NCBI GenBank assembly: GCA_965204235.1
Contig: OZ241979.1
Location: 3,109,902 to 3,173,901 of the forward strand
Reading direction: 5' to 3'
Length of the DNA stretch: 64,000 bases
Origin: an uncultured Candidatus Binatia bacterium
GTDB lineage: Bacteria > Desulfobacterota > Binatia > UBA9968 > JAJDTQ01
Part shown: in pieces, positions 1 to 64,000 of the stretch
How positions within the stretch are numbered: position 1 is the stretch's first letter
Layout of the letters: the number at the start of each line of letters is the position of its first letter
Translations under genes and position numbers: made by a program
The notes under the pieces: model-generated
The model's database searches: none
Told to the model about the DNA's origin: nothing
The model's input: only the letters and a program-made list of their open reading frames with translations

Positions 1-1
1 G

Positions 2-472
2 AAGGAGGCATCCCGGGTCCTGGGCATGCATTTCTTCAACCCTGCGCCGCTCATGGCGTTGGTGGAGGTGGTGCAGGGGGAGTTGACCGGCGCCGGGGCC
101 GTGGCCAAGGCCGTGGACCTGGCGAGGAAGCTCGGCAAGACCCCGGTCCGCGCCAAGGACACGCCGGGGTTCATCGTCAACCGCATCGCCCGGCCGTTCT
201 ACAACGAGGCCCTGCGCATCCTGACCGAGGGCGGCGTGGACGTGGAGACCGTGGACCGGGTCATGCGGGAGTCCGGCGGCTTTCGCATGGGTCCGTTCGA
301 GCTCCAGGACCTGATCGGCATCGACATCAACTTCACCGCCACCGAGACCCTCTACCGGGCCTTCTTCGAAGACCCGCGCTTCCGGCCGAGTCCGCTGCAG
401 CAGAAGCTCTACCTGGCCGGCCACCTGGGACGAAAGACCGGAAAGGGTTTCTACGATTATGGATCCCGGTAG
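2..472 (+). CDS. 3-hydroxyacyl-CoA (3-hydroxybutyryl-CoA) dehydrogenase, C-terminal part; 5' end lies outside the window
   Basis: Frame is open from the window start. The translation (…[23 protein letters not shown]…[13 protein letters not shown]…) is the typical 3HCDH C-terminal dimerisation domain. Confidence 0.8.
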
Positions 473-1208
473 CGTGGCGATCCTCGGCGATAACCGTCTG
501 GCCGAGGACTGGCATCGGCTCGCGCACGACCGGGGCCTGACCGCGGCCCGGTGCGCCCGGGCGGACGAGGTGGACCCGGCCACGGAGGCAGTGGTGGAGA
601 CCCTGGCCCACGGGCGGGAAGGCAAGCGGCGACTCCTGGAGGAGATCGACGCCGCGGTCCCGGGCGCGGCGCTGGTGATGACCTCGTGCCTCCGCTGGTC
701 CGCGGCCACCATCGCCTCCTGGAGCCGCCGGCCGGAAAGGATCGTCGGTTTCGCCACGTTCCATCCACTGGCCCGGCGCAACGTCATCGAACTGGCCCGG
801 GGACTCGACACCGGCGACGAAGCCTTCGCGTCCGCGGAGTCCCTGGTCCGGCGCCTGGACAAGGAGAGCGCGGAAGTCAAGGACGCGCCCGGCCTCGTGT
901 TCCCCCGCATCCTGAGCCTCATCATCAACGAGGCCGCGCGCGGCCTGGACGAGGGAATCGCCACCGCGGAGGAGATCGACATCGCCCTCCGGCTGGGGAC
1001 CAACTACCCACAGGGGCCGCTTCGCTGGGCCGACGAGATCGGGCTGGACGAGGTCCTCGCGGTCCTCGAAGGGCTCCAGGAGGAGACCGGGGACGACCGC
1101 TATCGACCGGCGCCGCTGTTGCGGAAGATGGTGCGGTCCGGGCGCCTCGGGGAGACCGCGGGCCGGGGTTTCCACGACTATCCCGACGGGGAAGGCGCCA
1201 AACCTTGA
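459..1208 (+). CDS. 3-hydroxyacyl-CoA dehydrogenase family protein (second, divergent copy)
   Basis: 249-aa ORF with 3HCDH-like C-terminal motifs ([38 protein letters not shown]). The N-terminal NAD-binding motif is degenerate. It overlaps the previous gene by 14 nt. Confidence 0.6.
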
Positions 1209-1277
1209 CGGACGTGGCAAGATGTTGAAAAATAACGCAACCGGACTGCGGCGCCCCGCGCCGAGAGAAGGCAGGCC

Positions 1278-2480
1278 ATGCCCGAAGCGGTCATCATAGA
1301 CGCCGCCCGCACCCCCATGGGGCGCTACGGGGGCATCCTCAAGGACATCCGGCCGGACGACTTGGCGGCCCACGTCATCGCCCGGCTCATCGAGCGGAAC
1401 GGCGTCCGCAAGGAGGCGGTCGAGGACGTCATCCTGGGGTGCACCAACCAGGCCGGGGAGGACTGCCGCAACGTGGCCCGCAACGCGTCCCTTCTCGCGG
1501 GGCTTCCGGACTCGGTCCCCGGGGCCACCGTGAACCGCCTTTGCGGCTCCGGGCTGGAGGCCGTCAACCAGGCGGGCCGGGCCGTGGGCGCCGGGGAGGG
1601 AGACCTGTTCGTGGCCGGCGGGGTCGAGACCATGACCCGCGCTCCGCTGGTGATCCCCAAGGGCAACGTCCCGTTCGCGCGCGGCAACGTCACCGTATAT
1701 GACAGCGTGCTCGGCTGGCGCTTCCCGAACCCCCGCCTGGGCGAACTCTACCCGCTCGTCAGCCTCGGCGAGACCGCGGAGAACGTGGCGGAGAAGTATT
1801 CGGTCACCCGCGAGCAACAGGACGCGTTCGGACTCAGGAGCCACCGCAACGCCGTGGCGGCCGCGGAGGCGGGCCGGCTGGACGACGAGATGATCCCGGT
1901 GGAGGCGCCCCAACGGCGCGGCGGCCCGGTGGTCCACGACCGCGACGAAGGCCCGCGGCCGGACACCACACTGGAGCAACTCGCGGCCTTGAGACCCGCC
2001 TTCGTCGAGGACGGCACCGTGACCGCGGGCAACTCGTCGCCCCTGTCCGACGGCGCCGCGGTCCTGGTCGTGGCGTCGCGGGAGAGGGCCGCGGCCCTGA
2101 AGCTGAGACCCATGGTGCGGATCGTCGCTTCGGCGGTGGCCGGGGTCGATCCGGCCTTCATGGGCATCGGACCCATTCCGGCCAGCCGCAAGGCCCTCGA
2201 TCGGGCCGGACTCACTGCGGACCGACTGGACCTGGTGGAGCTCAACGAGGCGTTCGCGTCCCAGTCGCTGGCCTGCGTCAGGGAGCTCGACCTGGACCCT
2301 GACAAGGTCAACGTGAACGGCGGCGCCATCGCCCTCGGACACCCACTCGGTTGCAGCGGCGCGAGGATCCTGACCACGTTGGTCCACGAGATGAAGCGGC
2401 GCGGCAGCCGTTACGGCATGGCGGCCATGTGCATCGGCGTGGGACAGGGAATCGCCACCATCGTGGAACGGGCGGACTAG
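1278..2480 (+). CDS. acetyl-CoA C-acyltransferase (thiolase), beta-ketoadipyl-CoA thiolase-like
   Basis: 400 aa. It has the thiolase signatures NRLCGSGLEAV (active-site Cys), C-terminal GHPLGCSGARI and CIGVGQG. Confidence 0.9.
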   Translation: MPEAVIIDAARTPMGRYGGILKDIRPDDLAAHVIARLIERNGVRKEAVEDVILGCTNQAGEDCRNVARNASLLAGLPDSVPGATVNRLCGSGLEAVNQAGRAVGAGEGDLFVAGGVETMTRAPLVIPKGNVPFARGNVTVYDSVLGWRFPNPRLGELYPLVSLGETAENVAEKYSVTREQQDAFGLRSHRNAVAAAEAGRLDDEMIPVEAPQRRGGPVVHDRDEGPRPDTTLEQLAALRPAFVEDGTVTAGNSSPLSDGAAVLVVASRERAAALKLRPMVRIVASAVAGVDPAFMGIGPIPASRKALDRAGLTADRLDLVELNEAFASQSLACVRELDLDPDKVNVNGGAIALGHPLGCSGARILTTLVHEMKRRGSRYGMAAMCIGVGQGIATIVERAD

Positions 2481-2506
2481 CGCGCCTGCCCACCGGCGGC
2501 CTCTCC

Positions 2507-5134
2507 ATGAGAAAGACGGCTTCCATCCTCCTGGCTCTCCTGTCCCTGGCGGCGGTCCTCGCCGTGGCCGCGGTGGTGGGGCTGCAAACGCTGCTGGACA
2601 ACCGCAAGGAGTCCATACGCCGACAGGTCGAGAGCGCCCTCGGCCACCCCGTGGCGTTCGAGTCCATACGCCTGAACTTCCCCAGACGGCTGGGGGCCCT
2701 CAGCGCCACGGTGACCGACTTGCGGGTGGCCGACGACCCGCGGTTCGCGGCGACCCCGCTGGTCCATGCCAACGAGCTCACGGTTTCCGTGGGATGGCTG
2801 TCGCTCCTCACCGGCGGCTCCACGGCCTCCGACGTGGTGGACGTCGTCCTCCACCAGCCGGAGATCCAGGTCATCCGCAACGAGTACGGCGACCTCAACT
2901 TCCTCACGCCGGCACAGCCGTTGCTCGCGGGCTTCCGGTTGGCCCGGCGCGCCGCGGCCGCGGTCCGGGTGGACCGCGGGAAACTCCATTTCATCGACCG
3001 GTCGTCGGACGAGCCCGAAGATCTGCGTCTGCACCACCTCGACGCAACGCTTCGATGGTCGGGGAAGCAGAACCTGTACCTGGACATCTCCGGAACGCTG
3101 GAACCGGACGAAGGACTTCCGTTCTCGGTGACGGGGACCGTGGGCGCCTCACGGCCGCTGGCGGACTGGACCGGAAACGCCGTGGACTTGGAGGTGCGCG
3201 CGGCGTCCCTGCCCGAAGCCCTGGCGGCGCGCGTCTGGAAGCTACTGGAACCGAACCTGCCGCCCTACTTCCGCCCCTCGGGACCCCTGACTGTCAACGC
3301 ACGGGTGTCGGGCAGTTTCCGCCGACCGCGCGTATCGCAGATGAGCGTAACCGGATCCCTGCTCGGCGGGGCGGCCGGGAACGCCCGGGTCACCGGCGAG
3401 GTGGACTTCTCGCAGGCCGCGTCGTGGGACCGGGGCCGCGTCCGGGCGAAGGTCCGACTGGGACCGGTGGACCTGGACCAGCTCAGGCGGATCCCCTGGG
3501 TGGACCGCATGGCGCCTTCGGGGTTGGCGGTCCACGAGCCGCTGAACCTGTCCGGCGTCGTCGAAGGCGCCCTGGACGACTTGAAGGTCCGGGCTTCGGT
3601 GACGGCCGACGCCAACGCCGTCCGGTACGGCCAATGGCTCGACAAGCCTCCGGGAGTGCCGGCCGCGTTGACCGTGGCGGTGCAGTTGCGCGGCGACCGA
3701 CTGGTCATCCACGAGTCCAGGGTCCGACTCCGGGACGGCGAGGCCACGTTCTCGGGCGCGGTTGACAGGGACCGCGTGTTCCGGCTGCGCGTGGAGACCG
3801 GCGACGCGGCGCTGGGGGAGTGGGCGGCGCTGGCGCCCGCGGCGGCCGGATACGAGATCGACGGCACGGTCAACGCCAGCCTTTCACTGGCAAGGAAGCT
3901 GACGCCCCGGAACGAGCCTCCCACGCTCACGGGCAGCCTCCGGTTCGCCGACGTCCGCATCGCCGGCGCCCCCGGGACCCGCGGGACCATCCAGGGACTC
4001 CGGGGGAAGTTGGAGTTCCTCGGCAACGACGTGGAGATCCCCGACCTCCGGTTGCGCTCGGGCCTGTCGGACTTCCGGCTCCAGGGACTCGTGACGGACC
4101 TAGCCCGACCCACCCTCCACTACCGTGTCCGGTCCAACCTGCTGAACCTGGCCGACGTGACCGGCGACACCGCGCACCGGGCGGACTCCTTCAGCGACGT
4201 GGTGAGCATCGGGACGGCCGAGCTCCACGACGAAGCGTTGTCGGTCGAGGGACGAGTCGCCTCGAGCAACGGCCGGTTCAAGGGAGTCGCCTACCGCGGC
4301 CTCGAGGGACGGATGCACTGGACCCGCGGCGGCCTGGAGGTCGAGAAACTCTCGGTCGAAGCCCTCGGAGGCAGGATACGGGGGCGCGGCGCGGTCACGA
4401 ACCGTAACGGCCAGCGCTTCGACTTCGAACTGGCCCCCGTGCTGGAGGACTTGGACGTACGGAGCATCCTGGCCCTGCTCCACAAGGGTCCGACGGAGCC
4501 CGTCCAAGGGCGCCTCGACCTGGATGGACGGTTCACGGGTTCCGGCAAGGACTGGCCGTCCATCGCGCAGGACCTGGAGGGACACGGCCGCGCCGCCCTG
4601 TCCAAGGGAGTCCTCGGCCACTTCAACCCCGTGCGCGGCGTGCTCGCCGCCATGGGCGCCGTCGAGGGCATCGACAGCATCGACTCCGCGGGACCTGCGT
4701 TCAACTCGCTGGTGCGCGGCGAGCGGGTGTCGTTCGACCGCGTGGAGGGGACGTTCACCATCGGCAATGGCCGCCTTCGGAGCGATGACCTGCTGTTGAC
4801 CGCGGACGAATACAGCATCGTCGGCAAAGGCTGGGCGGACCACGACGGCGGCGTGGACCTGCACGCCACCCTCGTCCTCTCCGCCGACTTCTCGCGCGAC
4901 CTGAGCGGGCGATACCGCAACGTCCGCTACCTCTTCGATGCGGACGGCATCAGCGTGCCCTTCCGACTCGCCGGAAACGTCCCCGACGTCGCCATCCGGC
5001 CCGACGTGCTGCAGATCACGCGCTACATGTACGACAAGTTCGCCGAACAGAGGGGACCGAGGGAGGAGCGCGACGAGGGGTTCCTCCACTGGTGGGAGAG
5101 CGTGAGGAAAGGCTTCCGCGAGCTGCTGCGCTGA
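2507..5134 (+). CDS. AsmA family outer-membrane assembly protein (DUF748/AsmA-like)
   Basis: The ATG at 2507 gives an N-terminus MRKTASILLALLSLAAVLAVAAVVG (signal or anchor). The protein is about 875 aa, repetitive, beta-rich and Gly/Arg-rich, typical of the AsmA/TamB-like family. Confidence 0.65.
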   Translation: MRKTASILLALLSLAAVLAVAAVVGLQTLLDNRKESIRRQVESALGHPVAFESIRLNFPRRLGALSATVTDLRVADDPRFAATPLVHANELTVSVGWLSLLTGGSTASDVVDVVLHQPEIQVIRNEYGDLNFLTPAQPLLAGFRLARRAAAAVRVDRGKLHFIDRSSDEPEDLRLHHLDATLRWSGKQNLYLDISGTLEPDEGLPFSVTGTVGASRPLADWTGNAVDLEVRAASLPEALAARVWKLLEPNLPPYFRPSGPLTVNARVSGSFRRPRVSQMSVTGSLLGGAAGNARVTGEVDFSQAASWDRGRVRAKVRLGPVDLDQLRRIPWVDRMAPSGLAVHEPLNLSGVVEGALDDLKVRASVTADANAVRYGQWLDKPPGVPAALTVAVQLRGDRLVIHESRVRLRDGEATFSGAVDRDRVFRLRVETGDAALGEWAALAPAAAGYEIDGTVNASLSLARKLTPRNEPPTLTGSLRFADVRIAGAPGTRGTIQGLRGKLEFLGNDVEIPDLRLRSGLSDFRLQGLVTDLARPTLHYRVRSNLLNLADVTGDTAHRADSFSDVVSIGTAELHDEALSVEGRVASSNGRFKGVAYRGLEGRMHWTRGGLEVEKLSVEALGGRIRGRGAVTNRNGQRFDFELAPVLEDLDVRSILALLHKGPTEPVQGRLDLDGRFTGSGKDWPSIAQDLEGHGRAALSKGVLGHFNPVRGVLAAMGAVEGIDSIDSAGPAFNSLVRGERVSFDRVEGTFTIGNGRLRSDDLLLTADEYSIVGKGWADHDGGVDLHATLVLSADFSRDLSGRYRNVRYLFDADGISVPFRLAGNVPDVAIRPDVLQITRYMYDKFAEQRGPREERDEGFLHWWESVRKGFRELLR

Positions 5135-5237
5135 GCGCCGTCCCCCGTCCGCCGTCCACCATCCGCCTCCCGACCCGCCTCCCCGACGCCGGCGAGGAGC
5201 GCGAACCAACGTAGCCGCGGCGACCGCACCCCCTCCC

Positions 5238-7358
<2,121 letters not shown>

Positions 7359-7373
7359 CCGCCGCGGCCGGGG

Positions 7374-8234
7374 TCAACCCCCCGTGGTCACCAGTATGAT
7401 GCCGACCACCACCAACACCGTCCCGAGGACGGTGGCCCGGGTGACCCGCTCCATGTCCCGGAGAAAGACCACGGTGCCCAGGAGGGTCCACATGGGCAGG
7501 GTGGCGGTGATGGGCGCGATGACCACCACGTCGCCATCCCGGAGGGCATAGAGGATGCCCGCGTTGGCCACCGCCTCGAAGAGCCCCGCGGCGAGGAAGG
7601 CCCGGAGCGCCCGCCGGTCCCAGACGTACCGTTGGGCCAACGCCGGGACCGCCTGGGCGACCCCCACCAGCGACAACCCCACCACGCCGATGACCGCGGC
7701 GAAGAACAGCGGCTCCGGCGAAAGAGTCAGGGCCGCCCGCCGAAGGGGGAAGGCGACGCCGGCCAGGAACGCCGCGGTCATGGGAAAGAGTACGTACCAA
7801 CCGGGGACCTCGAGCCGGACCCGGGACCCCTGCCAGGAGATCGCCGCAATGCCCGCGATGACCGTGGCGTTGCCCAGGAACAGGCGCAGCGTCAGGGTCT
7901 CTCCCAACAGCGCCACCGCGATGAGGCCCGCCCAGAAGGGATGGGTGGCGCGCAGCGAACCGCTGCGCGCCGCGCCGATCTTCTGCATGCCCAGGTAGGT
8001 CATCTGTCTCACGAACGGCTGGAAGCTGCCGGCCACCACGATCAACCCCAGGGCGGCCCGATCCAGTGCGGGCGCCCCGGTGACCCCGACCAAGGCGCAG
8101 AACGTCACGCTCTGGACCACCAGGGAGACCACGGTAACGGTGGCCGAGTTGGAGTACCGCAACCCCCGCCGCGCCGCCACGAAGCTGAGGGAGTAGAGGA
8201 CCGCGGCCAGGATGGCGGTGAGCTCAGGAGCCAC
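7374..8234 (-). CDS. DMT/EamA-family transporter
   Basis: 286 aa, about 10 predicted TM helices, two EamA-like halves. Probable GTG start at 8234. Confidence 0.7.
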   Translation of the reverse strand: MAPELTAILAAVLYSLSFVAARRGLRYSNSATVTVVSLVVQSVTFCALVGVTGAPALDRAALGLIVVAGSFQPFVRQMTYLGMQKIGAARSGSLRATHPFWAGLIAVALLGETLTLRLFLGNATVIAGIAAISWQGSRVRLEVPGWYVLFPMTAAFLAGVAFPLRRAALTLSPEPLFFAAVIGVVGLSLVGVAQAVPALAQRYVWDRRALRAFLAAGLFEAVANAGILYALRDGDVVVIAPITATLPMWTLLGTVVFLRDMERVTRATVLGTVLVVVGIILVTTGG

Positions 8235-8286
8235 AGAACGATTCGCCGAATGGCGTTACGGTACGTCCGAGTCGTACAACTCTACG

Positions 8287-8430
8287 AAAACCCTGAACGA
8301 TTGCCCTCGTTCGTCCTGAGCGTAGCGTAGCAAAAACCACCGTTCATCCTGAGCGTAGCGAAGCGAAGTCGAAGGACGCGCTTTCCCATAGGGAGAGGCG
8401 CCTTGAGCCGGAATGGATCAGAGGTTCCCT
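8287..8430 (+). repeat. dispersed ~110-bp intergenic repeat family, copy 1 (partial tandem duplication of the 5' half)
   Basis: Contains …GAAAACCCTGAACGATTGCCCTCGTTCGTCCTGAGCGTAGCG… followed by …CCGTTCATCCTGAGCGTAGCGAAGCGAAGTCGAAGGACGCGCTTTCCCATAGGGAGAGGCGCCTTGAGCCGGAATGGATCAGAGGTTCCC. The same unit recurs at 42150, 43440, 44990, 47578 and 60483. Confidence 0.8.
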
Positions 8431-8562
8431 ACAATACTTTCTGGATTCCTTGAAGATCGTGAAGTGAGGTGCTGCTTCGCCAAGTTTCGCGCATGTGACG
8501 ATGTGCCTGATGTCCATATTTTCGGGATACCGATACCAAAGGGAACTGGCAACATCTACGGT

Positions 8563-11500
8563 CTTCTGACCCCTCATGGGGAACGGTCACCTCACCGCGC
8601 CCCTGTCCCCGTCCCCCGGTGTGTACCTCCTAACCCCTCATGGGGAACGGTCACCCGCGTCGCGGAAGTACTGCGTCACCTCGTTACGCCCTCCTAACCC
8701 CTCATGGGGAACGGTCACCCCTGGCGCGATGATGGCCACCGGCCGCCCCGCGTGCTCCTAACCCCTCATGGGGAACGGTCACCTGGACCCTCCCCCTGCG
8801 GCGCTACCGCAGCGCCCTCTCCTAACCCCTCATGGGGAACGGTCACCTGGACCCTCCCCCTGCGGCGCTACCGCAGCGCCCTCTCCTAACCCCTCATGGG
8901 GAACGGTCACCGTCGGCGATCAGCCCTTCGACCTGCACGGTCTGCGACTCCTAACCCCTCATGGGGAACGGTCACCAGGAGCATCTGCGACTCCTGGCCG
9001 CGGAAGTCCACCTCCTAACCCCTCATGGGGAACGGTCACGGCACAGATCGCCTTCCACCGGCTGGCCCTGATGAGCTCCTAACCCCTCATGGGGAACGGT
9101 CACCCGACAGATCGATCTCCACCGGGACTGCCGACGCAACTCCTAACCCCTCATGGGGAACGGTCACCGCCGGTCACCCGGGCCATGACTCCCGTGGTGA
9201 GACGCTCCTAACCCCTCATGGGGAACGGTCACGCTACCAGGTCGGACGATGACCTCGGCTTCGGCGCCCTCCTAACCCCTCATGGGGAACGGTCACCTGG
9301 ATTTCGTATGCCTGCCCCTGGGTAAGTCCGGTCTCCTAACCCCTCATGGGGAACGGTCACGCGATACATATTGGCATTCTCTGTAATCTTTGCAGTAGCT
9401 CCTAACCCCTCATGGGGAACGGTCACCGCGGGCCAGGGGATGTCCGCGGGCCAGTGGTCGGACTCCTAACCCCTCATGGGGAACGGTCACTCTCGTGGCC
9501 CCGGACTCCACCGACTCCGTGACGCGCTCCTAACCCCTCATGGGGAACGGTCACCGGCACCCCGGCCAGGTGGAGGGCGTCCTCATGTCGGCTCCTAACC
9601 CCTCATGGGGAACGGTCACACATTTCCAGGTGCCCGGTCGCGGCCCGTCACAAGGCTCCTAACCCCTCATGGGGAACGGTCACCGGCAGCGGGTCCCGCG
9701 GCGTGGCTCGGACTGCTGCCTCCTAACCCCTCATGGGGAACGGTCACCGGCGTTGGTGGCGCGGGTGGACGAGCGGACCCGGATCTCCTAACCCCTCATG
9801 GGGAACGGTCACCGTATAGAACGACCCGTAGTTGGCAGGGGTGGTGACCAGCTCCTAACCCCTCATGGGGAACGGTCACTCGGACTCCTCCTTCTCCCGG
9901 TCCGCAGCATGGTTCTCCTAACCCCTCATGGGGAACGGTCACTCTCTCCTTTCGGGGGCGCACGGCCCCAGGTTGATGAACTCCTAACCCCTCATGGGGA
10001 ACGGTCACTCGTCCCATGCCCGCCTGACCTCGGAGTCCGTGTCCTCCTAACCCCTCATGGGGAACGGTCACTCCACAGTCCTGGGCCGGGACCTCCAGAG
10101 CTCCGTCTCCTAACCCCTCATGGGGAACGGTCACACTGATACCAGCGGCCGAGCGCCGCGTGGTCGATCTCTCCTAACCCCTCATGGGGAACGGTCACGG
10201 CTGGCCCCCCGAGCCAGGGCCGGGCTCCACGTGTCTCCTAACCCCTCATGGGGAACGGTCACCCCACGCCTCGTCGCGCTCGGCCGCGGACACGTCCAGC
10301 TCCTAACCCCTCATGGGGAACGGTCACCGGCCCGGCCAGTTGCTCCGTCAGGGCCTCGTCGAGCTCCTAACCCCTCATGGGGAACGGTCACGGGTCTCGG
10401 TCACCATGGCCCGGCCCACGTCGTCCAGCTCCTAACCCCTCATGGGGAACGGTCACACGACCGAATGCTGCGCCGACGAATGCCAGAGATACTCCTAACC
10501 CCTCATGGGGAACGGTCACACGGCGGACCTGGAAGACTTGGACCGCCAGATCGACCTCCTAACCCCTCATGGGGAACGGTCACTGGAAAGTTCGTCCGGG
10601 CGTCCCGAAGGGAGAACTCTCCTAACCCCTCATGGGGAACGGTCACACGGCCTGGCGGAGGTCGCCGAGCCGCTCGACCATCTCCTAACCCCTCATGGGG
10701 AACGGTCACCCCTTCCGCGTCCTTGACATGCAGCGCGGCGATAACCTCCTAACCCCTCATGGGGAACGGTCACTCCACGCTAGTCGGGCAGTATCTGTCC
10801 ATCGACTATCTCCTAACCCCTCATGGGGAACGGTCACGTTAGCAGGTGAGAGGGTTACTGAGGGTAGGGACAACTCCTAACCCCTCATGGGGAACGGTCA
10901 CCGCCCTCGGCCCTGCGCACAGGTCTGGATGAGATGCTCCTAACCCCTCATGGGGAACGGTCACTTGTACGCACCCCTGTGCTCCCTGGTGGGAGAGGGA
11001 CTCCTAACCCCTCATGGGGAACGGTCACCGGGTGGCGTGCCAGTCTCCCCGCGTCCGGTCCGTCTCCTAACCCCTCATGGGGAACGGTCACCGTCCTGGC
11101 GCAGCAGCTCGAGCTCCGGAGGGAGGACTCCTAACCCCTCATGGGGAACGGTCACAGGTGCTCACGTCCTGCTGCGAGGAGAGGGCCGAGTCTCCTAACC
11201 CCTCATGGGGAACGGTCACCGGAGCCTATCGGTGGACGGCGCGCGGCCAGTAGCTCCTAACCCCTCATGGGGAACGGTCACGACCCGGAGATGCCGACGC
11301 TCCTCGAGGGGTATCGCTCTCCTAACCCCTCATGGGGAACGGTCACTCGCTGGCGCTGGTGCTGCGGGGGATCCGGGAGGTCTCCTAACCCCTCATGGGG
11401 AACGGTCACCCGGCCGGGGGACAGCGTGGAGATCGACGACGAGGTCTCCTAACCCCTCATGGGGAACGGTCACTCCACGTTTAGGAGTTCGCGCGCCTCG

Positions 11501-11728
11501 AGATAATCCTCCTAACCCCTCATGGGGAACGGTCACTGTACTATCAGTCGTATTCCTTGCAGAATGCGGAGGCTCCTAACCCCTCATGGGGAACGGTCAC
11601 CCTGGAGCGTGACCCGGTGGCGCACGTGCTTTCCAACTCCTAACCCCTCATGGGGAACGGTCACCGGCGCCTCGCACGCGCAATCGTCCAGGCACGCTTC
11701 CTCCTAACCCCTCATGGGGAACGGTCAC
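8563..11728 (-). CRISPR. CRISPR array with 50 repeats and 49 spacers. The repeat is CTCCTAACCCCTCATGGGGAACGGTCAC on the + strand (28 bp; transcribed orientation GTGACCGTTCCCCATGAGGGGTTAGGAG). Spacers are 35–39 bp.
   Basis: Repeats found by eye at 8563, 8627, 8691, 8755, 8819, 8883, 8948, 9012, … 11573, 11637 and 11701, about 64 bp apart. The distal repeat at 8563 is degenerate (CTTCTGACCCC…). The leader-proximal end abuts cas2. The repeat has a GTTCCCC-ATGA-GGGG hairpin. Confidence 0.97.
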
Positions 11729-11849
11729 CCCTAGAAAAACAATACCTTGGCGCTCTTGAGGCTTGCTTGCTACCTTCGTTATTGGCCTAAAACTACGTAT
11801 CTTCGCTACGCAGGCAGCCCTTGCCGACACCACCGCCACGAGTAGAAGG
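11729..11849 (-). promoter_or_regulatory. CRISPR leader, AT-richer than the surroundings, between the last repeat and the cas2 stop
   Basis: Sequence ccctagaaaaacaataccttggcgctcttgaggcttgcttgctaccttcgttattggcctaaaactacgtatc… shows a local GC drop. It sits between cas2 (minus strand, transcribed toward the array) and the newest repeat. Confidence 0.55.
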
Positions 11850-12149
11850 TCACAGCACCTCCGTATCATAGATGTGATGCGTATGCGGTTGCGCCTCCAA
11901 GATCCCATTCCCTGCGTTCTTGCGCAATAAAGACACCTCGACGTTGTGTCTGTTCTTGGAAACCACCTCCATGATATCATCCTCGGGCTGCGCGATGGCG
12001 GCAACCTCGCTCCGCAGTCTCTTGAGATCGGAGGCCGTCAAGTTGCCTGCGAATACGGATCTTTGCTCATGCACCAAATATCTCGAGAGCAACTTGCGGA
12101 ACGCTTCTGTTCTGTCGGCGCAGACATCGTAGGCAACCAACACGTACAT
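11850..12149 (-). CDS. cas2: CRISPR-associated endoribonuclease Cas2
   Basis: 99 aa, MYVLVAYDV…, characteristic Cas2 N-terminus and size. Immediately downstream of cas1. Confidence 0.9.
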   Translation of the reverse strand: MYVLVAYDVCADRTEAFRKLLSRYLVHEQRSVFAGNLTASDLKRLRSEVAAIAQPEDDIMEVVSKNRHNVEVSLLRKNAGNGILEAQPHTHHIYDTEVL

Positions 12150-12152
12150 AAT

Positions 12153-13127
12153 CTAAACCTTGCGCTGCCAGGGTTGGAATGGTTCGATCGAAAGAAAATG
12201 GCGTTCAAGGGCGAACGCCTGATCTCGAACAAGACGTCTCAAGGACGCACGGCCATCGGAGATCGTCTCTGTCTTCGACACCCACGCCTTGATCGTTGCC
12301 TGTTTCCCGGAGGGCGTCAGGCGACATACGCCTTCTTCCTGATGAAACCAGTTCGCTCTGAGGCGGTCCCGGAGCACGACTTCAAATACAAGGGTATCGC
12401 AAATAGCCGGTTTGAATATCTCCGACAAGTCCAAACCCAGAGAGTGGCGGGCGTCTCTCGGTGAGTGAAGAAAGGAAATGCTGTCGTCCAGATGTGTTTT
12501 GCCGATCTCGTTCCTGGCCATGGCATAAGCCAGGCCGTTGAACCAAGAGATCAGGCAATTGACGGGATTGTTCGGCGGTCTCCGGTGGCGCGGAGTGAAA
12601 TCCAAACGTTTGTCGATAACTGCCCACGACTGGTAGTACCAGCCTCTCGCGTTGCCTTCGAAGCCCATCAATTCCGCGGTCGACTGTGCCGTTTTCAAGC
12701 TGTGGGACAAGTCCTGAAGCTTGGCAATAAACTCGTCGAGATCGCGGTTGCCGCGATAGGATCTGTAACGGAGATTGGTGATCATGTTGCCGATAGCGCC
12801 GGAAACGAACACTCTAGCCAAGTGCATCTTCTTCTCGTCGTCCAGTGCGTGGTTGGCTTGAGCCAAATGGACACGTCCGGATGATGGAGACCCCGCGGGT
12901 TCAAATGTACCAGTCACGTTGCCGTACCAATCGAGGATGGAAACGCGGACCCCGGCCCTGCCAAGGAGATTGAGCAGACTGGTTGTCATGCCGGCTTCCC
13001 CCGCTACAATCACGTGCTGAAGACCGGCGATGGGAATCCGTCGCTTCGACTCACCGCAGGCCTGAACGAGTAGAGTCGAACCTTCTCGGGACAGCTTGGC
13101 GTCCCTGGTGAGATAGAGTGTTTCCAT
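12153..13127 (-). CDS. cas1: CRISPR-associated integrase Cas1
   Basis: Start METLYLTRD at 13127 (the annotated ORF extends to 13169). Cas1-like throughout (…LVQACGESKRRIPIAGLQHVIVAGEAGMTTSLLNLL…). Its ATG overlaps the TGA of cas4 by 1 nt. Confidence 0.9.
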   Translation of the reverse strand: METLYLTRDAKLSREGSTLLVQACGESKRRIPIAGLQHVIVAGEAGMTTSLLNLLGRAGVRVSILDWYGNVTGTFEPAGSPSSGRVHLAQANHALDDEKKMHLARVFVSGAIGNMITNLRYRSYRGNRDLDEFIAKLQDLSHSLKTAQSTAELMGFEGNARGWYYQSWAVIDKRLDFTPRHRRPPNNPVNCLISWFNGLAYAMARNEIGKTHLDDSISFLHSPRDARHSLGLDLSEIFKPAICDTLVFEVVLRDRLRANWFHQEEGVCRLTPSGKQATIKAWVSKTETISDGRASLRRLVRDQAFALERHFLSIEPFQPWQRKV

Positions 13128-13690
13128 CAACTGTAGCCACAGAGGAACCGATACGAACAAGCGGCGCATAACTTGATACGTTTTGCCGATGGCGGATCAC
13201 TCTGCCTGCACAACTCCGAGAGTCTCTTGGCCAGTCGAAGCATTTCCTGCACCAACGCATCGCTTATCTTGACCGAGCGTATGCGTCGTTCTTCCAGAAT
13301 GCTGGTCTGTGCCCGCCAAGGTTGTCCGGTGGCAGCCCAAAGCAGCAACGCATAGAGCGCCGTCTGACGCGACACTGCCACCTGCGCGCCTGACCGTGCC
13401 TTTGCTTCGATAACGATACGATTGGCCCAATCGATCTGGTCCGGAAACAGTCCCATCAGCCCATCTACCGACCTGTCCCGCGGCTTGTTGATCTGATGAG
13501 CGACGATTCCGTTCGCCATCCGCTGGTCCATATGCGCGTAGTCGATGCGGTTAAGATGGAACCACGCCCGACGCTCACAAAGTGAAACGTGCTGGAAATG
13601 GAGACCATGCAAGTCTTCCGATTCCACGATCCTCGCGAACTCACGAACCTCGTCAGGCACTTTTCGACGCGAGTGGTTAGAAGACAACAT
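13127..13690 (-). CDS. cas4: CRISPR-associated exonuclease Cas4 (RecB-like nuclease with C-terminal Fe-S Cys cluster)
   Basis: The C-terminus CAACSYRFLCG plus an upstream Cys (…HFQHVSLCERRAW…) form the typical 4-Cys Cas4 arrangement. It has a RecB-like nuclease core. The start was chosen at MLSSNH (13690). In-frame starts at 13717 and 13792 are possible. Confidence 0.8.
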   Translation of the reverse strand: MLSSNHSRRKVPDEVREFARIVESEDLHGLHFQHVSLCERRAWFHLNRIDYAHMDQRMANGIVAHQINKPRDRSVDGLMGLFPDQIDWANRIVIEAKARSGAQVAVSRQTALYALLLWAATGQPWRAQTSILEERRIRSVKISDALVQEMLRLAKRLSELCRQSDPPSAKRIKLCAACSYRFLCGYS

Positions 13691-15659
13691 TGTTCCCTCC
13701 TTCGACCGGCGGTCCATCTTCCTCTGACGGAACGATACCCGACATTTCGACAAGTTTTCGTGCGGCTTCGAGCACCTTCCTCTGTTCCCCATCGAGTATC
13801 TGTCTGGACATCGCCTCCGCTTCGCGCAGCCAGCCCTTCTTGAGATCGCGCGCGTCCAGTTGGACTACGCTGCTCTTATGGGGGAAGATCGCATCCACGG
13901 ACATCATCCATTTCCTTCGGTCGCTACCGCGAATCGCTTCGTCCAGCCTGGAATCGAGATGCACCACCATTGAGCCGTCATCGTGGACGACTGCGGGCGC
14001 GCTGCAGAGATCTATATGCGAAGCGTAGATATTCCATGGGACATGCTTTGTCTTGCCGGTCGTATCCTTGACGGGCACGCTGGGCAGAATGACCCGGAGA
14101 CGTAGCGCTTCGTCGAGGAAGCGCTTCACCCAGCGTTGGGCCGAGTCCAGGCCGCTCCTCTCAATGACTTGGAGTCGTCCTCGGACGTACTTGGCTCGGA
14201 CCGGCGCAACGCTGGACAGCGTTCGCCGTTGGCCGCGGCCTATGTGGCCTGCGGACTCCAGGGCAGCCCAGAACACGGCTGCGCACCACACGGCTCGTTG
14301 CGGCATGCTGCCATAGATGCGCGGCGGTTCATCGCCGCCCAAATCGTTCGCGGCGAATCGTCGATGGTTGGCTTCGAGGACCGCGCCAGCGAATCGCCCG
14401 ACTTCGATGGGTGATCCATCGATAGGCAGACCGCCAACGTGCAGCAGCGTCTTTAGCCAAGCCCTGGTTTCGCGCGCTCCGCGGCTGACGCGAATCACCA
14501 CCTCGCCATTCTCGTCACCGCGAGCCACGCGCCCAGCTCGTTGCACCAGGGACGTCGCGTCATGTCCCGGGTCCGTGACCATCATTCTCGCACGAAAGGT
14601 AACGCCCATTTCGATGGACGACGTGGCGACCAATGCCTTGTAACTCATCGGATCGCAATCTCTCCCGACGTCAAACAAGGTGTCGTGGCCGGCGCCCGAA
14701 TCGACTGAATCGTCGATGCTGTTGATGGCGAGCCTCTGTCCCCTCTCCACCCCGATGTGATCGAACCACTTGGCGAGGTCTTCCTTTTCCCGGTTCAGGT
14801 CCCCGAGCGAATCGTACACCACAACGATCTGCTTTCCCTCGGTGAGACAAGCTTTCGCCGAGTCCTCCCTCGAACACAATGCTTCCACCATGCTTTCGCA
14901 CTCGACGAACTGATAAGAGACATCGCCATGCACGGCACGGGCATTACCGGTGTCCTCCTTCGGGCCGGTGATTATTTCCTCGGACCCCGTTGATGCCTGG
15001 ATGGTCGTGTCGAATGCCGCCAACGGCTTTGCAACATCGATTGGCGTAGCGCTGAGAAACGTGACTTGTGCGGCCTCCGGTAAAGCAGAGGCGAATCTCG
15101 TCACCACCGCCGCCAGACCCAAACCACGTGCGTCGATGGTGTGGAATTCATCGAATACGATATGGTCGAACCGCATCAAGTCGGTGACGTCTATCGGCAT
15201 GACCCCATGTGGACGAGATGAGGGGCGAAGCAGAAGCCATGCGACGGACTCGGGCGTTGCAATCACAATGCAACCGCCTTCAGGCAGCTCGTATCCCCGG
15301 ACTTGTCGGAGGCGCAGCCTGCCGACGTCGAGACTCGGATTCTCCTGTCTCAGACGCGCTCGCTCGTCCGACGTCCAAATGGCGATCCTACCCACATCTC
15401 CCGACCTTCGGTTCAGGTCTTCAGCTATCGAGCGTGCAAGATTCTGGGCCAGTCGACGAGTTGGCACCACGAACAGGACACGCTTGTCCTGATGGACAAC
15501 GGCGTGCTGAAAGGCGTAGCTCTTGCCCGCTCCGGTAGGGGCGGAGAAAATCCGTACCCGCGCCGGGTCTTCGAGCAGCCATCGTTGGCGTGGGGACAGT
15601 CCGTCAACACCGGTCGGTACGCAATGTCGGACTACCCGGAAATCAGGGAGGTCGGGCAT
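13677..15659 (-). CDS. cas3: Cas3' helicase (SF2 DExH helicase without an HD domain)
   Basis: 660 aa. Walker A FSAPTGAGKSYA is about 40 aa from the N-terminus. Motif II is VFDEFH, with the SAT-like motif LSATP and C-terminal helicase motifs. No HD motifs anywhere in the protein. Confidence 0.85.
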   Translation of the reverse strand: MPDLPDFRVVRHCVPTGVDGLSPRQRWLLEDPARVRIFSAPTGAGKSYAFQHAVVHQDKRVLFVVPTRRLAQNLARSIAEDLNRRSGDVGRIAIWTSDERARLRQENPSLDVGRLRLRQVRGYELPEGGCIVIATPESVAWLLLRPSSRPHGVMPIDVTDLMRFDHIVFDEFHTIDARGLGLAAVVTRFASALPEAAQVTFLSATPIDVAKPLAAFDTTIQASTGSEEIITGPKEDTGNARAVHGDVSYQFVECESMVEALCSREDSAKACLTEGKQIVVVYDSLGDLNREKEDLAKWFDHIGVERGQRLAINSIDDSVDSGAGHDTLFDVGRDCDPMSYKALVATSSIEMGVTFRARMMVTDPGHDATSLVQRAGRVARGDENGEVVIRVSRGARETRAWLKTLLHVGGLPIDGSPIEVGRFAGAVLEANHRRFAANDLGGDEPPRIYGSMPQRAVWCAAVFWAALESAGHIGRGQRRTLSSVAPVRAKYVRGRLQVIERSGLDSAQRWVKRFLDEALRLRVILPSVPVKDTTGKTKHVPWNIYASHIDLCSAPAVVHDDGSMVVHLDSRLDEAIRGSDRRKWMMSVDAIFPHKSSVVQLDARDLKKGWLREAEAMSRQILDGEQRKVLEAARKLVEMSGIVPSEEDGPPVEGGNNVVF

Positions 15660-15660
15660 G

Positions 15661-16359
15661 TCAGTCGCCGACGAAAGGGGGCCACGTTCCGACTATCTCC
15701 GCTGCAACGGCGAGAGGCACGGGGATGGTGACCTGGATGTCATGGAGCGCATAGACCGCCACCTTCATCCGCGGGTCGCCATCCACATCGTACCCTGCCA
15801 AGTCGGCAGTCCAGGCGTTGAGCCTTACCCTTACTTCCCTGTCTTGGATAGGTGTACGTTCGAGTCTGAGCAGGCCGCTGAGATGCCGTCCCGTACGGAG
15901 TACGAGACAGTCCACGTCACGGTCGTCTGCTTCACTCGCAAGGGCGAACGGGTCGGGGCCAAATATCGCGCCGTCGTAAACGGTGTTGGGAGGCACTTCC
16001 TGAACGGAAAACCAGGTCTTGAGATTGCCAGTGCCGGTCGCGTCTTGAAGCCGCTTCTGGTAACCTCCCTCTTCGTCCAGGTTCAGCCGTTTTCCCAACG
16101 GACTCATGAGGCTCGGCTCGCGCGCCTCGAATACGGAGGCGATCCACGGCAACGCGAGCAGGTCGCGCCGATAATCCTTCCGAGGCAACGCCGGGGATGC
16201 GGCGAGGGCGCCCATCGCAGCCGCAAGAGCGTAACTGATGGCGCGGTCGGCAAGGTAAGGCGCCAGCGTCGCCGTACCCGAAGGTACGGCAAGGCTGTGA
16301 TAATGGAACGGCGCCAACGTAGTCGCACGAACCGGCGTAGCTGTCGGTGGACTCGTCAT
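15661..16359 (-). CDS. cas5: Cas5 family protein (Csc1/Cas5d-like, about 230 aa)
   Basis: 232 aa, sits between cas7 and cas3'. Gly-rich and RAMP-like. The size matches Csc1. The assignment rests mainly on position and size. Confidence 0.6.
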   Translation of the reverse strand: MTSPPTATPVRATTLAPFHYHSLAVPSGTATLAPYLADRAISYALAAAMGALAASPALPRKDYRRDLLALPWIASVFEAREPSLMSPLGKRLNLDEEGGYQKRLQDATGTGNLKTWFSVQEVPPNTVYDGAIFGPDPFALASEADDRDVDCLVLRTGRHLSGLLRLERTPIQDREVRVRLNAWTADLAGYDVDGDPRMKVAVYALHDIQVTIPVPLAVAAEIVGTWPPFVGD

Positions 16360-17375
16360 CTCCTTCCAAATCCATCAAACCAGCTATCGAAGAACTCTCC
16401 CACCTTTGCGTCCACGTCGCTGTAGCGTTGCCGCATGGCCGAGTCGTCCGCTTCGAGGTGTGCGATCATGTCCGACTGAAGAGCTTGTACGTCGCTACCC
16501 GCAAGCCTCGTCGAGTATGCTGCCGAGAATTGCCGGTCCAGTTCATCCTTCACCACGGAAGCGGTCATCTCCTCGACATCCTCCATACTTTCGTGAAGTT
16601 TACGCAATGCAACGTAGGGGCTTGCGACATCGCGTTCGAGACGAGCGCCGTAGATGCCAATAACGTGGTTACGGACGTTGATGCCGTAGATGGACGTCTG
16701 ACCACCGTAGGCGCCAGCCAAGCCGATGGCGAGCAGCAGATGCTCCAGTGCAACCGGCGGCGCAGTCCTGCCGTTAAACGATATGGTCTGGATCAACAAC
16801 GTACCTGGTAGCAGGATGTGACGCTCGAAGATGTTGGACGAGTTCTTCTTGTCTTCCGCATCGAACAGCGTGCCATCCTCGGCTGCCCTGTTGTGGAAAG
16901 TGCTTTCGACGCAATCCGCGTAAGGTTGCACGGACAGAGCATCCGAATACTGCGCCGCGGCCTTGACCGGCAGCACGCGGTTGCCGTGGTTGGCGCTGTC
17001 ACCAAAGATCACCGTGTTGAGATCGTACCTCGTGCTTGGTCGATCCCCAACGGAGAAGGCCGTCTTGTTCTGCGGTTGCCGTCCGCCGGCGTCGAAATAC
17101 CGCAGCACTTGCAGTCCTCGCGCCCGTTCACCATACTTGAACTTGTTGGCGACCGCGCGAACACGGCGCTTGCCGACCAAATCCAGGATGTCGGTGATCT
17201 CGGGCTCGGCGTTCCGGAAGGATGCCGGCGCAATGACTTCCCGCACCAGCGGAACGACCACGGAGCCAAGATTCTTCAACGCCGGCTGGACATACTCCTT
17301 GCCCTTGTCGTCCTTGGCCGTTGCCAACATCCGGTCGAGGTCTCCAAGGTACGGGTGGATCGTGTCGAGACTCAT
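16356..17375 (-). CDS. cas7: Cas7 family backbone protein (Csc2/Cas7d-like)
   Basis: ATG at 17375 (MSLDTIHPYLGDL…) with a GGAGGAG RBS 7 nt upstream. The annotated ORF start at 17525 is probably spurious. About 340 aa, RAMP-like Gly-rich segments. ATGA-type overlap with cas5. Confidence 0.65.
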   Translation of the reverse strand: MSLDTIHPYLGDLDRMLATAKDDKGKEYVQPALKNLGSVVVPLVREVIAPASFRNAEPEITDILDLVGKRRVRAVANKFKYGERARGLQVLRYFDAGGRQPQNKTAFSVGDRPSTRYDLNTVIFGDSANHGNRVLPVKAAAQYSDALSVQPYADCVESTFHNRAAEDGTLFDAEDKKNSSNIFERHILLPGTLLIQTISFNGRTAPPVALEHLLLAIGLAGAYGGQTSIYGINVRNHVIGIYGARLERDVASPYVALRKLHESMEDVEEMTASVVKDELDRQFSAAYSTRLAGSDVQALQSDMIAHLEADDSAMRQRYSDVDAKVGEFFDSWFDGFGRR

Positions 17376-17392
17376 TCTTGCTCCTCCATCAG

Positions 17393-20272
17393 TTACGGGG
17401 CATTGGTTTCGTCCGATTTGTACTGCGCGGCGCGCGCGGCGCGCTCGAAGCTGATTCTGTAGATCGCCAGGGCGATCCGTCGTTGTCGCGTGGAAGGAAA
17501 GCGGCATCGAAACGCCACAGGCCACACGGCGTCGATGAAGAGCCGTGCGGCTTCTTCCACGGCCGTGTGCGACGCCGACTTGCGCCGCATAAAGAGGTCC
17601 TTCCGTTCAAGTTCTTTCGAGAGCGAACCGGCGACCGCGGCAGCCAGACTCTCCGGGGAAGTCTGGCCTAGCTGCGATGCGCTCTCAACGGCCTCCAGGG
17701 CGAGTCGGAAACCCAATTCCGAAATAGTGTCGCCATCGGAGAAGATTGGCGCTCGCTGCACATGGCTCATCGCCTCGGCGTAACGGATGATGACGTCGTC
17801 GGTCTTGGTGTGCATGTCGGTGTCCTCAATCAGTTTCAAGAGTGAGTATTCCAGATAGGCGGGAGGCGGTGGCCCTTGGCCAGTGACCAAGCGTTTGATT
17901 CCGACAACCGCTTCACAAGCAGCACCGAAGCGGGTCTGAGGGTCCGCGACGCGGGCAGCGATCTCTAGACCCAATCCCCGAGCCGAGGCGACATCTTCGA
18001 CCAGGCGAAGCAGCTCGATCTTGGACGGCAGTTCTTCCAAACGGAAGGATGCGCCTCCCAGCGCAACGACCAAAGGAGGCGGCAAGAAGTCGAAGCTCAC
18101 GAAGGCCGGGTTCGGCCGCGGCAGGCCGCGAAAGACATGTAGCGGGCGTCCCATTCGTCGAGCGGCCTCGAAGACCATCTTGACGAAGGAGACGATGCCA
18201 ATGTTCTGACCGCGTGATACCATGCGGGAAGGCAGCGATTCGTAGCGGCCGATGAGGTGACGGCGTTCAATGACATCCACGGCGCGGAACTCAGGTACAT
18301 CCGGCTTCCTCTTTTCACGCAGCACCTCGGTCAACGCAAACTCCACCGGCAGTTCGTCGGTCTGGTAAACCAAGCTGCCGAACAAGCCTCCCGTGGTTGG
18401 CGACGAAACGAAAACCGGGATCTCGGCCCGCCCCGACCGTCTAGCTCTACGGCTCCGTAGCTGATGCTCGGCCTGCGCAAGAGGAGAGACCAGTGTCTCG
18501 GCTCTTGTCCTGCTGAACGACTCACGGCGACCTTCCCGACCCGAGAACGCACTCACGTTGAGGCCGTAGAGGCCGGTCGCAAGTTCGATCCGCGAACTGC
18601 GCGGCACAGGAGTGTTGGTAAAGTGGCAACGCCCCTCCGCGTTCTCGTCGGCCCTCACGACACTGCCTCGAGCTGCCGCAAGGAACCAATCGCACACCGG
18701 AGTAGCGAACCGCTCCCGCGAGCCGTCGATCTCTGGTAACAAACCGCCGCGCTCCGAAGTGCCACGCAGCCATTGATCCACCACTCCGCCTTTCTCAAGC
18801 AACGGGCAATCACCCCGGGTTGCCGCCGCGGCCAAGGCCGCAAGCAGGTTGCGACGACTGATGTCGTGGTCAAGTGCAATTAACCATTCCGGAACATGGA
18901 CGCCCATCTGGTCGAGGAAATGGAACAACTCCTTCTCCCTCGTTTCGACGTCCGGCGCGCTGGCGTCCAAAGCGCGATGGGGCGCCTTGCATCCCAAGGC
19001 GATGGCGACCGTAGCGGCCCGTACGACGAAGGTCCCCTCCTCATCTCCTTCGTCCCCTCCCGATCCCGGCCAAGGTGTAACGAATCGTCCGGTGTGCTTG
19101 TCGAAGTCCGGCCACCGCGGCGGCAGCGCGTATCCGGCAAAGAGGCCATCGATCCGCTGCCTTTCGTCCATTCCGTCATCGGAGGCCACGCAATCGACGG
19201 AGATCTGCAACGACCTGCGGGCCGTGGCTGGATCCCTATCGAGATGGTGGTAGAGGTCGTGCACGTCTTTCCCGCCGTCGCGGATATCGGAGGTGCCTCG
19301 GGCGCTGATGTGGACGCGCAAAGGCAGGTCGAAAACGCCAGCCAGTTTATCGAGAGCGGCACCATACGCCTCGTCGAATCCTTCCTCGGGCGCCACGAGC
19401 AAGAGTTCGCCGTCGTGATGGACTTCGATCAGGGGAGGATGTCCATATCGCTCGACAGATGCGCAAGAAAACGCGCTTTGCAGCTCGTCCAGGAGAAAAG
19501 GTGTATGCGGCGACGTAATCTTCGCCGCACGCCAGCCACGCAGCACGTCCGTGCGCAAGTTGTCGAACCGCTGCAATTCGTTGACGACCTCGTCTACGCC
19601 CCTGCGGGTATCCAGGTAAATGCCGTCGAGGCGGTCCGCCAACGTCACATAGGCACAGTCGCCGATCTCCCGGTTGGTGAGCAACGGTCCGCCGGGCCGT
19701 ACTCGACCGGCCCGCGTGAGTTCCACTTGGTCGATCAGGGAAGCCATGCGTTCGGGGTCGATCTTGTTGCCTGCCACCGAGAGAAATTGGTCGATGCGGT
19801 AAACCCGCATGAGTTCGCCGACCTTGCCGGGATCCAGTTCTTCGCGACGGTCCTGCTCCAACATTTTGTCCGCGTCGTGCAGGAAGGCGACCGCCGCCAC
19901 TACGACGAGGCGACGCCGCAGATCCGGCAAGGGCGTCCTCGCCGCCTTGAGGTCGATTTCCGCAAATACCAGCGCCCCGCGAACCACACTGGACAGGTGT
20001 TCGATGAGGCTTACGTTGACGAACGGTTCGCGTTGCTGCTTGAACGTGCGCTGGTCAGGGAGCCAGCCTCCTTTCCCCGACAACGTTGCTAGGTGCGGCG
20101 GCCTGGAATCGACCCGGACTCCTCCTTCGATCTCTTTTCTCCGTTCGTCGCCGAGCGGACGGGCGCCCCCGCGGTCCCGCTCACCGGTAGAGAACACGCC
20201 GTCCCTGACAACGTGCTTCAGGAAGTCTCGATAGACATCCCTGGCTTTGTCAATGGTTGGGGCGGCCGTCAT
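17393..20272 (-). CDS. cas10d: Cas10d-like large subunit with N-terminal HD nuclease domain
   Basis: About 960 aa. HD motifs near the N-terminus: …SLIEHLSSVV… and …VAFLHDADKM…. A Cys pair (PVCDWF…GRCHF) looks Zn-finger-like. Start MTAAPTID at 20272 overlaps the cas6 stop (ATGA). Confidence 0.75.
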   Translation of the reverse strand: MTAAPTIDKARDVYRDFLKHVVRDGVFSTGERDRGGARPLGDERRKEIEGGVRVDSRPPHLATLSGKGGWLPDQRTFKQQREPFVNVSLIEHLSSVVRGALVFAEIDLKAARTPLPDLRRRLVVVAAVAFLHDADKMLEQDRREELDPGKVGELMRVYRIDQFLSVAGNKIDPERMASLIDQVELTRAGRVRPGGPLLTNREIGDCAYVTLADRLDGIYLDTRRGVDEVVNELQRFDNLRTDVLRGWRAAKITSPHTPFLLDELQSAFSCASVERYGHPPLIEVHHDGELLLVAPEEGFDEAYGAALDKLAGVFDLPLRVHISARGTSDIRDGGKDVHDLYHHLDRDPATARRSLQISVDCVASDDGMDERQRIDGLFAGYALPPRWPDFDKHTGRFVTPWPGSGGDEGDEEGTFVVRAATVAIALGCKAPHRALDASAPDVETREKELFHFLDQMGVHVPEWLIALDHDISRRNLLAALAAAATRGDCPLLEKGGVVDQWLRGTSERGGLLPEIDGSRERFATPVCDWFLAAARGSVVRADENAEGRCHFTNTPVPRSSRIELATGLYGLNVSAFSGREGRRESFSRTRAETLVSPLAQAEHQLRSRRARRSGRAEIPVFVSSPTTGGLFGSLVYQTDELPVEFALTEVLREKRKPDVPEFRAVDVIERRHLIGRYESLPSRMVSRGQNIGIVSFVKMVFEAARRMGRPLHVFRGLPRPNPAFVSFDFLPPPLVVALGGASFRLEELPSKIELLRLVEDVASARGLGLEIAARVADPQTRFGAACEAVVGIKRLVTGQGPPPPAYLEYSLLKLIEDTDMHTKTDDVIIRYAEAMSHVQRAPIFSDGDTISELGFRLALEAVESASQLGQTSPESLAAAVAGSLSKELERKDLFMRRKSASHTAVEEAARLFIDAVWPVAFRCRFPSTRQRRIALAIYRISFERAARAAQYKSDETNAP

Positions 20273-20979
20273 CGCAGCATCACCGGGCACCCAAAGCCGC
20301 CGCGGGTCTTTGCGCCAAGACCCGCAAAGTAGGCGAAACGCACATCGTCCGGCCTGCCTCGGACCGTGAGCGGCATGGAAAATGCGGGTATGAGAATGCG
20401 TCTGCTCCCCGCCTGGCGTGTGGGAACGAGGCGACGCCGACCATCGACCGCTCGCGTCAGCGGGTCGACTTGGAAGTCGATGTCCAGATCGCGGCTCGCA
20501 CGTCTTTGCAGACCGGCGCGCAACGCGGCGGCGAGGTCCACGCCGTCAAGGTCATCGTGGAACTCCGTCTTCGTACGACCGGCCTTGGGCTTGATGATCG
20601 CGAAGGGACTGCCGAAGGCAACAGCCAGTTCAGACACGGCACCGTGGGGTAACCTCGCCTCGTCCTCGATTTTCGCACCCTTGAAGTCCAGTATGTCGCC
20701 ATTGGACGAGTGCGCGCACATCGCGGCCGGGTTCAACCTGCGCAGTGCATCAGCCAATTGCACGTCCGGTGTAGATACCGTAAGGCCGGATACGAAGGTC
20801 AGGCCGCCAAGCTGCGAGAAGCCCTTGACGGCGAACGTCCAGGGCACGGCCTTTGAGCCAACCACGCTGGCGGACGCGGCTCCAGCGTCCACCAGTCCTG
20901 CGACGATGGCCGCGTTGACTGAATCCAGATAGAGAAATCGAGGTGACGGAGGGTCGAAAACCAAACGAATCCTGTGCAT
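20269..20979 (-). CDS. cas6: Cas6 crRNA endoribonuclease
   Basis: 236 aa. The C-terminal glycine-rich loop GLGAKTRGGFGCP matches the Cas6 GhGxxxxxGhG signature. First gene of the minus-strand cas operon. Confidence 0.8.
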   Translation of the reverse strand: MHRIRLVFDPPSPRFLYLDSVNAAIVAGLVDAGAASASVVGSKAVPWTFAVKGFSQLGGLTFVSGLTVSTPDVQLADALRRLNPAAMCAHSSNGDILDFKGAKIEDEARLPHGAVSELAVAFGSPFAIIKPKAGRTKTEFHDDLDGVDLAAALRAGLQRRASRDLDIDFQVDPLTRAVDGRRRLVPTRQAGSRRILIPAFSMPLTVRGRPDDVRFAYFAGLGAKTRGGFGCPVMLR

Positions 20980-21045
20980 AGCCGGTTCTCCCTTCGACTT
21001 GCCAACACCATATACTTGTCCTCTGCTATATGCAAGGACCCTATC

Positions 21046-21062
21046 TGTGATAAAATATCACA
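21046..21062. promoter_or_regulatory. perfect 7-3-7 inverted repeat TGTGATAaaaTATCACA in the divergent cas6 / regulator intergenic region; candidate operator
   Basis: Read directly from the sequence at 21046..21062. It lies 3 nt upstream of the regulator ATG (21065) and about 70 nt upstream of the cas6 start (20979), in an AT-rich 85-bp divergent promoter region. Confidence 0.55.
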
Positions 21063-21064
21063 TC

Positions 21065-21898
21065 ATGAAAGGCAACAAATTCATTAGCGCCATCTCGGTA
21101 TTCGAGTTCCTGGCGTTCTGGCGTGGCGGCGTAACGGCGAAAGAGCTGGGACGGTTCTTGGGCATGAGCCGTGAGGCGGCCCAGCGGTCCGTGGTTGGGC
21201 GGTACAAAGACGAGTTTCCGCAAGCAACAGTGATCAGGGAGGGCCGCACATACATCGACGGAGACGCCTACAGCTTGAAGGCATCTCCCTGGAAGGTCGC
21301 TGACCTCATCAACTTCACGAGCGCCGTTCATGCCTTCGCGGACGCCATCGGCAAGGAGTCTCCACTCGACGTGCCCATCGAAGATGTCGTCAGTTCTGTC
21401 AACAACGAGGGCGAGGTTGAGGGGGTTCGCGCGCTGTACGGCGCCACCGCCCATCGGCGGACCGTGTACCTCGACTACCGTGCGAAACGAGGGCGCATCC
21501 AGTTGGTTTTCAGCCCTCACGCGGTGGTCCGGACGCCGATGCGTATCCATTTCCGCGGCCATGCCGTCTGGCTTTCCGACAACGAGAGCCGATACATCGA
21601 TGTCGTGCCGGGACGGATCATCAAGGGCACATTGGGTGGCACGGACGAATACATCGGATCGGCGAACGACGTCGAATGGCGCCAACGCACTTCCATCGTC
21701 GCCGAGATCAATCCACGCCTTCCCGACGAGGTCAAGGAGAGCGTGAAGCAGGAGTACGCCTGCGACGATCTATTGGTGATAGAAGGCGTGAGGAAAGCTG
21801 TGGCTCATTACGTTGTGGATTGGCTGACCGGACGCAGACTGCATGGTGTCTCTGAACCCATCTGGAGGCTCTCAGAGAAAAGTCTGCGCAAGTCCTGA
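21065..21898 (+). CDS. HTH transcriptional regulator, WYL-domain-like (putative CRISPR-Cas regulator)
   Basis: N-terminal wHTH (ISAISVFEFLAFWRGGVTAKELGRFLGMSREAAQRSV), followed by a beta-rich domain with W/Y/L-containing segments (RRTVYLDY…HAVWLSDNESRYIDVVPGRIIKG). Divergent from the cas operon. Type I-D loci are known to carry a WYL repressor (Synechocystis sll7009). Confidence 0.5.
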   Translation: MKGNKFISAISVFEFLAFWRGGVTAKELGRFLGMSREAAQRSVVGRYKDEFPQATVIREGRTYIDGDAYSLKASPWKVADLINFTSAVHAFADAIGKESPLDVPIEDVVSSVNNEGEVEGVRALYGATAHRRTVYLDYRAKRGRIQLVFSPHAVVRTPMRIHFRGHAVWLSDNESRYIDVVPGRIIKGTLGGTDEYIGSANDVEWRQRTSIVAEINPRLPDEVKESVKQEYACDDLLVIEGVRKAVAHYVVDWLTGRRLHGVSEPIWRLSEKSLRKS

Positions 21899-21982
21899 AC
21901 TTTGCCGACTTTGCCGCAATGTATCCGGTCTCGGCACAAGGAGGCAGGTGACGCGGGCGACGTCTTCGGCGGCCGGCGTCGC

Positions 21983-22879
21983 TCAGCCGCCCGCGGCCCA
22001 CGGCGCAAGCCATTGGGAAGCCAGTTCCGGGACGGTCACCCGGGCGCCCGGCGCGGTCAGCCGCACCAGTTGCTCCACTTGGGAGAGATCGACGGTCAGG
22101 CCCTCGTCCAGCGTCAAGAGGTAGTCGTCGTAGAGGGCCGCGGCCAGGACCGGAACGTACCCGAACACGCGCCGGAGCATCGCCAAGGTCTCGCTTCGGC
22201 GCTTCTTGAGGCAGCGGACGCCTTCCCTGTGGGCGGTGAGGAACGCCGCCATCGCGTCTCCCCTTTCAGTCAGGAGGGACGCCGTGGTCTCGATGGTGAT
22301 GGGCAGAGGGTCCGCCGCCACCTCCGGCCAGCCGGGCACCGGTACGAAGCCGCGTTGCAGGGCCACGAAATCGAAGGGCCGGGGCAACAGGGCCGCGCCC
22401 GCGGCGCCCTCCGAGAGCCGGTCCAGGGCGTGCTGGTCGGTGTCCACCGGTTCGATGGACACGTCCCTGTCCGGTGCGAGGCGGCCGCGGTCGAGAAGGG
22501 TCTCGGCCAGCGGCGCCGCTTCCGCCACGCTCCTGCGGCACGCCAGGGACTTGCCCCTGAGGTCCGGGACGCCGTGCACCTCGGGCGGGGCCACCAGCAG
22601 GTAGGGGCTGCGGTTCATGCACGAGCCGATGACCCGCGTCGCTCCCGAGTCGAGAAAGTGCTGGAGCGACGCCCGTCCGATGACCAGGGACAGGTCGGCC
22701 TCGCCGTCCGTCAGCGCCTGAAGGCGCTCGTCGGTGCCCTGGACGTGGTCCCAGGACACCTCCAGACCGTGCCGCCGGTAGATGTTCCTGTCGAGGGCCA
22801 GGTACCCCGTGGGGTCCCGGGCCACGCACTCGCCTTCCTCCCCGATAACGCCGTACAGGACCCTCAGCCTTGCTTCCAT
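21983..22879 (-). CDS. NMT1/THI5-like (SsuA/TauA-type) substrate-binding domain protein
   Basis: ATG at 22879 (MEARLRVLYGVIGEEG…). Periplasmic-binding-protein type 2 fold pattern. No obvious signal peptide. Confidence 0.45.
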   Translation of the reverse strand: MEARLRVLYGVIGEEGECVARDPTGYLALDRNIYRRHGLEVSWDHVQGTDERLQALTDGEADLSLVIGRASLQHFLDSGATRVIGSCMNRSPYLLVAPPEVHGVPDLRGKSLACRRSVAEAAPLAETLLDRGRLAPDRDVSIEPVDTDQHALDRLSEGAAGAALLPRPFDFVALQRGFVPVPGWPEVAADPLPITIETTASLLTERGDAMAAFLTAHREGVRCLKKRRSETLAMLRRVFGYVPVLAAALYDDYLLTLDEGLTVDLSQVEQLVRLTAPGARVTVPELASQWLAPWAAGG

Positions 22880-23087
22880 CGCGCCTCCCGACTTCCGGCG
22901 CCGACACGTGCGGCCGTGGGCGGGCCAGAGGTTGACACCACCATAGCGAAGGTATATCGCCTTGCATAGGCGGGTTGATGGACGGATGGACGATGGGCGC
23001 CTCACGGCCCAAGGCGTCTTGCTCCCGCATCCTCTCGAAAGCGGTCCACACGCTCCCATCGGGGCGAATCTTCAAGGAGGTACGGCC

Positions 23088-24164
23088 ATGACCATGGCAT
23101 TGTCCCACGGCGGAACCACCATGTACTCGTCGCCTTCCCGGTCACGGGAAGTCTGGGTGGGCACCCGGAAGGGCATCGCCGTCCTGGAACGCGACGACGA
23201 CGGCCCGGGGTGGCGGGTCGCCCGCCACATGTTGGCCGACCGGCACATCAGCGCCATCCACCGGGAGCCGGACAGCGGACTGTTCTTCGTCGGAGCGTTC
23301 CACGGCGGCCTCCACGTGAGCGCAGACCACGGCGCCACGTGGGAAGCCCGGGAGACCGGGCTCAGCCAGAGGGACGTGTACAGCATCGCGTCGTCCCGGG
23401 CCAACGGGCGCACCCGGGTGTACGCCGGCACCGAGCCCGCGCACCTGTTCTTCAGCGACGACCTCGGCGGGCACTGGAGCGAGTTGCCCGCCCTGCGGTC
23501 GGTGCCCAGCGTCCCCCGCTGGAAGTTCCCCGTGCCGCCGCACATCGCCCACGCCAAGCACCTGAACTTCGACCCCCACGACCCGGCAGTCCTGTACGTC
23601 TGCGTGGAGGTGGGCGGCCTGATGAAGAGCACGGACGGGGGCGAGTCCTGGGAGGAGATCCACGGGATCTACGAGGACGCGCACCGGCTCGTGATCCATC
23701 CGGAGGACGGGCGGCGGTTGTACGTGGTCACCGGACGCGGCCTGTACGTCAGCGCGGACGGGGGCAAGACCTTCGAGCAATGGATCTCCAGGCCGTCCGA
23801 GATCGGCAACTACCCGGACGGGTGCGTGCTCCATCCACGCAAGCCCGACCTCATGTTCATCGGCGGCGCGCAGCACGGGCCGGGAGAGTGGGCCAGGACG
23901 CATTTCGCCGGCGCGCGGATCTCCCGCAGCAGGGACGGCGGCCGCACCTGGGAGATCCTGGGCAACGGGCTGCCGGACCTGATGCAGGCCAGCATCGAGG
24001 CGCTGTGCCTGGAAGAATCGGGCGACGGAGTGTCGGTCTTCGCCGCCACCACCGCGGGCGAAGTCTATTGCAGCGACGACGCCGGAGAGAGCTGGTCGAT
24101 CATCGCCAGCGGGCTGGCGCCCATCTCCAAGGACGTCCACTACAAGGACCTGCAGGCGGCGTGA
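23088..24164 (+). CDS. BNR/Ycf48-like beta-propeller repeat protein
   Basis: ATG at 23088, preceded by AAGGAGG. Repeated S/T-x-D-G-G-x-T/S-W motifs (SADHGATWE, SDDLGGHWSE, STDGGESWEE, SADGGKTFEQ, SRDGGRTWEI, SDDAGESWSI). Confidence 0.7.
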   Translation: MTMALSHGGTTMYSSPSRSREVWVGTRKGIAVLERDDDGPGWRVARHMLADRHISAIHREPDSGLFFVGAFHGGLHVSADHGATWEARETGLSQRDVYSIASSRANGRTRVYAGTEPAHLFFSDDLGGHWSELPALRSVPSVPRWKFPVPPHIAHAKHLNFDPHDPAVLYVCVEVGGLMKSTDGGESWEEIHGIYEDAHRLVIHPEDGRRLYVVTGRGLYVSADGGKTFEQWISRPSEIGNYPDGCVLHPRKPDLMFIGGAQHGPGEWARTHFAGARISRSRDGGRTWEILGNGLPDLMQASIEALCLEESGDGVSVFAATTAGEVYCSDDAGESWSIIASGLAPISKDVHYKDLQAA

Positions 24165-24183
24165 CCGGACCGCGGGAGGCGGG

Positions 24184-25209
24184 ATGAGCGGGATGAAGTT
24201 CGGCTTGCTGGTGGATTGCCACGTCCGCGAGGGCCGGGGACAGACCCTGGCCTTCGACGAGATGTTCGGGCAGGTGGACGCGGCCGAGGCCATGGGCATG
24301 GACTCCATCTGGATCGTGGAGCACCACTTCCGGCCCAAGGCGTCGGTGCTCTCGGCCTCCATGGCCGTGGCCGGCGCCATCGCCTCCCGCACCGAGCGCG
24401 TGCGCATCGGCACCGCGGTCCAGGTGCTGCCTTTGGGGAACCCCCTTCGCATCGCGGAGGAGGCCGCCACCATCGACCACATGAGCCGCGGGCGCTTCGA
24501 CTTCGGCGTGGGCCGAAGCAGCATCCCGAAGTTCTACGACGGCTTCAACATCCCCTACTCGGAAAGCACCCCGCGTTTCGCCGAGTCCCTGGAGATCGTA
24601 CTGCGGGCCTTCACCCAGGACACTTTCTCCTTCGAGGGGGACTACTATTCGTACCACGACGTCAGCATATCGCCGCGGCCGCTGCAACGGCCTCACCCGC
24701 CCATCTACATGGCGGTGCGCACCCCCGAAGGCTTCGCCGCCACCGCCAGACGGGGCTTCTCCGTGGTGCTCTGGTTCATGGGCGACTACTACGAAGAGTG
24801 CCTGCAAGCCTATCGAGACGCATGGCGGGAGGCAGGCCACGCCCAGGCGCCCCAAATCCAGGTGCGCGTGCCCTTCTTCGTCGCGGAGTCCGAGACCCTG
24901 GCCCGGGAGACCCCGAAAGCCAGCGTGGTCCACGACCTCCACCGGGTCATCGGCGAAGCCCAGATCATGGGCGCAGCCGACCGGGTGGCCAAGGCCCGGG
25001 AGTTCCTGGACGACTACGACGAATTCCTGCGCACCCGGGTGATCTTCGGCACGCCCGAATCGGTCATCCATCGCATCGAGGAGTTCCGCGAGCGCATGGG
25101 ACTGACCGGCCTGATCCTCGACATGAACCACGGCGGCCAGATCCCCCAGGAGCACGTGCTCAACTCCATCCGCCTGCTCACCGAGAAGGTGGCGCCGCGG
25201 TTCGCCTAA
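24184..25209 (+). CDS. LLM-class flavin-dependent oxidoreductase (luciferase-like monooxygenase)
   Basis: 341 aa with the typical LLM N-terminus (…LAFDEMFGQVDAAEAMGMDSIWIVEHHF…RIGTAVQVLPLGNPLRIAEEAATIDHMS…). Confidence 0.8.
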   Translation: MSGMKFGLLVDCHVREGRGQTLAFDEMFGQVDAAEAMGMDSIWIVEHHFRPKASVLSASMAVAGAIASRTERVRIGTAVQVLPLGNPLRIAEEAATIDHMSRGRFDFGVGRSSIPKFYDGFNIPYSESTPRFAESLEIVLRAFTQDTFSFEGDYYSYHDVSISPRPLQRPHPPIYMAVRTPEGFAATARRGFSVVLWFMGDYYEECLQAYRDAWREAGHAQAPQIQVRVPFFVAESETLARETPKASVVHDLHRVIGEAQIMGAADRVAKAREFLDDYDEFLRTRVIFGTPESVIHRIEEFRERMGLTGLILDMNHGGQIPQEHVLNSIRLLTEKVAPRFA

Positions 25210-27875
25210 CCGTTCCATCCGCGGGTCAGGCTCTGCCGTTTCGCCGCGTCGTCGAGCACCCGCGCGCACGACTCCCAGTCCACGCGCCCGACCTCGTGGT
25301 ACCGGAGCTCGAACGGATGCTTGTTCGGAACGCTGTCGATGGTCTGCTTCGCTTGCTCCATCTCACCGAGGGCGACCTCGACCCAGACGTCTTCGAGCGT
25401 GTCCGGCAACTGACCGAAAAGCCGGGAGATGCTCTCCAGGCGTTCCGAGAGTAGCTGGCGCACCCGGTCCTCCACCGAGTTCGCGTAGCGCATGTTGTAC
25501 ACGTCCACCTGGGAACGGGTTTGCCCGATGCGCTGGATCCGGCCCTTGCGCTGTTCGAGGCGGGAAGGATTCCAGGGAAGGTCCAGGTTGATGAGCGTGC
25601 CGAGCCGTTGCAGGTTCAACCCTTCCGACGCCGCGTCCGTGCCGAGCAGCAGGCGTAGTTCGCCCCGGCGCACGCTGTCCTTCAGGGCGTCGCGGCCCCG
25701 GGGCTCGAAGACCCCGCGGCGCATGACCCCCGAACGGCCGGCGCCCGCGTAGATGCCGATGGTTTCAGCCGGAAGCGCCTCCGTGAGTCGATGGGCCAGC
25801 CACCACACCGAGTCGTAGTACTGGCTGAAGACGATGCAGCCGTGTTCCAGCCAGCCTTCGTCCACGAGCAGGCGCACCACCGCGGCGCACTTCGGGTCCT
25901 GGTCCAGGTTCGCCTCCATGGATTGGGCAAGCCCTGACAGCACCCGGCTTTCCTCCTTCGTCAGGGTACGAAGCGGACCGTCCTCGTCGTCATCGTACTC
26001 GTCGCCGAGGTCCTCCCAACCGTCGAGTATCCGGGTGACCGTCAGACGCCCCGCCTCCATGGTACTGCCCATGCGGCGCAGGAGCATGGTGCGAAAGAAC
26101 CCCGTGCTCGCGCGTTGGGCGAGCAACCGGCAGAACGCTTCCGCCTGGGCGTAGGCGTCCTCGAGGAAGGGCGGCAGCACGATGGCGTCCTCGTCCGACT
26201 CGCCGTGCAATCGGACCCCCACCGGGGTCAGGAACGGTTCGCCCGTCTCCGGGTCGATGGAGTTTTCGAGATACTCGCGGGTGCGCACCACGATGGTGCG
26301 GATGTAGGGGTTGTGCTGCTCCACGAAGCGGGCGAACCCGCTCTCGATCCGCTGCCGGTCGGGCGGACGCAACGACTCGACTGCGTTCCCGTGCGCATAC
26401 GCGGCCTCGTCCGGCAGGGAGAGCGAGCGGCGCAGGATCTCGAAATCCCTCCCTTCGGAGCGGGGAGGAAAGGGGTTGCGCATCCAGTCCCAGCACTCGT
26501 GGAAATCGGCCGGCGGCGATGCGTTGCCGAGCAGCAGGTCGAGGGAGGCCTTGGCGTTGCGCCAGCGGCTGCCGGGTGAGCCGAGCACCGCGTGCGAGCC
26601 TCGCGCGAGCGCATCGAGCAGGTCGTATGCCTCCACGGGATGGAGCTGGACCGGGGTGGCGGTGGCGAGCAGCAGGCTCTTGGTGCGGGGCGAGACCTCC
26701 CGGAGGAACTTCAGGAGGTTGTTGGGCTGCGCCGCCCCGAACGCCCCGCGGCCGGAGAGGTTCCGGCGCCGCGCACGGTGCGCCTCGTCCAGGATCACGC
26801 ACTCGAAGCGCATCTCCGCCAGCCGCGCCGCGGCCTCGGCGTTGCCGGTAACCAGGCCGGTGGAGACGATACCCACCCGCCGCGGGCAGCGCCGGATCGA
26901 TTCGGCGCCTGCCCCCGGATGCTCGACCCCGCGCTCGTCCACCCAACCGCGGCCGGTCCAGACCGCTGACGGCAGTCCGAGCAGGGTGTCGAGTTCGTCC
27001 TGCCACTGCCGGAGCAGGGGCTTGGGAGCCAGGACGAGCACCGGCCCATCGCCGACCAGGGCCATGAGTTGCGCCGCCATGGCCAACTGGAGAGTCTTCC
27101 CGAGCCCCACCTGATCGGCCAGCACGAAGCGCGCGCCGTGCGGCCCGCGATGCGCGTCGAAGGCGAGCTTGACGAAATGCTTCTGGTGCTCCCACAGCCC
27201 CACCTCCTTGCGATAGACCGGCGCTTCCACCATGACGGACGCGGGGTCCGGCTCTTCCCGCCAGCGGGCGACGTCTCCCACCAACTCGCGGCGCGACAAG
27301 CGGTCGAGGTCCCGAACGACGAAGTCCGCAAGCCGGACCGCGAAAGGCGACGACCATAGGGCGTCGAACTCCTCCTGGACCCATGCCACGGCTTCCGGTG
27401 AATCGTCCTCCCAGACGATCTCGTAGTTGAGCCGGAACGCCGCCCCGGACTCGTTGGCGCTGCCAAGGAAGGAGGTCGGTCGGTCGTCCGCCAGGATGAT
27501 CACGCCCGCCTTGCCGTGGATGAGGCCGAAGACGTCATCGGGCAGTACGCGGACCTCGACCTTCCCGGAACGCAGGAAGTCGTACAGGCGCTCGAAGCGC
27601 GGCTTGGCGGTGTCACCGAGGTCCTCGGGGCGGGAGTCGCACCACTCCCGGCGCATGGCGGCCTGGGCGGCCCTCGCCACTTCCACGTCGGCGCGCGACA
27701 GCCCGGAATTGCACACCACCCGGACCTTGCCTTCGACGCTCTCCAGCGCCTCGCCCGCCACTTCGAGGATCGAGGACGAGAAATAGCCGGCGATTCGGTC
27801 GTAGCTCTTGGCGCCGGCAAGCCGCGGGGTCAGGAAGGCGGTGTCGAGCGGCTGTTGGCGAGAGGAGTATCGCAT
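25206..27875 (-). CDS. PLD-family nuclease domain fused to a SNF2-family (SF2) helicase; last gene of the defence island
   Basis: 889 aa. N-terminal HKD motif (…LIHGKAGVIILADD…SFLGSANESGAAF…). Then helicase motifs (…LADQVGLGKTLQLAMAA…, …VILDEAHRARRRN…, C-terminal …LLLGTDAASEGLNLQ…, …QRKGRIQRIGQ…). 39-nt gap to the upstream gene. Confidence 0.85.
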   Translation of the reverse strand: MRYSSRQQPLDTAFLTPRLAGAKSYDRIAGYFSSSILEVAGEALESVEGKVRVVCNSGLSRADVEVARAAQAAMRREWCDSRPEDLGDTAKPRFERLYDFLRSGKVEVRVLPDDVFGLIHGKAGVIILADDRPTSFLGSANESGAAFRLNYEIVWEDDSPEAVAWVQEEFDALWSSPFAVRLADFVVRDLDRLSRRELVGDVARWREEPDPASVMVEAPVYRKEVGLWEHQKHFVKLAFDAHRGPHGARFVLADQVGLGKTLQLAMAAQLMALVGDGPVLVLAPKPLLRQWQDELDTLLGLPSAVWTGRGWVDERGVEHPGAGAESIRRCPRRVGIVSTGLVTGNAEAAARLAEMRFECVILDEAHRARRRNLSGRGAFGAAQPNNLLKFLREVSPRTKSLLLATATPVQLHPVEAYDLLDALARGSHAVLGSPGSRWRNAKASLDLLLGNASPPADFHECWDWMRNPFPPRSEGRDFEILRRSLSLPDEAAYAHGNAVESLRPPDRQRIESGFARFVEQHNPYIRTIVVRTREYLENSIDPETGEPFLTPVGVRLHGESDEDAIVLPPFLEDAYAQAEAFCRLLAQRASTGFFRTMLLRRMGSTMEAGRLTVTRILDGWEDLGDEYDDDEDGPLRTLTKEESRVLSGLAQSMEANLDQDPKCAAVVRLLVDEGWLEHGCIVFSQYYDSVWWLAHRLTEALPAETIGIYAGAGRSGVMRRGVFEPRGRDALKDSVRRGELRLLLGTDAASEGLNLQRLGTLINLDLPWNPSRLEQRKGRIQRIGQTRSQVDVYNMRYANSVEDRVRQLLSERLESISRLFGQLPDTLEDVWVEVALGEMEQAKQTIDSVPNKHPFELRYHEVGRVDWESCARVLDDAAKRQSLTRGWNG

Positions 27876-27914
27876 CAGCGCAGCGCGGGCAGAGGCAGGA
27901 AACGGAGCCCCGGG

Positions 27915-28421
27915 TCAGGCGCGGGGCTCGCTCGCAGGAAGGCGTTTTACGTGCGCGTGACTGGCAATGCGCTTCCGATGACAAGCCACCTGGTTTTCCA
28001 ACTCCCGGAAAGCGGTCAATCCACGCAGAAGGCCAAAGTCGCCAATCTGCTCAGCCACAAGCTGTACACACTTGCCCAAATCCCGATGGAAACGTTTCAA
28101 CCGTCGTCCTCGAAGGCCGCTAGCCTGCCTGAGCAAGCCGTGGAGGACCGTCTTGGGATCCGGCAGATTTTCGAGCTCCCTCACCTCCGGCATGGATAGA
28201 CTCTGGCGGCTCGCCGGATTTCCCGCGGCTTTCTTCAGGGCGGATTCGTCGATGAGCAACCACGCTTCCTGCATTCGTACCGGAACCACGCAGACGACCG
28301 GCAGGGTCTTTCCCCTCTCGCTCCGTTCCAAAGCCTTGCGGATTTCTTCCTGCCGTTTCTCCACTGATTCGCCCTCCGCGTCCCGATGCACGAAGAGCAG
28401 GTCGCAAGGGTACAGTTCCAT
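27915..28421 (-). CDS. DUF4276-like protein, partner of the upstream AAA ATPase; possibly N-terminally truncated
   Basis: 168 aa, …TLPVVCVVPVRMQEAWLLIDESALKKAAGNP… resembles the conserved core of DUF4276. Its frame stays open upstream (…IPIQREFSDLRRLRNPPRDLFQRIDKS-M…) with no start codon there, so the N-terminus may be lost. Confidence 0.5.
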   Translation of the reverse strand: MELYPCDLLFVHRDAEGESVEKRQEEIRKALERSERGKTLPVVCVVPVRMQEAWLLIDESALKKAAGNPASRQSLSMPEVRELENLPDPKTVLHGLLRQASGLRGRRLKRFHRDLGKCVQLVAEQIGDFGLLRGLTAFRELENQVACHRKRIASHAHVKRLPASEPRA

Positions 28422-28610
28422 GCTCTTGTCGATGCGCTGAAAAAGATCTCGGGGAGGATTCCGAAGCCGTCGCAGATCGGAGAATTCCCGCTGGATGGGA
28501 ATGCCTTCACAATGCTGGCGCAGCAGCTAGGTGAGAACGGGTAGGAGCGCCCGGTCGGACGAGCCGTCAGCCACCAGCGTAAAGCGCAGTCTTTCCACTC
28601 GACACCGGAT

Positions 28611-30100
28611 TCACGAGCCAAGAGGAAGCAGCAGTTGCTGCAGGTCGTCCCGGTCAACCACTCGCCTCTCCCTTGCTCGTTTCTCTTGCGGACTCATCGG
28701 AAGCACCGGATTCAGATAGGCCAGCAGATCGCCTTTGGCTACAAGGTCGGATTCGCTGCTTCCCTCGGCTCTCCAAGTGTCCGGCAGATAGTGGAACCGG
28801 GCTTCCTTGAAGAATTGTTTCCGACTATCCACGAATTCCATAAGCTTCACGAACACGACGCTGTCTTCCGGAACCTGCAGCAAAACCGCCGCGAGTGTGT
28901 GTTGACGATCACTTGGCGCAGCGGATTGTCCGGTTCTGCCGGTTCGGACGCATCCACGGCAATATCGCGCAGCAATTGCAGGATGGCCGGAATCCGCGCC
29001 GGATGGATGCCGTTTTCCGGTTCTTCCAGACAGAGTACACCCTGGACTTCCGTATCCATCTCCAGCACGGCCAAAGCCAGGAAGCGCAAGGTGCCGTCCG
29101 ACAATGCCCGGGCCGGATGCAGGGTTCCTTCTCCATCCTTGACGTACAGGGTCAGGATTTCCCGTTTCTCATCCCGATCGATGTTGACGTCGTGCACGTC
29201 GTCGATGAGTTCGTGCAGTCGATTGGCGATACGGCCACAGGTCCGCGCTGCGTTTTCCTCCTCCAGTGGACCGTTGTCTTCCCGTCCCGAGTGGTGAGCC
29301 AAGCGGTACAGCGTGGCGGCCAGATGGCTGCCATCCGTCCCCATGCGCGTGGGAGAGGCGAATTCATCCGGCCGCCTGAGCGCCGACGGCTCCAGTTGCA
29401 GCATCCGCCACGCTTCCATTTCCCGGCGAGCGGCCACCACGGTGGGACTCTCCGCCGCGTTGGCCGCGGAAAGGACCGTGCGGGGCAGATTGGCCGCCGG
29501 CCTGCGCAACGGACGACCGCTGCTGCCGCCGTCCTGATGCAAGTTGATGACCCGGATTTCGCCTTCTTCTTCGGTCGAGATGAAATAGGGGGCACGGCGC
29601 TGGCCGCACACCACCGACTTCCGCCAGTCCTTCGCATTGTGAGGAAACGGAAGGTGCTTCCAGGCATCGCGTTGGGCGATGTGGACCAGTTGCTCCTTCA
29701 TGATTTCCAAGGCGCCCGGAGTCAAGCTGTCGCCGGTCTCCTTGTAGGCAAGCTCCAGCGAATAGCGCAGGAACGTAATGCTGGCCTTGGCTTCCTGTCC
29801 CAGATCGTCCACGGCTTTCCCCGGTACGATCATCTCCGCGTCGAAGGACATGCTCTCCCTATAGCGGTCACCGGCACGGTGGAAGAGGTTACGCACGTCC
29901 GCAGTACGGCTGTCCTGGTCGCGCACCGAGGCAGCGGCTTCCATCAACGTGTGACCGGCCAGCGCACTCAGAAAGCGGATCGCGTCGAACAGGTTCGACT
30001 TGCCGGCGCCGTTGGGCCCGATCACGCACGTGAACGGACCAAAGCGCACATCCACGTCCACGAGGTTCTTGAAGCCGGAGACTTGCAGTCGCGTCAGCAT
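28611..30100 (-). pseudogene. AAA_15/AAA_21-type (SMC/ABC-like, OLD-family-like) ATPase, disrupted by a frameshift after the H-loop
   Basis: ORF 28847..30100 carries Walker A GPNGAGKSN, the ABC signature LSDGTLRFLALAVL, Walker B/D-loop VLCLEEPENGIHP and H-loop VIVNTHS. It then runs into …RRFCCRFRKTASCS*. The natural continuation (…LQVPEDSVVFVKLMEFVDSRKQ…) is in the +1 frame (ORF 28611..28883). The shift falls at a GTTTTG T-run near 28872–28885. Confidence 0.6.
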
Positions 30101-30284
30101 GTCCGAATTACCGATCGACGAGTTTCAGCCGTCGTCATCGAGCACACCGCCCAGCCCGCTACGCCCGTCCTCAGCGGCTCGGAACCGCACCCGCGGCGCA
30201 ATGTCCTCCGGCAGTGCGACGGTGACGTTCTCCATGGCTCCAAGGTAGTGGAACACCGGATTTGCGTCAACGGGCGACGGCAGG

Positions 30285-33200
30285 TCAGACATGGTCGTTC
30301 TCCACGGCGCCAGCGACGAGGCGGGCGGCCGCGGCGTCTTCGCGCCAGTGGTTGACTTCGATGGCGGCGAGGTAGCGGAGGATGGCGACCAGCGCCTCGC
30401 GTTGCGGCCAGTAGCCGGACAATTCGGTTCGGAGCCACGTGAGGCTGTCGGCCACCTCGCCGCTCTCCGCCACGCGCCAGACGGCATAGAGGGCGTGGCG
30501 GACGAGGCTGCGCCCGAACGCGGTGTCGCCCAGGTCGCTGCGCTTGAACTCGGAGGCGGTCTTCAGGCGGGTCCGGTTCGCCTTGCCGGTGTGGAGCAGG
30601 TAGCGGTAGTCGCGGACGCCGAAGCCGCGGGCGAACTCCTGATAGACCCCGGAGCGGAAGTCGCCGTGGCGTTCGACGTCAAGGCCCTTGACGTAGAGCT
30701 TTTCCTCGGGGGTGAGCCGACGCCACAGGTAATCCGGCAAGCCTGTGGGGACCAGGAAGTTGCTCGCGGTGCGCACGGCGTCTCCGATGATCTTCTCGAT
30801 GGGGTTGGGTTCGCCGCGGCGCCGTTCCCGCGACAGTTCATGGGATACGTCGATGTCCTCGATCGAACCGTACTGCGTCAGCACCCGGAGCGCCGCGGCG
30901 TAGGCGGCTAGCTGGTAGTCCGCATCGGAGAAGTTCGGGGCCTCGCGGTCGTCGAGTTCCAGCATGGACGCAAGCTGGCGCTCCACTTCGACTCCCACTT
31001 CCTGGGCTACTTCGTCCTGGAACGCCGTCTCCTCGACGGTCTGCCTGCGCAGCACCATCAGCACGGTGCCCTGGACGTAGTTGCCTTCCTTGACACCGAA
31101 CGGCGTCTCCGTCGCAATGGTCCACGCCGCGGTCACACGCAAGCCCGCGGCCCAGAGGATGAGGGTAAGATCGGCCCAGATCGATACGTCCTGGTGGGTG
31201 AACATGACGACCTGGAAGCCGCCGTCCGGCATGTGGGCCGCGAGGTTCCGGTAGCAGTCCACCATGCTGCGCCGGAAGTTCGCGTCCGCACCCCGAACGG
31301 CGAGGGCGCGCTTGCTGTCCGTGTGCCAGTCCCGGAACAACACCGGCAGCCTTTTCTCGTACCAGGCGAGAAAGAATTCGGACAGTTCGTGGTAGTTGAT
31401 TGCATCCGCGTAGGGCGGATCCGTGATCCAGATGTCTGCACGCCTGTCGATGGCGCGTGCATCCGTCGTCTGCAAAGTGTACGGCGCATGAACCGAAGCA
31501 TCGCTTTGGGTGAGAAACCATGAGCTGACGAGCGTGTGAATGCCTCGGCCGCCGAAGGTCATGAGCGTGTTCAATGCTTGATTGCTGAAAGTCTGAATTA
31601 CCTTTTCTCCCGCCTTGTCCGCCCACCACCGGGAGAGCCTGCTGTTCCAATCGGCGGTGCGCCCGAGTCCGAGCAGGCACGCGGCGCCGGACACCGCAGA
31701 GATCGAAGACGTCTCCGATTTCTCGGCCAGTGCTCCGTGGACCAAGAGTTGTCTCGGTGTGAACAAATGATGCCAGTGCGTCCAGCCGCGCTCTCGCATC
31801 AGTCGCGTAGTCTCATCTCCGGGTGTAATCGCCCGATTCGGAATGTAGCCGAGAGCCTGCCATTCCGGGAAGCGTTCTCGAAGCAGCGCGAGTGCCCGTG
31901 CTTCCCGTTCCATGTCGGCGTCTTCGACGGGTTGGTACAGCGTTTCCGGCAGCAACTTCGCAAGCGCCTCGACACGATCGTTTCTCCGAGCTGCCACCTC
32001 CTTCGATTTCCTGAGTCGTTGCGCTGCCGCTATCAACTCGCGCTGCGGGCAATCTGCGCTCTTTTTGGCCTCGAACTCGCGCTGCGCATCTTCGACCGCA
32101 CGGTCTTCGGCCAGCCAGTCGCGCTCGCGCAGATCCTCGACTTCACGTCGCTCGTGAGCTTCGAGCCGTTCGACCAGGGCCGCAATCGCATATTCAAGCT
32201 CAACCCACTCCGGCACCGCTGGCGGCGAAGCATCGGGGGTCTGCGTGCCCTTCGGGGGCGCGGGCCTCCCGCCCGCACCATCCTCAAGCCGGCAGGCCGC
32301 CCGCACCCGCTGCTCCGCCCACAGCAGCGCGGCCAGAGAGGGCAGGCGCCAACGCACGCAGTACAGCCGCTCCTGGAACACGTCGTCCGTCCGGGGTACG
32401 AGGTCGTCGTTCTCCCATTGCCGCAGCCCGCGGCCCCGTCCGCCCTCCCCGCGCCGGTCGCCGCGGATGGCGGTCATCGGGGTGGAGGCATGACAATCGG
32501 GATTCGGACATTCCAGCCGCGACTGCTTCACCGTGCCGGCGCCGCGGGCGGCGGCGAGCGCTTCCCGACCCACACCCGAACGGACGTCGATGGCGAAGCG
32601 CCTTTCCGCCGGTTCAGGCTTCAGCCGCGCCACGGCCCGCGTCTTCTCGCCGATGACCCAGCTTGGCGCGAGCGGCACGCGCCAGCCGCATTCGGGGCAG
32701 GCCGTCTCCGTGCAGTAGAGGAAGGCGTCGGCCCGCCAACCGGCATCGTCGTGCTCAATGCGCCACTCCGTCACTTGGCGGTCCACCGCCTCGAACACTT
32801 CGGTTTGCGCCAGCCGCACGCGCTCGGCGACTTCCTCCCCGCCGCCGACGATGTTCAGCGCGCCCCAGGTGAGCAGGGCGGCCACCGGGTTCAGATCGGA
32901 CCCGTAGGCTTCGCAGCCGAGCCGGGCCGCCTCGAACGGCACGCTGCCGCCCCCGCAAAAGGCATCCCCCACGCGCGGCACGCGCCCGAAGCGGCGCTCG
33001 CCCAGCTCCCGCATCAGTTCGGGCAGGCTGACCGCCTCCGTGCCCAGATGCCGGTTGATGACCTTCCAGGCGTCCGCGGACGGTCCTTCCAGATGCTCGG
33101 GCCTGTCGCACCATTTGAGCTTTTCGTCATAGCCCATGCGGTCGAAGACGATGCGTTGCAGGCGCGCTCGGTCCGCGGCCTTCGTGCCCTTCCGGAGTCT

Positions 33201-33566
33201 GGGCCGGTCAGGTTCGGCGTCGAACGCAAACCACTCGGTCCGTTCCTCCGGCGAGAGCCGCGAATACACTTCCTTGAGCGGAATGTTGCCGCTCTTGCGC
33301 CGCCGCAGCCCCTCCTCGTCCATCGTCAGGAGCGCGAGGAACACCTCCCGGTCCTTCCGCGGATCGTTCGAGGCGGGCATCAGCAGCCCGAGAATGATCG
33401 CCCGCACCATCACGAGCGGCTTCCTGCCCCACCACTTGCCGAGACCGGTCAGGGTCTGGCTGTAGTTCGCCTTGCGCTCCTTATAGCTCTCCTTCGACAG
33501 CCGCGAGACGGGAAATTGCGTCTCGATGAAGGTCAGGGCGTCGGTGAAGGAATGGGGGCGCGTCAT
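30285..33566 (-). CDS. DUF1156-type N6-adenine DNA methyltransferase with Zn-ribbons (COG1743-like)
   Basis: The ATG at 33566 overlaps the upstream stop (ATGA). The ORF-track start at 33905 is spurious. N-terminus TFIETQFPVSRLSKESYKE (DUF1156-like). Zn-ribbons CTETACPECGW and LECPNPDCHAS. Amino-MTase motif IV WITDPPYADAINY. Confidence 0.8.
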   Translation of the reverse strand: MTRPHSFTDALTFIETQFPVSRLSKESYKERKANYSQTLTGLGKWWGRKPLVMVRAIILGLLMPASNDPRKDREVFLALLTMDEEGLRRRKSGNIPLKEVYSRLSPEERTEWFAFDAEPDRPRLRKGTKAADRARLQRIVFDRMGYDEKLKWCDRPEHLEGPSADAWKVINRHLGTEAVSLPELMRELGERRFGRVPRVGDAFCGGGSVPFEAARLGCEAYGSDLNPVAALLTWGALNIVGGGEEVAERVRLAQTEVFEAVDRQVTEWRIEHDDAGWRADAFLYCTETACPECGWRVPLAPSWVIGEKTRAVARLKPEPAERRFAIDVRSGVGREALAAARGAGTVKQSRLECPNPDCHASTPMTAIRGDRRGEGGRGRGLRQWENDDLVPRTDDVFQERLYCVRWRLPSLAALLWAEQRVRAACRLEDGAGGRPAPPKGTQTPDASPPAVPEWVELEYAIAALVERLEAHERREVEDLRERDWLAEDRAVEDAQREFEAKKSADCPQRELIAAAQRLRKSKEVAARRNDRVEALAKLLPETLYQPVEDADMEREARALALLRERFPEWQALGYIPNRAITPGDETTRLMRERGWTHWHHLFTPRQLLVHGALAEKSETSSISAVSGAACLLGLGRTADWNSRLSRWWADKAGEKVIQTFSNQALNTLMTFGGRGIHTLVSSWFLTQSDASVHAPYTLQTTDARAIDRRADIWITDPPYADAINYHELSEFFLAWYEKRLPVLFRDWHTDSKRALAVRGADANFRRSMVDCYRNLAAHMPDGGFQVVMFTHQDVSIWADLTLILWAAGLRVTAAWTIATETPFGVKEGNYVQGTVLMVLRRQTVEETAFQDEVAQEVGVEVERQLASMLELDDREAPNFSDADYQLAAYAAALRVLTQYGSIEDIDVSHELSRERRRGEPNPIEKIIGDAVRTASNFLVPTGLPDYLWRRLTPEEKLYVKGLDVERHGDFRSGVYQEFARGFGVRDYRYLLHTGKANRTRLKTASEFKRSDLGDTAFGRSLVRHALYAVWRVAESGEVADSLTWLRTELSGYWPQREALVAILRYLAAIEVNHWREDAAAARLVAGAVENDHV

Positions 33567-34210
33567 GGGTTTGCCTGCACGAACGGCAAGAGGGAGTGAC
33601 GAATCTCCATCCACCGACCATCTCGTACATGCCCTGTGACGAAGCGCTGAACGACGCCGATGGGCGAATCCACCTGAAGCTCTCCTTGCAACCCAAGGCC
33701 AAGCCGCTTCGTCATCATCGCCGCCTCGATGTGCGAGAAGGCGAAATTCATGTCGCCATCCATGACGTAGCCCATCATGCAGCCAACCGGCAGACCTTCG
33801 GCGTACTTCTCCGTGACGAAGCGCATCATGCCGTCTTCGCCGACGTAGGCGCCCGCTTGCGAACGCTTCGCGCCGTCCGTGCCCGTCACGTTGAGCCGTT
33901 TGCATTCATAGGCGAGATAGGTATTTCGGTCGTTATCGACGATCACGGCGAGATCGACACGTGACGCTCCGGTGAGCGTGCCGCGGGGAGAACGTGTGAA
34001 GGGGTGGAACTGGTACTCGAAGTAGAATTCGTCTCTTGCCTCGGCGTCTCTGGAGAGACGGGCGACCAACGCCACCGTGATCGTGTCTTCGCATGAAGAA
34101 GGCGGCAGATGGGCAATCGCCTGCTGCCAGACCCGTGCGACGCAGTGCAGGAACTTCCAATCGGTGACGCGGAACTTCACCACCCAGCTCCGCCCCTCGC
34201 CGGACACCAT
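33563..34210 (-). CDS. small protein with a PD-(D/E)xK-like motif (putative nuclease), translationally coupled between the two methyltransferases
   Basis: 215 aa. …RVDLAVIVDNDRNTYLAYECKRL… fits the D…(D/E)xK arrangement of the restriction-endonuclease fold. Overlaps both neighbours by 4 nt. Confidence 0.4.
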   Translation of the reverse strand: MVSGEGRSWVVKFRVTDWKFLHCVARVWQQAIAHLPPSSCEDTITVALVARLSRDAEARDEFYFEYQFHPFTRSPRGTLTGASRVDLAVIVDNDRNTYLAYECKRLNVTGTDGAKRSQAGAYVGEDGMMRFVTEKYAEGLPVGCMMGYVMDGDMNFAFSHIEAAMMTKRLGLGLQGELQVDSPIGVVQRFVTGHVRDGRWMEIRHSLLPFVQANP

Positions 34211-34212
34211 CG

Positions 34213-36399
34213 CTAGCGGATCCCCCGTCGGAATTCCTCGATGTCAACCACCACTTGCTCCGCGTCATCCCGCGCCGCGGTGCGCATCCAGAAGCGCAGG
34301 CTGTTCGGTTTGACCATGTACATGTCGTCGCCCGCATACATCCGCAGGTTGGAAACCTGGTGGATGTTTCCAGGAAGCTCGGTGTTCGACTCCCGCGCGA
34401 CCTCCACCAGCAGCCTGCCGACTTCGTTCGATTCTTCCCTGTATTCAACCCGATCCTGCATTGCGCAAAGGCGGAGTCGCAGAACGGCCAGGTCATGGTT
34501 TTTGGCGACAAGGGTTACGCTGACCCGGCTATCCGCCTCCGTCCAATCGTCCAGGGAGGACGTGAGAACCTGCGCGTACTCTCGCCGCTGCTCGTCCGAA
34601 GGTGGTTTCCAGATCCGCGGAAATGCCGATGGTCCGGGTTGAAGGGCAGGAACGATATACTCCCACGTCTCATCGACGACGAGCATCTCCCGTTCCGTCA
34701 GGACGAAGTAATCACAGGCAAGTCGATCTATCTCGTTCAACATTTGGTCCAACAGGTCCGGCGGTTGCATGGGGTTGTCCAACTTCCTGGATGCACCGTC
34801 GATCAGGGAAATCAACCCTCTGGCGGCGTCGTACGACCTTTGCGGTTCGGGCGTTTCTTCCGGCGCGGGGAACGGCAAGTCGAGCAATTGAGCCGGATGA
34901 ACTTCCGGTCGCTCGGCGACTATTGACGACGTGCTGTGAAATGCGTACCAGAACAACAGTTTACTGTTCAGGAGGGCAGCGAGGAGCTTGGCGCGTTCTC
35001 GGCCGGCATCAGGGACAGTTATTGCCTGGATAGCGGCCTGAAATGTGAAGGGCGTCTCCGAGTAGGCGGCTCTCAGCCTTCGGTTTCCGGTGGTTTTGGA
35101 AATCAATACCCGCGGCCCACCAAATCCCTTCTCGAAACCGCGCCGATGGACCGCTTCGTCGTGGCGAGGAGTGAGGCTTTCCAAGTCGGGGGCGAAAATG
35201 CGGAATGATTTCGTCGGCAGAAACGGGTTCGTCGCCACGATTTCGCTCCTGGTCCACTTGTAGCTCGCATCCTTCAAGCGGTCTTCCAGCACGGGCTTGA
35301 ACCCCTGACCGGTCTTCCACGTCGGTTCGGGGTCTTTGCCTTGCTCAGCGTTCGCTCCCCCATGTTGCGCTATCTTGGCGCGCAGCCGAGGATAAGTGGA
35401 AAGGTATCGGAACAGCTTGTTTTCCGGGCTGGTCATCCACATACGCTTGTTGAACTCGAGCGGATCCTTTTCGACCATCACCGTGTTCAGCCGCTTCTTG
35501 TCGGTTTCGTTGATGCTCACGAGGCGCGTGGCGCCGGAATTCGGGCTTGCCTTGGGCGTCCAGTAGTCGAACTCGTAGGGCCTGGCGTCCGTATTGAGGC
35601 CGGCGATGAAGAGGGACGCAGGTCGCACGGCAACACTGAAAAGCTGGAAACGAAGATCCGCGTAGTTGACGATGCGGCGTACCCGAGCGCTCCGGAAAAG
35701 CAGGCTTCTTGCTTCCAGGGCCTTCTTCGAGTGGTTGTGGAGGAAGCTCATTGCAGGAAGCAGGAATGCGATCCTGCCGTCCTTCTTCAGGTGCCGGAGC
35801 GCCTTCCAGAGAAACCCCCATGCGGCTTGCTTGTCTGGCGCCGGGAGACCGTGCCGTTCGCACCAGCCGGCTGAGCCCGCGTCGCTCCTTCGCCACGGCG
35901 GATTGCCGATCACCACGTCGTATTCGGGGCTTGCTTCCATGTGGAAGAAATCCGCCTGGCGCAGGGTCTCGCCCCATAGTGGGGGCAGCAGCTTGCCGCG
36001 TCTCATCAGGCTGCGGATATCGGGAGGGCGCGCCTCTTCCAGGAGTGCGACATAGAGGGAAAACGCCGCCACGCGCACCGCGCTGGCGTCGATGTCCCAG
36101 CCGCATAGCCGGGCGAGGAAACCGCGCAGGCTGTCCCAACGGATGTTCTGCTTCGCTTGGCGATATCGCCACTGCTCGCAGAGACGCTTGAACAGGCACA
36201 CCAGGAAAATACCCGAACCGCATGCCGGATCGAGGAACTTTCCCTTCGTCTTGATGCGCGGGTCGAGAACCTCCCGGTCGTCCCATATCTGGGAGACGAT
36301 GCTGCTCGCCAGATGCATCGGGGTGTGGAACTGGCCCTTCTTGCGCGCTTGGTCCTGCTCGTTCAGGAACTTGTCGTACACGGCGCTGATCAGTTCCAC
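34213..36399 (-). CDS. Eco57I/PglX-like (gamma-class) N6-adenine DNA methyltransferase domain protein; annotated GTG start, true N-terminus probably upstream (see 36390..37292)
   Basis: Motif X-like GQFHTPMHLA. Motif I FLDPACGSGIFL. Motif IV VIGNPPW. Long C-terminal TRD-like region. Its frame is open for more than 40 codons upstream of the annotated GTG start. Confidence 0.75.
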   Translation of the reverse strand: MELISAVYDKFLNEQDQARKKGQFHTPMHLASSIVSQIWDDREVLDPRIKTKGKFLDPACGSGIFLVCLFKRLCEQWRYRQAKQNIRWDSLRGFLARLCGWDIDASAVRVAAFSLYVALLEEARPPDIRSLMRRGKLLPPLWGETLRQADFFHMEASPEYDVVIGNPPWRRSDAGSAGWCERHGLPAPDKQAAWGFLWKALRHLKKDGRIAFLLPAMSFLHNHSKKALEARSLLFRSARVRRIVNYADLRFQLFSVAVRPASLFIAGLNTDARPYEFDYWTPKASPNSGATRLVSINETDKKRLNTVMVEKDPLEFNKRMWMTSPENKLFRYLSTYPRLRAKIAQHGGANAEQGKDPEPTWKTGQGFKPVLEDRLKDASYKWTRSEIVATNPFLPTKSFRIFAPDLESLTPRHDEAVHRRGFEKGFGGPRVLISKTTGNRRLRAAYSETPFTFQAAIQAITVPDAGRERAKLLAALLNSKLLFWYAFHSTSSIVAERPEVHPAQLLDLPFPAPEETPEPQRSYDAARGLISLIDGASRKLDNPMQPPDLLDQMLNEIDRLACDYFVLTEREMLVVDETWEYIVPALQPGPSAFPRIWKPPSDEQRREYAQVLTSSLDDWTEADSRVSVTLVAKNHDLAVLRLRLCAMQDRVEYREESNEVGRLLVEVARESNTELPGNIHQVSNLRMYAGDDMYMVKPNSLRFWMRTAARDDAEQVVVDIEEFRRGIR

Positions 36400-37292
36400 C
36401 GGGATGAACTCGAAGTTGTAGCCCCAAAAACGGAACTGGCTCCTGCCGGATCCATTTCCTCCTTGCCGGAGTGGAAGCGAGCCAGCACCTCCAAGTGGCG
36501 CCGTTGAAGCCCGGGGCCAACGTCGTCAAAGGAACATGGCTTCACGAACAGGTCACCGTTGAAATCGCGGCTGAGGCTGCGGAACAGGCCGTAGAAGGCG
36601 TTGACCTTGTTTTCGTTCAAGATTTCGGCGAACGTGGAAAAGGCGCCGTCAGTGGCGGCCTCGATATATCCTGCATCGATGATCTTCCGATCTTCCAGAT
36701 ACGCGATGAACATCGTCTGCATCAAAAGGGCCTGGGATGCCGCCGGGGCCAAGCCGTAATCCCGAAGCAGGTCGTGCGATTGCTTGAGATTGCCCAGGAG
36801 CACTCCATCCACGCGCTGGTTCGCGTCGAACTTGCCTCCGTGCTCCTTCCAGTACCGGCCGGACTCCATGCCGTAGATCAGGTTTCGCAGTGCGAGCGCA
36901 TCGCTTACCTGGTGGAGCACGTCGATCAGGCAGGTCTTGTCGAAAGTCTCCGTGCTCCTGTCGGCCGGGGTGGCAGCGAGCGAGTAGATTCGGATCGTTT
37001 CGCCGCACACGACGGCGAGAACGCTTGCAAGTCCCTGGTTCCAAAGATCCGAATGAAGGCGTGCGATGGCTGTCGGGTCCATGCTCTCGGTTGCGAAGAA
37101 TACCGCGGTCGGAAGGTGCTGGACGCAGAACACGGCGGCCGCGCCCAAGTCGCGCAAGGCCGTTCGTATCGGCCTCGCGTGTGGGACGTCGTCAACCTCG
37201 GTAGCGTCCTGGTAGAGCTCGGGGGCATGGCGGGCGTCCAGACCCAGGCACTCCTTCCAGTCCGGCGCGAGCTGGTTTTGCAGAGCCAACAT
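36390..37292 (-). CDS. hypothetical protein, probably the displaced N-terminal domain of the downstream methyltransferase (separated by a -1 frameshift)
   Basis: Start MLALQNQ at 37292, 8 nt after the DUF3780-like stop. It ends 10 nt inside the MTase ORF. Both frames are open across 36392–36522, and the protein-like character swaps frame around 36420–36470 (…ARFHSGKEEMD… → …FWGYNFEFIPVELISAVYDKF…). Confidence 0.4.
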   Translation of the reverse strand: MLALQNQLAPDWKECLGLDARHAPELYQDATEVDDVPHARPIRTALRDLGAAAVFCVQHLPTAVFFATESMDPTAIARLHSDLWNQGLASVLAVVCGETIRIYSLAATPADRSTETFDKTCLIDVLHQVSDALALRNLIYGMESGRYWKEHGGKFDANQRVDGVLLGNLKQSHDLLRDYGLAPAASQALLMQTMFIAYLEDRKIIDAGYIEAATDGAFSTFAEILNENKVNAFYGLFRSLSRDFNGDLFVKPCSFDDVGPGLQRRHLEVLARFHSGKEEMDPAGASSVFGATTSSSSRWN

Positions 37293-37302
37293 CCCAGGCA
37301 AC

Positions 37303-38055
37303 TCAGGGGCCGCGGCGGCCTGCGGCGATGATCCCGGGTGGCGCGGCGCCGTCTTCTTCGCCTCGTTCACCGGACCGACGATGCGCGCCGGCAACCGCCC
37401 TGCGCGTCGGCGCGGCGTCCTCCCGGCTCCGGATCCCACTCCCACTCCGGCCCTGGCGCGGGGGTTCCGAACGCTCCTCCGCGGCCGCCAGCCGGAAGAT
37501 GTCGCTCTGCCGATCCTGGCGGTCGCCGGTCACCGGGTTCTCTGTGAGCGCGAAACGCACCGCCTTGCGCCAGCCCTTGTTCCTGCCGTGCAGGGCGTGG
37601 CCGGTGGCGGCGTTGGTCATGGTGAACAGCCACCACCGTTCTTCCGGCGCGAGTCCCAACCAGTTCTTGAGCGCCGCGGGGATGAGCGCCGGGTCGGCGT
37701 CTTCCACGGCCCAGGCGAGGAGCGTCAGTTCCTTGCCCAGCAGGCGGGCGACCGGGATGTCGCCCCGCTTCCAGCGTCCCGGCGGCAGGCCCTGCTTCTT
37801 GAGACGGCGGTTGAACTCGACGCGCACCTCGTCGGCAATGGCGTCCCACTTGGCGCGCGGCAGCGCGGCCCGAAGCCTGGAATCATGAGGGCCGAGACCG
37901 AGGGAGGGAGGCGCGTAGCCCGTCTCGGGATCGAAGCGCAGGTGCTCGGCCACGAGCACGTCCCCACGGACCCTCGAAGGCACGGTCACCACGAAGTGGT
38001 GTTCCGACTCCTCGAACTGAAAACCGAACCCTGCCGGCCTGGAACGGGTCCCCAC
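37303..38055 (-). CDS. small protein in the DUF3780 position of the DUF499/DUF1156 cassette
   Basis: GTG at 38055, 2 nt after the DUF499 stop (the ORF-track start at 38259 overlaps DUF499). About 250 aa (…GFGFQFEESEHHFVVTVPSRVRGDVLVAEHLRFDPETGY…). Assignment is by context, not by recognised motifs. Confidence 0.4.
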   Translation of the reverse strand: MGTRSRPAGFGFQFEESEHHFVVTVPSRVRGDVLVAEHLRFDPETGYAPPSLGLGPHDSRLRAALPRAKWDAIADEVRVEFNRRLKKQGLPPGRWKRGDIPVARLLGKELTLLAWAVEDADPALIPAALKNWLGLAPEERWWLFTMTNAATGHALHGRNKGWRKAVRFALTENPVTGDRQDRQSDIFRLAAAEERSEPPRQGRSGSGIRSREDAAPTRRAVAGAHRRSGERGEEDGAAPPGIIAAGRRGP

Positions 38056-38057
38056 GC

Positions 38058-41000
38058 TCAAGGCTCCACGTCGTTGCGGTCGTATTCCGCCCGGATCTCC
38101 GCCACGTAGTCCAGGAAGCGCTGGCCCGTGTCGTAGCGCACGCGCTTCGCCTCGATGGAGACTTCGCCGTCGGGCACGAGCCCCCTGAGTTGCTCGACCG
38201 TCTGCTCGATCCGGTCGCCGCCCAACTCCACGTCGTCGGAAAGGGAAATCTCGCCCCAAGTCCCGCCGGCCTGAGCCGCGAAGCGCAGTCCGCCCGCGGA
38301 GGCTTCATGCTTCTTCAGCCGGTTGATGAAGCCGTAGGCGTTGCGAGTGGTCTGGAACCGGAACCCGCCGGAGGCAGGACGCCACACCGCGGGACGGGCC
38401 TTGTCGATGGGCTTGGTCTCCCGTCTGTCGGCCATATCGCGCCGGTGGACCTCGGAAGCGACTCCGTCCTTCTCCGCCACCGCGAGCACGAGGCGGGCGC
38501 CCACCGGCGCCGCGAACGGCCCTTCGTACGCGCCGCCGTTGACCTTCGGGTCGGATCCGTCGGTGGTGTAGCGGATGGGCGCGGCCGGGGCGGAGCGGAT
38601 CTCGACCATGCGTCGGTCTCCGTCCGGGTACTCGCGCGATTTCAGCGTGATACGGTTCGACCACTCCACCGGCTCCCCGGTATCGTGCTCGCCCTTGGAA
38701 TCGACCGCGAGGAAGGAGACGCGAAGCTCCGCGGTCTCGAAGTCCGCCCCCTCGACCGCCATCGATGCCGGCGTCGCCGCTCCGCCGAACTCTGCATGGA
38801 TCCGGTCGGCGTTGACGGGAGCAAGCCGCAGCTTCACCTCTCCGGTGTCGTCGTCCCGGGACAACTCCCGGATGCGCACGCTCGTCGCCGGCTTCGGAAA
38901 GGGTCCCCTGTTGACGTAGCTCCCTTCCTCACGCCACAGGTCCTTGTGCAGGCAGTCCTGCTTCATCCGGTCGAGGGCGTCGGGCCGGTGCCACTGCCAA
39001 CGGGGGTTGGACGCGGCTCGGCGCACGACCTCCGTCCACAACATGGACTTCTGGGTGAACAGCCGGTCTTCCACCTTCTTGCGGAAGGTCTCGCTCGCGA
39101 CGTCCGTGGCGTACTTCTGCCGATCCGCGAGCGCCTCCCTCACCTGCTCCTCGCCGTTGTAGCGGTTCTCCTTGAACTCCATGAGGAAGTCCACCCTGGC
39201 CAGCCGGTCCCGGGTGGGGTAGTGCAGCGTGGTGAAGGTCTCGCGGACGGCGCTGTGGAACTGGGCAAGGAAACGCGGCAGGAGCTGGTCGCGCGCCTGC
39301 TGCATCTGCGGGTCGCCGTCGGCCACCCCTTCTTCGTGCATCTCACCGATGATCTGGTTGATCGCCTTCAACTCCCGCGCGCGTTCCAGCAACGATTCGA
39401 AGGCCCGCTGTCCGGTCAGGAAGCAGATGCGGTTCTGGTAGGTGAGCTGCTCGTACAGGACGGCGAGGTCCGGGTGCAGGCCCGCCGGGTGCGGCTCGGT
39501 CACCACCAGCGTCACCCGGTCGGGGTGGACGTCGATCTCGTCCACGGCCGGGAGCGGTTGCAGGCGCTGGTAACACGACCCCTCGACCGGCTCGAAGATC
39601 TCCGTCAGCCGTTCCTTGAGTTCTTTCGTGGCTTGGTCGCGGAGGTAGGCGCCCGCGGTAGTGGTCACCCGGGCGATGAGGTTCTGCACGTTGCGCAGGT
39701 GCAGACGCCCGTCGTTGGTCGTGTGCAGGTACCAGGCCGCGGTCACGAGGCGCGCGATCACCTCGTTCTGCAACTTCGAGAGGTCGCGCCCCGGAGAGCA
39801 CAGGTTGGCGACGACCTCGGGGATGGCGAGCCCCTTGACGGCGTTCGGGACGTTCGCCAGCGAGGCGACCAGGAGCAGCCGCATGACGTCCCTGGCGTCC
39901 TCGCCGCATCCCAGGTTCGCGTCGATGGTCTCGGCCACGGCGTTGCCGCCCGACGCGATGTCGTGGGCGATGGCGTTCTCGAGCGTCGGGTTGATCTGGT
40001 TGATCTCGGTGAGGGTCTCGCGGCTCTCCAGATCGACGTCGTGGGCGGCGACGAGGTAGGGGTCATGGCCGGTATCCCAGATCCGCGACACGACGATCCG
40101 CATCAGGCGGATCAGCCCGCGGGTCTGCTGGAAGCCCTGGTTCTCCCGAAAGCGGCCATAGAGGTCGCGGATGGCGGGATGGAACGGGTACGACTCGGCC
40201 ACCTGGGCGGCGAACTGCTCGGGCGAGGCGTTCGTCACGTCCATCTGCTTCGCTTCGCGCACCGCCTTCGCGTAGCCCTGCGCCACCTCCTCGATCTCCG
40301 CCTCGTCCGGGAGGGCCTCGAAGAGACGTTTGCGGAGGATGTGGTAGAACTCGTCCGTGTTCATGCGGACGGGCTCCAGGTTCATGGCGGTGCGGCCGGT
40401 CTCGGCTTCCAGGTCTTCCAGCGCTGCGACGATCTGCGCGGCCCCCGCGCTGTACGTCGCCTTGAGGTCGGAGATCACCAGGCAGACGTTGCGCAGTTCG
40501 TCCCGCCCGACCGCCACCAGGAGGTTCGACAGCGCGGTGGTGGTGACTGCCGACAAATCCGAGTTGCCGATGCTCTTCGAGGCCGCGTTGACGAAGTAGG
40601 GCGGCAGCTCGTCCAGCATGATGACCAGCGGCTCGCCCTCGAGCAGGTTCACCCAGGCGGTCTGACCCGGCGCGGCCAGGGGCGCGTAGTAGTCGTTGAA
40701 CTGCTCCTTCCTGCCGAGCTGCTCCGCGATGGCGCCCCAGATGCCGAGGGGCGCATCGCTCTCGCGCCCGGAAAAGGCGACCACGCGGACCGGGGCGAGT
40801 TCGGGGTCCGGGGTGTAGAAGCCGCCCATGACCTCGGCCCGGTAACCGGGATGCCCGGCCAGGAGCCCAAGCGCGAGGAGGTTGTGGGTCTTGCCGCCCC
40901 CCATGGCCTGGGTCAGCTTGAAGACGCCTTGCGCCGATTTCCCTTCCAGACGCCGGAACCCCTCGGTGAGCAGGGTCCTCATACCCTCCGTGACGTGGTT

Positions 41001-41126
41001 CTCGGCAAAGAATCCAGCCGGGTCGATGCGGCCGTCGACCAGGTCCGTCAGGTCGAGCACGGTGTCGCGGCGCGTGGGGTCGAAGGCGCTTGGCCGGGGT
41101 CTGCAGGCCTGTTTTACGGTCCGCAC
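38058..41126 (-). CDS. DUF499-type P-loop ATPase (large, about 1020 aa)
   Basis: GTG start at 41126. P-loop LTQAMGGGKTHNLLALGL near the N-terminus. Walker B-like VIMLDELPPYF. Long α/β C-terminal region. First gene of the minus-strand island. Confidence 0.7.
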   Translation of the reverse strand: MRTVKQACRPRPSAFDPTRRDTVLDLTDLVDGRIDPAGFFAENHVTEGMRTLLTEGFRRLEGKSAQGVFKLTQAMGGGKTHNLLALGLLAGHPGYRAEVMGGFYTPDPELAPVRVVAFSGRESDAPLGIWGAIAEQLGRKEQFNDYYAPLAAPGQTAWVNLLEGEPLVIMLDELPPYFVNAASKSIGNSDLSAVTTTALSNLLVAVGRDELRNVCLVISDLKATYSAGAAQIVAALEDLEAETGRTAMNLEPVRMNTDEFYHILRKRLFEALPDEAEIEEVAQGYAKAVREAKQMDVTNASPEQFAAQVAESYPFHPAIRDLYGRFRENQGFQQTRGLIRLMRIVVSRIWDTGHDPYLVAAHDVDLESRETLTEINQINPTLENAIAHDIASGGNAVAETIDANLGCGEDARDVMRLLLVASLANVPNAVKGLAIPEVVANLCSPGRDLSKLQNEVIARLVTAAWYLHTTNDGRLHLRNVQNLIARVTTTAGAYLRDQATKELKERLTEIFEPVEGSCYQRLQPLPAVDEIDVHPDRVTLVVTEPHPAGLHPDLAVLYEQLTYQNRICFLTGQRAFESLLERARELKAINQIIGEMHEEGVADGDPQMQQARDQLLPRFLAQFHSAVRETFTTLHYPTRDRLARVDFLMEFKENRYNGEEQVREALADRQKYATDVASETFRKKVEDRLFTQKSMLWTEVVRRAASNPRWQWHRPDALDRMKQDCLHKDLWREEGSYVNRGPFPKPATSVRIRELSRDDDTGEVKLRLAPVNADRIHAEFGGAATPASMAVEGADFETAELRVSFLAVDSKGEHDTGEPVEWSNRITLKSREYPDGDRRMVEIRSAPAAPIRYTTDGSDPKVNGGAYEGPFAAPVGARLVLAVAEKDGVASEVHRRDMADRRETKPIDKARPAVWRPASGGFRFQTTRNAYGFINRLKKHEASAGGLRFAAQAGGTWGEISLSDDVELGGDRIEQTVEQLRGLVPDGEVSIEAKRVRYDTGQRFLDYVAEIRAEYDRNDVEP

Positions 41127-41317
41127 GATGGCATCTCCCGTTCGCCCGCTACCGCGCTACGACCGTGCCCTCAGGGGGATCTGCCGCTGACAGGATCGGG
41201 CCAATAGTCGCAGGGTTCGCCAAGCGGAAGGCATGGTTTCATCATACCACCTCCCACCGGATACGTCACTTGGGTCCCTCCGACAGGCGGGTTCAACCAG
41301 GATCCCGGTGTAGCGCT

Positions 41318-42109
41318 TCACGCCGAGGGCGGATCCGGCTCGTACCCGCGGTCGAACAGGCGGCCGTAGCCGGGGACTTGGGCCTTCACTCGCGCCAGCC
41401 CGAGGCCGGCCCACGTCATGGCCTGCATGCTGGTCACCACCGGGACGCCGAGGTCCTGCTCCAGGCTGTCGATGACGGCTACGCTGGGCATGAGCGCGCC
41501 GGTGATCCAGACGCCGTCCGCGGACGGGGCCGAGAGATACGTCTCCTTGGCGGCGTGGTAGGGTTCCGCCAAGGGCATGGTGGAGACGCCGTACCGCCGC
41601 GACATGGCGGCCTCGTCGGAGGGCCACAGGGAGCGCGCGGCCACCACCTCGATGCCCGCGTGACCGACGTATTCCACCAGTTGCCGGTGCATGGACTCGT
41701 CGAATGGCGTCAGCATGGCCACACGCTTCATGCCCAGGGTTCGCATGGCCCGTATGCACGCGCCGATGTCCGTGGCCATGGGGATGGATGTCTGGCGCGC
41801 CATCTCCGCCAGCAGCTTCTCCTCGAAGCCCCAGCCGCGGGTCACCACCAGCGGGACGCCCGCCTGGATGATGGCGTCCACCCGACGGTCTTCGAGTTCG
41901 GCCACCGCCGCGTCCATGCGGTCCACCGCGTCGTCGTACTGCCGTTGGGTCAACTCGGTCACCCGCAGCGACGTCATCACGATGGTGACGCCGTCGGGGG
42001 CCATGAGATAGAACTCGTAGCCGTTGTTCTCGTGGCCGGGACTGGGGGTCACGAACCCGATCCGCGCGCGCCAACCGTACGCGGCCCCGGGCGAAGCCTT
42101 GAGCGCCAT
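41318..42109 (-). CDS. Asp/Glu/hydantoin racemase family protein (maleate isomerase / arylmalonate decarboxylase-like)
   Basis: 263 aa. The two-half racemase fold is suggested by repeated …VDAIIQAGVPLVV… and …IEVVAARSL… segments. Confidence 0.6.
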   Translation of the reverse strand: MALKASPGAAYGWRARIGFVTPSPGHENNGYEFYLMAPDGVTIVMTSLRVTELTQRQYDDAVDRMDAAVAELEDRRVDAIIQAGVPLVVTRGWGFEEKLLAEMARQTSIPMATDIGACIRAMRTLGMKRVAMLTPFDESMHRQLVEYVGHAGIEVVAARSLWPSDEAAMSRRYGVSTMPLAEPYHAAKETYLSAPSADGVWITGALMPSVAVIDSLEQDLGVPVVTSMQAMTWAGLGLARVKAQVPGYGRLFDRGYEPDPPSA

Positions 42110-42149
42110 CCTCGCCTCCCGGAAATCAGCCTTGGCCGTTGCCCGTTCC

Positions 42150-42256
42150 GGCCCTCTTGAAAGCGCGTCCTTCGACTTCGCTACGCTCAGGATGAACGGA
42201 GGACTCGCTTCGCTGCGCTCGGGACGAACGGGGCAACCGTTCCGAGTCTCCTTGCA
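42150..42256 (-). repeat. dispersed ~110-bp repeat, copy 2 (reverse orientation)
   Basis: gcgcgtccttcgacttcgctacgctcaggatgaacgg…gcttcgctgcgctcgggacgaacggggcaaccgttc is the reverse complement of the unit seen at 8333–8400 and 47578–47640. Confidence 0.8.
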
Positions 42257-43378
42257 TTACAGACCGTAGAGCCGCCTGGGATTGGCGTCCAGGATGGCGT
42301 CCTTGGCTGCGTCGGAGATGTCGGTCCGCTCGCACAGCATGCGCGCGGCATAGCGTTCCCGGTCGCCGTGGGGCATGTCCGTCCCGGTGACGATCTGTCC
42401 CTGTCCCACCAGGTCCATCACCTGCGGCAGCAGGGAATCCTCGATCTCCGCGCTGAAGTAGAGGTTCCCCTTCCTGACGTACTCCATGGCCGGAAGCGCC
42501 TGCTTGGGGACCGTCTCGGGGATGAACTTCAACAGCAGCTCCCCCTGGTTCTCGTACCGATGCTTCAGACGGTCGAGCATGAAGGGCACCCACATGCATC
42601 CCGCCTCGAGGAACACCACGCGCATGTCCGGGAACCGGTCGAGGACGCCGCCGGCCATCAGGGAAGCGCACGCCATGAGAACGGGCATGTGGAACGCGAT
42701 GACGCCGGAGGGATAGATGTGCGAGTAGAGGTTGTTCACCGACGGGCAGGACCAGCCCACGTGGACGCCCAGAGCCAAGCCCTCTCCCTCCACCGCCTCG
42801 TAGAACGGCAGCAGGTCGTCTTCGTCCAGGAGCCGGTCGCCAGCGGTGCCCAGCACCATGACCGCAACCGCTCCCATCCCCCTGGCCTCGCGCACCGACC
42901 GCACGGCGCCGTCCACGTCGTCCAGGTTCACCACCGCGGCCCACTTGATGCGGTCGTGGCTCCCCAGCCGGTCTCCCAGCCAACGGTTGTAGGAGTCGCA
43001 CAGCGCGGTGGCCAACGCCGTGTTGCTGGTGAGCGGATAGGCGAGGAACAGCGTCGGATAGACCACCTGCACGGCGATGTCTTCCTCGTCCATGATCTCC
43101 AGCCGCTCCGGGATGTTGGTGAGATCCATGCTCCCGACGCTTTCCGGCTTGCCTTCGGAGTGTTTCGCGGGCTTGCCGTCGATGGTCACCGGCGTGCCCA
43201 GGTTGTTGCAGCCCCGGCCCACCCGGCGGGGGAACAGTTGCTCGTCGATCATCCAGTAGGCCATGCCGTCCACGCCCACCACGCGGGGCCGCTGACCCCG
43301 GAACCCGGGATCGAGGTATTCGTCGTCGAAGGTCACGAGGCACTCTTCCACGTGGCCGTCAGCGTCAACAACGTTCAT
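42257..43378 (-). CDS. amidohydrolase_2 (ACMSD/TIM-barrel metal-dependent hydrolase) family protein
   Basis: MNVVDADGHVEE… N-terminus (metal-binding D-x-H), 373 aa. Typical of amidohydrolase-2 decarboxylases and hydratases. Confidence 0.75.
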   Translation of the reverse strand: MNVVDADGHVEECLVTFDDEYLDPGFRGQRPRVVGVDGMAYWMIDEQLFPRRVGRGCNNLGTPVTIDGKPAKHSEGKPESVGSMDLTNIPERLEIMDEEDIAVQVVYPTLFLAYPLTSNTALATALCDSYNRWLGDRLGSHDRIKWAAVVNLDDVDGAVRSVREARGMGAVAVMVLGTAGDRLLDEDDLLPFYEAVEGEGLALGVHVGWSCPSVNNLYSHIYPSGVIAFHMPVLMACASLMAGGVLDRFPDMRVVFLEAGCMWVPFMLDRLKHRYENQGELLLKFIPETVPKQALPAMEYVRKGNLYFSAEIEDSLLPQVMDLVGQGQIVTGTDMPHGDRERYAARMLCERTDISDAAKDAILDANPRRLYGL

Positions 43379-43439
43379 TTCTCACCTCCGTCGATTTAGG
43401 GTATATTGTTCGCCCAACCTTGAAGCCGTCAACTCACGT

Positions 43440-43565
43440 TGTCAAGGAGCGGGATCGAGGAAACCCTGAACAACTGTCCCGTTCGTCCTGAGTATAGCGA
43501 AGCGAAGTCGAAGGACGCGCTTTCCCATGTGGAGAGACGCCTCGAGCCGGTTGTCCGAATGGATC
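43440..43565 (+). repeat. dispersed ~110-bp repeat, copy 3
   Basis: GAAACCCTGAACAACTGTCCCGTTCGTCCTGAGTATAGCGAAGCGAAGTCGAAGGACGCGCTTTCCCATGTGGAGAGACGCCTCGAGCCGG…. Confidence 0.8.
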
Positions 43566-43575
43566 GAACGTTCCC

Positions 43576-44964
43576 ATGAGCGCCTCGGACGCAGGAGTGA
43601 CCCGACGCTTGGCGCAGTGGGTCTGTGAGTCGGAGTTTCGCTCCGTCCCCGACGCCGTGCGCCGCGAAGCCGCGCGCACGCTGCTCAACTGGATGGGCTG
43701 CGCGGTGGGCGGCTCGCGCCACGAATCGGTGGACATCGCGCTGGAGGCCTTGGGACCCTTCATGGGAAAACCCCGGGCGTCGGTGCTGGGCCGCACGGAA
43801 CGGGTCGATGCGCTGCATGCGGCGCTGCTCAACGGCCTGAGCTCCCACGTGTTCGACTTCGACGACACCCACCTGCGGACCATCATCCATCCCGCCGGGC
43901 CGGTGGCCGCAGCGCTGCTGGCCCTGGCCGAGCACCGGCCCGTCTCCGGCGGCGACTTCCTCCATGCGCTGGTCCTCGGGGTGGAGGTGGAATGCCGCAT
44001 CGGCAACGCCGTGTACCCCGACCATTACGACGTCGGCTGGCACATCACCGCCACCGCCGGGGTCTTCGGTGCCGCAGCCGCAGCCGGCCGCGCGCTCGGA
44101 CTGGACCGCCGGCGCATGTGCTGGGCCTTGGGCGCGGCCGCCACCCAGGCCGCGGGGCTCCGGGAGATGTTCGGGACCATGTGCAAGCCCTTCCACATCG
44201 GACGGGCCGCCCAGAACGGCCTGTCCGCGGCCTTGCTCGCCGCCCACGGGTTGACCAGCTCCGAGCGGGCCATCGAAGCGCCCCGGGGCTTCGCCCCGGT
44301 GCTCTCCACCAAACAGGACTACGCGGCCATCTGCGAAGGACTCGGCGACAGCTACGAGATCGTGCGCAACACCTACAAGCCCTACCCCTGCGGCGTGGTG
44401 ATCCACCCGAGCCTCGACGGCTGCATCCGGCTCAAACGGGAATACGGTCTCACCGCGGACGACGTCGAAGCCGTGGAGTTGCGAGTCCACCCGCTGGTGC
44501 TGGAGCTCACCGGGAACAGGACGCCGCGAACGGGGCTCGAAGGCAAGTTCAGCGTCTATCACGCCGCCGCGGCCGCGCTCGTGCTCGGACGGGTCGGCGT
44601 AGCCGAGTTCTCGGACGAAGCGGTCAACGACCCCGTCCTCATGGCCGTGCGCGACCGGATCTCGGCCGCGGCGGACGGCGCGGTGAGCGAGTCCGGGGCC
44701 GTGGTGAGGGTACGGTGGAAGGGCGGCCGTTCCGTGGAAGCCGTGGTCGAGCATGCTTCGGGAAGCCTGGAGCGTCCGCTGTCGGACGAGGCCATCGAAG
44801 ACAAGGTCCACGCCCTCGCCGACCCCTTGCTGGGCGCTGCATCGACCCGGGAGATGATCGAAGCCTGCCGCAACGCGGCGCAGTTGGAGGACGCGAGCGC
44901 GCTCGCGGGTGCGGCCACGCCCGGGGGACGGGCGGCATGGCTGTCGCCCCCTCCCCTGCAGTGA
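43576..44964 (+). CDS. MmgE/PrpD family protein (2-methylcitrate dehydratase-like)
   Basis: 462 aa. Characteristic PrpD N-terminus (…LAQWVCESEFRSVPDAVRREAARTLLNWMGCAVGG…) and size. Confidence 0.8.
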   Translation: MSASDAGVTRRLAQWVCESEFRSVPDAVRREAARTLLNWMGCAVGGSRHESVDIALEALGPFMGKPRASVLGRTERVDALHAALLNGLSSHVFDFDDTHLRTIIHPAGPVAAALLALAEHRPVSGGDFLHALVLGVEVECRIGNAVYPDHYDVGWHITATAGVFGAAAAAGRALGLDRRRMCWALGAAATQAAGLREMFGTMCKPFHIGRAAQNGLSAALLAAHGLTSSERAIEAPRGFAPVLSTKQDYAAICEGLGDSYEIVRNTYKPYPCGVVIHPSLDGCIRLKREYGLTADDVEAVELRVHPLVLELTGNRTPRTGLEGKFSVYHAAAAALVLGRVGVAEFSDEAVNDPVLMAVRDRISAAADGAVSESGAVVRVRWKGGRSVEAVVEHASGSLERPLSDEAIEDKVHALADPLLGAASTREMIEACRNAAQLEDASALAGAATPGGRAAWLSPPPLQ

Positions 44965-44989
44965 GGGATCCCGGCCGCCGCCCTCACTC

Positions 44990-45110
44990 CAGGGAAACCC
45001 GGAACGATTGCCTCCGTTCGTCCTGAGCGTAGCGAAGCGAAGCCGAAGGACGCGCTTTCCCACAGGGAGAGGTATCTCGAGCCGGGATTGACCAGAGGTT
45101 CCCCAAGGCA
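44990..45110 (+). repeat. dispersed ~110-bp repeat, copy 4
   Basis: GGAAACCCGGAACGATTGCCTCCGTTCGTCCTGAGCGTAGCGAAGCGAAGCCGAAGGACGCGCTTTCCCACAGGGAGAGGTATCTCGAGCCGGGATTGACCAGAGGTTCCCC. Confidence 0.8.
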
Positions 45111-45141
45111 GACCGACGGCTCATCGCTGGATCGGACGAGA

Positions 45142-46710
45142 ATGCACATGCCCGAACACTACGACGTCATCATCATCGGCGGCGGCTCCGGCGGCTGCGT
45201 TGCCGCGGGCCGACTCAGCGAGGACCCGCGCCGGAGGGTGCTGTTGCTGGAAGCCGCGCCCCACCCCCGGCCGGTTCCGGACGTCATCCGAGACGCCGAC
45301 AGATGGGATCGGGTGTTGTGGGAGACTCCCTTCGTGGACATGCTCACGGTGCGGCGGCCCGTCAACGGCAGCTCGTTCCCTCTCATGCTCGGAAGGATCA
45401 TGGGCGGCGGTTCGTCGATCAACGCCATGGGCTACGTCTGGCCCACGCGGCACGACATGGAAACGTGGGTTGCGCAGGGGAACCCGGACTGGTCCTGGGA
45501 CGTGGTCCACGCGGTGTTGCAGCGCCTCGAAACGGATCAGGATTTCCCCGACGACCCGAACCACGGCAACGCCGGACCCGTGTATGTCGAGAGACCCTTC
45601 GCCCTGGAATCGGACCTGTCCCCGGTGGTCCGGGCCTATATCGACGGCGCCGTCGAGATGGGGCTGCCGCGCATCCCGGACACGAACATCGCCAATCCCC
45701 TGGGCGTCGGCCCGGGGGTGTGCAACATCAGGGACGGCAGGCGCCAGTCCGCGGTGGTGAGCCATCTCGACCCCGCCTGCGGACGTCCCAACCTCACCAT
45801 CCGGGCGGAGGCTCCGGTGCTCGCCTTGACGGTCTCCGGCACTCGGGTGGACGGCGTGCGCTACGAAAGGGACGGCGTGGTCCACACGGCCACCGCCGGC
45901 CAGGTGGTGCTGGCCGCGGGCGTTTACCGGAGCCCGCAGGTCCTGCTGTTGTCGGGCATCGGCCCGCCCGCGGCCCTCGAACGCCTCGGCATCGAGGTGA
46001 CCCACCCGCTGGAAGGGGTCGGGGAGAACTTCCAGGACCACGCGATGGTCCACATGACGTTCAAGGCCGCCAGGGACTTCGACGTGGACTGGACCCTGCC
46101 GCGGATCCGCCTCATGGCGCGGACCTCGCCGAGCCTCGACCACGGCGACTTCTACCTGGTCCTGCGCCCTGCCACGAAGCTCCCGGACATGGACTGCCTG
46201 CTGCCCCTGTCCATCACCCTGCTGGAGCAGGCGGCCCGGGGGCGGGTCCGCCTCAAGAGCTCAGACCCGAAAGACGACCCCGTGGTGGAATCGGCGCTGC
46301 TGGAAGACCCCCGTGACCGGGAAAAGATGGTGTCGGCCATGGAGTTCGTCCGGGAACTGGCCCGGACCTCGCCCATGCGGGAATTCTACGGCCCGTTGGC
46401 GACCCCGGGTCCGGAAGAGGACTGGACAACCTTCGCCCACTCCAACCACGACAGCTCCCTCCACGGTTGCGGCACCTGCAAGATGGGACCGTCGGACGAC
46501 CCCGCCGCGGTGGTGGACCAACGGCTGCGGGTCCATGGACTGGACAACCTGTGGGTGGCGGACGCCTCCGTCATGCCCACGGTGGTGCACGCCAACACCA
46601 ACGCCACCGTGTACGTCATCGGCGAACGGCTGGCGGAGTTCCTGAAGAGCGAAGACCAGGCGCCGGTCCGGCGCGGCGCCCCGGACGAAGGGCGGCGCGG
46701 TCTCCCCTGA
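45142..46710 (+). CDS. GMC-family FAD-dependent oxidoreductase (choline dehydrogenase-like)
   Basis: N-terminal FAD motif YDVIIIGGGSGGCVAAGRLSED. GMC signature regions. C-terminal …HGCGTCKMG… and …NLWVADASVMPT…. Start chosen at MHMPEHY (ORF-track start 45088). Confidence 0.85.
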   Translation: MHMPEHYDVIIIGGGSGGCVAAGRLSEDPRRRVLLLEAAPHPRPVPDVIRDADRWDRVLWETPFVDMLTVRRPVNGSSFPLMLGRIMGGGSSINAMGYVWPTRHDMETWVAQGNPDWSWDVVHAVLQRLETDQDFPDDPNHGNAGPVYVERPFALESDLSPVVRAYIDGAVEMGLPRIPDTNIANPLGVGPGVCNIRDGRRQSAVVSHLDPACGRPNLTIRAEAPVLALTVSGTRVDGVRYERDGVVHTATAGQVVLAAGVYRSPQVLLLSGIGPPAALERLGIEVTHPLEGVGENFQDHAMVHMTFKAARDFDVDWTLPRIRLMARTSPSLDHGDFYLVLRPATKLPDMDCLLPLSITLLEQAARGRVRLKSSDPKDDPVVESALLEDPRDREKMVSAMEFVRELARTSPMREFYGPLATPGPEEDWTTFAHSNHDSSLHGCGTCKMGPSDDPAAVVDQRLRVHGLDNLWVADASVMPTVVHANTNATVYVIGERLAEFLKSEDQAPVRRGAPDEGRRGLP

Positions 46711-46711
46711 C

Positions 46712-47527
46712 TCACGGCTCGGAGAGGTCGAGCAGGATGCCGTCGGGGTCGGCCATGGCGTACCGGCCGATGACGCAGCCTTCCAGGTCGGCCCGGGTCA
46801 TGGGGCCGAAACGGCCCACGTCCAGGTTGGCGGGGGCGGCTTCCGGCGCGGCTTCGCTCAGGGTCTCGATGTCCTTCCGGGTCCGCTCCAGGTCCTCGAC
46901 CCGGAAGCCGATGTGGTCGAGCCCTTCGCGCATGCCGCGGTACAGCGCGTTGTCGCAGGGGCGCACCAGGAGGTCCACCGCGCCGTCGGTAACCCGGAAG
47001 CTGCCGTCCGGTGACGGCGCTTCGCCCACGTCGAGGTCGAACACGCGGTGGTAGAACTCGGCCACCCGTTCCGGAGTCCTGGAGCGGATGGAGATGTGGC
47101 TGAGCCGGCGCGGCTGGCTCCAGCCCTCTTCCAGGTATCCCTCCCGGACCTTGGCGACCCCCTTCTGCGAGATGTCGAACTGCGTGCCGCAGGGATCGGT
47201 GCCGCGGGAAACCGAGAACGGTACGTGGGGCAGGCTCCTGGCCACCAGCAGGTCCGGATAGCCACCGCGCATCCGGTCCAGCACCACCGGTATCTCCTCC
47301 ACCTCGAAGCCGAAGTGGTCCAGTCCGGACTGGTTCCCCGGATGCTTCTGCAGCATGGCGAAGCCGATGACTCCATCGCTGATGTGGCCCCGGTCCGGAT
47401 TGTAGTTTCCCTTCTCGTCGGTCATCCCGGTGGTGATCTTCTTCATCCCGAAGACCGTCTGGTAGAAACGGGCCATCCGGTCCCAGTTCTCCGTGTTGAG
47501 GGCCACGTGTCGGATGCGCGTTCGCAT
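46712..47527 (-). CDS. two-domain VOC (glyoxalase/extradiol dioxygenase) family protein
   Basis: ATG at 47527 (MRTRIRHVALN…). Two βαβββ VOC modules (…HVALNTENWDRMARFYQTVFG… and …LSHISIRSRTPERVAEFYHRVFDL…). Confidence 0.7.
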   Translation of the reverse strand: MRTRIRHVALNTENWDRMARFYQTVFGMKKITTGMTDEKGNYNPDRGHISDGVIGFAMLQKHPGNQSGLDHFGFEVEEIPVVLDRMRGGYPDLLVARSLPHVPFSVSRGTDPCGTQFDISQKGVAKVREGYLEEGWSQPRRLSHISIRSRTPERVAEFYHRVFDLDVGEAPSPDGSFRVTDGAVDLLVRPCDNALYRGMREGLDHIGFRVEDLERTRKDIETLSEAAPEAAPANLDVGRFGPMTRADLEGCVIGRYAMADPDGILLDLSEP

Positions 47528-47577
47528 GGTTCCACCTCCGCAACGGTCGGCTGCCGCGGCTCGCGGCAGCCGACCGA

Positions 47578-47720
47578 AACTCCGAACAATTGCCCCGTTC
47601 GTCCCGAGCGCAGCGAAACGCAATCACCCCCGTTCGTCCTGAGCGTAGCGTAGCGAAGTCGAAGGACGCGCTTTCCCACAGGGTGAGGCGCTTCGAGCCG
47701 GGGTTGATCGGAGGTTCCTT
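47578..47720 (+). repeat. dispersed ~110-bp repeat, copy 5 (5' half duplicated)
   Basis: …CCGAACAATTGCCCCGTTCGTCCCGAGCGCAGCGAAACGCAATCACCCCCGTTCGTCCTGAGCGTAGCGTAGCGAAGTCGAAGGACGCGCTTTCCCACAGGGTGAGGCGCTTCGAGCCGGGGTTGATCGGAGGTTCC. Confidence 0.8.
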
Positions 47721-47843
47721 ACCGTGGAATCCGACATTTCCGCGCTGCTGTCAAGCCGGAAGATGCCAGTCCGGGTCGGTTGTGGTATAAGGCGCCATGG
47801 AGCTTCCCGGGACGCAGGACGCCAGGGCGGAGGGAGACGAAGC

Positions 47844-48731
47844 ATGAAGGTTTGCACCTACGACGCGAAGCAGGCCGGGGCGGTGGTGGACGACGAGGTC
47901 TATCCCATCGGAGCGGCGATGGTCGCCGCGGGTCTGCTCAAGGCCGATTACACCATGGTCCAGGTCATCGAGGCGCTGACGGGGAACCCCGCGGCCCGGC
48001 ACTGCGTCGAGGAGTGCATCCGGTCCGGGGACGCCGTGCCCCTGGATCGGGTGACGCTTCGAGCGCCCATCGACAACCCCACGTCCCTCTGGGCCGCGGC
48101 CGCCAACTACATGGACCACCGCAAGGAGATGGAGACCCGGATGGGGAGCGGCGCCCAGGAGCTGCCGGACAAGGACGACCACATGTCGCAGGACTTCCTG
48201 AAGCCGGTCTCGTCCATCATCGGACCCGGCGGCGCAGTCATCCTCCCCAAGGTGTCCCACGACGTGGACTTCGAGTGCGAGCTCTGCGTGGTCATCGGCA
48301 AGGAAACCCGCAAGGTGACCGAGGAGCAGGCGCTGGACCATGTCTTCGGCTACACCATCTGCTGGGACATCAGCCAGCGGGACCCCTGGGGGCGCGGCAA
48401 GAACAACACCCGCAACGTTCGCAAGGGCTTCGACACCTTCAGTCCCCTGGGACCCTGGATCGTCACCAGGGACGAGATCCCCGAGCCGCAGGACCTCTCG
48501 CTCGCCGCGTGGCACAACGGCGAGCAGGTGATGACCGCGCATACCGGCGACATGATCTGCGGGGTCCGGGACCACATCCGGTTCCTGTCGAGCGTGGCGA
48601 CCCTCCGACCGGGCGACCTCATCACCACGGGGACGCCGGCCGGGGTCCACACGCTCCGGGACGGCGACCGGCTCCGGGGAGAGATCGAGAAGATCGGCGT
48701 GATGGAGTTGCACGTCGAGGCGGAGGTCTGA
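47844..48731 (+). CDS. fumarylacetoacetate hydrolase (FAH) family protein
   Basis: ATG at 47844 (MKVCTYDAKQ…), preceded by a GGAGGG RBS. FAH-family motifs …DFECELCVVIGKE… and …GDLITTGTPAGV…. Confidence 0.8.
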   Translation: MKVCTYDAKQAGAVVDDEVYPIGAAMVAAGLLKADYTMVQVIEALTGNPAARHCVEECIRSGDAVPLDRVTLRAPIDNPTSLWAAAANYMDHRKEMETRMGSGAQELPDKDDHMSQDFLKPVSSIIGPGGAVILPKVSHDVDFECELCVVIGKETRKVTEEQALDHVFGYTICWDISQRDPWGRGKNNTRNVRKGFDTFSPLGPWIVTRDEIPEPQDLSLAAWHNGEQVMTAHTGDMICGVRDHIRFLSSVATLRPGDLITTGTPAGVHTLRDGDRLRGEIEKIGVMELHVEAEV

Positions 48732-48761
48732 GGACAGGACCGACGGACGAGCGAGGACCCC

Positions 48762-49889
48762 ATGCCGGGCGTCATAGACGCGGACACGCACATTTCCGAG
48801 TCGGAGGGGATGTGGGAGCTCATGGACTCGTCCATGTACCCGCGCAGACCGGTGATGACCGAGGTGCCGGACGACACCCTCTACGGCGACTTGAACGTCC
48901 TGTGGCTGATCGACGGCAACCTCTTCCCCAAGCCGGCCGGCCGGGGCGGCTTCCGGCTGGTTACGCCCTCACGCTCCAAGGGTCAGGAGCGGCGCCGGGA
49001 CGTCCTCATCGCCTGTCGGGAGATCACCGACGTGCCGGCGCGGCTGGCGGACATGGACAAGCTGGGGGTGGAGATCCAGGTCATCTATCCGACGCTGTTC
49101 CTGGTTTACCTCACCGACGATGCGGAACTGGAGGCCGCGTTGTGCCGCGCCTACAACGACTGGATGGCCGATGTCTGGAGCAAGTCCCGGGGACGGCTCC
49201 GCTGGGTGGTGGCGCCGCCGCTGCACTCCATGGAAGCGTCGCTCGAAGAGATGCGGAAGGGCAAGGCCAATGGCGCGGTAGGGGTGACGCTCCGGGGCAT
49301 GGAGGGTGACCGCAGCATCGCACATCCCTTCTTCTTCCCCCTCTACGAGGAGGCCGAGAAGCTCGACCTGCCCGTCTGCATCCATACGGGCTCGGGCTCC
49401 CGCACCCTGCTCAACCTCTTCGACCTGGCCATCAGCTCGACCTTCGCCAACCAGGTGGCGCTGCCCCTGTTCGCGTTCCGGGACATCGTGGCCAACCACC
49501 TGCCGGCACGGTTTCCCGGCCTTCGGTTCGGCTTCATCGAAGCCAAGGCAAGCTGGATCCCCTACCTCCTGCACCTGCTCCGGCGCGAGTCCCGGGCGGT
49601 GGCCGCGGGAGGCCGAAAGGGCATACAACGACCCCGGTGGAAGCACGAGACCAACGTGGACCTCTTTCGCGACTACCGCATCTACGTGGCCTGCGAGGCG
49701 GACGAGGACCTGCCCTACCTGCTCGGCTACACGGGCGAGGACAACCTCCTCATCGGCTCGGACTACGGACACACGGATCCCGCCAACGAGCCACGCATGG
49801 TGGACGTGATGCGGCAGCGCGAGGACATCCCGTCCCGCGTCATCGAGAAGATACTGGTGGACAACCCGAAGCGGTTCTACGGCCTCTGA
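48762..49889 (+). CDS. amidohydrolase_2 family protein
   Basis: MPGVIDADTHISESE… N-terminus. Paralogue of 42257..43378 and 49896..51002. Confidence 0.75.
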   Translation: MPGVIDADTHISESEGMWELMDSSMYPRRPVMTEVPDDTLYGDLNVLWLIDGNLFPKPAGRGGFRLVTPSRSKGQERRRDVLIACREITDVPARLADMDKLGVEIQVIYPTLFLVYLTDDAELEAALCRAYNDWMADVWSKSRGRLRWVVAPPLHSMEASLEEMRKGKANGAVGVTLRGMEGDRSIAHPFFFPLYEEAEKLDLPVCIHTGSGSRTLLNLFDLAISSTFANQVALPLFAFRDIVANHLPARFPGLRFGFIEAKASWIPYLLHLLRRESRAVAAGGRKGIQRPRWKHETNVDLFRDYRIYVACEADEDLPYLLGYTGEDNLLIGSDYGHTDPANEPRMVDVMRQREDIPSRVIEKILVDNPKRFYGL

Positions 49890-49895
49890 CGCGCG

Positions 49896-51002
49896 TCACA
49901 GGTTATAGAACGCGAGGCCGTTCTCGCGCAGGATCTTCTGCTTGACGGCGTCCGAGAGGTCGGTGCGGTCCCGGATCTCCTGGATGCCCGTCTCCCGCGC
50001 CTCGGAATGGGGGATGTCGCCCTCGATCAGGATCTGGTCCTCCCCCACCAGGTCGATGACGTGGGGCAGAAGCGGCTCCTCCGCTTCGCAGGTGACATAG
50101 ACCCGGCCCTCCCGGAGGTACTCGCTGGGCAGTTTCCGGGAACGGTTCCCCAGCATCTCCACCACCGGATGATAGTGGTCCATCCGTCCGATCATGTAGG
50201 GGATCCATTCGGATCCCGCTTCCAGGAAGGCGACCCTGAGCTTCGGGAAGCGGTCGAGGACGCCGCCCGCCAGGATGCTGAAGAACCCCATGAGCACGGG
50301 CAGGGTGAAGCTCAGGAGCAATGCCGAGTAGGGGTCCTCGCAGGTTTGGGTCAGGCCCGGCGCGCTCCAGCCCGTGTGGACGCACACCGGCAGGTCCACC
50401 TCGCAGGCCGCGGCAAAGAACGGCGAAAGGTCCGGATGGTGCAGCAGCGTCTGGCCCGCGGTGCCGCCGATCATGAGACCCACGGCGCCGAGCTCCCGGG
50501 CGCGATGGACCTCGGCCACGCAGGCCTCGCGGTCCCGCATGGGGATCACCGCGGACCACTTCAGGCGCTCGGGCCGCTCACTGCAACGCTGGGAGATCCA
50601 GGTGTTGTAGCTCCGCATCAACGCGGCCTCGAACCTGGGGTCCTCGGTCAGGCGATGGAACAGGATGGAGGAGTAGATCACCTGGATGTCGATGCCGAAT
50701 GCGTCCAGGTCCTTGATGCGGGCGTCGATGTCGGTCATGCCCTGGCTGGCAACGGGGAATATCTTGTCCCGGGCGAACTTCATCTCCAGCGGCGTGCCGC
50801 TGAAGGTGGTGCCGGGTCCCCACAACCGGGGATGGATCTGGCCGTCGATGAGCCACCACGCGTCGATGTGGGAGTTGGTGGCCAGCCCCTCTCCCTGCAC
50901 CACCACGGGCCTTCGGTGCTGGAACTCGTCCTCCAGGTAATCCCAGGTCTCCGGCACTTCCATGACGTGGGAATCCGCGTCCACGACGTCGATCTTGCTC
51001 AT
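49896..51002 (-). CDS. amidohydrolase_2 family protein
   Basis: ATG at 51002 (MSKIDVVDADSHVMEVPE…) with a GGAGGAG RBS. The ORF-track N-terminal extension to 51191 is spurious. Confidence 0.75.
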   Translation of the reverse strand: MSKIDVVDADSHVMEVPETWDYLEDEFQHRRPVVVQGEGLATNSHIDAWWLIDGQIHPRLWGPGTTFSGTPLEMKFARDKIFPVASQGMTDIDARIKDLDAFGIDIQVIYSSILFHRLTEDPRFEAALMRSYNTWISQRCSERPERLKWSAVIPMRDREACVAEVHRARELGAVGLMIGGTAGQTLLHHPDLSPFFAAACEVDLPVCVHTGWSAPGLTQTCEDPYSALLLSFTLPVLMGFFSILAGGVLDRFPKLRVAFLEAGSEWIPYMIGRMDHYHPVVEMLGNRSRKLPSEYLREGRVYVTCEAEEPLLPHVIDLVGEDQILIEGDIPHSEARETGIQEIRDRTDLSDAVKQKILRENGLAFYNL

Positions 51003-51231
51003 CGAATCTCCTCCCATGAATGAATGTCCTCGTCCGGCAGGCCCGGGGCGGTCCGGGTCCTCGGCCCGGTTGCAACGACAGACTATTGGACAAAAAGCCT
51101 CGGCTGTCAACATCGCCGTCCCGACCGGGGACGGGACGGCGGTTGAACCGCGGTTGACAACACCCGACGGCGTTGATAGAAGCCCGAACATCCGTGGACA
51201 CTATCGAAAACGACTCGGAAGGGAGACGGAA

Positions 51232-52761
51232 ATGACGAATCGCATGCGAAGGATGTTGCTGGCGCCGGTGGTCGCGGGCCTGGCTCTGGGCCTGACCGCA
51301 TCGGTGTCGTTGGCCCAGGAGAAGACCCGGGTCAGCATCGGCGTCACCGAGACCATGGAGACCGCCAATCCGTACGGCGACAGCGTCGCGCTGCTCTACG
51401 GCATATGGACCGAGATCACCGGCCCCCTGTGCAAGTACAACTGGCAGAAGGCCCGGTGGGAGCCGGGGCTGGCGAAGAGTTGGAAGGTCGAAGACCCCAA
51501 CAACTGGGTGTTCGTGCTGGACCAGGAGTACAAGTTCAACGACGGCAGCCCTGTGACCGCGGAAGACGTGGTCCACTCGCTCAAGCGCGTGCTCACCGAC
51601 CCCCAGAGCAAACAGAAGGCTTCGGTGGCCCGACCCGTCAAGGAGGCCGCCGCGGTGGACGAGTTCACGGTGCGGATCACCACCAAGAAACCCACCGCGC
51701 CGCTGCTGGACTTTCTCTGCGACGGCCTCATCATCACCAGCAAGGCCACTTTCGACAAGTACGGCGCCAAGGAAGCCGACAAGAACCACATGATGGGCGG
51801 CGGACCCTACGCCCTGGCCGAGCTGGTGCCGGGACAGCGGATGGTCATCGAGAAACGGCCCGACCACCCGGCCGCCAAGCAGAACCCCAACGCGCCTGAC
51901 GAGATCGTGTTCCGGGTCATGCGCGAGCCCGAGCAGCGCGTCGCGGCCCTCATGAACAACGAGGTGCAGATCGCACAGTTCATCCCGCCGCACCTGTACA
52001 AGACCGTGGACAGCTCCCCGAACCACAAGATCGTCCCCACCGACTCCATCGAGATCATGTTCCTGGCCATGCAGCCCAAGCCGCCCTTCGACAAGAAGGA
52101 AACCCGCCAGGCGGTGTGCCACGCCATCGACCGGGACAAGATCATCAAGACCCTGCTCCAGGGCCAGGCCAACCGTCTCGACGGTCCTCTGGGTCCGGGG
52201 CAGTTGGGCTACAACCCGAACCTGAAGACCCGCTATACCTATGATCCCGAGAAGGCGCGGGAACTGCTGGCCAAGGCCGGCTATCCGGACGGGGTGGCGG
52301 TGGAGCTGCAAACCCCGGTCAACCGCTACACCTTGGACAAGCAGGTGACCGAGGCCATGATCCCGATGCTCAACGCCGCGGGCTTCAAGGCCAGGCTGCT
52401 GACGCCCGAGTGGCCCACGCTCTGGGCCAACGTGCAGAAGGGCAGGGTGCCGTTCTTCTACATGGGCCGGGGCGGCGTGCTCGACCCGAGCTCCGCCTTC
52501 CACCAGTACTTCAGGAAGGGCGGGTCTCCGCGCATCGGCTTCTCCCATCCCGACCTGGACAAGGCGCTGGACATGGAGCAGCAGTCCTTCGACCCGGAAG
52601 AACGGAACCGGCACCTCACCACGGCCATGGAGCTCATCACGGACTTGGCCCCCGCCTGCTTCATGTGGCGGCACCAGTTGCTGTGGGGAATGGCCAGCAA
52701 CATCGACTATCAACCCCCGGCCGACGCCCGCATCTACGGCATGGACATCAGCGTCAAGTAG
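51232..52761 (+). CDS. ABC transporter substrate-binding protein, family 5 (DppA/OppA-like)
   Basis: ATG at 51232. Signal peptide MTNRMRRMLLAPVVAGLALGLTASVSLAQE. SBP_bac_5-like length (about 510 aa). Confidence 0.75.
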   Translation: MTNRMRRMLLAPVVAGLALGLTASVSLAQEKTRVSIGVTETMETANPYGDSVALLYGIWTEITGPLCKYNWQKARWEPGLAKSWKVEDPNNWVFVLDQEYKFNDGSPVTAEDVVHSLKRVLTDPQSKQKASVARPVKEAAAVDEFTVRITTKKPTAPLLDFLCDGLIITSKATFDKYGAKEADKNHMMGGGPYALAELVPGQRMVIEKRPDHPAAKQNPNAPDEIVFRVMREPEQRVAALMNNEVQIAQFIPPHLYKTVDSSPNHKIVPTDSIEIMFLAMQPKPPFDKKETRQAVCHAIDRDKIIKTLLQGQANRLDGPLGPGQLGYNPNLKTRYTYDPEKARELLAKAGYPDGVAVELQTPVNRYTLDKQVTEAMIPMLNAAGFKARLLTPEWPTLWANVQKGRVPFFYMGRGGVLDPSSAFHQYFRKGGSPRIGFSHPDLDKALDMEQQSFDPEERNRHLTTAMELITDLAPACFMWRHQLLWGMASNIDYQPPADARIYGMDISVK

Positions 52762-52901
52762 CAGGGTTCGGTTCCCACAAGGAGAGGGGCAGGCTGCCGA
52801 CTTCGGCAGCCTGCCCCTCTCCTTTCATGGTCGCGGGAAGCAGTCGTGAAGAACCCTGACGCCTCGAAGGCAGGTATCCGGGCGCAGGCGCGCCCGTCAG
52901 A

Positions 52902-53333
52902 TCAACTCTTCTTCGCCGCAGGCGCGGGTTCCGGCGGCTCCATGTCCCATCCCCTGGTCGAAATGTCCATGATGACGCCGTTGGGTCCCCGCACCTTCTG
53001 CTCGAAGTAGAAGCTGTCGTGCGGCCCCACCTTGTCGCCCAGTACCTCCACTTCGGTCTCGCCCAACCGGGAGTTGGCCTCTTCGAGGCTGTCCACCTGA
53101 AACCCCATGTGATGGAGCCCTTCGTAGCCGGCCCCGCCCGCCATGTCCGCGGCCTCGTCGGAGGGATAGTCCAGGAAGGCGAAGTTCACGTGCCCGTCCG
53201 ACAGGAACACGCCGCTTCCCCGGGGCGACTCGGGCACCCGCTTGACGAACTTCAGACCGAAGACCTTCTGGTAGAAGGCCGCGGTCTTCTCCGGGTCCTT
53301 GGTGGCGATTGCGATATGTCTCAAGCGCGCCAT
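52902..53333 (-). CDS. VOC (glyoxalase I-like) family protein
   Basis: 143 aa, MARLRHIAIATKDPEKTAAFYQKVFGL…, single VOC module. Confidence 0.7.
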   Translation of the reverse strand: MARLRHIAIATKDPEKTAAFYQKVFGLKFVKRVPESPRGSGVFLSDGHVNFAFLDYPSDEAADMAGGAGYEGLHHMGFQVDSLEEANSRLGETEVEVLGDKVGPHDSFYFEQKVRGPNGVIMDISTRGWDMEPPEPAPAAKKS

Positions 53334-53695
53334 GTGTCACCCCTTCTCCGGGAACCCTCGCCGAATCACATGGGCCAGCTATGCTCGGACACGTCCACGC
53401 GGTTGTCTTCGGGGTCCGTGATCCAGCTCTCCGCCCCCGGTGACGGAATACGGAAGGCATTGCCCTCATTTAGCCTTCCTTCGCCATCCCGTTCAACCCC
53501 TCGCTGCATCGCGGGGCGGGGTCGGGGCATCGACCCGGAAGCCGCGGCTGCCGGGTCGAGGTCCGCTCCCTTGACGTGTGATGCGTTGACGGCGATTCCG
53601 TGCTATCCATGGAAGCCGAGCTGCACCATGGACACACCATGGGCAGAAAGGCCCACAACAGGCCAAAACCAGCATGGAACCGTTCAGGAGCATGG

Positions 53696-54494
53696 AATGG
53701 GCAGCTTCGAACAAGCCTTCAGCGATACCGAGAGGGCCGCGAAATCGACACTGGATTCGGCCGGGGAATTGATCCGGCTGGCCAAGCAGTTGCAGAAGGC
53801 GTCCAGGGAAGGGAACCTCGCCGCCATGAAAAGGGTCCAGGGGAGACTCGACGACGCGATGGGGTCCCTGGGGCAGACGGTGGCCAACGCGGTCCAGGCC
53901 TGGCCGTTCCGGGAGGGCGAGGAAGAGCAGTACCTCAGGGACGGATATTCGGCCGAGTTGCGCCGCATCGCCTCGGAGCAAGGACTGGACATGCACGAGC
54001 GGGACGACCGGCTGATCTCCCACCCCTCCGTGGTGCGCATCCTGCCCGGCGAACGCGCGGTCAGGGTCGACAAGAAGAAAGTATCCTCCATCAGACCGTC
54101 CCACTTGGCGGACGTCCTGTTGAAGAACCAGGAGAAGCCCGGCCGCTACCAGTCGGGCGCTTTCCTCGAATCCCTCTACGCCGTGTACTCGGATATCGTC
54201 AAGGAAGAGAATCCGGACCGCCTGGTGAGAATCGCGGTGCGGGTCGTGCCCCTGGAAAGGATCTACCGGCTGTTCACCTCCTTGCCCGGCAGTAGCCGGG
54301 ACTACGACCGCACGGACTTCGCCAGGGACCTGTATATCCTGGATACGAAAGGACCCAAGCGCACGAAACAGGGCGCGGAGGTCTCCTTCCCGTCGTCCAC
54401 CGGCACACGGCGCTCGAAGGGAGTGTTTTCCTTCGTCGGACCGGATGGCCGCGACGTCCAGTACTACGGACTCCGGTTTACCGAGGGCGGCTGA
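53696..54494 (+). CDS. hypothetical protein, gene 1 of a four-gene SNF2-helicase operon
   Basis: ATG at 53696 with an AGGAG RBS 6 nt upstream. The ORF-track N-terminal extension is antisense to the VOC gene. 266 aa, α-helical and charged N-terminal half. No motif recognised. Confidence 0.55.
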
Positions 54495-55453
54495 TGGCGA
54501 ACCGCATCCCTCTGCGAGACTGGCTGCAATACATGGACGACGAGTACCTGTCCGCCTTCGTCAGGGACGGCGGCGCCTCCGTCAAGTTCGCCGTCACCGC
54601 GGACGAGTTGAAACCCGCCTTGCACGAAGCCGTAGCCGAGCGTTGCCGGAAGTTGGACTACGTTTTCGCGACCTTGGACGCCGCGGCCATGCGAGCGCAC
54701 ATGCCGCAGGACCTATTCTTCGGGCTGGCTCGCCAGATCGACTGGCGGCGCCTGGCCCGGCGGCTGATCCTGCGGCTGGCGGGCGACAAGGGTTACAAGG
54801 TCGAAGGCGTGGACCCCGGAGCGTCCGGCAACGTCTTTGCCGCGGTGGCCGACCGCAACGCCATCGACTTGCAGTTCTTCCTTCAGGACATCCGCCCGGA
54901 AATACAGCAGCGCGTCTTCAAGAACCGGGGGATGGCCAGGGACTTCCGAGTGGCCATGAGTCAACTCTGCCTCATGGAGAACACTCGCGACCGCGGCGAG
55001 TACGACGGCCAGCCCGTACTGGAGTGGCTGACCGGCGCCAACACGCGGGTCAGCAGCGTACGTCCCTTTTCCATCTACACCGGCATCCACCGCACCACCG
55101 CCCGGTACTTCATCGAATCCGCCCTCCACTGGGTCCGTCTGGCAGGGTATGCCGGGACCGTCGTCCTGCTGGACAACTCCCGAGTCACCCTGGCCCGCAA
55201 CCCCAGGGACGGCAAGCAGTACTACACCCGGGCCATGGCCATGGACCACTACGAACTGCTGCGCGAGTTCATCGACGACATCGACCGGTTGTCGGGAACC
55301 CTCCTGGTGGTGGTCGCCAACTCCGAATTCGTGGACGAAAGCGCCGGGTCCAGAGGCTATGGCATCTACCAGGCCCTGCGCACCAGGATCATGGACGACG
55401 TTCGAGACCGGAACCTGGTCAACCCCGTCGCTTCCCTCGTGCGATTGTCCTGA
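54494..55453 (+). CDS. hypothetical protein, gene 2 of the operon (ATGA-coupled to gene 1)
   Basis: The TGA of gene 1 and the ATG of gene 2 overlap at 54492–54496. 319 aa, no recognised motif. Confidence 0.55.
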   Translation: MANRIPLRDWLQYMDDEYLSAFVRDGGASVKFAVTADELKPALHEAVAERCRKLDYVFATLDAAAMRAHMPQDLFFGLARQIDWRRLARRLILRLAGDKGYKVEGVDPGASGNVFAAVADRNAIDLQFFLQDIRPEIQQRVFKNRGMARDFRVAMSQLCLMENTRDRGEYDGQPVLEWLTGANTRVSSVRPFSIYTGIHRTTARYFIESALHWVRLAGYAGTVVLLDNSRVTLARNPRDGKQYYTRAMAMDHYELLREFIDDIDRLSGTLLVVVANSEFVDESAGSRGYGIYQALRTRIMDDVRDRNLVNPVASLVRLS

Positions 55454-55468
55454 AGGGAGCTGCTCGTC

Positions 55469-56740
55469 ATGCTTGCGGATGAACCCTCGGTCCTGTCCTG
55501 CAGACGCGCCATCGAAGCGCTCCGCAACGGCGTTCCCAACGGGGACGCCGTGGAGATCCTGGGCTGCAACCAGCCCCGGGCGGTAGGCCGGTTCACGGAC
55601 CTGTTGGCCAGGGTCACGGACGCGGACGAACCGCCCGACAGCTCCTTGGGAATGCTGGTCTCCGGCGATTTCGGTTCAGGCAAGTCCCACCTGCTGACCC
55701 ATCTGGAGCGCCAAGCCCTGTCACAGGGCTTCGTTTGCAGCAAGGTGGCCATCAGCAAGGAGACGCCCCTCCACGACCTGGGCAAGGTGTTCCAGTCGGC
55801 GGTGGAGAACGGGCGGGCGCCGGGGCACGCCGGGCGGCTGATGGAAGAACTGGGGCAAGCCCTGAAACCGGACTCCCCGGCCTATGCAGCCTTCTTCCGG
55901 TGGGCCGACAAGGCCGCTCACGACAACCTTCTCAGTCCGATCTTCCCGGCGAGCCTGACGGTCCATGAAAGGTCGGAAGACCTGGAGCTCAAGGGTCAGG
56001 TCGAAGCGTTCTGGGCGGGCGACCGGATAAAGGTATCGACCATCAAGGACGGCTTGAGGAAGATCGGACAATTGCAGAACTACCCGTTTCGCGCGCCCAA
56101 GACGGCCGACCTGCCTCCGCAGCGCTTGCGGTTCGCCAACGAGCTCATCCGAGGCGCCGGTTTCAAGGGCTGGGTGGTGCTGCTGGACGAGATCGAGTTG
56201 ATCGGCTCCTACACGCTCCTGCAACGGGGCAGGTCCTATGCGGAGTTGGCCCGCTGGCAGGGGAAGGCCCACAACGAACCCTGTCCGGGACTGGTCGCCG
56301 TCGGCACCGTGACCGACGATTTCGCACTCGCGGTCATCAGCCCCGACGGGCGCAAGAAGGACCGCGACTACATCGGCGCGAAGTTGAACGGCAGCCGATA
56401 CAAAGGCATCACCGCCCGCGCCGAGACCGGGATGCGCCTGCTGGAACGCGAATGCCTGCCGCTGGCTTCGCCCACCGAAACCGACGTCCGGGAAACCGTG
56501 GAGAAGCTGCGGAGGATCTACGGCGCCGCCTACGGCTGGGACGCGCCGGCGCTTCGAGGAGATACGGGAGGCGCCGGGTTCCAGAACCGGATGCGGTACA
56601 AAGTCCGCGCCTCCATCAACGAGTGGGACCTGCTCAGGTTCTACCCCGGCTCCCGCCCGGAGATCGAAGGAGACGAGTTCCGCCACGTCTATGAGGTGAA
56701 CGCCGAACTGGAACGAGGTTCCGGGGACGACGCCGAATAG
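55469..56740 (+). CDS. P-loop NTPase, gene 3 of the operon
   Basis: Walker A LVSGDFGSGKSHLLTHLE. Walker B-like WVVLLDEIELIG. 423 aa. Confidence 0.65.
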   Translation: MLADEPSVLSCRRAIEALRNGVPNGDAVEILGCNQPRAVGRFTDLLARVTDADEPPDSSLGMLVSGDFGSGKSHLLTHLERQALSQGFVCSKVAISKETPLHDLGKVFQSAVENGRAPGHAGRLMEELGQALKPDSPAYAAFFRWADKAAHDNLLSPIFPASLTVHERSEDLELKGQVEAFWAGDRIKVSTIKDGLRKIGQLQNYPFRAPKTADLPPQRLRFANELIRGAGFKGWVVLLDEIELIGSYTLLQRGRSYAELARWQGKAHNEPCPGLVAVGTVTDDFALAVISPDGRKKDRDYIGAKLNGSRYKGITARAETGMRLLERECLPLASPTETDVRETVEKLRRIYGAAYGWDAPALRGDTGGAGFQNRMRYKVRASINEWDLLRFYPGSRPEIEGDEFRHVYEVNAELERGSGDDAE

Positions 56741-56776
56741 CAGGCGGCCGTCCCTTGCTCCGGAGGGTATGCTGTA

Positions 56777-58876
<2,100 letters not shown>

Positions 58877-58939
58877 ACGCACCCGGAGGAAAGCGCAAAT
58901 GAGGTCCGAGCTTCGTCATCCCTTGCCGCGGGGACCCCG

Positions 58940-59980
58940 GTGACGGGTCCGAAAACCGTACTGGTCACGGGCGCGAGCGGCTTCATCGCCAAGCGGGTGG
59001 CGCTCGAGCTGCTGAACGCGGGTTACCACGTGGTGGGCTCGCTGCGGTCGGACTCGCGCCGGAACGAGGTCCGGGACGCGGTCCGGCCGCACCTCGCCGA
59101 CGCCGACCGCCTCGACCGGCGTCTGCGCTTCGTGCTGCTGGACCTCAACCACGACGAGGGTTGGAGCGAAGCCATGACCGGCGTGGACGTGCTGATGCAC
59201 ACGGCGTCGCCCGTGCCCATGAGGCAGCCCCGGGACGAGAACGACCTCATCCGCCCCGCGGTGGGAGGAACGTTGCGGGCGCTCCGCGCCGCCCACGCAG
59301 CCGGCATCCGCCGCGTGGTGCTGACATCCTCCTCCGCCGCGGTCACCAACGTGGCCTGCGGCCCGGGGACGAGCAGGTTCGACGAGACGGACTGGAGCGA
59401 CCCCTCGTGGCCCGGGATCTCGCCCTACTCCAAGTCGAAGACGCTGGCGGAACGGGCGGCGTGGGACTTCGTGGAGAGCACGGCGCCGGAGATGGAACTC
59501 ACCGCCATCAACCCCTGCCTCGTCCTCGGCCGTCCCCTCGACGACCTCTACGGATCCTCGCTGCGCATCGTGGAACGGCTGCTCCGGGGCCGGGACCCCG
59601 TGGTGCCCAACGTGGGCATATCCGTGGTGGACGTGGCGGACGTGGCCCGCATGCACGTCCGCGCCATTGCGGCCCCGGGCGCCGCGGGCAAGCGCATCCT
59701 CGGCGCCGCGGAGTTCATGTGGATCGCGGAAATGGCCGGGACGCTGAAGGCTGCCTACCCCCAATGCAGGATCCCCGTGAGGGTCGGGCCCGACTTCATG
59801 GCCCGCTTGTGGGGGATCTTCGACCGGCAGATCCGGTCCATCACGCCTCTTCTCGGACGGCGCTACGAACTGGACAGCGCCCGGGCCCGGAGCCTGCTGG
59901 ACATCGACTTCATTCCGGCCGGAGAGAGCCTCCTCGCCGCGGCCGCCTACATCATGGAACGCGGTCTGGCCGGACGGTAG
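58940..59980 (+). CDS. NAD-dependent epimerase/dehydratase (extended SDR) family protein
   Basis: N-terminal VLVTGASGFIAKRVALELLNAGYHVVG Rossmann motif. 346 aa. Confidence 0.8.
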   Translation: MTGPKTVLVTGASGFIAKRVALELLNAGYHVVGSLRSDSRRNEVRDAVRPHLADADRLDRRLRFVLLDLNHDEGWSEAMTGVDVLMHTASPVPMRQPRDENDLIRPAVGGTLRALRAAHAAGIRRVVLTSSSAAVTNVACGPGTSRFDETDWSDPSWPGISPYSKSKTLAERAAWDFVESTAPEMELTAINPCLVLGRPLDDLYGSSLRIVERLLRGRDPVVPNVGISVVDVADVARMHVRAIAAPGAAGKRILGAAEFMWIAEMAGTLKAAYPQCRIPVRVGPDFMARLWGIFDRQIRSITPLLGRRYELDSARARSLLDIDFIPAGESLLAAAAYIMERGLAGR

Positions 59981-60034
59981 GCCCTTGCGAATCGAACCGT
60001 TCCGTGCGCGCCCGCGGGAAACGGAACCACGCCC

Positions 60035-60448
60035 TCAGAGGCCGGCCTTCGCCTTGATCTTGTCCACCAGCCGCACGGCCACGTCGATGTCCTCCTGCAT
60101 GGTGCGGCCGCTCACGCCCACCGCGCCCGCGGCCGCGCCGTCCCGGTCCCTGATGAGGACGCCGCCGCCGATGGACGTCAGGTTGGCGTCGCCGTAGGCG
60201 GCGATGCCGCGGTCGCCCACCATCTTCTCGATCTCCACCGAGTCCCGCCCGAACCACACCGCGGAATAGCCCTTGTTGTGGGAGAGTATGCTCGACCGGT
60301 AGGGCGCGCCGTCCATGCGGGTGTAGTGCAGCAGCTCCCGGTGCGCGTCGAGGACCGCGAAGGACACCGGCCGCCCGGTCTCGTTTGCCAGTTCGTCGAG
60401 CAGTTCCGCAGCGGATTCGTGTATCGCCTTGTGCGACAAGTCTGCCAT
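60035..60448 (-). CDS. GlcG/HbpS-like (DUF336) heme-binding protein
   Basis: ATG at 60448 (MADLSHKAIHES…), 137 aa. The C-terminal …GGGVLIRDRDGAAAGAVGVSGRTMQEDIDVA… is typical of DUF336. Confidence 0.6.
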   Translation of the reverse strand: MADLSHKAIHESAAELLDELANETGRPVSFAVLDAHRELLHYTRMDGAPYRSSILSHNKGYSAVWFGRDSVEIEKMVGDRGIAAYGDANLTSIGGGVLIRDRDGAAAGAVGVSGRTMQEDIDVAVRLVDKIKAKAGL

Positions 60449-60482
60449 GTGGGTAACCTCCGTCGGGTCATGGAGTGATGAT

Positions 60483-60545
60483 GGGAAACCCTGAACGATT
60501 GCCCTCGTTCGTCCTGAGCGAAGCGAAGTCGAAGGACGCGCTCTC
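60483..60545 (+). repeat. dispersed repeat, copy 6 (5' half only)
   Basis: GGGAAACCCTGAACGATTGCCCTCGTTCGTCCTGAGCGAAGCGAAGTCGAAGGACGCGCTCTCCAG. Confidence 0.75.
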
Positions 60546-60675
60546 CAGCCTGTTCTCTTATTGAGCGCCGCACGCGGAGTCAAGCGACGGCGGGTCCGTC
60601 CCGGGTACGGTCACGGCGGGGAGCCCTCGTCCCGGCCGCCGCGTTGATTCTTCGACCCCGCGAAGGTATAGCCTG

Positions 60676-61785
60676 ATGGGGCAGTACGGCCAGGACGGAA
60701 AGGAGAGCTGCGTGCGGAAGGGTCAAAGAGCGGAGCTGGGCGGCCGCACCCCTTACCAGAAGTGGGTCGCGTCTCAGGGCATACCGGTCCTCAGGGAGTT
60801 CTACGTGAAGGACCTCGGGGCCGTGGAGCTGGCGCCGTGGGAGTGGAAGGGCGGGCTGGGAGCGTACCTCAACCTCATCGGCACCGGGGAGAGCAACGAC
60901 TCCTACGTCTGCGAGATCCCTCCGGGCAAGAGCCTTCATGCGCAGCGCTACCTGTTCGAGGAGATGATCTACGTGGTGAGCGGGCGCGGGGCCACCTCCG
61001 TGTGGAACGACGACGGCCGCAAGAGCACCTTCGAGTGGGGCGCCGGAAGCGTGTTCTCCCCTCCCCTCAACACCTGGCGCCAGCACTTCAACGGAAGCGG
61101 CTCGGAGCCCGCGCGCTTCTTCGCCGTGACCTCCGCGCCGCTCGTGATCAACCTGTTCCACAACACGGACTTCGTCTTCGACAACCCGTTCGCCTTCGAC
61201 GACCGGTTCGACGGCCTCGAAGACTATTTCTCCGGCAAGGGCGAGCAGTACGACTTCCGCGCCATCAAGGTGTGGGACACCAACTTCATCGCGGACGCAA
61301 GGTCCATCGACCTCTACACGCGCGAGAACCGGGGCGCGGGCGGCCGGTTCCTGGGCATCGAGCTGTCCGAGAACTCCATGACCGCGCACATCGCCGAGTT
61401 CCCGGTGGGCACCTACAAGAAGGCGCACCGCCACGGGCCCGGGGCCCACGTGGTGATCCTCGGCGGCAAGGGGTTCTCCCTGATGTGGCCGGAGGGATCG
61501 GACATCCGGAAGTTCGACTGGGGCGAGCGAAGCGTGGTCGTGCCGCCGGAGATGTGGTTCCACCAGCACTTCAACTCCGGCGCCGTCCCCGCCCGGTACC
61601 TGGCGCTGCGCTGGAACAGCCGCAAGTTCCCCATGAGGGAGAAGGGCTTCGGCACGGACAAGAGCGTGAGAGAGGGAGGCGACCAGATCGAGTACGAGGA
61701 CGAGGACCCCGGGATCCGCGAGATCTTCGAGCGGGAGCTCGCCCGGGAAGGGTTGCAGTCCAGGATGGCGGCGGTCACGGGCTGA
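60676..61785 (+). CDS. bicupin protein (gentisate 1,2-dioxygenase-like)
   Basis: 369 aa with two cupin modules (…AQRYLFEEMIYVVSGRG… and …AHRHGPGAHVVILGGKGFS…WFHQHFN…). Confidence 0.6.
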   Translation: MGQYGQDGKESCVRKGQRAELGGRTPYQKWVASQGIPVLREFYVKDLGAVELAPWEWKGGLGAYLNLIGTGESNDSYVCEIPPGKSLHAQRYLFEEMIYVVSGRGATSVWNDDGRKSTFEWGAGSVFSPPLNTWRQHFNGSGSEPARFFAVTSAPLVINLFHNTDFVFDNPFAFDDRFDGLEDYFSGKGEQYDFRAIKVWDTNFIADARSIDLYTRENRGAGGRFLGIELSENSMTAHIAEFPVGTYKKAHRHGPGAHVVILGGKGFSLMWPEGSDIRKFDWGERSVVVPPEMWFHQHFNSGAVPARYLALRWNSRKFPMREKGFGTDKSVREGGDQIEYEDEDPGIREIFERELAREGLQSRMAAVTG

Positions 61786-61809
61786 CCGGAGCCGCCGAAA
61801 GGTCACGTC

Positions 61810-62772
61810 ATGGCAAGCAGGATGCGCATCTACTACCGGGCGTCGAGCCACGTGCCCCTGTGGAAGGTCATGGAGCAGGGAGGGTTCCTGGAGCGGCACG
61901 GGATCCACATGGACTTCGGTTCCATGGAGGGCATGCGCGGGAAGGCCATGCAGGGGCTGCGGGCCGGCGAGATCGACATCGTCTCCGGGAACCACCACAA
62001 CCTCTACGTGCGCCGGGCCCTCCACGGGGAGCCCTTCGTCCACGTGGCCCAGTCCAACAACCGGTGGCGCGAGAACTGCTTGGTGGCCGGAGACGGCGTC
62101 CACGGCCTCCCGGACCTCAAGGGCAGGCGGGTGGCGATGGACGACTTCGACAGCCACACCGGACTCAACGTGTGGCTGTTCCTGAGGCTCCACGGGATCG
62201 AGGAAGGGCGGGACGTGGAGTTGGTGACCGGCCCGAAGAACGCGGTGGAGCGCGTGCGCGGCGTCCTGTCGGGACGATACGACGCCACGTTCGTGCGCGC
62301 GGTGGACCGGCTGCGGGCCCGGGCCATGGACGCCAGGCTTCTGGAACTCCCGAGCATGGACATGATCGAGGGCGTGACCCTCACCACCACCACGACCTAC
62401 GTCCACGACCACCCCGAGGAGATCCGCTCCCTGATACGCGCCCTCGTGGACGGCGTCCACTTCTTCAAGACCCGCCGGGACGAGACCCTGAAGATCATCG
62501 AAACCCACTGCGGGGACAAGTACGAGTCGGACCAGGAGCTTGCCGCCTTCTACGAAGACCAGGCCGCTTCCCTGGAGCCCAGACCCTACCCCACCATCGA
62601 CGCCATCCGGAACGTCTTCGCCCTGGCGGTCAAGCGCCACCCCCAGGTGGCGGGCTTCAACCCCCTGGCCATGTGGGACCTGCACCACCTGCGGGAGATC
62701 GACGACAGCGGCTACATCGACGAGCTGTGGGGACCTTCCGAGGGAGGGCCCGGTCCGAGCACCCGGGGATGA
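61810..62772 (+). CDS. NMT1/THI5-like (SsuA/TauA-type) substrate-binding domain protein
   Basis: 320 aa, similar in pattern to 21983..22879. No signal peptide evident. Confidence 0.45.
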   Translation: MASRMRIYYRASSHVPLWKVMEQGGFLERHGIHMDFGSMEGMRGKAMQGLRAGEIDIVSGNHHNLYVRRALHGEPFVHVAQSNNRWRENCLVAGDGVHGLPDLKGRRVAMDDFDSHTGLNVWLFLRLHGIEEGRDVELVTGPKNAVERVRGVLSGRYDATFVRAVDRLRARAMDARLLELPSMDMIEGVTLTTTTTYVHDHPEEIRSLIRALVDGVHFFKTRRDETLKIIETHCGDKYESDQELAAFYEDQAASLEPRPYPTIDAIRNVFALAVKRHPQVAGFNPLAMWDLHHLREIDDSGYIDELWGPSEGGPGPSTRG

Positions 62773-62829
62773 CGTTGGGCCGCGCCGACCGTCGGCGCGC
62801 CGTCCCCGCACGGGACCCATGCGTTCCGC

Positions 62830-63309
62830 TCACTCGAACAGCCGCCAGAGGAGCGCTTCCGGCCAGTACACGCGCATGATCCGGTCGTACACGCCGTACT
62901 CGAACCCGGCGATGGCCGCGGCCATGCCCAGCGACGGGAGCCAGCCTGCCCCGTAGCTCTTCATGTAGAGGAAGACGAACAGCACCAGGGCCGCGGGCAG
63001 GCCCACCGCGAGTATGGCCAGCAGCAGGCCGATCAACCAGCACCAGACCTCCAGCGCGCCGCGCGGCAACGCTCCGGCGCCGCCCTCCTCGAACGAGGGG
63101 ATCTCGAAAGCCGGCCTGGCCTCCGGCTCCGGTTTGCGGCTCCGGCTCAGGTCCAGGATCAACTGCGCCGCCACCATGACCAGCCCGGCGCTGCCCAGCA
63201 CCAGCACGATGATGGACGCCCGCAGGGGCCAGTCCCAGGCGGCGATCATGGCCGCCAGAATGGCCAGCCCGATGAAGAGGGTGAAGAGGTCTGCGGGCCG
63301 GAACCTCAT
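62830..63309 (-). CDS. tripartite tricarboxylate transporter TctB-family small membrane subunit
   Basis: ATG at 63309 (MRFRPADLFTLFIGLAILAAMIAAW…). Four TM helices. It overlaps the downstream TctA ORF by 4 nt. Confidence 0.65.
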   Translation of the reverse strand: MRFRPADLFTLFIGLAILAAMIAAWDWPLRASIIVLVLGSAGLVMVAAQLILDLSRSRKPEPEARPAFEIPSFEEGGAGALPRGALEVWCWLIGLLLAILAVGLPAALVLFVFLYMKSYGAGWLPSLGMAAAIAGFEYGVYDRIMRVYWPEALLWRLFE

Positions 63310-64000
63310 GGGCGCGTCCTTCCCGGGACGGGCGCCCGCCGGGCCTTGACCAGCGGGAACAGCAACGTCCCCAGCACCAGCAGGGACAGGATGACGACGC
63401 CGGGGCGGAAGACCCACTCCATGCCGTAGCGGGCCACGGCCAGCCACAGGTAGAGCTCCATCTTGCGGCCCAGGACGAAACCGAGCACCACCGGGGCCCG
63501 GGGCCAACCGAAGACCTTCAGGAGGTAGCCGAGCAGCGAGAGCGCGAGCAGCGCCACCAGGTCGCCGATGTCGAAGTTGGCGGCAAAGGCGCTGAGGAAC
63601 GCCAGGGCGACGATGAACGGCACGAGGACGTAGAAGGGCAGGACGCAGATGCGCGCCGCGGGCTTCACCAGCACCCAGCAGACCCCGGAGGCCAGGATCT
63701 GGGAGAACACCAGGGCCCAGATGATGCTGAAGACGAAGCCCAACTGGTCGGTGAGCATCTCGGGACCCGGCGTCAGCCCCACGGCCACGAAGGCGATGAG
63801 CAGCAAGGCCATGGAGGTGCTGCCGGGGATGCCGAAGGCGAGGGTGGTAATCAGCGCCCCGCCTTCCTTGGCGTTGTTGGACGATTCCGGCGCGATGACG
63901 CCGCGCACGTCACCCTGGCCGAAGCCTTCGCTGTCCCTTTCGGTCTGCCGGGCGTGCGCGTATGCGAACCAGTCCGCCACGTCGCTGCCGAGACCCGGCA
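63306..64000 (-). CDS. tripartite tricarboxylate transporter TctA-family large permease, C-terminal part (start beyond the window end)
   Basis: Polytopic membrane sequence (…LITTLAFGIPGSTSMALLLIAFVAVGLTPGPEM…). The frame is open to the window edge. Confidence 0.65.
   Translation of the reverse strand, partial: PGLGSDVADWFAYAHARQTERDSEGFGQGDVRGVIAPESSNNAKEGGALITTLAFGIPGSTSMALLLIAFVAVGLTPGPEMLTDQLGFVFSIIWALVFSQILASGVCWVLVKPAARICVLPFYVLVPFIVALAFLSAFAANFDIGDLVALLALSLLGYLLKVFGWPRAPVVLGFVLGRKMELYLWLAVARYGMEWVFRPGVVILSLLVLGTLLFPLVKARRAPVPGRTRP

Follow-up and report, generated by a model that had tools for sequence, protein, structure and literature searches.

We examined a 64,000-nucleotide stretch of DNA (the window) from an uncultured Candidatus Binatia bacterium. 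Its minus strand carries cas6, cas10d, cas7d, cas5d, cas3', cas4, cas1 and cas2, in this order, followed by a leader and a CRISPR array, and a regulator gene diverges from the operon (Table 1). The first-pass annotation had given the same gene order, and every element that it described was found at its position. The nine genes are intact open reading frames that closely adjoin or overlap their neighbours and have good ribosome-binding sites. Judged from the sequence, the locus is apparently a complete and working type I-D CRISPR-Cas adaptive immune system.

Table 1 Features of the type I-D locus, in window coordinates.
Feature	Position	Strand	Description
CRISPR array	8563–11728	−	50 × 28-nt repeat GTGACCGTTCCCCATGAGGGGTTAGGAG, 49 spacers of 34–39 nt
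Leader	11729–11849	−	AT-rich, ~120 nt, between cas2 stop and first repeat
cas2	11850–12149	−	99 aa; PF09827 and TIGR01573 above cut-offs; best PADLOC profile Cas2b
cas1	12153–13169	−	ORF of 338 aa; probable start ATG 13127, overlapping cas4 stop, giving 324 aa
cas4	13127–13690	−	187 aa from likely start ATG 13690, preceded by AAGGAGG; longest ORF to 13792
cas3'	13677–15659	−	660 aa, helicase-only; PADLOC Cas3d 5e-140, full-length
cas5d/csc1	15661–16359	−	232 aa; PADLOC Cas5d 1.9e-87
cas7d/csc2	16356–17375	−	339 aa from likely start ATG 17375, preceded by GGAGGA; longest ORF to 17525
Candidate internal cas11d	17393–17815	−	140 aa; putative in-frame start ATG 17815, GAGGA 7 nt upstream
cas10d	17393–20272	−	959 aa from likely start ATG 20272, overlapping cas6 stop by 4 nt; N-terminal HD nuclease domain
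cas6	20269–20979	−	236 aa, first gene of operon; PADLOC Cas6d 5.4e-38; PF01881 above cut-off
Perfect palindrome TGTGATAAAATATCACA	21046–21062		2 nt upstream of regulator ATG; candidate operator
Divergent regulator	21065–21898	+	277 aa, BrxR/CapW family, wHTH-WYL-WCX build

The assignment to type I-D, proposed earlier from the sequence, was supported by HMM profile searches, in which every effector gene types as I-D. The PADLOC Cas10_Id, Cas5d, Cas3d, Cas4d and Cas6d profiles were matched. Cas7/Csc2 clears the curated NCBIfam and Pfam cut-offs (TIGR03157, 45.6 bits against 38; PF18320, 49.2 against 25.5) and is recognized by five PADLOC Cas7d profiles. The large subunit matches Cas10_Id over its full length (1.2e-263), and the typing gave no Cas8b or Cas8c match for it.

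The longest cas10d reading frame (17393–20290, 965 aa) contains the HD motifs LIEHL and FLHDADK, and the product of the likely start codon is identical to a database protein, P0001. In the motifs, H, HD, D and K (including H98, H138 and D139 in the numbering of the reading frame) are invariant across 36 homologues, in agreement with the earlier placement of the nuclease motifs on a large subunit of ~960 aa. The AF2 model of Cas10d (pLDDT 86) found significant PDB matches to Cas10d structures only, namely 7sba_I (E 1.4e-11), 6thh and 6yes. Similarly, the top match of the Cas5d model (pLDDT 83) was 7sba_H, the Cas5d of a I-D Cascade (E 3.3e-5, TM 0.52). The TM-scores of the fold matches are only ~0.5, and comparison by sequence or by profile revealed no similarity between these two proteins and Synechocystis Cas10d and Cas5d. 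Thus, any transfer of mechanism from Synechocystis has its basis in fold and architecture.

The Cas10d model has a helical bundle in its C-terminal part. All 16 alignable related loci share with the window an in-frame ATG at the aligned position, which is equivalent to that of Cas11d, and this ATG is usually preceded by a purine-rich stretch. We propose this region as a candidate Cas11d, which would be translated from within cas10d, with M830 of Synechocystis as the precedent.

Cas3' had been described as helicase-only, and its Pfam matches are indeed restricted to DEAD, Helicase_C and Cas3-like_C_2, with no match to HD families. The helicase motifs are intact (Walker A APTGAGKS, DEFH and QRAGRVAR). 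Cas4 matches PF01930 (2e-18) and PADLOC Cas4d (6.7e-59). Cas1 matches PF01867 (1.4e-74) and its best subtype profile is the I-B Cas1b (PADLOC 9.5e-83). The cas genes have a GC3 of 0.65–0.71 against ~0.9 in the flanking genes of this high-GC host, which suggests horizontal acquisition.

The repeat is exactly 28 nt, since the positions flanking GTGACCGTTCCCCATGAGGGGTTAGGAG vary, as had been annotated. The array holds 49 identical repeats and a single degenerate one, the leader-distal copy (8563–8590); its position, together with the direction of the cas genes, indicates the likely orientation of leader and array. The spacers have a modal length of 36 nt and 48 of the 49 are unique, spacers 45 and 46 being identical. 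The repeat is predicted to form a conserved CCCC-AUGA-GGGG hairpin with a stem of just 4 bp. It has no match among the Rfam repeat families, and its core sequence was not found in the literature searched. The first-pass annotation had likened it to I-E and I-F repeats, but this resemblance is superficial: the I-E-like GTTCCCC is not kept across the lineage, and the cas6 product is of the Cas6d type, with no match to the Cas6e or Cas6f profiles.

The regulator reading frame spans 20999–21898 on the plus strand, with the true start probably at the ATG given in Table 1. A profile of 13 orthologues matched BrxR (7t8k, 6.9e-22) and CapW (5.5e-11) over nearly the full length, and the Pfam WYL family was matched by 7 of the 13. 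An earlier suggestion was that the regulator mirrors the WYL repressor of Synechocystis. This holds for its wHTH-WYL build and equivalent position, but no homology to Sll7009 was detectable and, by sequence comparison, the two are not orthologues. The divergent promoter region of 85 bp contains the palindrome TGTGATAAAATATCACA, and no sigma-70 consensus turned up when the region was scanned for promoters. Palindromes of the TGTGA/TCACA type occur at the equivalent place in five related loci (L001, L002, L006, L013 and L017), and BrxR is known to repress defence loci via inverted repeats. We regard the palindrome as a candidate operator.

We compared the locus to related loci, mostly from Alpha- and Gammaproteobacteria. 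The operon order is the same in 17 of 17, the divergent regulator is present in 16 of 17, and the 28-nt repeat type is common to all 16 that include an array. Gene order, divergent regulator and repeat are a trait of the lineage and not a rearrangement.

Comparison with characterized systems places these traits in context. The I-D system of Synechocystis sp. PCC 6803 (pSYSA CRISPR1; 7SBA/7SBB) has the same component set: a Cas10d-HD of ~960–975 aa, helicase-only Cas3', Cas7d/Csc2, Cas5d/Csc1, Cas6, Cas4, Cas1, Cas2 and a downstream array. Both systems have spacers of ~35–36 nt, 7 nt after the hairpin at the repeat 3' end, an internal Met ~140–146 residues from the Cas10d C-terminus with a purine-rich site before it, and a divergent WYL-type regulator upstream of the operon. 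They differ in that Synechocystis has the order cas3'-cas10d-cas7d-cas5d-cas6, so that cas6 and cas3' have exchanged places as previously described, and in its 37-nt repeat. The likeness of Cas10d and Cas5d is one of fold (TM ~0.5, identity 12–13%), the regulators belong to unrelated subfamilies, and, unlike in Synechocystis, Cas1 and Cas2 are nearer to I-B profiles. The archaeal I-D system of Sulfolobus islandicus LAL14/1 (6YES/6THH), another lineage with a rearranged gene order (PMC10212523, Supplementary Figure 1 legend), is matched by the Cas10d fold (Foldseek E 1.6e-8 to 1.5e-5) at a sequence identity of ~12%, and has a Csa3/CARF regulator in place of the WYL protein.

We conclude that the locus is very probably an intact I-D immune system of a rare, strongly diverged lineage, known elsewhere chiefly from Alpha- and Gammaproteobacteria and some of their plasmids, and most likely acquired horizontally. 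The branch is rare, very divergent and unstudied, and existing classification tools already place it in I-D.

The first-pass annotation had raised the possibility of an undescribed I-D sub-variant, and we consider it unlikely, although not negligibly so, that the lineage should be ranked as an unnamed I-D variant of its own or as a new subtype of type I, and not as another I-D locus. Its Cas10d and Cas5d have no sequence or profile link to the Synechocystis proteins (structural identity ~12%), RefSeq labels the large subunit and Cas5 "hypothetical protein", the repeat core is absent from the searched literature, and the distinct operon order, short repeat and BrxR-type regulator are kept across the lineage. 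However, profile comparison indicates that dedicated I-D profiles for exactly this Cas10d and Cas5d subfamily pre-exist: two labelled I-D match Cas10d here and one matches Cas5d, each over the full length, while the Synechocystis proteins match neither set. Moreover, a 2023 review describes I-D groups as differing in where cas3' and cas6 lie and in the regulator (PMC10212523). An undescribed sub-variant is not supported. All defining I-D features are present, Cas7 is recognizable as Csc2, and type I-D is already known to hold several very divergent Cas10d profile families.

Less probable still is the earlier notion of a I-B/I-D chimera or evolutionary intermediate. The I-B Cas1b profiles give Cas1 its best scores, the I-D Cas1d a lower one (TIGR04093, 153 bits), and Cas2 is closest to Cas2b, but even the Cas1b score (TIGR03641, 265.8 bits) lies below its curated cut-off of 304.1. 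The I-B likeness is confined to these two proteins: no effector protein matches a Cas8b, Cas7b or Cas5b profile, and I-D folds are the best matches for the large subunit and Cas5. Adaptation modules are commonly exchanged between CRISPR-Cas subtypes, and the I-B-like Cas1 and Cas2 reflect module shuffling and not an intermediate effector system. A decaying or inactive relic, only formally like a working system, is very improbable: none of the spacers tested had a protospacer match, as is expected for an uncultured host, and two related loci (L006 and L013) are without cas4, cas1 and cas2, but here the genes and their junctions are intact, the catalytic residues are conserved, and the array retains near-uniform repeats and largely unique spacers.

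For the intact I-D system, we propose a mechanism whose components are supported by the evidence above and whose steps are inferred from characterized I-D systems. The array would be transcribed from the leader adjoining cas2, and in each repeat Cas6d would cut the RNA at the hairpin's 3' base, a site assumed by analogy. The resulting crRNA of ~64 nt would comprise an 8-nt 5' handle (GUUAGGAG), a ~36-nt spacer and a 3' hairpin handle. Cas5d, ~7 Cas7d, Cas10d and internally translated Cas11d would assemble on it as a Cascade that would bind double-stranded DNA with a flanking PAM; Cas3' would then be recruited and the DNA cut by the HD domain of Cas10d. Cas1, Cas2 and Cas4 would insert new spacers at the leader end. 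The regulator probably binds the palindrome adjoining its own start codon and may repress the locus, with relief coming from a ligand or stress signal. The wHTH, WYL and C-terminal domains of BrxR/CapW proteins (7T8K, 7QFZ, 9C5G and 7TB6) are matched over nearly the full length, their genes are likewise divergent from or upstream of a defence operon, and the palindrome beside the regulator's own gene parallels the R-BOX sites bound by BrxR. Whereas BrxR/CapW proteins partner BREX or CBASS, the regulator here accompanies a CRISPR-Cas operon, in a predicted role.

The locus is a genuine, complete type I-D CRISPR-Cas locus. Every effector gene was typed as subtype I-D by the PADLOC profiles (Table), and Cas7 scored above the curated cut-offs of both TIGR03157 (45.6 bits, cut-off 38) and PF18320 (49.2 bits, cut-off 25.5), identifying the backbone subunit as Cas7d/Csc2. 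The first-pass annotation had proposed HMM typing as a check on its I-D call; the large subunit was assigned to Cas10_Id rather than to Cas8b or Cas8c, and no PADLOC Cas8 profile matched it. The HD nuclease motifs do lie on this subunit, as previously noticed, with LIEHL at residues 95–99 and FLHDADK at residues 136–142 of the ORF, and the H, HD, D and K within them do not vary across 36 homologues (31–65% identity). Cas3' (660 aa) contains Walker A, DEFH and motif VI, and its Pfam families are limited to DEAD, ResIII, Helicase_C and Cas3-like_C_2. Neither Pfam nor reading of the sequence and its motifs revealed an overlooked HD domain in Cas3', in agreement with its earlier description as helicase-only.

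Features of the type I-D locus and of the defense island, in window coordinates. Values after PADLOC are profile E-values.
Feature	Position	Strand	Basis
cas6 (Cas6d)		minus	PADLOC 5.4e-38
cas10d (Cas10_Id)	start ATG 20272	minus	PADLOC 1.2e-263, profile positions 3–928 of 934; second profile 1.2e-183, full length; start likely (overlaps cas6 stop, good ribosome-binding site)
cas7d (Cas7d)	start ATG 17375	minus	PADLOC, five profiles, the same five as Synechocystis Cas7d; start likely (good ribosome-binding site)
cas5d (Cas5d)		minus	PADLOC 1.9e-87
cas3' (Cas3d)		minus	PADLOC 5e-140, profile positions 4–631 of 641
cas4 (Cas4d)	start ATG 13690	minus	PADLOC 6.7e-59; start likely (good ribosome-binding site)
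cas1	start ATG 13127	minus	start possible
CRISPR array	8563–11728	minus	Tandem Repeats Finder and direct reading
PLD-SNF2 helicase	within 25206–41126	minus	PADLOC PLD_Helicase 5e-228
HEC-01B/HEC-01A pair	27915–28421 and 28847–30100	minus	
DUF1156 methyltransferase	30285–33905	minus	
Type IIG restriction-methyltransferase, two ORFs	34213–36399 and 36390–37445	minus	successive parts of one profile
DUF499 ATPase	38058–41126	minus	

We compared the effector subunits to those of the Synechocystis I-D system. Cas10d and Cas5d each showed no similarity to their Synechocystis counterparts by BLASTP, by profile search of PDB sequences or by hhalign, and Cas7 showed only weak similarity by BLASTP. The 232-residue Cas5d matched no NCBIfam or Pfam family. 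Since sequence similarity was undetectable for these two subunits, their I-D membership was tested by fold. An AlphaFold2 model of the large subunit, built on 36 homologues (pLDDT 86, pTM 0.82), had exactly four PDB matches with E ≤ 0.001, all of which are Cas10d chains: 7sba_I from the Synechocystis I-D Cascade (E 1.4e-11, TM ~0.5, ~12% identity), and 6thh_C and 6yes_A/B from Sulfolobus islandicus. The best PDB match to the Cas5d model (pLDDT 83) was 7sba_H, which is Cas5d (E 3.3e-5, TM 0.52). Thus, the I-D assignment rests on the architecture, on the Cas7 sequence and on the folds of the two most diverged subunits, and the original subtype call is borne out by these folds, the PADLOC typing and the Cas7 cut-offs. 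The locus is probably functional.

The arrangement of the locus departs from that of Synechocystis. On pSYSA, a divergent WYL regulator is followed by cas3'-cas10d-cas7d-cas5d-cas6-cas4-cas1-cas2, whereas the window has cas6-cas10d-cas7d-cas5d-cas3', such that cas6 and cas3' occupy swapped positions, as the first reading had it. The repeat is 28 nt in the window and 37 nt in Synechocystis. The textbook order and the ~37-nt repeat, which are typical rather than defining features of I-D, are absent both from the window and from the related loci. Scanning a single genome from each species yielded 17 such loci (Cas10d identity 36–58%), mostly in Alpha- and Gammaproteobacteria. All 17 have the order cas6-cas10d-cas7-cas5-cas3', and the same divergent regulator is found in 16. 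Where the contig permits, cas4-cas1-cas2 come next, except in two loci that lack adaptation genes and in which the array directly follows cas3' (L006, 16597–16905; L013, 16566–16897); some members of the lineage are therefore without an adaptation module of their own. The same array type also occurs in Paracoccus liaowanqingii and Roseomonas marmotae, on plasmids in both species. Among the 5.8 billion sequences of a database, there are ~145 clusters at 90% identity.

Of the Cas10_Id/Cas10d profiles, Synechocystis Cas10d matches eight others and neither of the two matched by the window protein; the two Cas5d proteins likewise match separate profiles. Subtype I-D thus already spans several mutually unrecognisable profile families, of which this lineage has its own, and in the 2025 classification Cas10d is divided among distinct profile subfamilies. 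A literature search combining type I-D, Cas10d and Alphaproteobacteria returned cyanobacterial systems only. We conclude that the lineage is a rare, experimentally uncharacterised branch of I-D that has diverged deeply. The earlier suggestion of an undescribed sub-variant is unsupported, because classification profiles already cover the subfamily and differences in I-D gene order between groups have been published (PMC10212523). The leading cas6, the trailing cas3', the 28-nt repeat, the BrxR-type regulator, and a Cas10d and Cas5d beyond sequence recognition would be the grounds for a distinct, named I-D variant, a status that we think the lineage is unlikely to deserve. Were it to do so, its PAM and crRNA architecture might be distinct, and its mode of interference might possibly be unlike that of cyanobacterial and archaeal I-D.

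The lineage is systematically under-annotated. On the R. marmotae plasmid p1318-7 (L019, 3838–13090), RefSeq lists the large subunit, Cas5 and the regulator as "hypothetical protein" and Cas3' as "DEAD/DEAH box helicase", leaving Cas6, Cas7d, Cas1 and Cas2 as the only Cas-named genes. Such loci are therefore under-called without subtype-specific profiles or structure comparison. Type I-D is a hybrid of types I and III that is used in arguments on type I evolution and is under development as a genome-editing tool. A highly divergent branch with a compact repeat would broaden comparisons of PAM recognition, of the internal translation of Cas11d and of how Cas3' is recruited; beyond the annotation lesson, the locus challenges nothing known.

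The adaptation genes bear on a further proposal of the first-pass annotation, an intermediate between I-B and I-D. For Cas1 and Cas2, the best-scoring profiles are those of I-B, with Cas1 below the curated I-B cut-off, and they are the only I-B-like proteins. No PADLOC profile for Cas8b, Cas7b or Cas5b matched any protein of the locus, and the HD-bearing Cas3 of I-B is also lacking. We therefore reject an I-B/I-D effector intermediate and see in the I-B-like Cas1 and Cas2 an ordinary case of adaptation-module shuffling.

GC3 is 0.65–0.71 in the cas genes, against ~0.9 in the flanking genes (RNase R, EamA transporter and luciferase-like monooxygenase), and the GC content of the locus is 55–63%, against a background of ~70%. 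Horizontal acquisition of the locus from a lower-GC donor is probable. The flanking RNase R, which places the host only roughly, is 72–99% identical to its closest MAG homologues and ~57–59% identical to those of Candidatus Binatia and "Deltaproteobacteria" MAGs. The compositional boundary is sharp at both ends of the locus (12001–21900 versus flanks).

The array, read on the minus strand, consists of 50 repeats of GTGACCGTTCCCCATGAGGGGTTAGGAG (script count), of which only the copy farthest from cas2 (8563–8590) is degenerate, and 49 spacers of 34–39 nt (most commonly 36 nt), 48 of them unique. The bases beside the repeat vary, confirming the repeat length of 28 nt that was first read. The degenerate distal repeat and an AT-rich stretch of ~120 nt between the array and cas2 jointly fix the leader and a minus-strand direction of transcription. 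Eight ORFs lie upstream of the array on the same strand, and one divergent ORF lies on the opposite strand. Spacers 45 and 46 have the same sequence (AGGGCGCTGCGGTAGCGCCGCAGGGGGAGGGTCCAG, 8783–8882), reflecting duplication of a repeat-spacer unit within the old end of the array. The adjacent spacers 41 and 42 (9040–9139) share a CCGGTGGA...GATCTGT core (Tandem Repeats Finder, 85% matches, period 64), which may stem from related targets or primed acquisition.

A 28-nt repeat is present in all 16 related loci that include an array. These repeats share the core CCCCATGAGGGG, after which comes TTAGGAG or something close to it, and positions 3–9 vary freely; no mention of the core was found in the literature searched. 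The repeat folds as RNA into a CCCC/GGGG stem of 4 bp capped by an AUGA loop, which had been likened to I-E and I-F repeats. That likeness does not hold: the GTT preceding CCCC is particular to this genome, with CAT, AAT, CAC, AGT or GCT in its relatives, classification against Rfam matched no repeat family at E ≤ 1, and Cas6 matches only Cas6d and generic Cas6 profiles in PADLOC. A Cas6e- or Cas6f-type repeat system is rejected. As in the Synechocystis repeat, 7 nt follow the hairpin, so a cut made one base into the stem would leave the usual 8-nt 5' handle. On the basis of the sequences and the described processing, such cleavage would produce a crRNA of ~64 nt with the handle GUUAGGAG. From the two sequences, we infer that the hairpin and the part 5' of it mainly account for the window repeat being shorter than that of Synechocystis.

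Searches for protospacers gave neither targets nor a PAM. The whole array had no match in the phage collection and matched only homologous arrays, with no protospacer, in the plasmid collection. Arrays from two related loci (L006 and L008) had no match in the phage collection, and six 30-nt spacer scans of IMG/VR were likewise empty. When the 526 spacers pooled from all arrays were compared with every fetched locus and with the window, the only matches were 17-mer chance matches and a single 26-nt match, in which an L013 spacer agrees at 25 of 26 nt with another part of the same locus (22363–22388). This could be a self-target or a fragment of a second array.

The divergent regulator belongs to the BrxR/CapW architecture, with wHTH, WYL and C-terminal dimerisation domains. 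A profile built from 13 orthologues gave matches along almost its entire length to BrxR 7t8k (6.9e-22, query positions 4–257 of 282) and CapW (5.5e-11), and a further match to BrxR 7qfz (1.1e-8). Pfam WYL was matched by 7 of the 13 orthologues; the window protein alone gave only a marginal HTH match in Pfam, below significance. The regulator had been said to mirror the WYL repressor of the Synechocystis I-D system. Its profile has no detectable homology to that repressor, Sll7009 (E 0.75), in agreement with a published comparison in which BrxR and Sll7009 lack significant similarity; the likeness thus holds for position and domain class, and orthology is rejected. A perfect palindrome, TGTGATAAAATATCACA, lies at 21046–21062, 2 nt ahead of the regulator ATG, and similar palindromes occupy the same place in five related loci. 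BrxR represses through inverted repeats, and by analogy TGTGATAAAATATCACA is a candidate operator. A scan of the divergent intergenic region found no sigma-70 promoter.

Within cas10d, GAGGA lies 7 nt ahead of an in-frame ATG (17815) that would initiate a 140-aa C-terminal product, helical in the model. The aligned position carries an ATG in the window and in each of the 16 related loci for which alignment was possible. Cas11d of Synechocystis is made from M830 of cas10d, and the mirrored position of ATG 17815 is suggestive of a candidate internally translated Cas11d.

A second low-GC3 block on the minus strand (25206–41126) is a defense island (Table). The two type IIG ORFs look like a split gene, since they match successive parts of one profile. 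The PLD_Helicase, DUF1156_MTase and DUF499 genes look like one system, broken up by inserted HEC-01 and IIG genes.

Follow-up and report, generated by a model that had tools for sequence, protein, structure and literature searches.

The 64,000 nucleotide stretch of DNA analysed here (the window) contains a 16 kb block of co-directional minus strand genes, running from 41126 to 25206, that is a defence island of the Type-2 BREX-related (BR), DUF499-centred kind and close kin of Hma. The favoured explanation for the locus as a whole, to which a probability of roughly 0.75 is assigned, is that a Type-2 BR operon with an intact core hosts two autonomous inserted cassettes, with the passengers most likely being recently dead or dying. 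The core comprises four genes, all intact, and the order is DUF499 ATPase, DUF3780 protein, a first insertion site (slot A), DUF1156 N6-adenine methyltransferase, a second insertion site (slot B) and PLD-SNF2 helicase-nuclease. A preliminary description of this DNA gave the extent and orientation of the block correctly but counted nine genes; there are actually eight genes, three of which are disrupted, and one gene remnant. The features are as follows.

41241-41269, minus strand: promoter-like site, GTGACG-17-TATGAT plus TG extension; lies 115 nt ahead of the start of DUF499
38058-41126, minus strand: DUF499 STAND/ORC-like ATPase (G1), 1022 aa, intact; core gene of Type-2 BR
37303-38055, minus strand: stand-alone DUF3780 protein (G2), 250 aa, GTG start at 38055; hallmark of Type-2 BR
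34213-37292, minus strand: type IIG/PglX-like N6-adenine methyltransferase-specificity gene, split; approximately 1026 aa in relatives
33563-34210, minus strand: G5, 215 aa PD-(D/E)xK restriction-endonuclease-fold protein, intact; conserved partner of the IIG-like gene
30285-33566, minus strand: DUF1156 N6-adenine methyltransferase (G6), 1093 aa, intact; core gene
30125-30234, minus strand: 36-codon remnant of a ribbon-helix-helix (RHH) gene; the full gene precedes HEC-01A in other genomes
28611-30100, minus strand: HEC-01A, OLD-family ABC ATPase, disrupted; open reading frame (ORF) as written 28847-30100
27915-28598, minus strand: HEC-01B, DUF4276/TOPRIM-like, disrupted; in-frame TAG at 28527-28529, ORF as written 27915-28421
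25206-27875, minus strand: PLD(HKD)-nuclease/SNF2-helicase fusion (G9), 889 aa, intact; predicted core effector

Type-2 BR systems have been defined with exactly this core, and the nucleases and OLD-ABC modules inserted into them have been catalogued (PMC12839542, NAR 2026). By this definition, the N-terminal HKD/PLD nuclease of the helicase takes the place of a TUDOR domain. All four components, namely the DUF499 ATPase, the DUF1156 methyltransferase, the HKD/PLD helicase and the stand-alone DUF3780 protein, are present in the window, each with full-length matches in PADLOC and Pfam. The DUF499 protein is matched over residues 1-1021 of 1022 by PADLOC PDLC02192 (1.3e-216), as well as by Pfam DUF499 (5.8e-24) and HmaC (8e-55); the Walker A motif GGGKT is readable in its translation, and Fn3_assoc/CHB_HEX_C_1 matches lie at residues 840-889. 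The gene directly after it encodes the DUF3780 protein (Pfam DUF3780, 6e-49), the start of which was set by the GTG at 38055 and the orthologous 250 aa gene of the related locus L081. The DUF1156 methyltransferase matches PADLOC DUF1156_MTase PDLC02189 (5.9e-283), Pfam DUF1156 (1.8e-21) and HmaB (7e-26), and FCGGGS and DPPY motifs can be seen in its translation. Likewise, the PLD-helicase is matched over residues 2-887 by PADLOC PLD_Helicase PDLC02193 (5.4e-228), more weakly by HmaA (3e-31), and by the Pfam domains PLDc_2 (18-174), SNF2-rel_dom (230-424) and Helicase_C (677-784). The dN/dS ratio is 0.26 for the DUF499 gene against L081, 0.25 for the methyltransferase gene against L082 and 0.22 for the helicase gene against L083. 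These Pfam and PADLOC searches thus bear out the earlier DUF499, DUF1156 and other domain calls, that of DUF4276 through the HEC-01B model.

The way in which such a core may operate is taken from the literature on the family, with BREX and Type-1 BR/Hma as the basis for extrapolation. The DUF1156 enzyme would methylate host DNA; the DUF499 ATPase would sense unmodified invading DNA, perhaps with DUF3780 reading the modification; and the PLD-SNF2 fusion would then translocate along the unmodified DNA and cut it. In Halomonas Hma, defence was demonstrated for no component other than the helicase-nuclease HmaA, and no effect of HmaB on methylation was detected (PMC11232893). A search of the literature on the family returned no experiments on any Type-2 BR system, whether on methylation-dependent discrimination of self from invader or on phage defence.

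Across both strands from 25000 to 41500, the promoter-like site upstream of DUF499 is the sole match of sigma-70 type, in an interval where approximately 1.2 would be expected by chance; its position is therefore suggestive only. Scans of the interior of the block, which were at or below the level of chance, gave neither a promoter-like match nor a convincing terminator at the ends of genes. It has to be considered that the block might instead consist of several independent, abutting transcription units, with each cassette having its own promoter. The 184 nt spacer containing the RHH remnant may retain a native HEC-01 promoter, and HEC systems were cloned by Payne et al. with approximately 150 bp of native upstream sequence (bioRxiv 10.1101/2024.01.29.577857). 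Yet the remaining junctions are all overlaps or gaps of at most 39 nt, neither scan revealed a signal inside the block, and 96.7% of embedded genes share the orientation of their host system (bioRxiv 10.1101/2024.01.29.577857), making such an arrangement distinctly improbable.

Within the operon, both inserts have the same orientation as the core, and are regarded as foreign, autonomous modules because each occurs alone elsewhere and has a lower GC3 (0.61-0.78, against 0.82-0.91 in the core and 0.91 in the flanks). No tRNA gene that might mark an island boundary is present in the whole 64 kb window. Of the four passenger genes, three have inactivating lesions private to this strain, namely those for the IIG-like methyltransferase, HEC-01A and HEC-01B, and both modules are most likely recently dead or dying.

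Slot A holds an autonomous two-gene restriction-modification unit. Its larger gene has suffered a 1 nt deletion at approximately 36441, leaving ORFs at 36390-37292 and 34213-36399; these are the N- and C-terminal parts of one gene, which had been described as a separate unknown protein of approximately 300 aa (36390-37445) and a methyltransferase (34213-36399). The two halves cover positions 48-239 and 285-1011, respectively, of the PADLOC REase_MTase_IIG profile PDLC03623, which the intact L081 orthologue matches from 49 to 1011 (1e-70), and the deletion is the only indel relative to L081 over 7.8 kb. In orthologues of 1026-1091 aa, a single polypeptide combines an N-terminal domain, a gamma N6A methyltransferase (MTase) and a target recognition domain (TRD). 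The TRD, at 34500-35500 in the window, is divergent relative to strains of the L081 type. A predicted model of the N-terminal domain has a restriction endonuclease (REase)-like fold resembling BpuSI, DrdV, MmeI and PglX. The catalytic PD-(D/E)xK motif of type IIG enzymes was not found, there being no invariant D, E or K in the beta-strands of this domain (approximately residues 53-104) in alignments of 12 and 25 homologues, and both single-sequence and profile searches against PDB sequences matched only the methyltransferase core and not the N-terminal domain. It is a methyltransferase-specificity protein with a nuclease-like domain lacking conserved catalytic residues.

The adjacent G5 has the alpha/beta core of the REase fold and a D...(D/E)xK triad, in which D86, E102 and K104 are invariant. 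The fold thus upholds the earlier PD-(D/E)xK call for 33563-34210, although HMM searches returned no match and the protein belongs to no Pfam family. G5 represents an unannotated, new BamHI-fold nuclease family of more than 500 proteins, its homologues numbering 526. The pair recurs in slot A of approximately ten related loci, and in L085, L088 and L089 it stands by itself with housekeeping genes around it. Cutting would probably be performed by G5, with targeting provided through the large IIG-like protein. An intact G5 beside a broken methyltransferase would be harmless only with such a dependence on the large protein, which is inferred.

The C-terminal fragment of the IIG-like protein could still be made, as its GTG start overlaps the upstream stop, and slot A may consequently not be fully dead. 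A stronger version of this idea is that the split gene works as two polypeptides, an N-terminal domain and an MTase-TRD protein restarted at GTG 36399, leaving slot A active. The frameshift does fall in the linker between the N-terminal and methyltransferase domains, the overlap of start and stop (GTGGAACTGA) would allow translational coupling, and G5 is intact, with only three substitutions relative to L081. Nevertheless, each of the 12 orthologues aligned is one polypeptide encoded by a single ORF (approximately 1000-1120 aa), and neither fragment would retain the conserved segment WGYNFEFIP that lies immediately upstream of the GTG, so that activity in two pieces is unlikely. A natural split of the gene was also suggested by recurrent N-terminal fragments of 300-450 aa in the protein database; these look like assembly noise, because the two that were inspected come from long-read contigs of 2x coverage and the fragments range in length between 170 and 494 aa. 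Phase variation was ruled out, as the deletion affects a GG dinucleotide, with no repeat tract at the site.

Slot B holds HEC-01 ("Hma-embedded candidate 01"), a pairing of an ABC ATPase with a TOPRIM-like partner that was itself defined by embedding (bioRxiv 10.1101/2024.01.29.577857). The window has both the ABC/OLD-type ATPase and the adjacent TOPRIM-like DUF4276 partner, with neither reading frame intact. A 1 nt deletion at approximately 28892, where L083 and L084 read TCACCGGCG and the window reads TCG-CGGCG, removes the last 93 or so codons of HEC-01A, with the ORF stopping at 28847. As written, the ATPase matches PADLOC PDLC04184 over positions 1-387 of 464 (2.5e-100), as well as Pfam AAA_21 and AAA_15; with the base restored, it is 496 aa long, matches positions 1-417 (1.5e-104) and aligns end-to-end with homologues of 483-509 aa, the best at 95% identity. 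In HEC-01B, the codon at 28527-28529 is TAG in the window and TGG in both L083 and L084. Reading it as tryptophan extends the match to PADLOC PDLC04210 from positions 72-205 of 217 (1.7e-25) to 4-205 (1.1e-29), raising the score from 88 to 102 bits; the score for Pfam DUF4276 is 21-22 bits, below the 30.2-bit cut-off. The gap of about 190 nt previously noted before the DUF4276 gene is thus an artefact of the ATPase deletion and the TGG>TAG change, not an intergenic region. The gap of about 185 nt before the ATPase gene is real (184 nt), but holds a truncated RHH gene, which shares 19 of 26 residues with the N-terminal end of the 80 aa RHH_5 protein encoded upstream of HEC-01A in L092. In that locus HEC-01 stands alone, with no BR genes nearby. 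The HEC-01 genes have a dN/dS of 0.20-0.24, implying that their decay is recent.

All three broken genes are intact in sister contigs of 96-97% identity, and repair restores full-length matches to the proteins. Both frameshifts may have arisen in assembly; each represents one base lost from a two-base run. If all three lesions were sequencing or assembly errors, both embedded modules would be functional in the living strain. This would fit the loss of single bases from GG and CC runs, the occurrence of this IIG family in split form in 2x-coverage long-read contigs, and a further 1 nt difference in a G-run at 5234. However, the HEC-01B lesion is a substitution, which is an unusual type of error; alignment of approximately 21.6 kb to three sister contigs reveals no further indels beyond in-frame ones of 3 and 6 nt and the one in the 5234 G-run; and all three lesions fall within approximately 5.9 kb of passenger DNA, with none in the approximately 10 kb of the core. 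Error is accordingly an improbable source of the whole set, and recent inactivation of the passengers is preferred.

Comparison with 80 related loci that keep the core order places the two insertions in context. With a slot counted as occupied when longer than 500 bp, slot B (methyltransferase-helicase) carries cargo in 55 of 72 loci and slot A (DUF3780-methyltransferase) in 22 of 63; as both are often filled, double interruption of this core is routine. Elsewhere, slot B cargo includes 15 IIG-like methyltransferases, short pAgo/SIR2-APAZ systems, AriA and PDC candidates. Similarly, embedded genes are present in 62.7% of 1,485 Hma systems (Payne et al., bioRxiv 10.1101/2024.01.29.577857). The view that a twice-interrupted cassette was unrecognised, and perhaps a new multi-component variant, does not survive this comparison, whereas that of a DUF499/DUF3780/DUF1156-MTase/PLD-SNF2 core with two nested foreign modules does; the inserted pairs proved variable, and each is found without the core elsewhere.

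In its strictest form, the discarded view would unite all the genes, two methyltransferases and three nucleases among them, in one obligate and undescribed multi-component system. Their shared direction, tight packing and single promoter-like site would be in keeping with this, as would the recurrence of the IIG and G5 pair in slot A. Against it, the cargo varies between the closest relatives: the slot B genes of the nearest core relatives, L023 and L001, differ from those of the window, and even among sister strains of 92-97% identity another gene opens slot B in L082 (92%). HEC-01 was not detected in any of the other 80 loci (E<=1e-8), many loci are free of cargo (for example L009, L033, L049, L062, L066, L067, L076 and L080), both modules occur away from BR genes, the composition of the inserts differs from that of the core, and three passenger genes are broken beside a core under purifying selection. 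An obligate system is therefore extremely improbable.

With the locus read as a Type-2 BR operon carrying two autonomous cassettes, it opens no new category of defence system. It is instead a clean natural example of 'guilt-by-embedding', in which a four-gene scaffold offers two slots as exchange points for defence cassettes, and the sister-strain contigs capture cargo replacement, hypervariation of the methyltransferase specificity domain and fresh passenger inactivation within a few percent divergence. G5 belongs to an unannotated nuclease family always found with a PglX-like methyltransferase, making it a candidate restriction enzyme. A PglX-like protein with a degenerate nuclease domain may recruit this separate BamHI-fold endonuclease, and the strain-private loss of three passengers beside an intact core and nuclease may record active shedding, owing to autoimmunity or cost, as opposed to neutral decay. 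Taken jointly, that the slot A pair is an undescribed two-component restriction-modification architecture and that the passenger losses reflect active shedding is a tentative and somewhat doubtful proposal.

Among known systems, Type-2 BR (PMC12839542; PADLOC models PDLC02189-02193) shares with the window the same four components in the same order and orientation, FnIII-like matches before the DUF499 C-terminus, DUF1156 at the methyltransferase N-terminus, an N-terminal HKD/PLD domain on the SNF2 helicase and a stand-alone DUF3780. The core shows no difference; the window copy has cargo in both slots, which is also common in PMC12839542. Hma (Type-1 BR; Payne 2021/2024) has three homologous proteins, HmaC, HmaB and HmaA, and embedded defence cassettes are a habitual feature of both systems. 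The Hma helicase, by contrast, has a C-terminal PD-(D/E)xK (NOV_C) nuclease in place of the N-terminal PLD found here, and Hma has no DUF3780 gene. HEC-01 shares with slot B an ABC (OLD-family) ATPase, a small DUF4276 partner resembling TOPRIM and a location within a system of the DUF499 type, and its PADLOC models are the best matches; the window copy differs in that both genes are disrupted and the upstream RHH gene is a remnant. HEC-01 gave no protection in its sole published test, an E. coli assay (bioRxiv 10.1101/2024.01.29.577857). It is functionally comparable to PARIS (AriA/AriB), and would probably act as a PARIS-like back-up effector. In slot A, the N-terminal domain differs from those of type IIG/IIL enzymes (MmeI, BpuSI, DrdV) in having no conserved D...(D/E)xK, in which it is like BREX PglX, and whereas classical IIG enzymes need no partner nuclease, a separate gene for a BamHI-fold nuclease always comes after IIG genes of the type in the window. 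G5 itself has only 6-9% identity to the BamHI/BglII/BstYI/OkrAI type IIP family; BamHI-type enzymes are partnered by a small type II methyltransferase, whereas G5 is accompanied by an IIG-like methyltransferase of approximately 1030 aa.

The reading frames between 41126 and 25206 form a run on the minus strand in the ORF listing, lying between a luciferase-like monooxygenase gene (24184-25209, plus strand) and an Amdase/Asp_Glu_race-type gene (41318-42109, minus strand). HMM searches with Pfam and PADLOC profiles confirmed each domain proposed in the preliminary description:

38058-41126 (-): DUF499 (PADLOC PDLC02192, 1.3e-216, full length; FnIII-type matches at residues 840-889)
37303-38055 (-): DUF3780 (Pfam, 6e-49)
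34213-36399 (-): Eco57I/N6_Mtase
30285-33566 (-): DUF1156 methyltransferase (PDLC02189, 5.9e-283)
28847-30100 (-): AAA_21/AAA_15 ATPase
27915-28421 (-): DUF4276-like protein
25206-27875 (-): PLD and SNF2 helicase (PDLC02193, 5.4e-228)

The four intact genes encoding DUF499, DUF3780, the DUF1156 methyltransferase and the PLD-SNF2 helicase are an exact match to the Type-2 BREX-related (BR) system; the preliminary description was correct on this core and on the nesting. This system, known from 1,120 taxa, combines a DUF499 ATPase, in which FnIII domains often precede a C-terminal RRM, with a DUF1156 N6-methyltransferase, an HKD/PLD-helicase fusion and, in 98% of taxa, a stand-alone DUF3780 gene (PMC12839542). 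A single promoter near 41241-41269 might, tentatively but plausibly, drive transcription. The other genes are passengers in two slots, A (DUF3780 to DUF1156) and B (DUF1156 to helicase).

Although the co-directional defence block is real, its genes had been miscounted, a type IIG-like gene in slot A having been read as two ORFs. The 'unknown ~300-aa' ORF (36390-37445) matches positions 48-239 of the PADLOC type IIG profile PDLC03623 and the methyltransferase ORF positions 285-1011, and three-frame translation reveals that the conserved '...GQFRFWGYNFEFIPVELISAVYDKFL' carries on in a different frame, ahead of the GTG of the second ORF. In its orthologues the gene is one uninterrupted ORF, of 1091 aa in L025 (a related locus) and 1026 aa in L081 (a sister-strain contig); relative to L081, one base is missing near 36441 (GGAGGCC versus GGA-GCC in the window), the only indel over 7.8 kb of 96% identity. 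In slot B, the ATPase gene loses its frame after 'VIVNTHS', and restoring one base near 28892 gives a 496-aa protein that aligns end to end with homologues of 483-509 aa (top identity 95%). Similarly, the DUF4276 frame extends upstream across a TAG at 28527-28529 which, taken as Trp, raises coverage of the HEC-01B profile (see below) from 72-205 to 4-205 of 217. The sister contigs L083 and L084 (96-97% identical) carry TCACCGGCG at the ATPase site and TGG at the DUF4276 site. Since both frames are disrupted, the '190-nt gap' described before the DUF4276 gene is no gap, whereas the ATPase gene is preceded by a genuine 184-nt spacer. This spacer holds a 36-codon ORF remnant (MENVTVALPEDIAPRVRFRAAEDGRS...; 30125-30234, minus strand), which corresponds to the N-terminus of a truncated RHH_5-type protein and is identical at 19/26 residues to an 80-aa RHH protein preceding HEC-01A in locus L092.

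The sister contigs belong to a single metagenome series (PANK22-1); they share 99.6% identity with the window in the flank and 96-97% in the island. Across ~21.6 kb of comparisons, no difference in an identified gene breaks the frame except the deletions near 36441 and 28892; other indels are in-frame, bar one in a G-run at 5234, a one-base length difference from L083 (GGGGGG vs GGGGG) and the only other indel that is not a multiple of three. Assembly error may lie behind the two single-base deletions, but because all three lesions sit in passenger DNA, these alignments favour genuine, recent inactivation. Many N-terminal fragments (170-494 aa; P0241-P0303) of the slot-A IIG-like family also occur in the protein database. 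The two inspected (L090, L091) come from 2x-coverage long-read contigs, with the gene divided into pieces of 314 and 742 aa or of 307 and 500 aa; the database fragments probably represent assembly frameshifting, though they may record recurrent real disruption.

The suggestion that the nested modules are foreign is upheld by GC3, which is 0.61-0.78 in passengers, 0.82-0.91 in the core and 0.91 in flanking genes, and by the occurrence of both on their own elsewhere. The slot B cargo is Hma-embedded candidate 01 (HEC-01), an ABC ATPase (HEC-01A) with a TOPRIM-like partner (HEC-01B), inactive in its sole published assay (Payne et al., bioRxiv 10.1101/2024.01.29.577857). HEC-01 is free-standing in L092 and adjoins a Type-1 BR system in L094. 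Because an RHH remnant or RHH_5 gene lies upstream of HEC-01A, HEC-01 may move as a cassette of three genes, one of them encoding a small regulator or antitoxin-like protein.

In slot A, the IIG-like gene is followed by that for G5 (33563-34210, minus strand), a 215-aa PD-(D/E)xK-fold protein with a confident predicted structure (pLDDT 88.9), invariant residues D86, E102, C103 and K104, and 526 homologues, all without annotation. As G5 also directly follows a ~1036-aa N6_Mtase/Eco57I gene in three distant non-BR contexts, the pair is an autonomous module. The modelled N-domain of the large protein resembles BpuSI, DrdV, MmeI and PglX, and homologue alignments found no invariant acidic or lysine residue in its strands; we infer that G5 would provide cleavage, and the large protein targeting and methylation. 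The IIG-like specificity (TRD) region (34500-35500) differs from L081 by 14-16%, whereas adjacent DNA differs by at most 5%, which suggests specificity switching via recombination or diversifying selection. dN/dS is ~1.07 in the C-terminal part of this methyltransferase, 0.18-0.26 in core genes and 0.20-0.24 in HEC-01 genes.

Slot B cargo varies between close strains, since in the sister contig L082 (92% identity) another gene (6222-6371), beginning MTANNHEADLELEPVDSEREDYESVPPDYQIVTYPADYTLEVLHQMWKSN, directly follows the DUF1156 methyltransferase; its start may resemble a DUF262/GmrSD-type N-terminus. The upstream island edge is likewise strain-variable, because the window lacks (at 41294-41300) an extra 1.06 kb of L081 (1855-2915) between the Amdase-like gene and DUF499, comprising a DUF7662 gene and a PIN-domain fragment.

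The arrangement had been thought unrecognised, but embedding is common. Searching one genome per species with the DUF1156 protein gave 80 loci keeping the core order, in which slot B exceeds 500 bp in 55/72 and slot A in 22/63, many loci having both filled; a double interruption is thus not unusual. Slot B cargo includes type IIG-like methyltransferases (15), short pAgo/SIR2-APAZ systems, AriA (PARIS), PDC-M28 and PDC-M03, and slot A of L025 holds a PDC-M41 pair. HEC-01 was found in none of the other 80 loci. Slot-B IIG-like methyltransferases of ~980-1000 aa, 27-30% identical to the IIG-like protein of the window, occur in L003, L005-L007, L010, L015, L018, L029, L037, L042, L047 and L052 (~13100-16800 in most), mostly followed by a ~220-aa ORF, and may form an analogous pair of methyltransferase and small nuclease. 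In related Type-2 BR loci, among them L004, L008, L030 and L039, slot B contains short pAgo and SIR2-APAZ-type proteins (PADLOC pAgo and Aga_SIR2-PNTD matches in 6-7 ORFs) and AriA (5 ORFs), these matches being tentatively tied to particular loci by ORF size only. Likewise, 62.7% of 1,485 Hma systems hold embedded genes, 96.7% of which share the host system's orientation (Payne et al., bioRxiv 10.1101/2024.01.29.577857); in 1,242 taxa, nucleases including OLD-ABC/TOPRIM lie inside BREX and BR loci (PMC12839542), and embedding is seen in Halomonas Hma operons (PMC11232893).

Elsewhere, a CRISPR-Cas island (8436-21890) of lower GC (0.55-0.64) looks type I-D-like:

8563-11728: 50 copies of the repeat CTCCTAACCCCTCATGGGGAACGGTCAC, the last degenerate
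12153-13169: Cas1
13127-13792: Cas4
13677-15659: Cas3
16356-17525: Csc2/Cas7d-like
20269-20979: Cas6

It has further ORFs of 232 and 965 aa. L083 lacks the whole block, joining ~21890 straight to ~8436. A REP-like short repeat (CGTTCGTCCTGAGCGTAGCGTAGCAAA and variants) lies at the island junction (8308-8367), with a ~72-nt relative at 43479-43550.

Gene identities, order, intactness, conservation and mobility of parts were observed here; the mechanism is drawn from the cited literature, in which no experimental test of Type-2 BR is reported (PMC12839542, PMC11232893). By analogy, the DUF1156 enzyme would mark self DNA, DUF499 with DUF3780 would sense unmarked DNA and the PLD-SNF2 fusion would degrade it, with slot A perhaps contributing a second specificity and HEC-01 a back-up effector. 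The chief remaining interest lies in the uncharacterised G5 nuclease family and the private decay of both passengers. The window proteins also match the HmaC, HmaB and HmaA profiles, more weakly, Type-2 BR and Hma (Type-1 BR) being sister systems.

Follow-up and report, generated by a model that had tools for sequence, protein, structure and literature searches.

Two overlapping reading frames in a BREX-related defense locus of a Binatia bacterium read as one predicted type IIG-like methyltransferase gene with a one-base deletion

We analyzed two overlapping open reading frames (ORFs) in a 64,000-nucleotide stretch of DNA from an uncultured Candidatus Binatia bacterium (hereafter, the window). 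Read from the sequence, they are the two halves of a single gene of about 1,026 codons, predicted to encode an MmeI/Eco57I-type (type IIG-like) gamma-class N6-adenine DNA methyltransferase with a putative TaqI-like specificity domain. The halves are separated by the absence of one G, and the lesion is of an ordinary type: a gene-breaking single-base frameshift, or else an assembly error. Judging from the deposited consensus alone, we slightly favor a genuine, recent and non-programmed mutation. Features of the locus are listed in Table 1.

Table 1. Features of the split gene and of the surrounding defense locus (window coordinates).
Feature	Position	Strand	Evidence
N-terminal 284 codons, native frame	36441..37292	-	tblastn with the intact L007 protein (residues 1-284 to 37292-36441, frame -3); homolog alignment; AF2 models
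End of the upstream ORF, out of frame: 16 junk codons (ASSVFGATTSSSSRWN), then TGA	36390..36440	-	Three-frame translation; homolog alignment
C-terminal 742 codons, methyltransferase frame	34213..36440	-	Pfam; tblastn (residues 281-1025 to 36453-34216); direct sequence reading
1-nt deletion site	36440..36441	-	DNA alignments with L001, L002, L007 and L008 and with nine relatives
GTTTTTGGGG tract; not the frameshift site	36422..36431	-	Ordinary Arg-Phe-Trp-Gly coding sequence (cGT TTT TGG GGc)
p215, 215 aa, intact; starts 2 nt after the methyltransferase stop	33563..34210	-	99.5% identical to the L007 copy
DUF499 AAA+ ATPase with Fn3-like domains (HmaC-like/BrxC-like)	38058..41126	-	Pfam DUF499, Fn3_assoc; PADLOC DUF499, 1-1021 of a 1,022-position profile
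DUF3780	37303..38055	-	Pfam PF12635; tblastn; NCBIfam DUF3780_antiphage, E 5.6e-49, 166.5 bits, under the 200-bit cut-off
DUF1156 N6-methyltransferase (HmaB-like), frame intact	30285..33566	-	PADLOC DUF1156_MTase, E 8.6e-283; tblastn; alignment
HEC-01A-like ABC ATPase, second embedded cassette, broken by a 1-nt deletion	28611..30100	-	PADLOC; tblastn; alignment
HEC-01B-like partner of the ATPase	27915..28421	-	PADLOC HEC-01B, E 1.7e-25
PLD (HKD)-SNF2 helicase, host-system effector	25206..27875	-	NCBIfam phospholipD_antiphage, 1,229 bits vs cut-off 1,100; PADLOC PLD_Helicase

The upstream ORF (36390..37445, minus strand) ends in ...SSVFGATTSSSSRWN and a TGA at 36392-36390; the downstream methyltransferase ORF (34213..36399, minus strand) starts at a GTG at 36399 and encodes 728 aa. 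They overlap by 10 nt, GTGGAACTGA, and the methyltransferase frame is open for 42 codons before the GTG (36525 to 36400) with no ATG, GTG or TTG. An earlier note had reported these ORF ends, the overlap, the start-less open frame and the string TCC GTT TTT GGG GCT, and all were confirmed on the minus strand. Translation and tblastn place the true start of the upstream half at ATG 37292 rather than GTG 37445, leaving a 300-aa ORF (minus strand, 37292→36393) as the N-terminal portion of the split gene. Three-frame translation gave a fused product of 1,026 aa, matching the single gene of about 1030 aa that had been proposed. A single PADLOC type IIG profile is matched in order by the N-terminal half (positions 48-239) and the C-terminal half (285-1011). 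Searched as one fused sequence, the protein has more than 100 homologs that are single chains of 1,004-1,111 aa, with 97-100% of the query covered and identities of up to 90%. This colinearity on one profile, taken with the full-length homolog matches, is far beyond chance. The closest homolog (P0121, 94% identical) is intact; residues 48-1016 of another intact protein, P0002, match positions 48-1011 of 1,022 in PADLOC PDLC03623 (REase_MTase_IIG; E = 1.3e-68). All homologs from reliable assemblies are single ORFs, and the split ones all come from long-read contigs of 3x-18x coverage with many broken genes. Alignment to full-length homologs agrees with the earlier suggestion that the 300-aa ORF supplies the missing N-terminal region. 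As a gene of its own it was not seen, all informative homologs being fused.

DNA alignments locate the lesion precisely. One G is lost from the GCAGGAGGCCAG of relatives, giving GCAGGA-GCCAG in the window between 36441 and 36440; the missing base is one G of a GG dinucleotide, and the codons GGA GGC CAG (Gly-Gly-Gln) become GGA GCC AG.... Where the window has GGA-GCCAG, nine relatives have GGAGGCCAG or GGAAGCCAG, and in 9/9 the ORF is single and uninterrupted. The homologs read ...EEMDPAG-GQFRFWGYNF across the junction, which corresponds to the upstream frame of the window as far as PAG and to the methyltransferase frame from SQFRF. Bases 36390..36440 (minus strand), which end the upstream ORF in junk, yield the native residues SQFRFWGYNFEFIPVEL in the other frame. 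The change of frame had been placed at 36420-36470; that range is right, and the GTTTTTGGGG tract named within it (36431-36422) is not the site, the deletion lying about 10 nt upstream. T5G4 is identical in the intact L001 and L002 loci, T5 is also present in L008, and in L003-L007 the T run is replaced through substitutions by CTCCGCCTCTGGGG with no change of tract length. On these alignments the tract is apparently a bystander.

The N-terminal 284 codons encode an α/β domain and a helical region with YLEDR and FNGDLF motifs (AF2 models, alignment). Model confidence (pLDDT) dips at residues 281-290, in the linker between domains where the break lies. The methyltransferase motifs can be read in the translation as GQFHTP (X), DPACGSG (I) and NPPW (IV). 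Among Pfam models, N6_Mtase scored 59 bits (cut-off 20.4) and Eco57I scored 49 (cut-off 25.3), and MmeI_Mtase was matched too; TaqI_C scored 19.6 bits, under its cut-off of 26.5. The methyltransferase half also has a C-terminal domain. The best PDB matches of the model in Foldseek were CamA and M.BseCI (about 620 columns, E about 1e-17 to 1e-18), both described as adenine methyltransferases in complex with their cognate DNA. The N-terminal domain sits in the position of a nuclease and lacks conserved catalytic residues or a nuclease motif of its own: no D, E or K is invariant or near-invariant in residues 1-130 across 111 homologs, and the isolated N-terminal model had no significant PDB match (best BpuSI, E 0.28). 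The PglX/Eco57I-like label given earlier survives in its second part, through the Pfam Eco57I match. A BREX PglX identity was rejected, as NCBIfam PglX models reached only 16-43 bits against cut-offs of 400-900 (BREX_2_MTaseX best, 42.9 vs 400; the others 16-29 vs 500-900). No PglZ was found among the scanned locus genes or the genes called at related loci, and no BrxA, BrxB or BrxL among the scanned locus genes.

Directly downstream, p215 is a putative nuclease that probably acts in trans, as suggested by a PD-(D/E)XK-like motif, D86...E102-C-K104, that is invariant in 121 sequences. It had no Pfam match and no PDB sequence match, and none of its 526 homologs carries a Pfam family. A p215 homolog lies directly downstream of the methyltransferase homolog in L002, L007, L008, L009 and L010. 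The two genes form a conserved and apparently unnamed cassette, in which the partner has 200-235 aa and a D...ExK motif. L009 carries two methyltransferase/p215 pairs, and its DUF1156 methyltransferase is absent.

By gene order, this cassette has the DUF3780 gene on one side and the DUF1156-methyltransferase gene on the other, embedded in what reads as an Hma/Type-2 BREX-related system within a phage-defense island. The published core of the 'Type-2 BR system' consists of DUF499, DUF3780, a DUF1156 methyltransferase and an HKD(PLD)-SNF2 helicase (PMC12839542), and all four (DUF499 ATPase, standalone DUF3780, DUF1156 N6-methyltransferase, HKD(PLD)-SNF2 helicase) were matched by Pfam, PADLOC and NCBIfam. 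We call the locus BREX-related because DUF499 is a BrxC-like ATPase (PMC12839542). Loci L002, L007 and L008 share the order DUF499, DUF3780, methyltransferase, p215, DUF1156; in L007 and L008, whose contigs reach further, HEC-01 and then the PLD-SNF2 helicase follow DUF1156. The DUF1156 gene of the window lacks a 315-nt repeat-rich segment found in L007 and L008. Other defense genes are known to insert into Hma operons (bioRxiv 10.1101/2024.01.29.577857; PMC11232893). Term searches of bioRxiv 10.1101/2024.01.29.577857, PMC11232893 and PMC12839542 did not return the pair of a IIG-like methyltransferase and p215. The cassette recurs inside Hma/Type-2 BREX-related loci and may merit description as an embedded restriction-like module.

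A second lesion lies in the HEC-01A-like ATPase gene, where a 1-nt deletion at about 28890/28891 turns TCGCCGGC into TCG-CGGC, with a C missing. Compared with L007, the ATPase is 100% identical in amino acids on either side of the break and shows only 8 synonymous differences. The two lesions are 7.5 kb apart, and both are single-base deletions in G/C dinucleotides. They are the only window-specific 1-nt indels in the roughly 23 kb compared, one in the large gene of each embedded cassette; their clustering in the embedded cassettes has p of about 0.02-0.04, with categories picked post hoc.

After repair, the window protein keeps 127/127 family-invariant and 198/201 near-invariant residues, above the family median; with the full invariant set retained, the lesion would be recent or an artifact. 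The most credible competitor, which we hold to be somewhat less probable than a real mutation, is an error of consensus or assembly, such that the organism has an intact gene (GGAGGCCAG) and the missing G and the missing C (~28891) exist only in the deposited sequence. The shared character of the two lesions in G/C dinucleotides fits such an error, as does the lack of other decay in either gene, with invariant residues kept and the ATPase 100% identical in amino acids. The source is moreover a single 4.0-Mb contig of whole-chromosome scale, and relatives from similar data include 3x-coverage long-read metagenome contigs rich in broken genes. However, neither deletion lies in a homopolymer of at least three bases, the usual context of long-read errors, and the rest of the assembly looks clean: 49 of 50 CRISPR repeats in the window are perfect, including 98 C4/G4 runs; about 27 other window genes scanned against Pfam (22 with matches) give no sign of truncation; the flank at 41300-47435 has no window-specific coding indel; and no frameshift specific to the window appears in about 18 kb of further sequence that was compared. 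Together with the clustering of the lesions, these observations tip our judgment toward a real mutation. A sequencing indel and a genuine pseudogene, two of the four options listed in the earlier note, are thus both still live.

A genuine loss-of-function mutation would silence the embedded restriction-like cassette. Translation from ATG 37292 would give 284 native residues and 16 junk residues before the stop at 36390, with motifs X, I and IV and the putative specificity domain then out of frame. For the methyltransferase part to be made at all, ribosomes would have to reinitiate, inefficiently, at GTG 36399; this start overlaps the stop and, on direct reading of the sequence, is preceded by no Shine-Dalgarno-like purine run. 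The broken methyltransferase would accordingly be expected to lose its function.

Two further readings start from a real deletion. We consider it unlikely that both deletions were selected, the host having switched off two embedded cassettes while keeping its four core genes. Since the break is in the linker, an active methyltransferase-specificity fragment could still arise by reinitiation at GTGGAACTGA or, rarely, by -1 slippage on U5, and might persist as a methylating but non-restricting protein uncoupled from p215. Marginally less probable still is a functional split, with production of both fragments (the downstream one by termination-reinitiation at GTGGAACTGA) and DNA methylation by the 728-aa fragment, giving a methylation-positive, restriction-negative state. 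With the break in the inter-domain linker, each fragment might fold and act on its own; the 728-aa ORF holds all methyltransferase motifs and the putative specificity domain, its best PDB matches, CamA and M.BseCI, are stand-alone enzymes, and the stop and start codons overlap. Against this, the GTG lacks a Shine-Dalgarno-like sequence, the product would miss 14 conserved linker residues (including the invariant Q286, Y292, F294 and P298), and no homolog from a reliable assembly is split.

Least probable, to the point that we set it aside, is that programmed -1 frameshifting on the U5 run, or phase variation in T5/G4 tract length, restores or switches expression. Some pglX and mod genes are known to phase-vary through long homopolymer tracts, the geometry would allow tRNA-Phe in the P site to slip from UUU to the overlapping UUU, and the frame would be regained by any -1 event between 36525 and 36393. 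Yet the indel is outside the tract, in a GG dinucleotide; intact relatives, in which slippage would do harm, carry the identical tract, L003-L007 lack it, and no relative conserves the split. The slip on T5 proposed in the earlier note does not give the homology junction ...EEMDPAG | (G/S)QFRFWGYNF, since it replaces the conserved GQFRF, including Q286, with ASSVF. Contingency tracts are typically longer than T5 or G4, and TRF found no tandem repeat within about 240 nt of the deletion site. The zero frame lacks an X XXY YYZ heptamer, and the 95 nt downstream of T5 fold to -21.6 kcal/mol, less stable than the shuffle mean of -26.2 (z = +1.36). With no repeat tract, junction heptamer or stable downstream RNA, both the programmed frameshift and the phase switch suggested earlier are unsupported.

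For annotation, a single gene marked as frameshifted should take the place of the two coding sequences, or a corrected gene if the deletion proves to be an error, and the same applies to the neighboring ATPase gene. As a routine defense-gene frameshift that needs no recoding or phase-switch mechanism, the case is of limited importance as originally posed.

Comparison with known systems places the protein and its locus. Like the type IIG/IIL enzymes MmeI, BpuSI, Eco57I and DrdV, the protein is about 1,000 aa long and runs from an N-terminal α/β domain through a helical spacer to a gamma-class methyltransferase and a putative TaqI-like specificity domain, and its model matched MmeI, BpuSI and DrdV over full length in Foldseek. 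It differs in having no N-terminal PD-(D/E)XK motif in its own chain, in the separate small D...ExK protein encoded directly downstream, and in its setting, as the pair sits inside a DUF499/DUF3780/DUF1156 system and is not stand-alone. With BREX PglX/BrxX it shares a large N6-adenine methyltransferase, a non-catalytic N-terminal region and a BREX-related locus; in Foldseek, BrxX of Salmonella and E. coli aligned over 957-1,068 columns at a query-normalized TM-score of 0.40-0.44. However, the BrxX-like methyltransferase of the host system itself is the DUF1156 protein, and, unlike in phase-variable pglX, no tract has changed length. Programmed -1 sites (dnaX, IS3-family transposases) likewise have two overlapping ORFs, a -1 change of frame and a U-rich run nearby, but the window has no slippery heptamer at the homology junction, no stimulatory structure and no conserved split. 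As in other Hma/Type-2 BREX-related systems with embedded cassettes, core genes are interrupted by extra defense genes, including a HEC-01A/B pair. The closest parallel is with ordinary frameshift-inactivated restriction-modification and defense genes, in which a one-base deletion leaves two overlapping, separately annotated ORFs and close relatives are intact. Nothing essential distinguishes the present gene from these, the only oddity being the similar second lesion in the adjacent embedded cassette.

The window contains two ORFs that are halves of a single type IIG-like methyltransferase gene, whose frame is interrupted by an ordinary single-base frameshift. The upstream ORF ends in ...ARFHSGKEEMDPAGASSVFGATTSSSSRWN*, with a TGA at 36392-36390, and shares 10 nt (GTGGAACTGA) with the downstream ORF, which starts with a GTG at 36399. 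From 36525 to 36400, the downstream frame stays open over 42 codons without an ATG, GTG, or TTG, and the coding strand at the T run reads TCC GTT TTT GGG GCT; on these descriptive points (ORF ends, overlap, startless open frame, and coding-strand reading), the sequence agrees fully with the earlier note. Homology to relatives places the true start of the upstream ORF at ATG 37292 (MLALQNQ...), 10 nt past the DUF3780 stop, which gives the 300-aa product that the note had named. This product has no Pfam family in our Pfam scan. On the PADLOC type IIG profile PDLC03623, it aligns to positions 48-239, and the 728-aa product of the downstream ORF to positions 285-1011; the latter also has Pfam matches to N6_Mtase, Eco57I, and MmeI_Mtase and a weak match to TaqI_C. 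A 1,026-aa fused query retrieved 1,889 proteins, and the best 120 of these are nearly all single chains of 1,004-1,111 aa (query coverage 97-100%, identity 47-90%). The shared profile and single-chain homologues bear out the proposal of one split gene, and the Eco57I, MmeI_Mtase, and PDLC03623 matches its Eco57I-like, IIG-type description. P0121, a further member of the cluster, is intact and 94% identical. The 728-aa product has an exact match only in the window's own genome (a 4,008,427-bp contig), and look-ups in independent assemblies returned no record of either product. A scan of species-representative genomes found four Gammaproteobacteria MAGs with best segments 77-84% identical.

We placed the lesion using concordant DNA alignments to related loci from other assemblies and metagenome scaffolds (L001 and L002; L007 and L008; and nine relatives at the junction). 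In a protein alignment, homologues read ...RFHSGKEEM(D/G)PAG-(G/S)Q(F/L)R(F/L)WGYNFEFIPVELISAVYD... here; in the window, this agreement runs as far as PAG in the upstream frame and resumes with SQFRFWGYNF in the methyltransferase frame. Where relatives have CCGGCAGGAGGCCAG (GGAAGCCAG in L004), the window has CCGGCAGGA-GCCAG: the lesion is one missing G between 36441 and 36440. The GTTTTTGGGG tract at 36431-36422, where the earlier note had located a slip site, is 10 nt downstream. It codes for Arg-Phe-Trp-Gly, is unchanged in the intact L001 and L002 genes, and reads CTCCGCCTCTGGGG, without a T run, in L003-L007; the tract is therefore not where the base was lost, nor is it conserved. Searched as an exact pattern, neither allele (GGCAGGA[N]GCCAGTTCCGTTTTTGGGGCTA) occurs in the JGI metagenome contigs scanned.

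Aligned to L007 and L008, both from the same chromosomal site and about 96% identical in nt, window positions 24531-41294 showed exactly two window-specific 1-nt indels. The second is a missing C at about 28890/28891 (TCGCCGGC to TCG-CGGC) in the gene of a HEC-01A-like ABC ATPase. This ATPase is 496 aa in L007 and L008; in the window, residues 1-403 and 405-496 lie in different frames, and both pieces show 100% protein and 99.5% DNA identity to L007. The large gene is broken in each of two embedded cassettes, and the four core genes of the locus are intact.

With the missing G put back, the methyltransferase retains all 127 invariant and 198 of the 201 near-invariant residues of the family, and so deviates less than the median family member, which has six deviations. 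We considered an in-frame AAG insertion at 36342-36344(-), which adds a Lys (QARKKGQFHTP) just ahead of motif X and is missing in most homologues, as a sign of decay; we rejected it as a polymorphism because the intact L008/P0123 protein has the same Lys. Given this absence of decay, the deletion either arose very recently or is an artifact. We somewhat favor a genuine recent mutation. The alternative that survives best is a consensus error, with the organism's methyltransferase gene intact (GGAGGCCAG) and likewise its ATPase gene (TCGCCGGC): both lesions are single-base deletions in G/C dinucleotides of otherwise flawless genes, and data of this kind clearly tend to contain such errors when coverage is low. 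However, 49 of 50 CRISPR repeats, each with a C4 and a G4 run, are perfect; seven cas and about 20 other genes (22 with Pfam matches) show no sign of truncation in a Pfam scan; and all indels that set the flank at 41300-47435 apart from L001, L007, and L008 are intergenic. Pfam domain-completeness checks replaced a GC3 frame plot, which proved too noisy for counting frameshifts in the window, with its 66% GC. Each lesion also lies in the large gene of one of the two embedded cassettes; these large genes account for 4.6 kb of the about 23 kb compared (p about 0.04 if errors were spread uniformly, calculated post hoc). The clean repeats, complete domains, clean flank, and lesion placement point to a clean assembly, and hence to a real mutation; a consensus error is a plausible reading that we hold only tentatively. 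A suspected third frameshift, in a 3HCDH pair at 2-1208, was dismissed: these are two distinct genes, as shown by the full C-terminal domain at the end of the upstream ORF.

The little probability left over from these two readings goes to a functional split or recoding. Slippage on T5 would bring the frame back, but the product would read ...PAGASSVFWGYNF, destroying the conserved GQFRF with its family-invariant Q286. Direct reading of the junction found no zero-frame X XXY YYZ heptamer, the 95-nt segment that follows T5 has a less stable fold than its shuffled versions (z = +1.36), Tandem Repeats Finder detected no repeat near the lesion, where the lost G is part of a GG dinucleotide, and homologues from reliable assemblies are all unsplit. 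These results therefore do not support programmed frameshifting or phase variation through repeats, both suggested previously. We discarded the truncated relatives P0024, P0025, and P0026 as cases of recurrent inactivation: they lie on low-coverage long-read contigs (3x, 18x, and 3x by contig names) on which DUF1156 and other genes are also fragmented, and are thus uninformative on biology. P0026 starts at the same junction as the break in the window.

We modeled the intact relative P0002 with AlphaFold2 from 111 aligned homologues (mean pLDDT 87.8, pTM 0.87). A Foldseek search of the PDB gave the best E-values to the stand-alone gamma-class CamA and M.BseCI (about 620 aligned columns), and near-full-length alignments to BrxX/PglX (957-1,068 columns, TM 0.40-0.44) as well as to MmeI, BpuSI, and DrdV. 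By sequence, the repaired protein matched only methyltransferase cores in the PDB, and the scores of the NCBIfam BREX PglX models fall far short of their cut-offs (best 42.9 bits, cut-off 400). From these alignments and sub-cut-off scores, the fold class is that of the IIG/IIL/PglX family, and the protein is not a PglX. What stands of the earlier interpretation is one IIG/Eco57I gene with an indel or pseudogene as an option; the T5 slip, phase variation, and the PglX label fall away.

If the frameshift is a real mutation, as we favor, the upstream product would carry 284 native and 16 junk residues, and the methyltransferase-specificity part would be left out of frame. The first possible start of that part would be GTG 36399, which has no purine-rich ribosome-binding sequence, and a product from it would omit 14 linker residues, including the invariant Q286, Y292, F294, and P298. 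The break coincides with an inter-domain linker (a pLDDT dip at 281-290 in the AlphaFold2 model), and the 728-aa part resembles complete stand-alone methyltransferases by Foldseek; a residual methylating fragment is thus conceivable, and we consider it very improbable that one is still made.

The minus-strand gene order is DUF499, DUF3780, broken gene, p215 (a 215-aa partner gene), DUF1156, 55-aa ORF, HEC-01A (broken), HEC-01B, and PLD-SNF2 helicase. The four core genes (DUF499, DUF3780, DUF1156 methyltransferase, and PLD-SNF2 helicase) define the "Type-2 BREX-related system", which has been equated with the earlier "Hma system" (PMC12839542), and Hma operons are hotspots for embedded defense cassettes, including HEC-01 (bioRxiv 10.1101/2024.01.29.577857; PMC11232893). 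The same island occupies the same chromosomal site in metagenome scaffolds L001, L002, L007, and L008 (flank identity 96-99%), with Amdase, Amidohydro_2, and MmgE_PrpD on one flank in all four and Bac_luciferase on the other in L007 and L008.

Coordinates of features in the window and of p215-like genes in related loci
Feature	Coordinates	Strand	Remark
DUF499 ATPase	38058-41126	-	with Fn3-like domains
DUF3780	37303-38055	-	
Upstream ORF of broken gene	36390-37445	-	
Downstream ORF of broken gene	34213-36399	-	
p215	33563-34210	-	215 aa; starts 2 nt past methyltransferase stop codon
DUF1156 N6-methyltransferase	30285-33566	-	
55-aa ORF		-	between DUF1156 gene and HEC-01A-like ATPase
HEC-01A-like ABC ATPase	28611-30100	-	broken
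HEC-01B-like protein	27915-28421	-	
PLD-SNF2 helicase	25206-27875	-	
Type I-D CRISPR-Cas locus	8563-11728	+	
Type I-D CRISPR-Cas locus	12153-20979	-	
Putative defense cluster	about 53769-58876	+	
BrxD-like ATPase genes	54494-55453; 55469-56740		adjoining
ZorD/DpdE-like SNF2 helicase	56777-58876		after BrxD-like pair
p215-like gene	L009:13139-13699		
p215-like gene	L009:20254-20706		
p215-like gene	L010:13231-13935		

The second broken gene and the other defense systems in the window are noteworthy by-products. The type I-D locus includes cas1, cas4, a Cas3-like helicase, csc2, cas10d (PADLOC Cas10_Id, E 1e-263), and cas6, and its array has 28-nt repeats (CTCCTAACCCCTCATGGGGAACGGTCAC) with spacers of about 36 nt; G+C in this region is lower, 56-63% versus about 68-70%. 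In the further putative cluster, the two BrxD-like genes align to different parts of the BrxD profile. The 64-kb window gave no match to rRNA or any other Rfam family. In the DUF1156 gene, at about 31860-32280(-), the window is missing an in-frame, repeat-rich segment of 315 nt present in L007 and L008 at about 32258. Identity to relatives over the adjoining stretch 31,760-32,276 reaches only about 81-84% (85.5% for the protein), and the GC3 phase signal shifts there with the ORF still open. This stretch looks like a variable or repeat-containing methyltransferase linker. The DUF1156 gene of L001 is called as two pieces (735 and 415 aa). In this close relative, L001:10001-14103 encodes a 1,097-aa methyltransferase ORF with a FitA-like RHH antitoxin domain fused in frame at its C-terminus; the next gene has a PIN domain, and L001 lacks p215.

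Homologues of p215 occupy the same position in L002, L007, L008, L009 (186 aa, 54% identity), and L010 (234 aa, 48% identity). The L009 locus (ENA ERZ25068400 ctg22273_148x_c, 6421-23081) runs from DUF499-DUF3780 to the PLD-SNF2 helicase without a DUF1156 methyltransferase, and has instead two IIG-like methyltransferases (1,026 and 982 aa, 26% identical); a p215-like gene lies directly after one of them and a distant p215-like paralogue after the other, with transposases between; an IIG-like enzyme may substitute there for the system's own methyltransferase. The p215 family counts 526 members, about 200-235 aa long, that have neither a Pfam domain nor an informative name, and p215 itself has no Pfam, NCBIfam, PADLOC, or PDB sequence match. 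Equal longest-contig figures suggest that at least 22 p215 homologues share a contig with a methyltransferase homologue. D86, E102, and K104 (D86...E102-x-K104) are invariant in 121 family sequences and, judged by sequence, form a PD-(D/E)XK-type signature.

This motif suggests that, within a two-gene restriction-like cassette, p215 is probably a trans-acting nuclease, in which case the large protein would supply methylation and target recognition. Such an unnamed methyltransferase-plus-D...ExK cassette, embedded in Hma / Type-2 BREX-related loci, is itself a noteworthy by-product. Residues 1-130 of the large protein hold no invariant or near-invariant Asp, Glu, or Lys among the 111 homologues, and the N-terminal part modeled in isolation (pLDDT 82.7) finds no significant structural counterpart (best BpuSI, E 0.28, then DrdV). 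A nuclease in cis, the defining feature of type IIG enzymes, is therefore not detectable in the protein of the broken gene.
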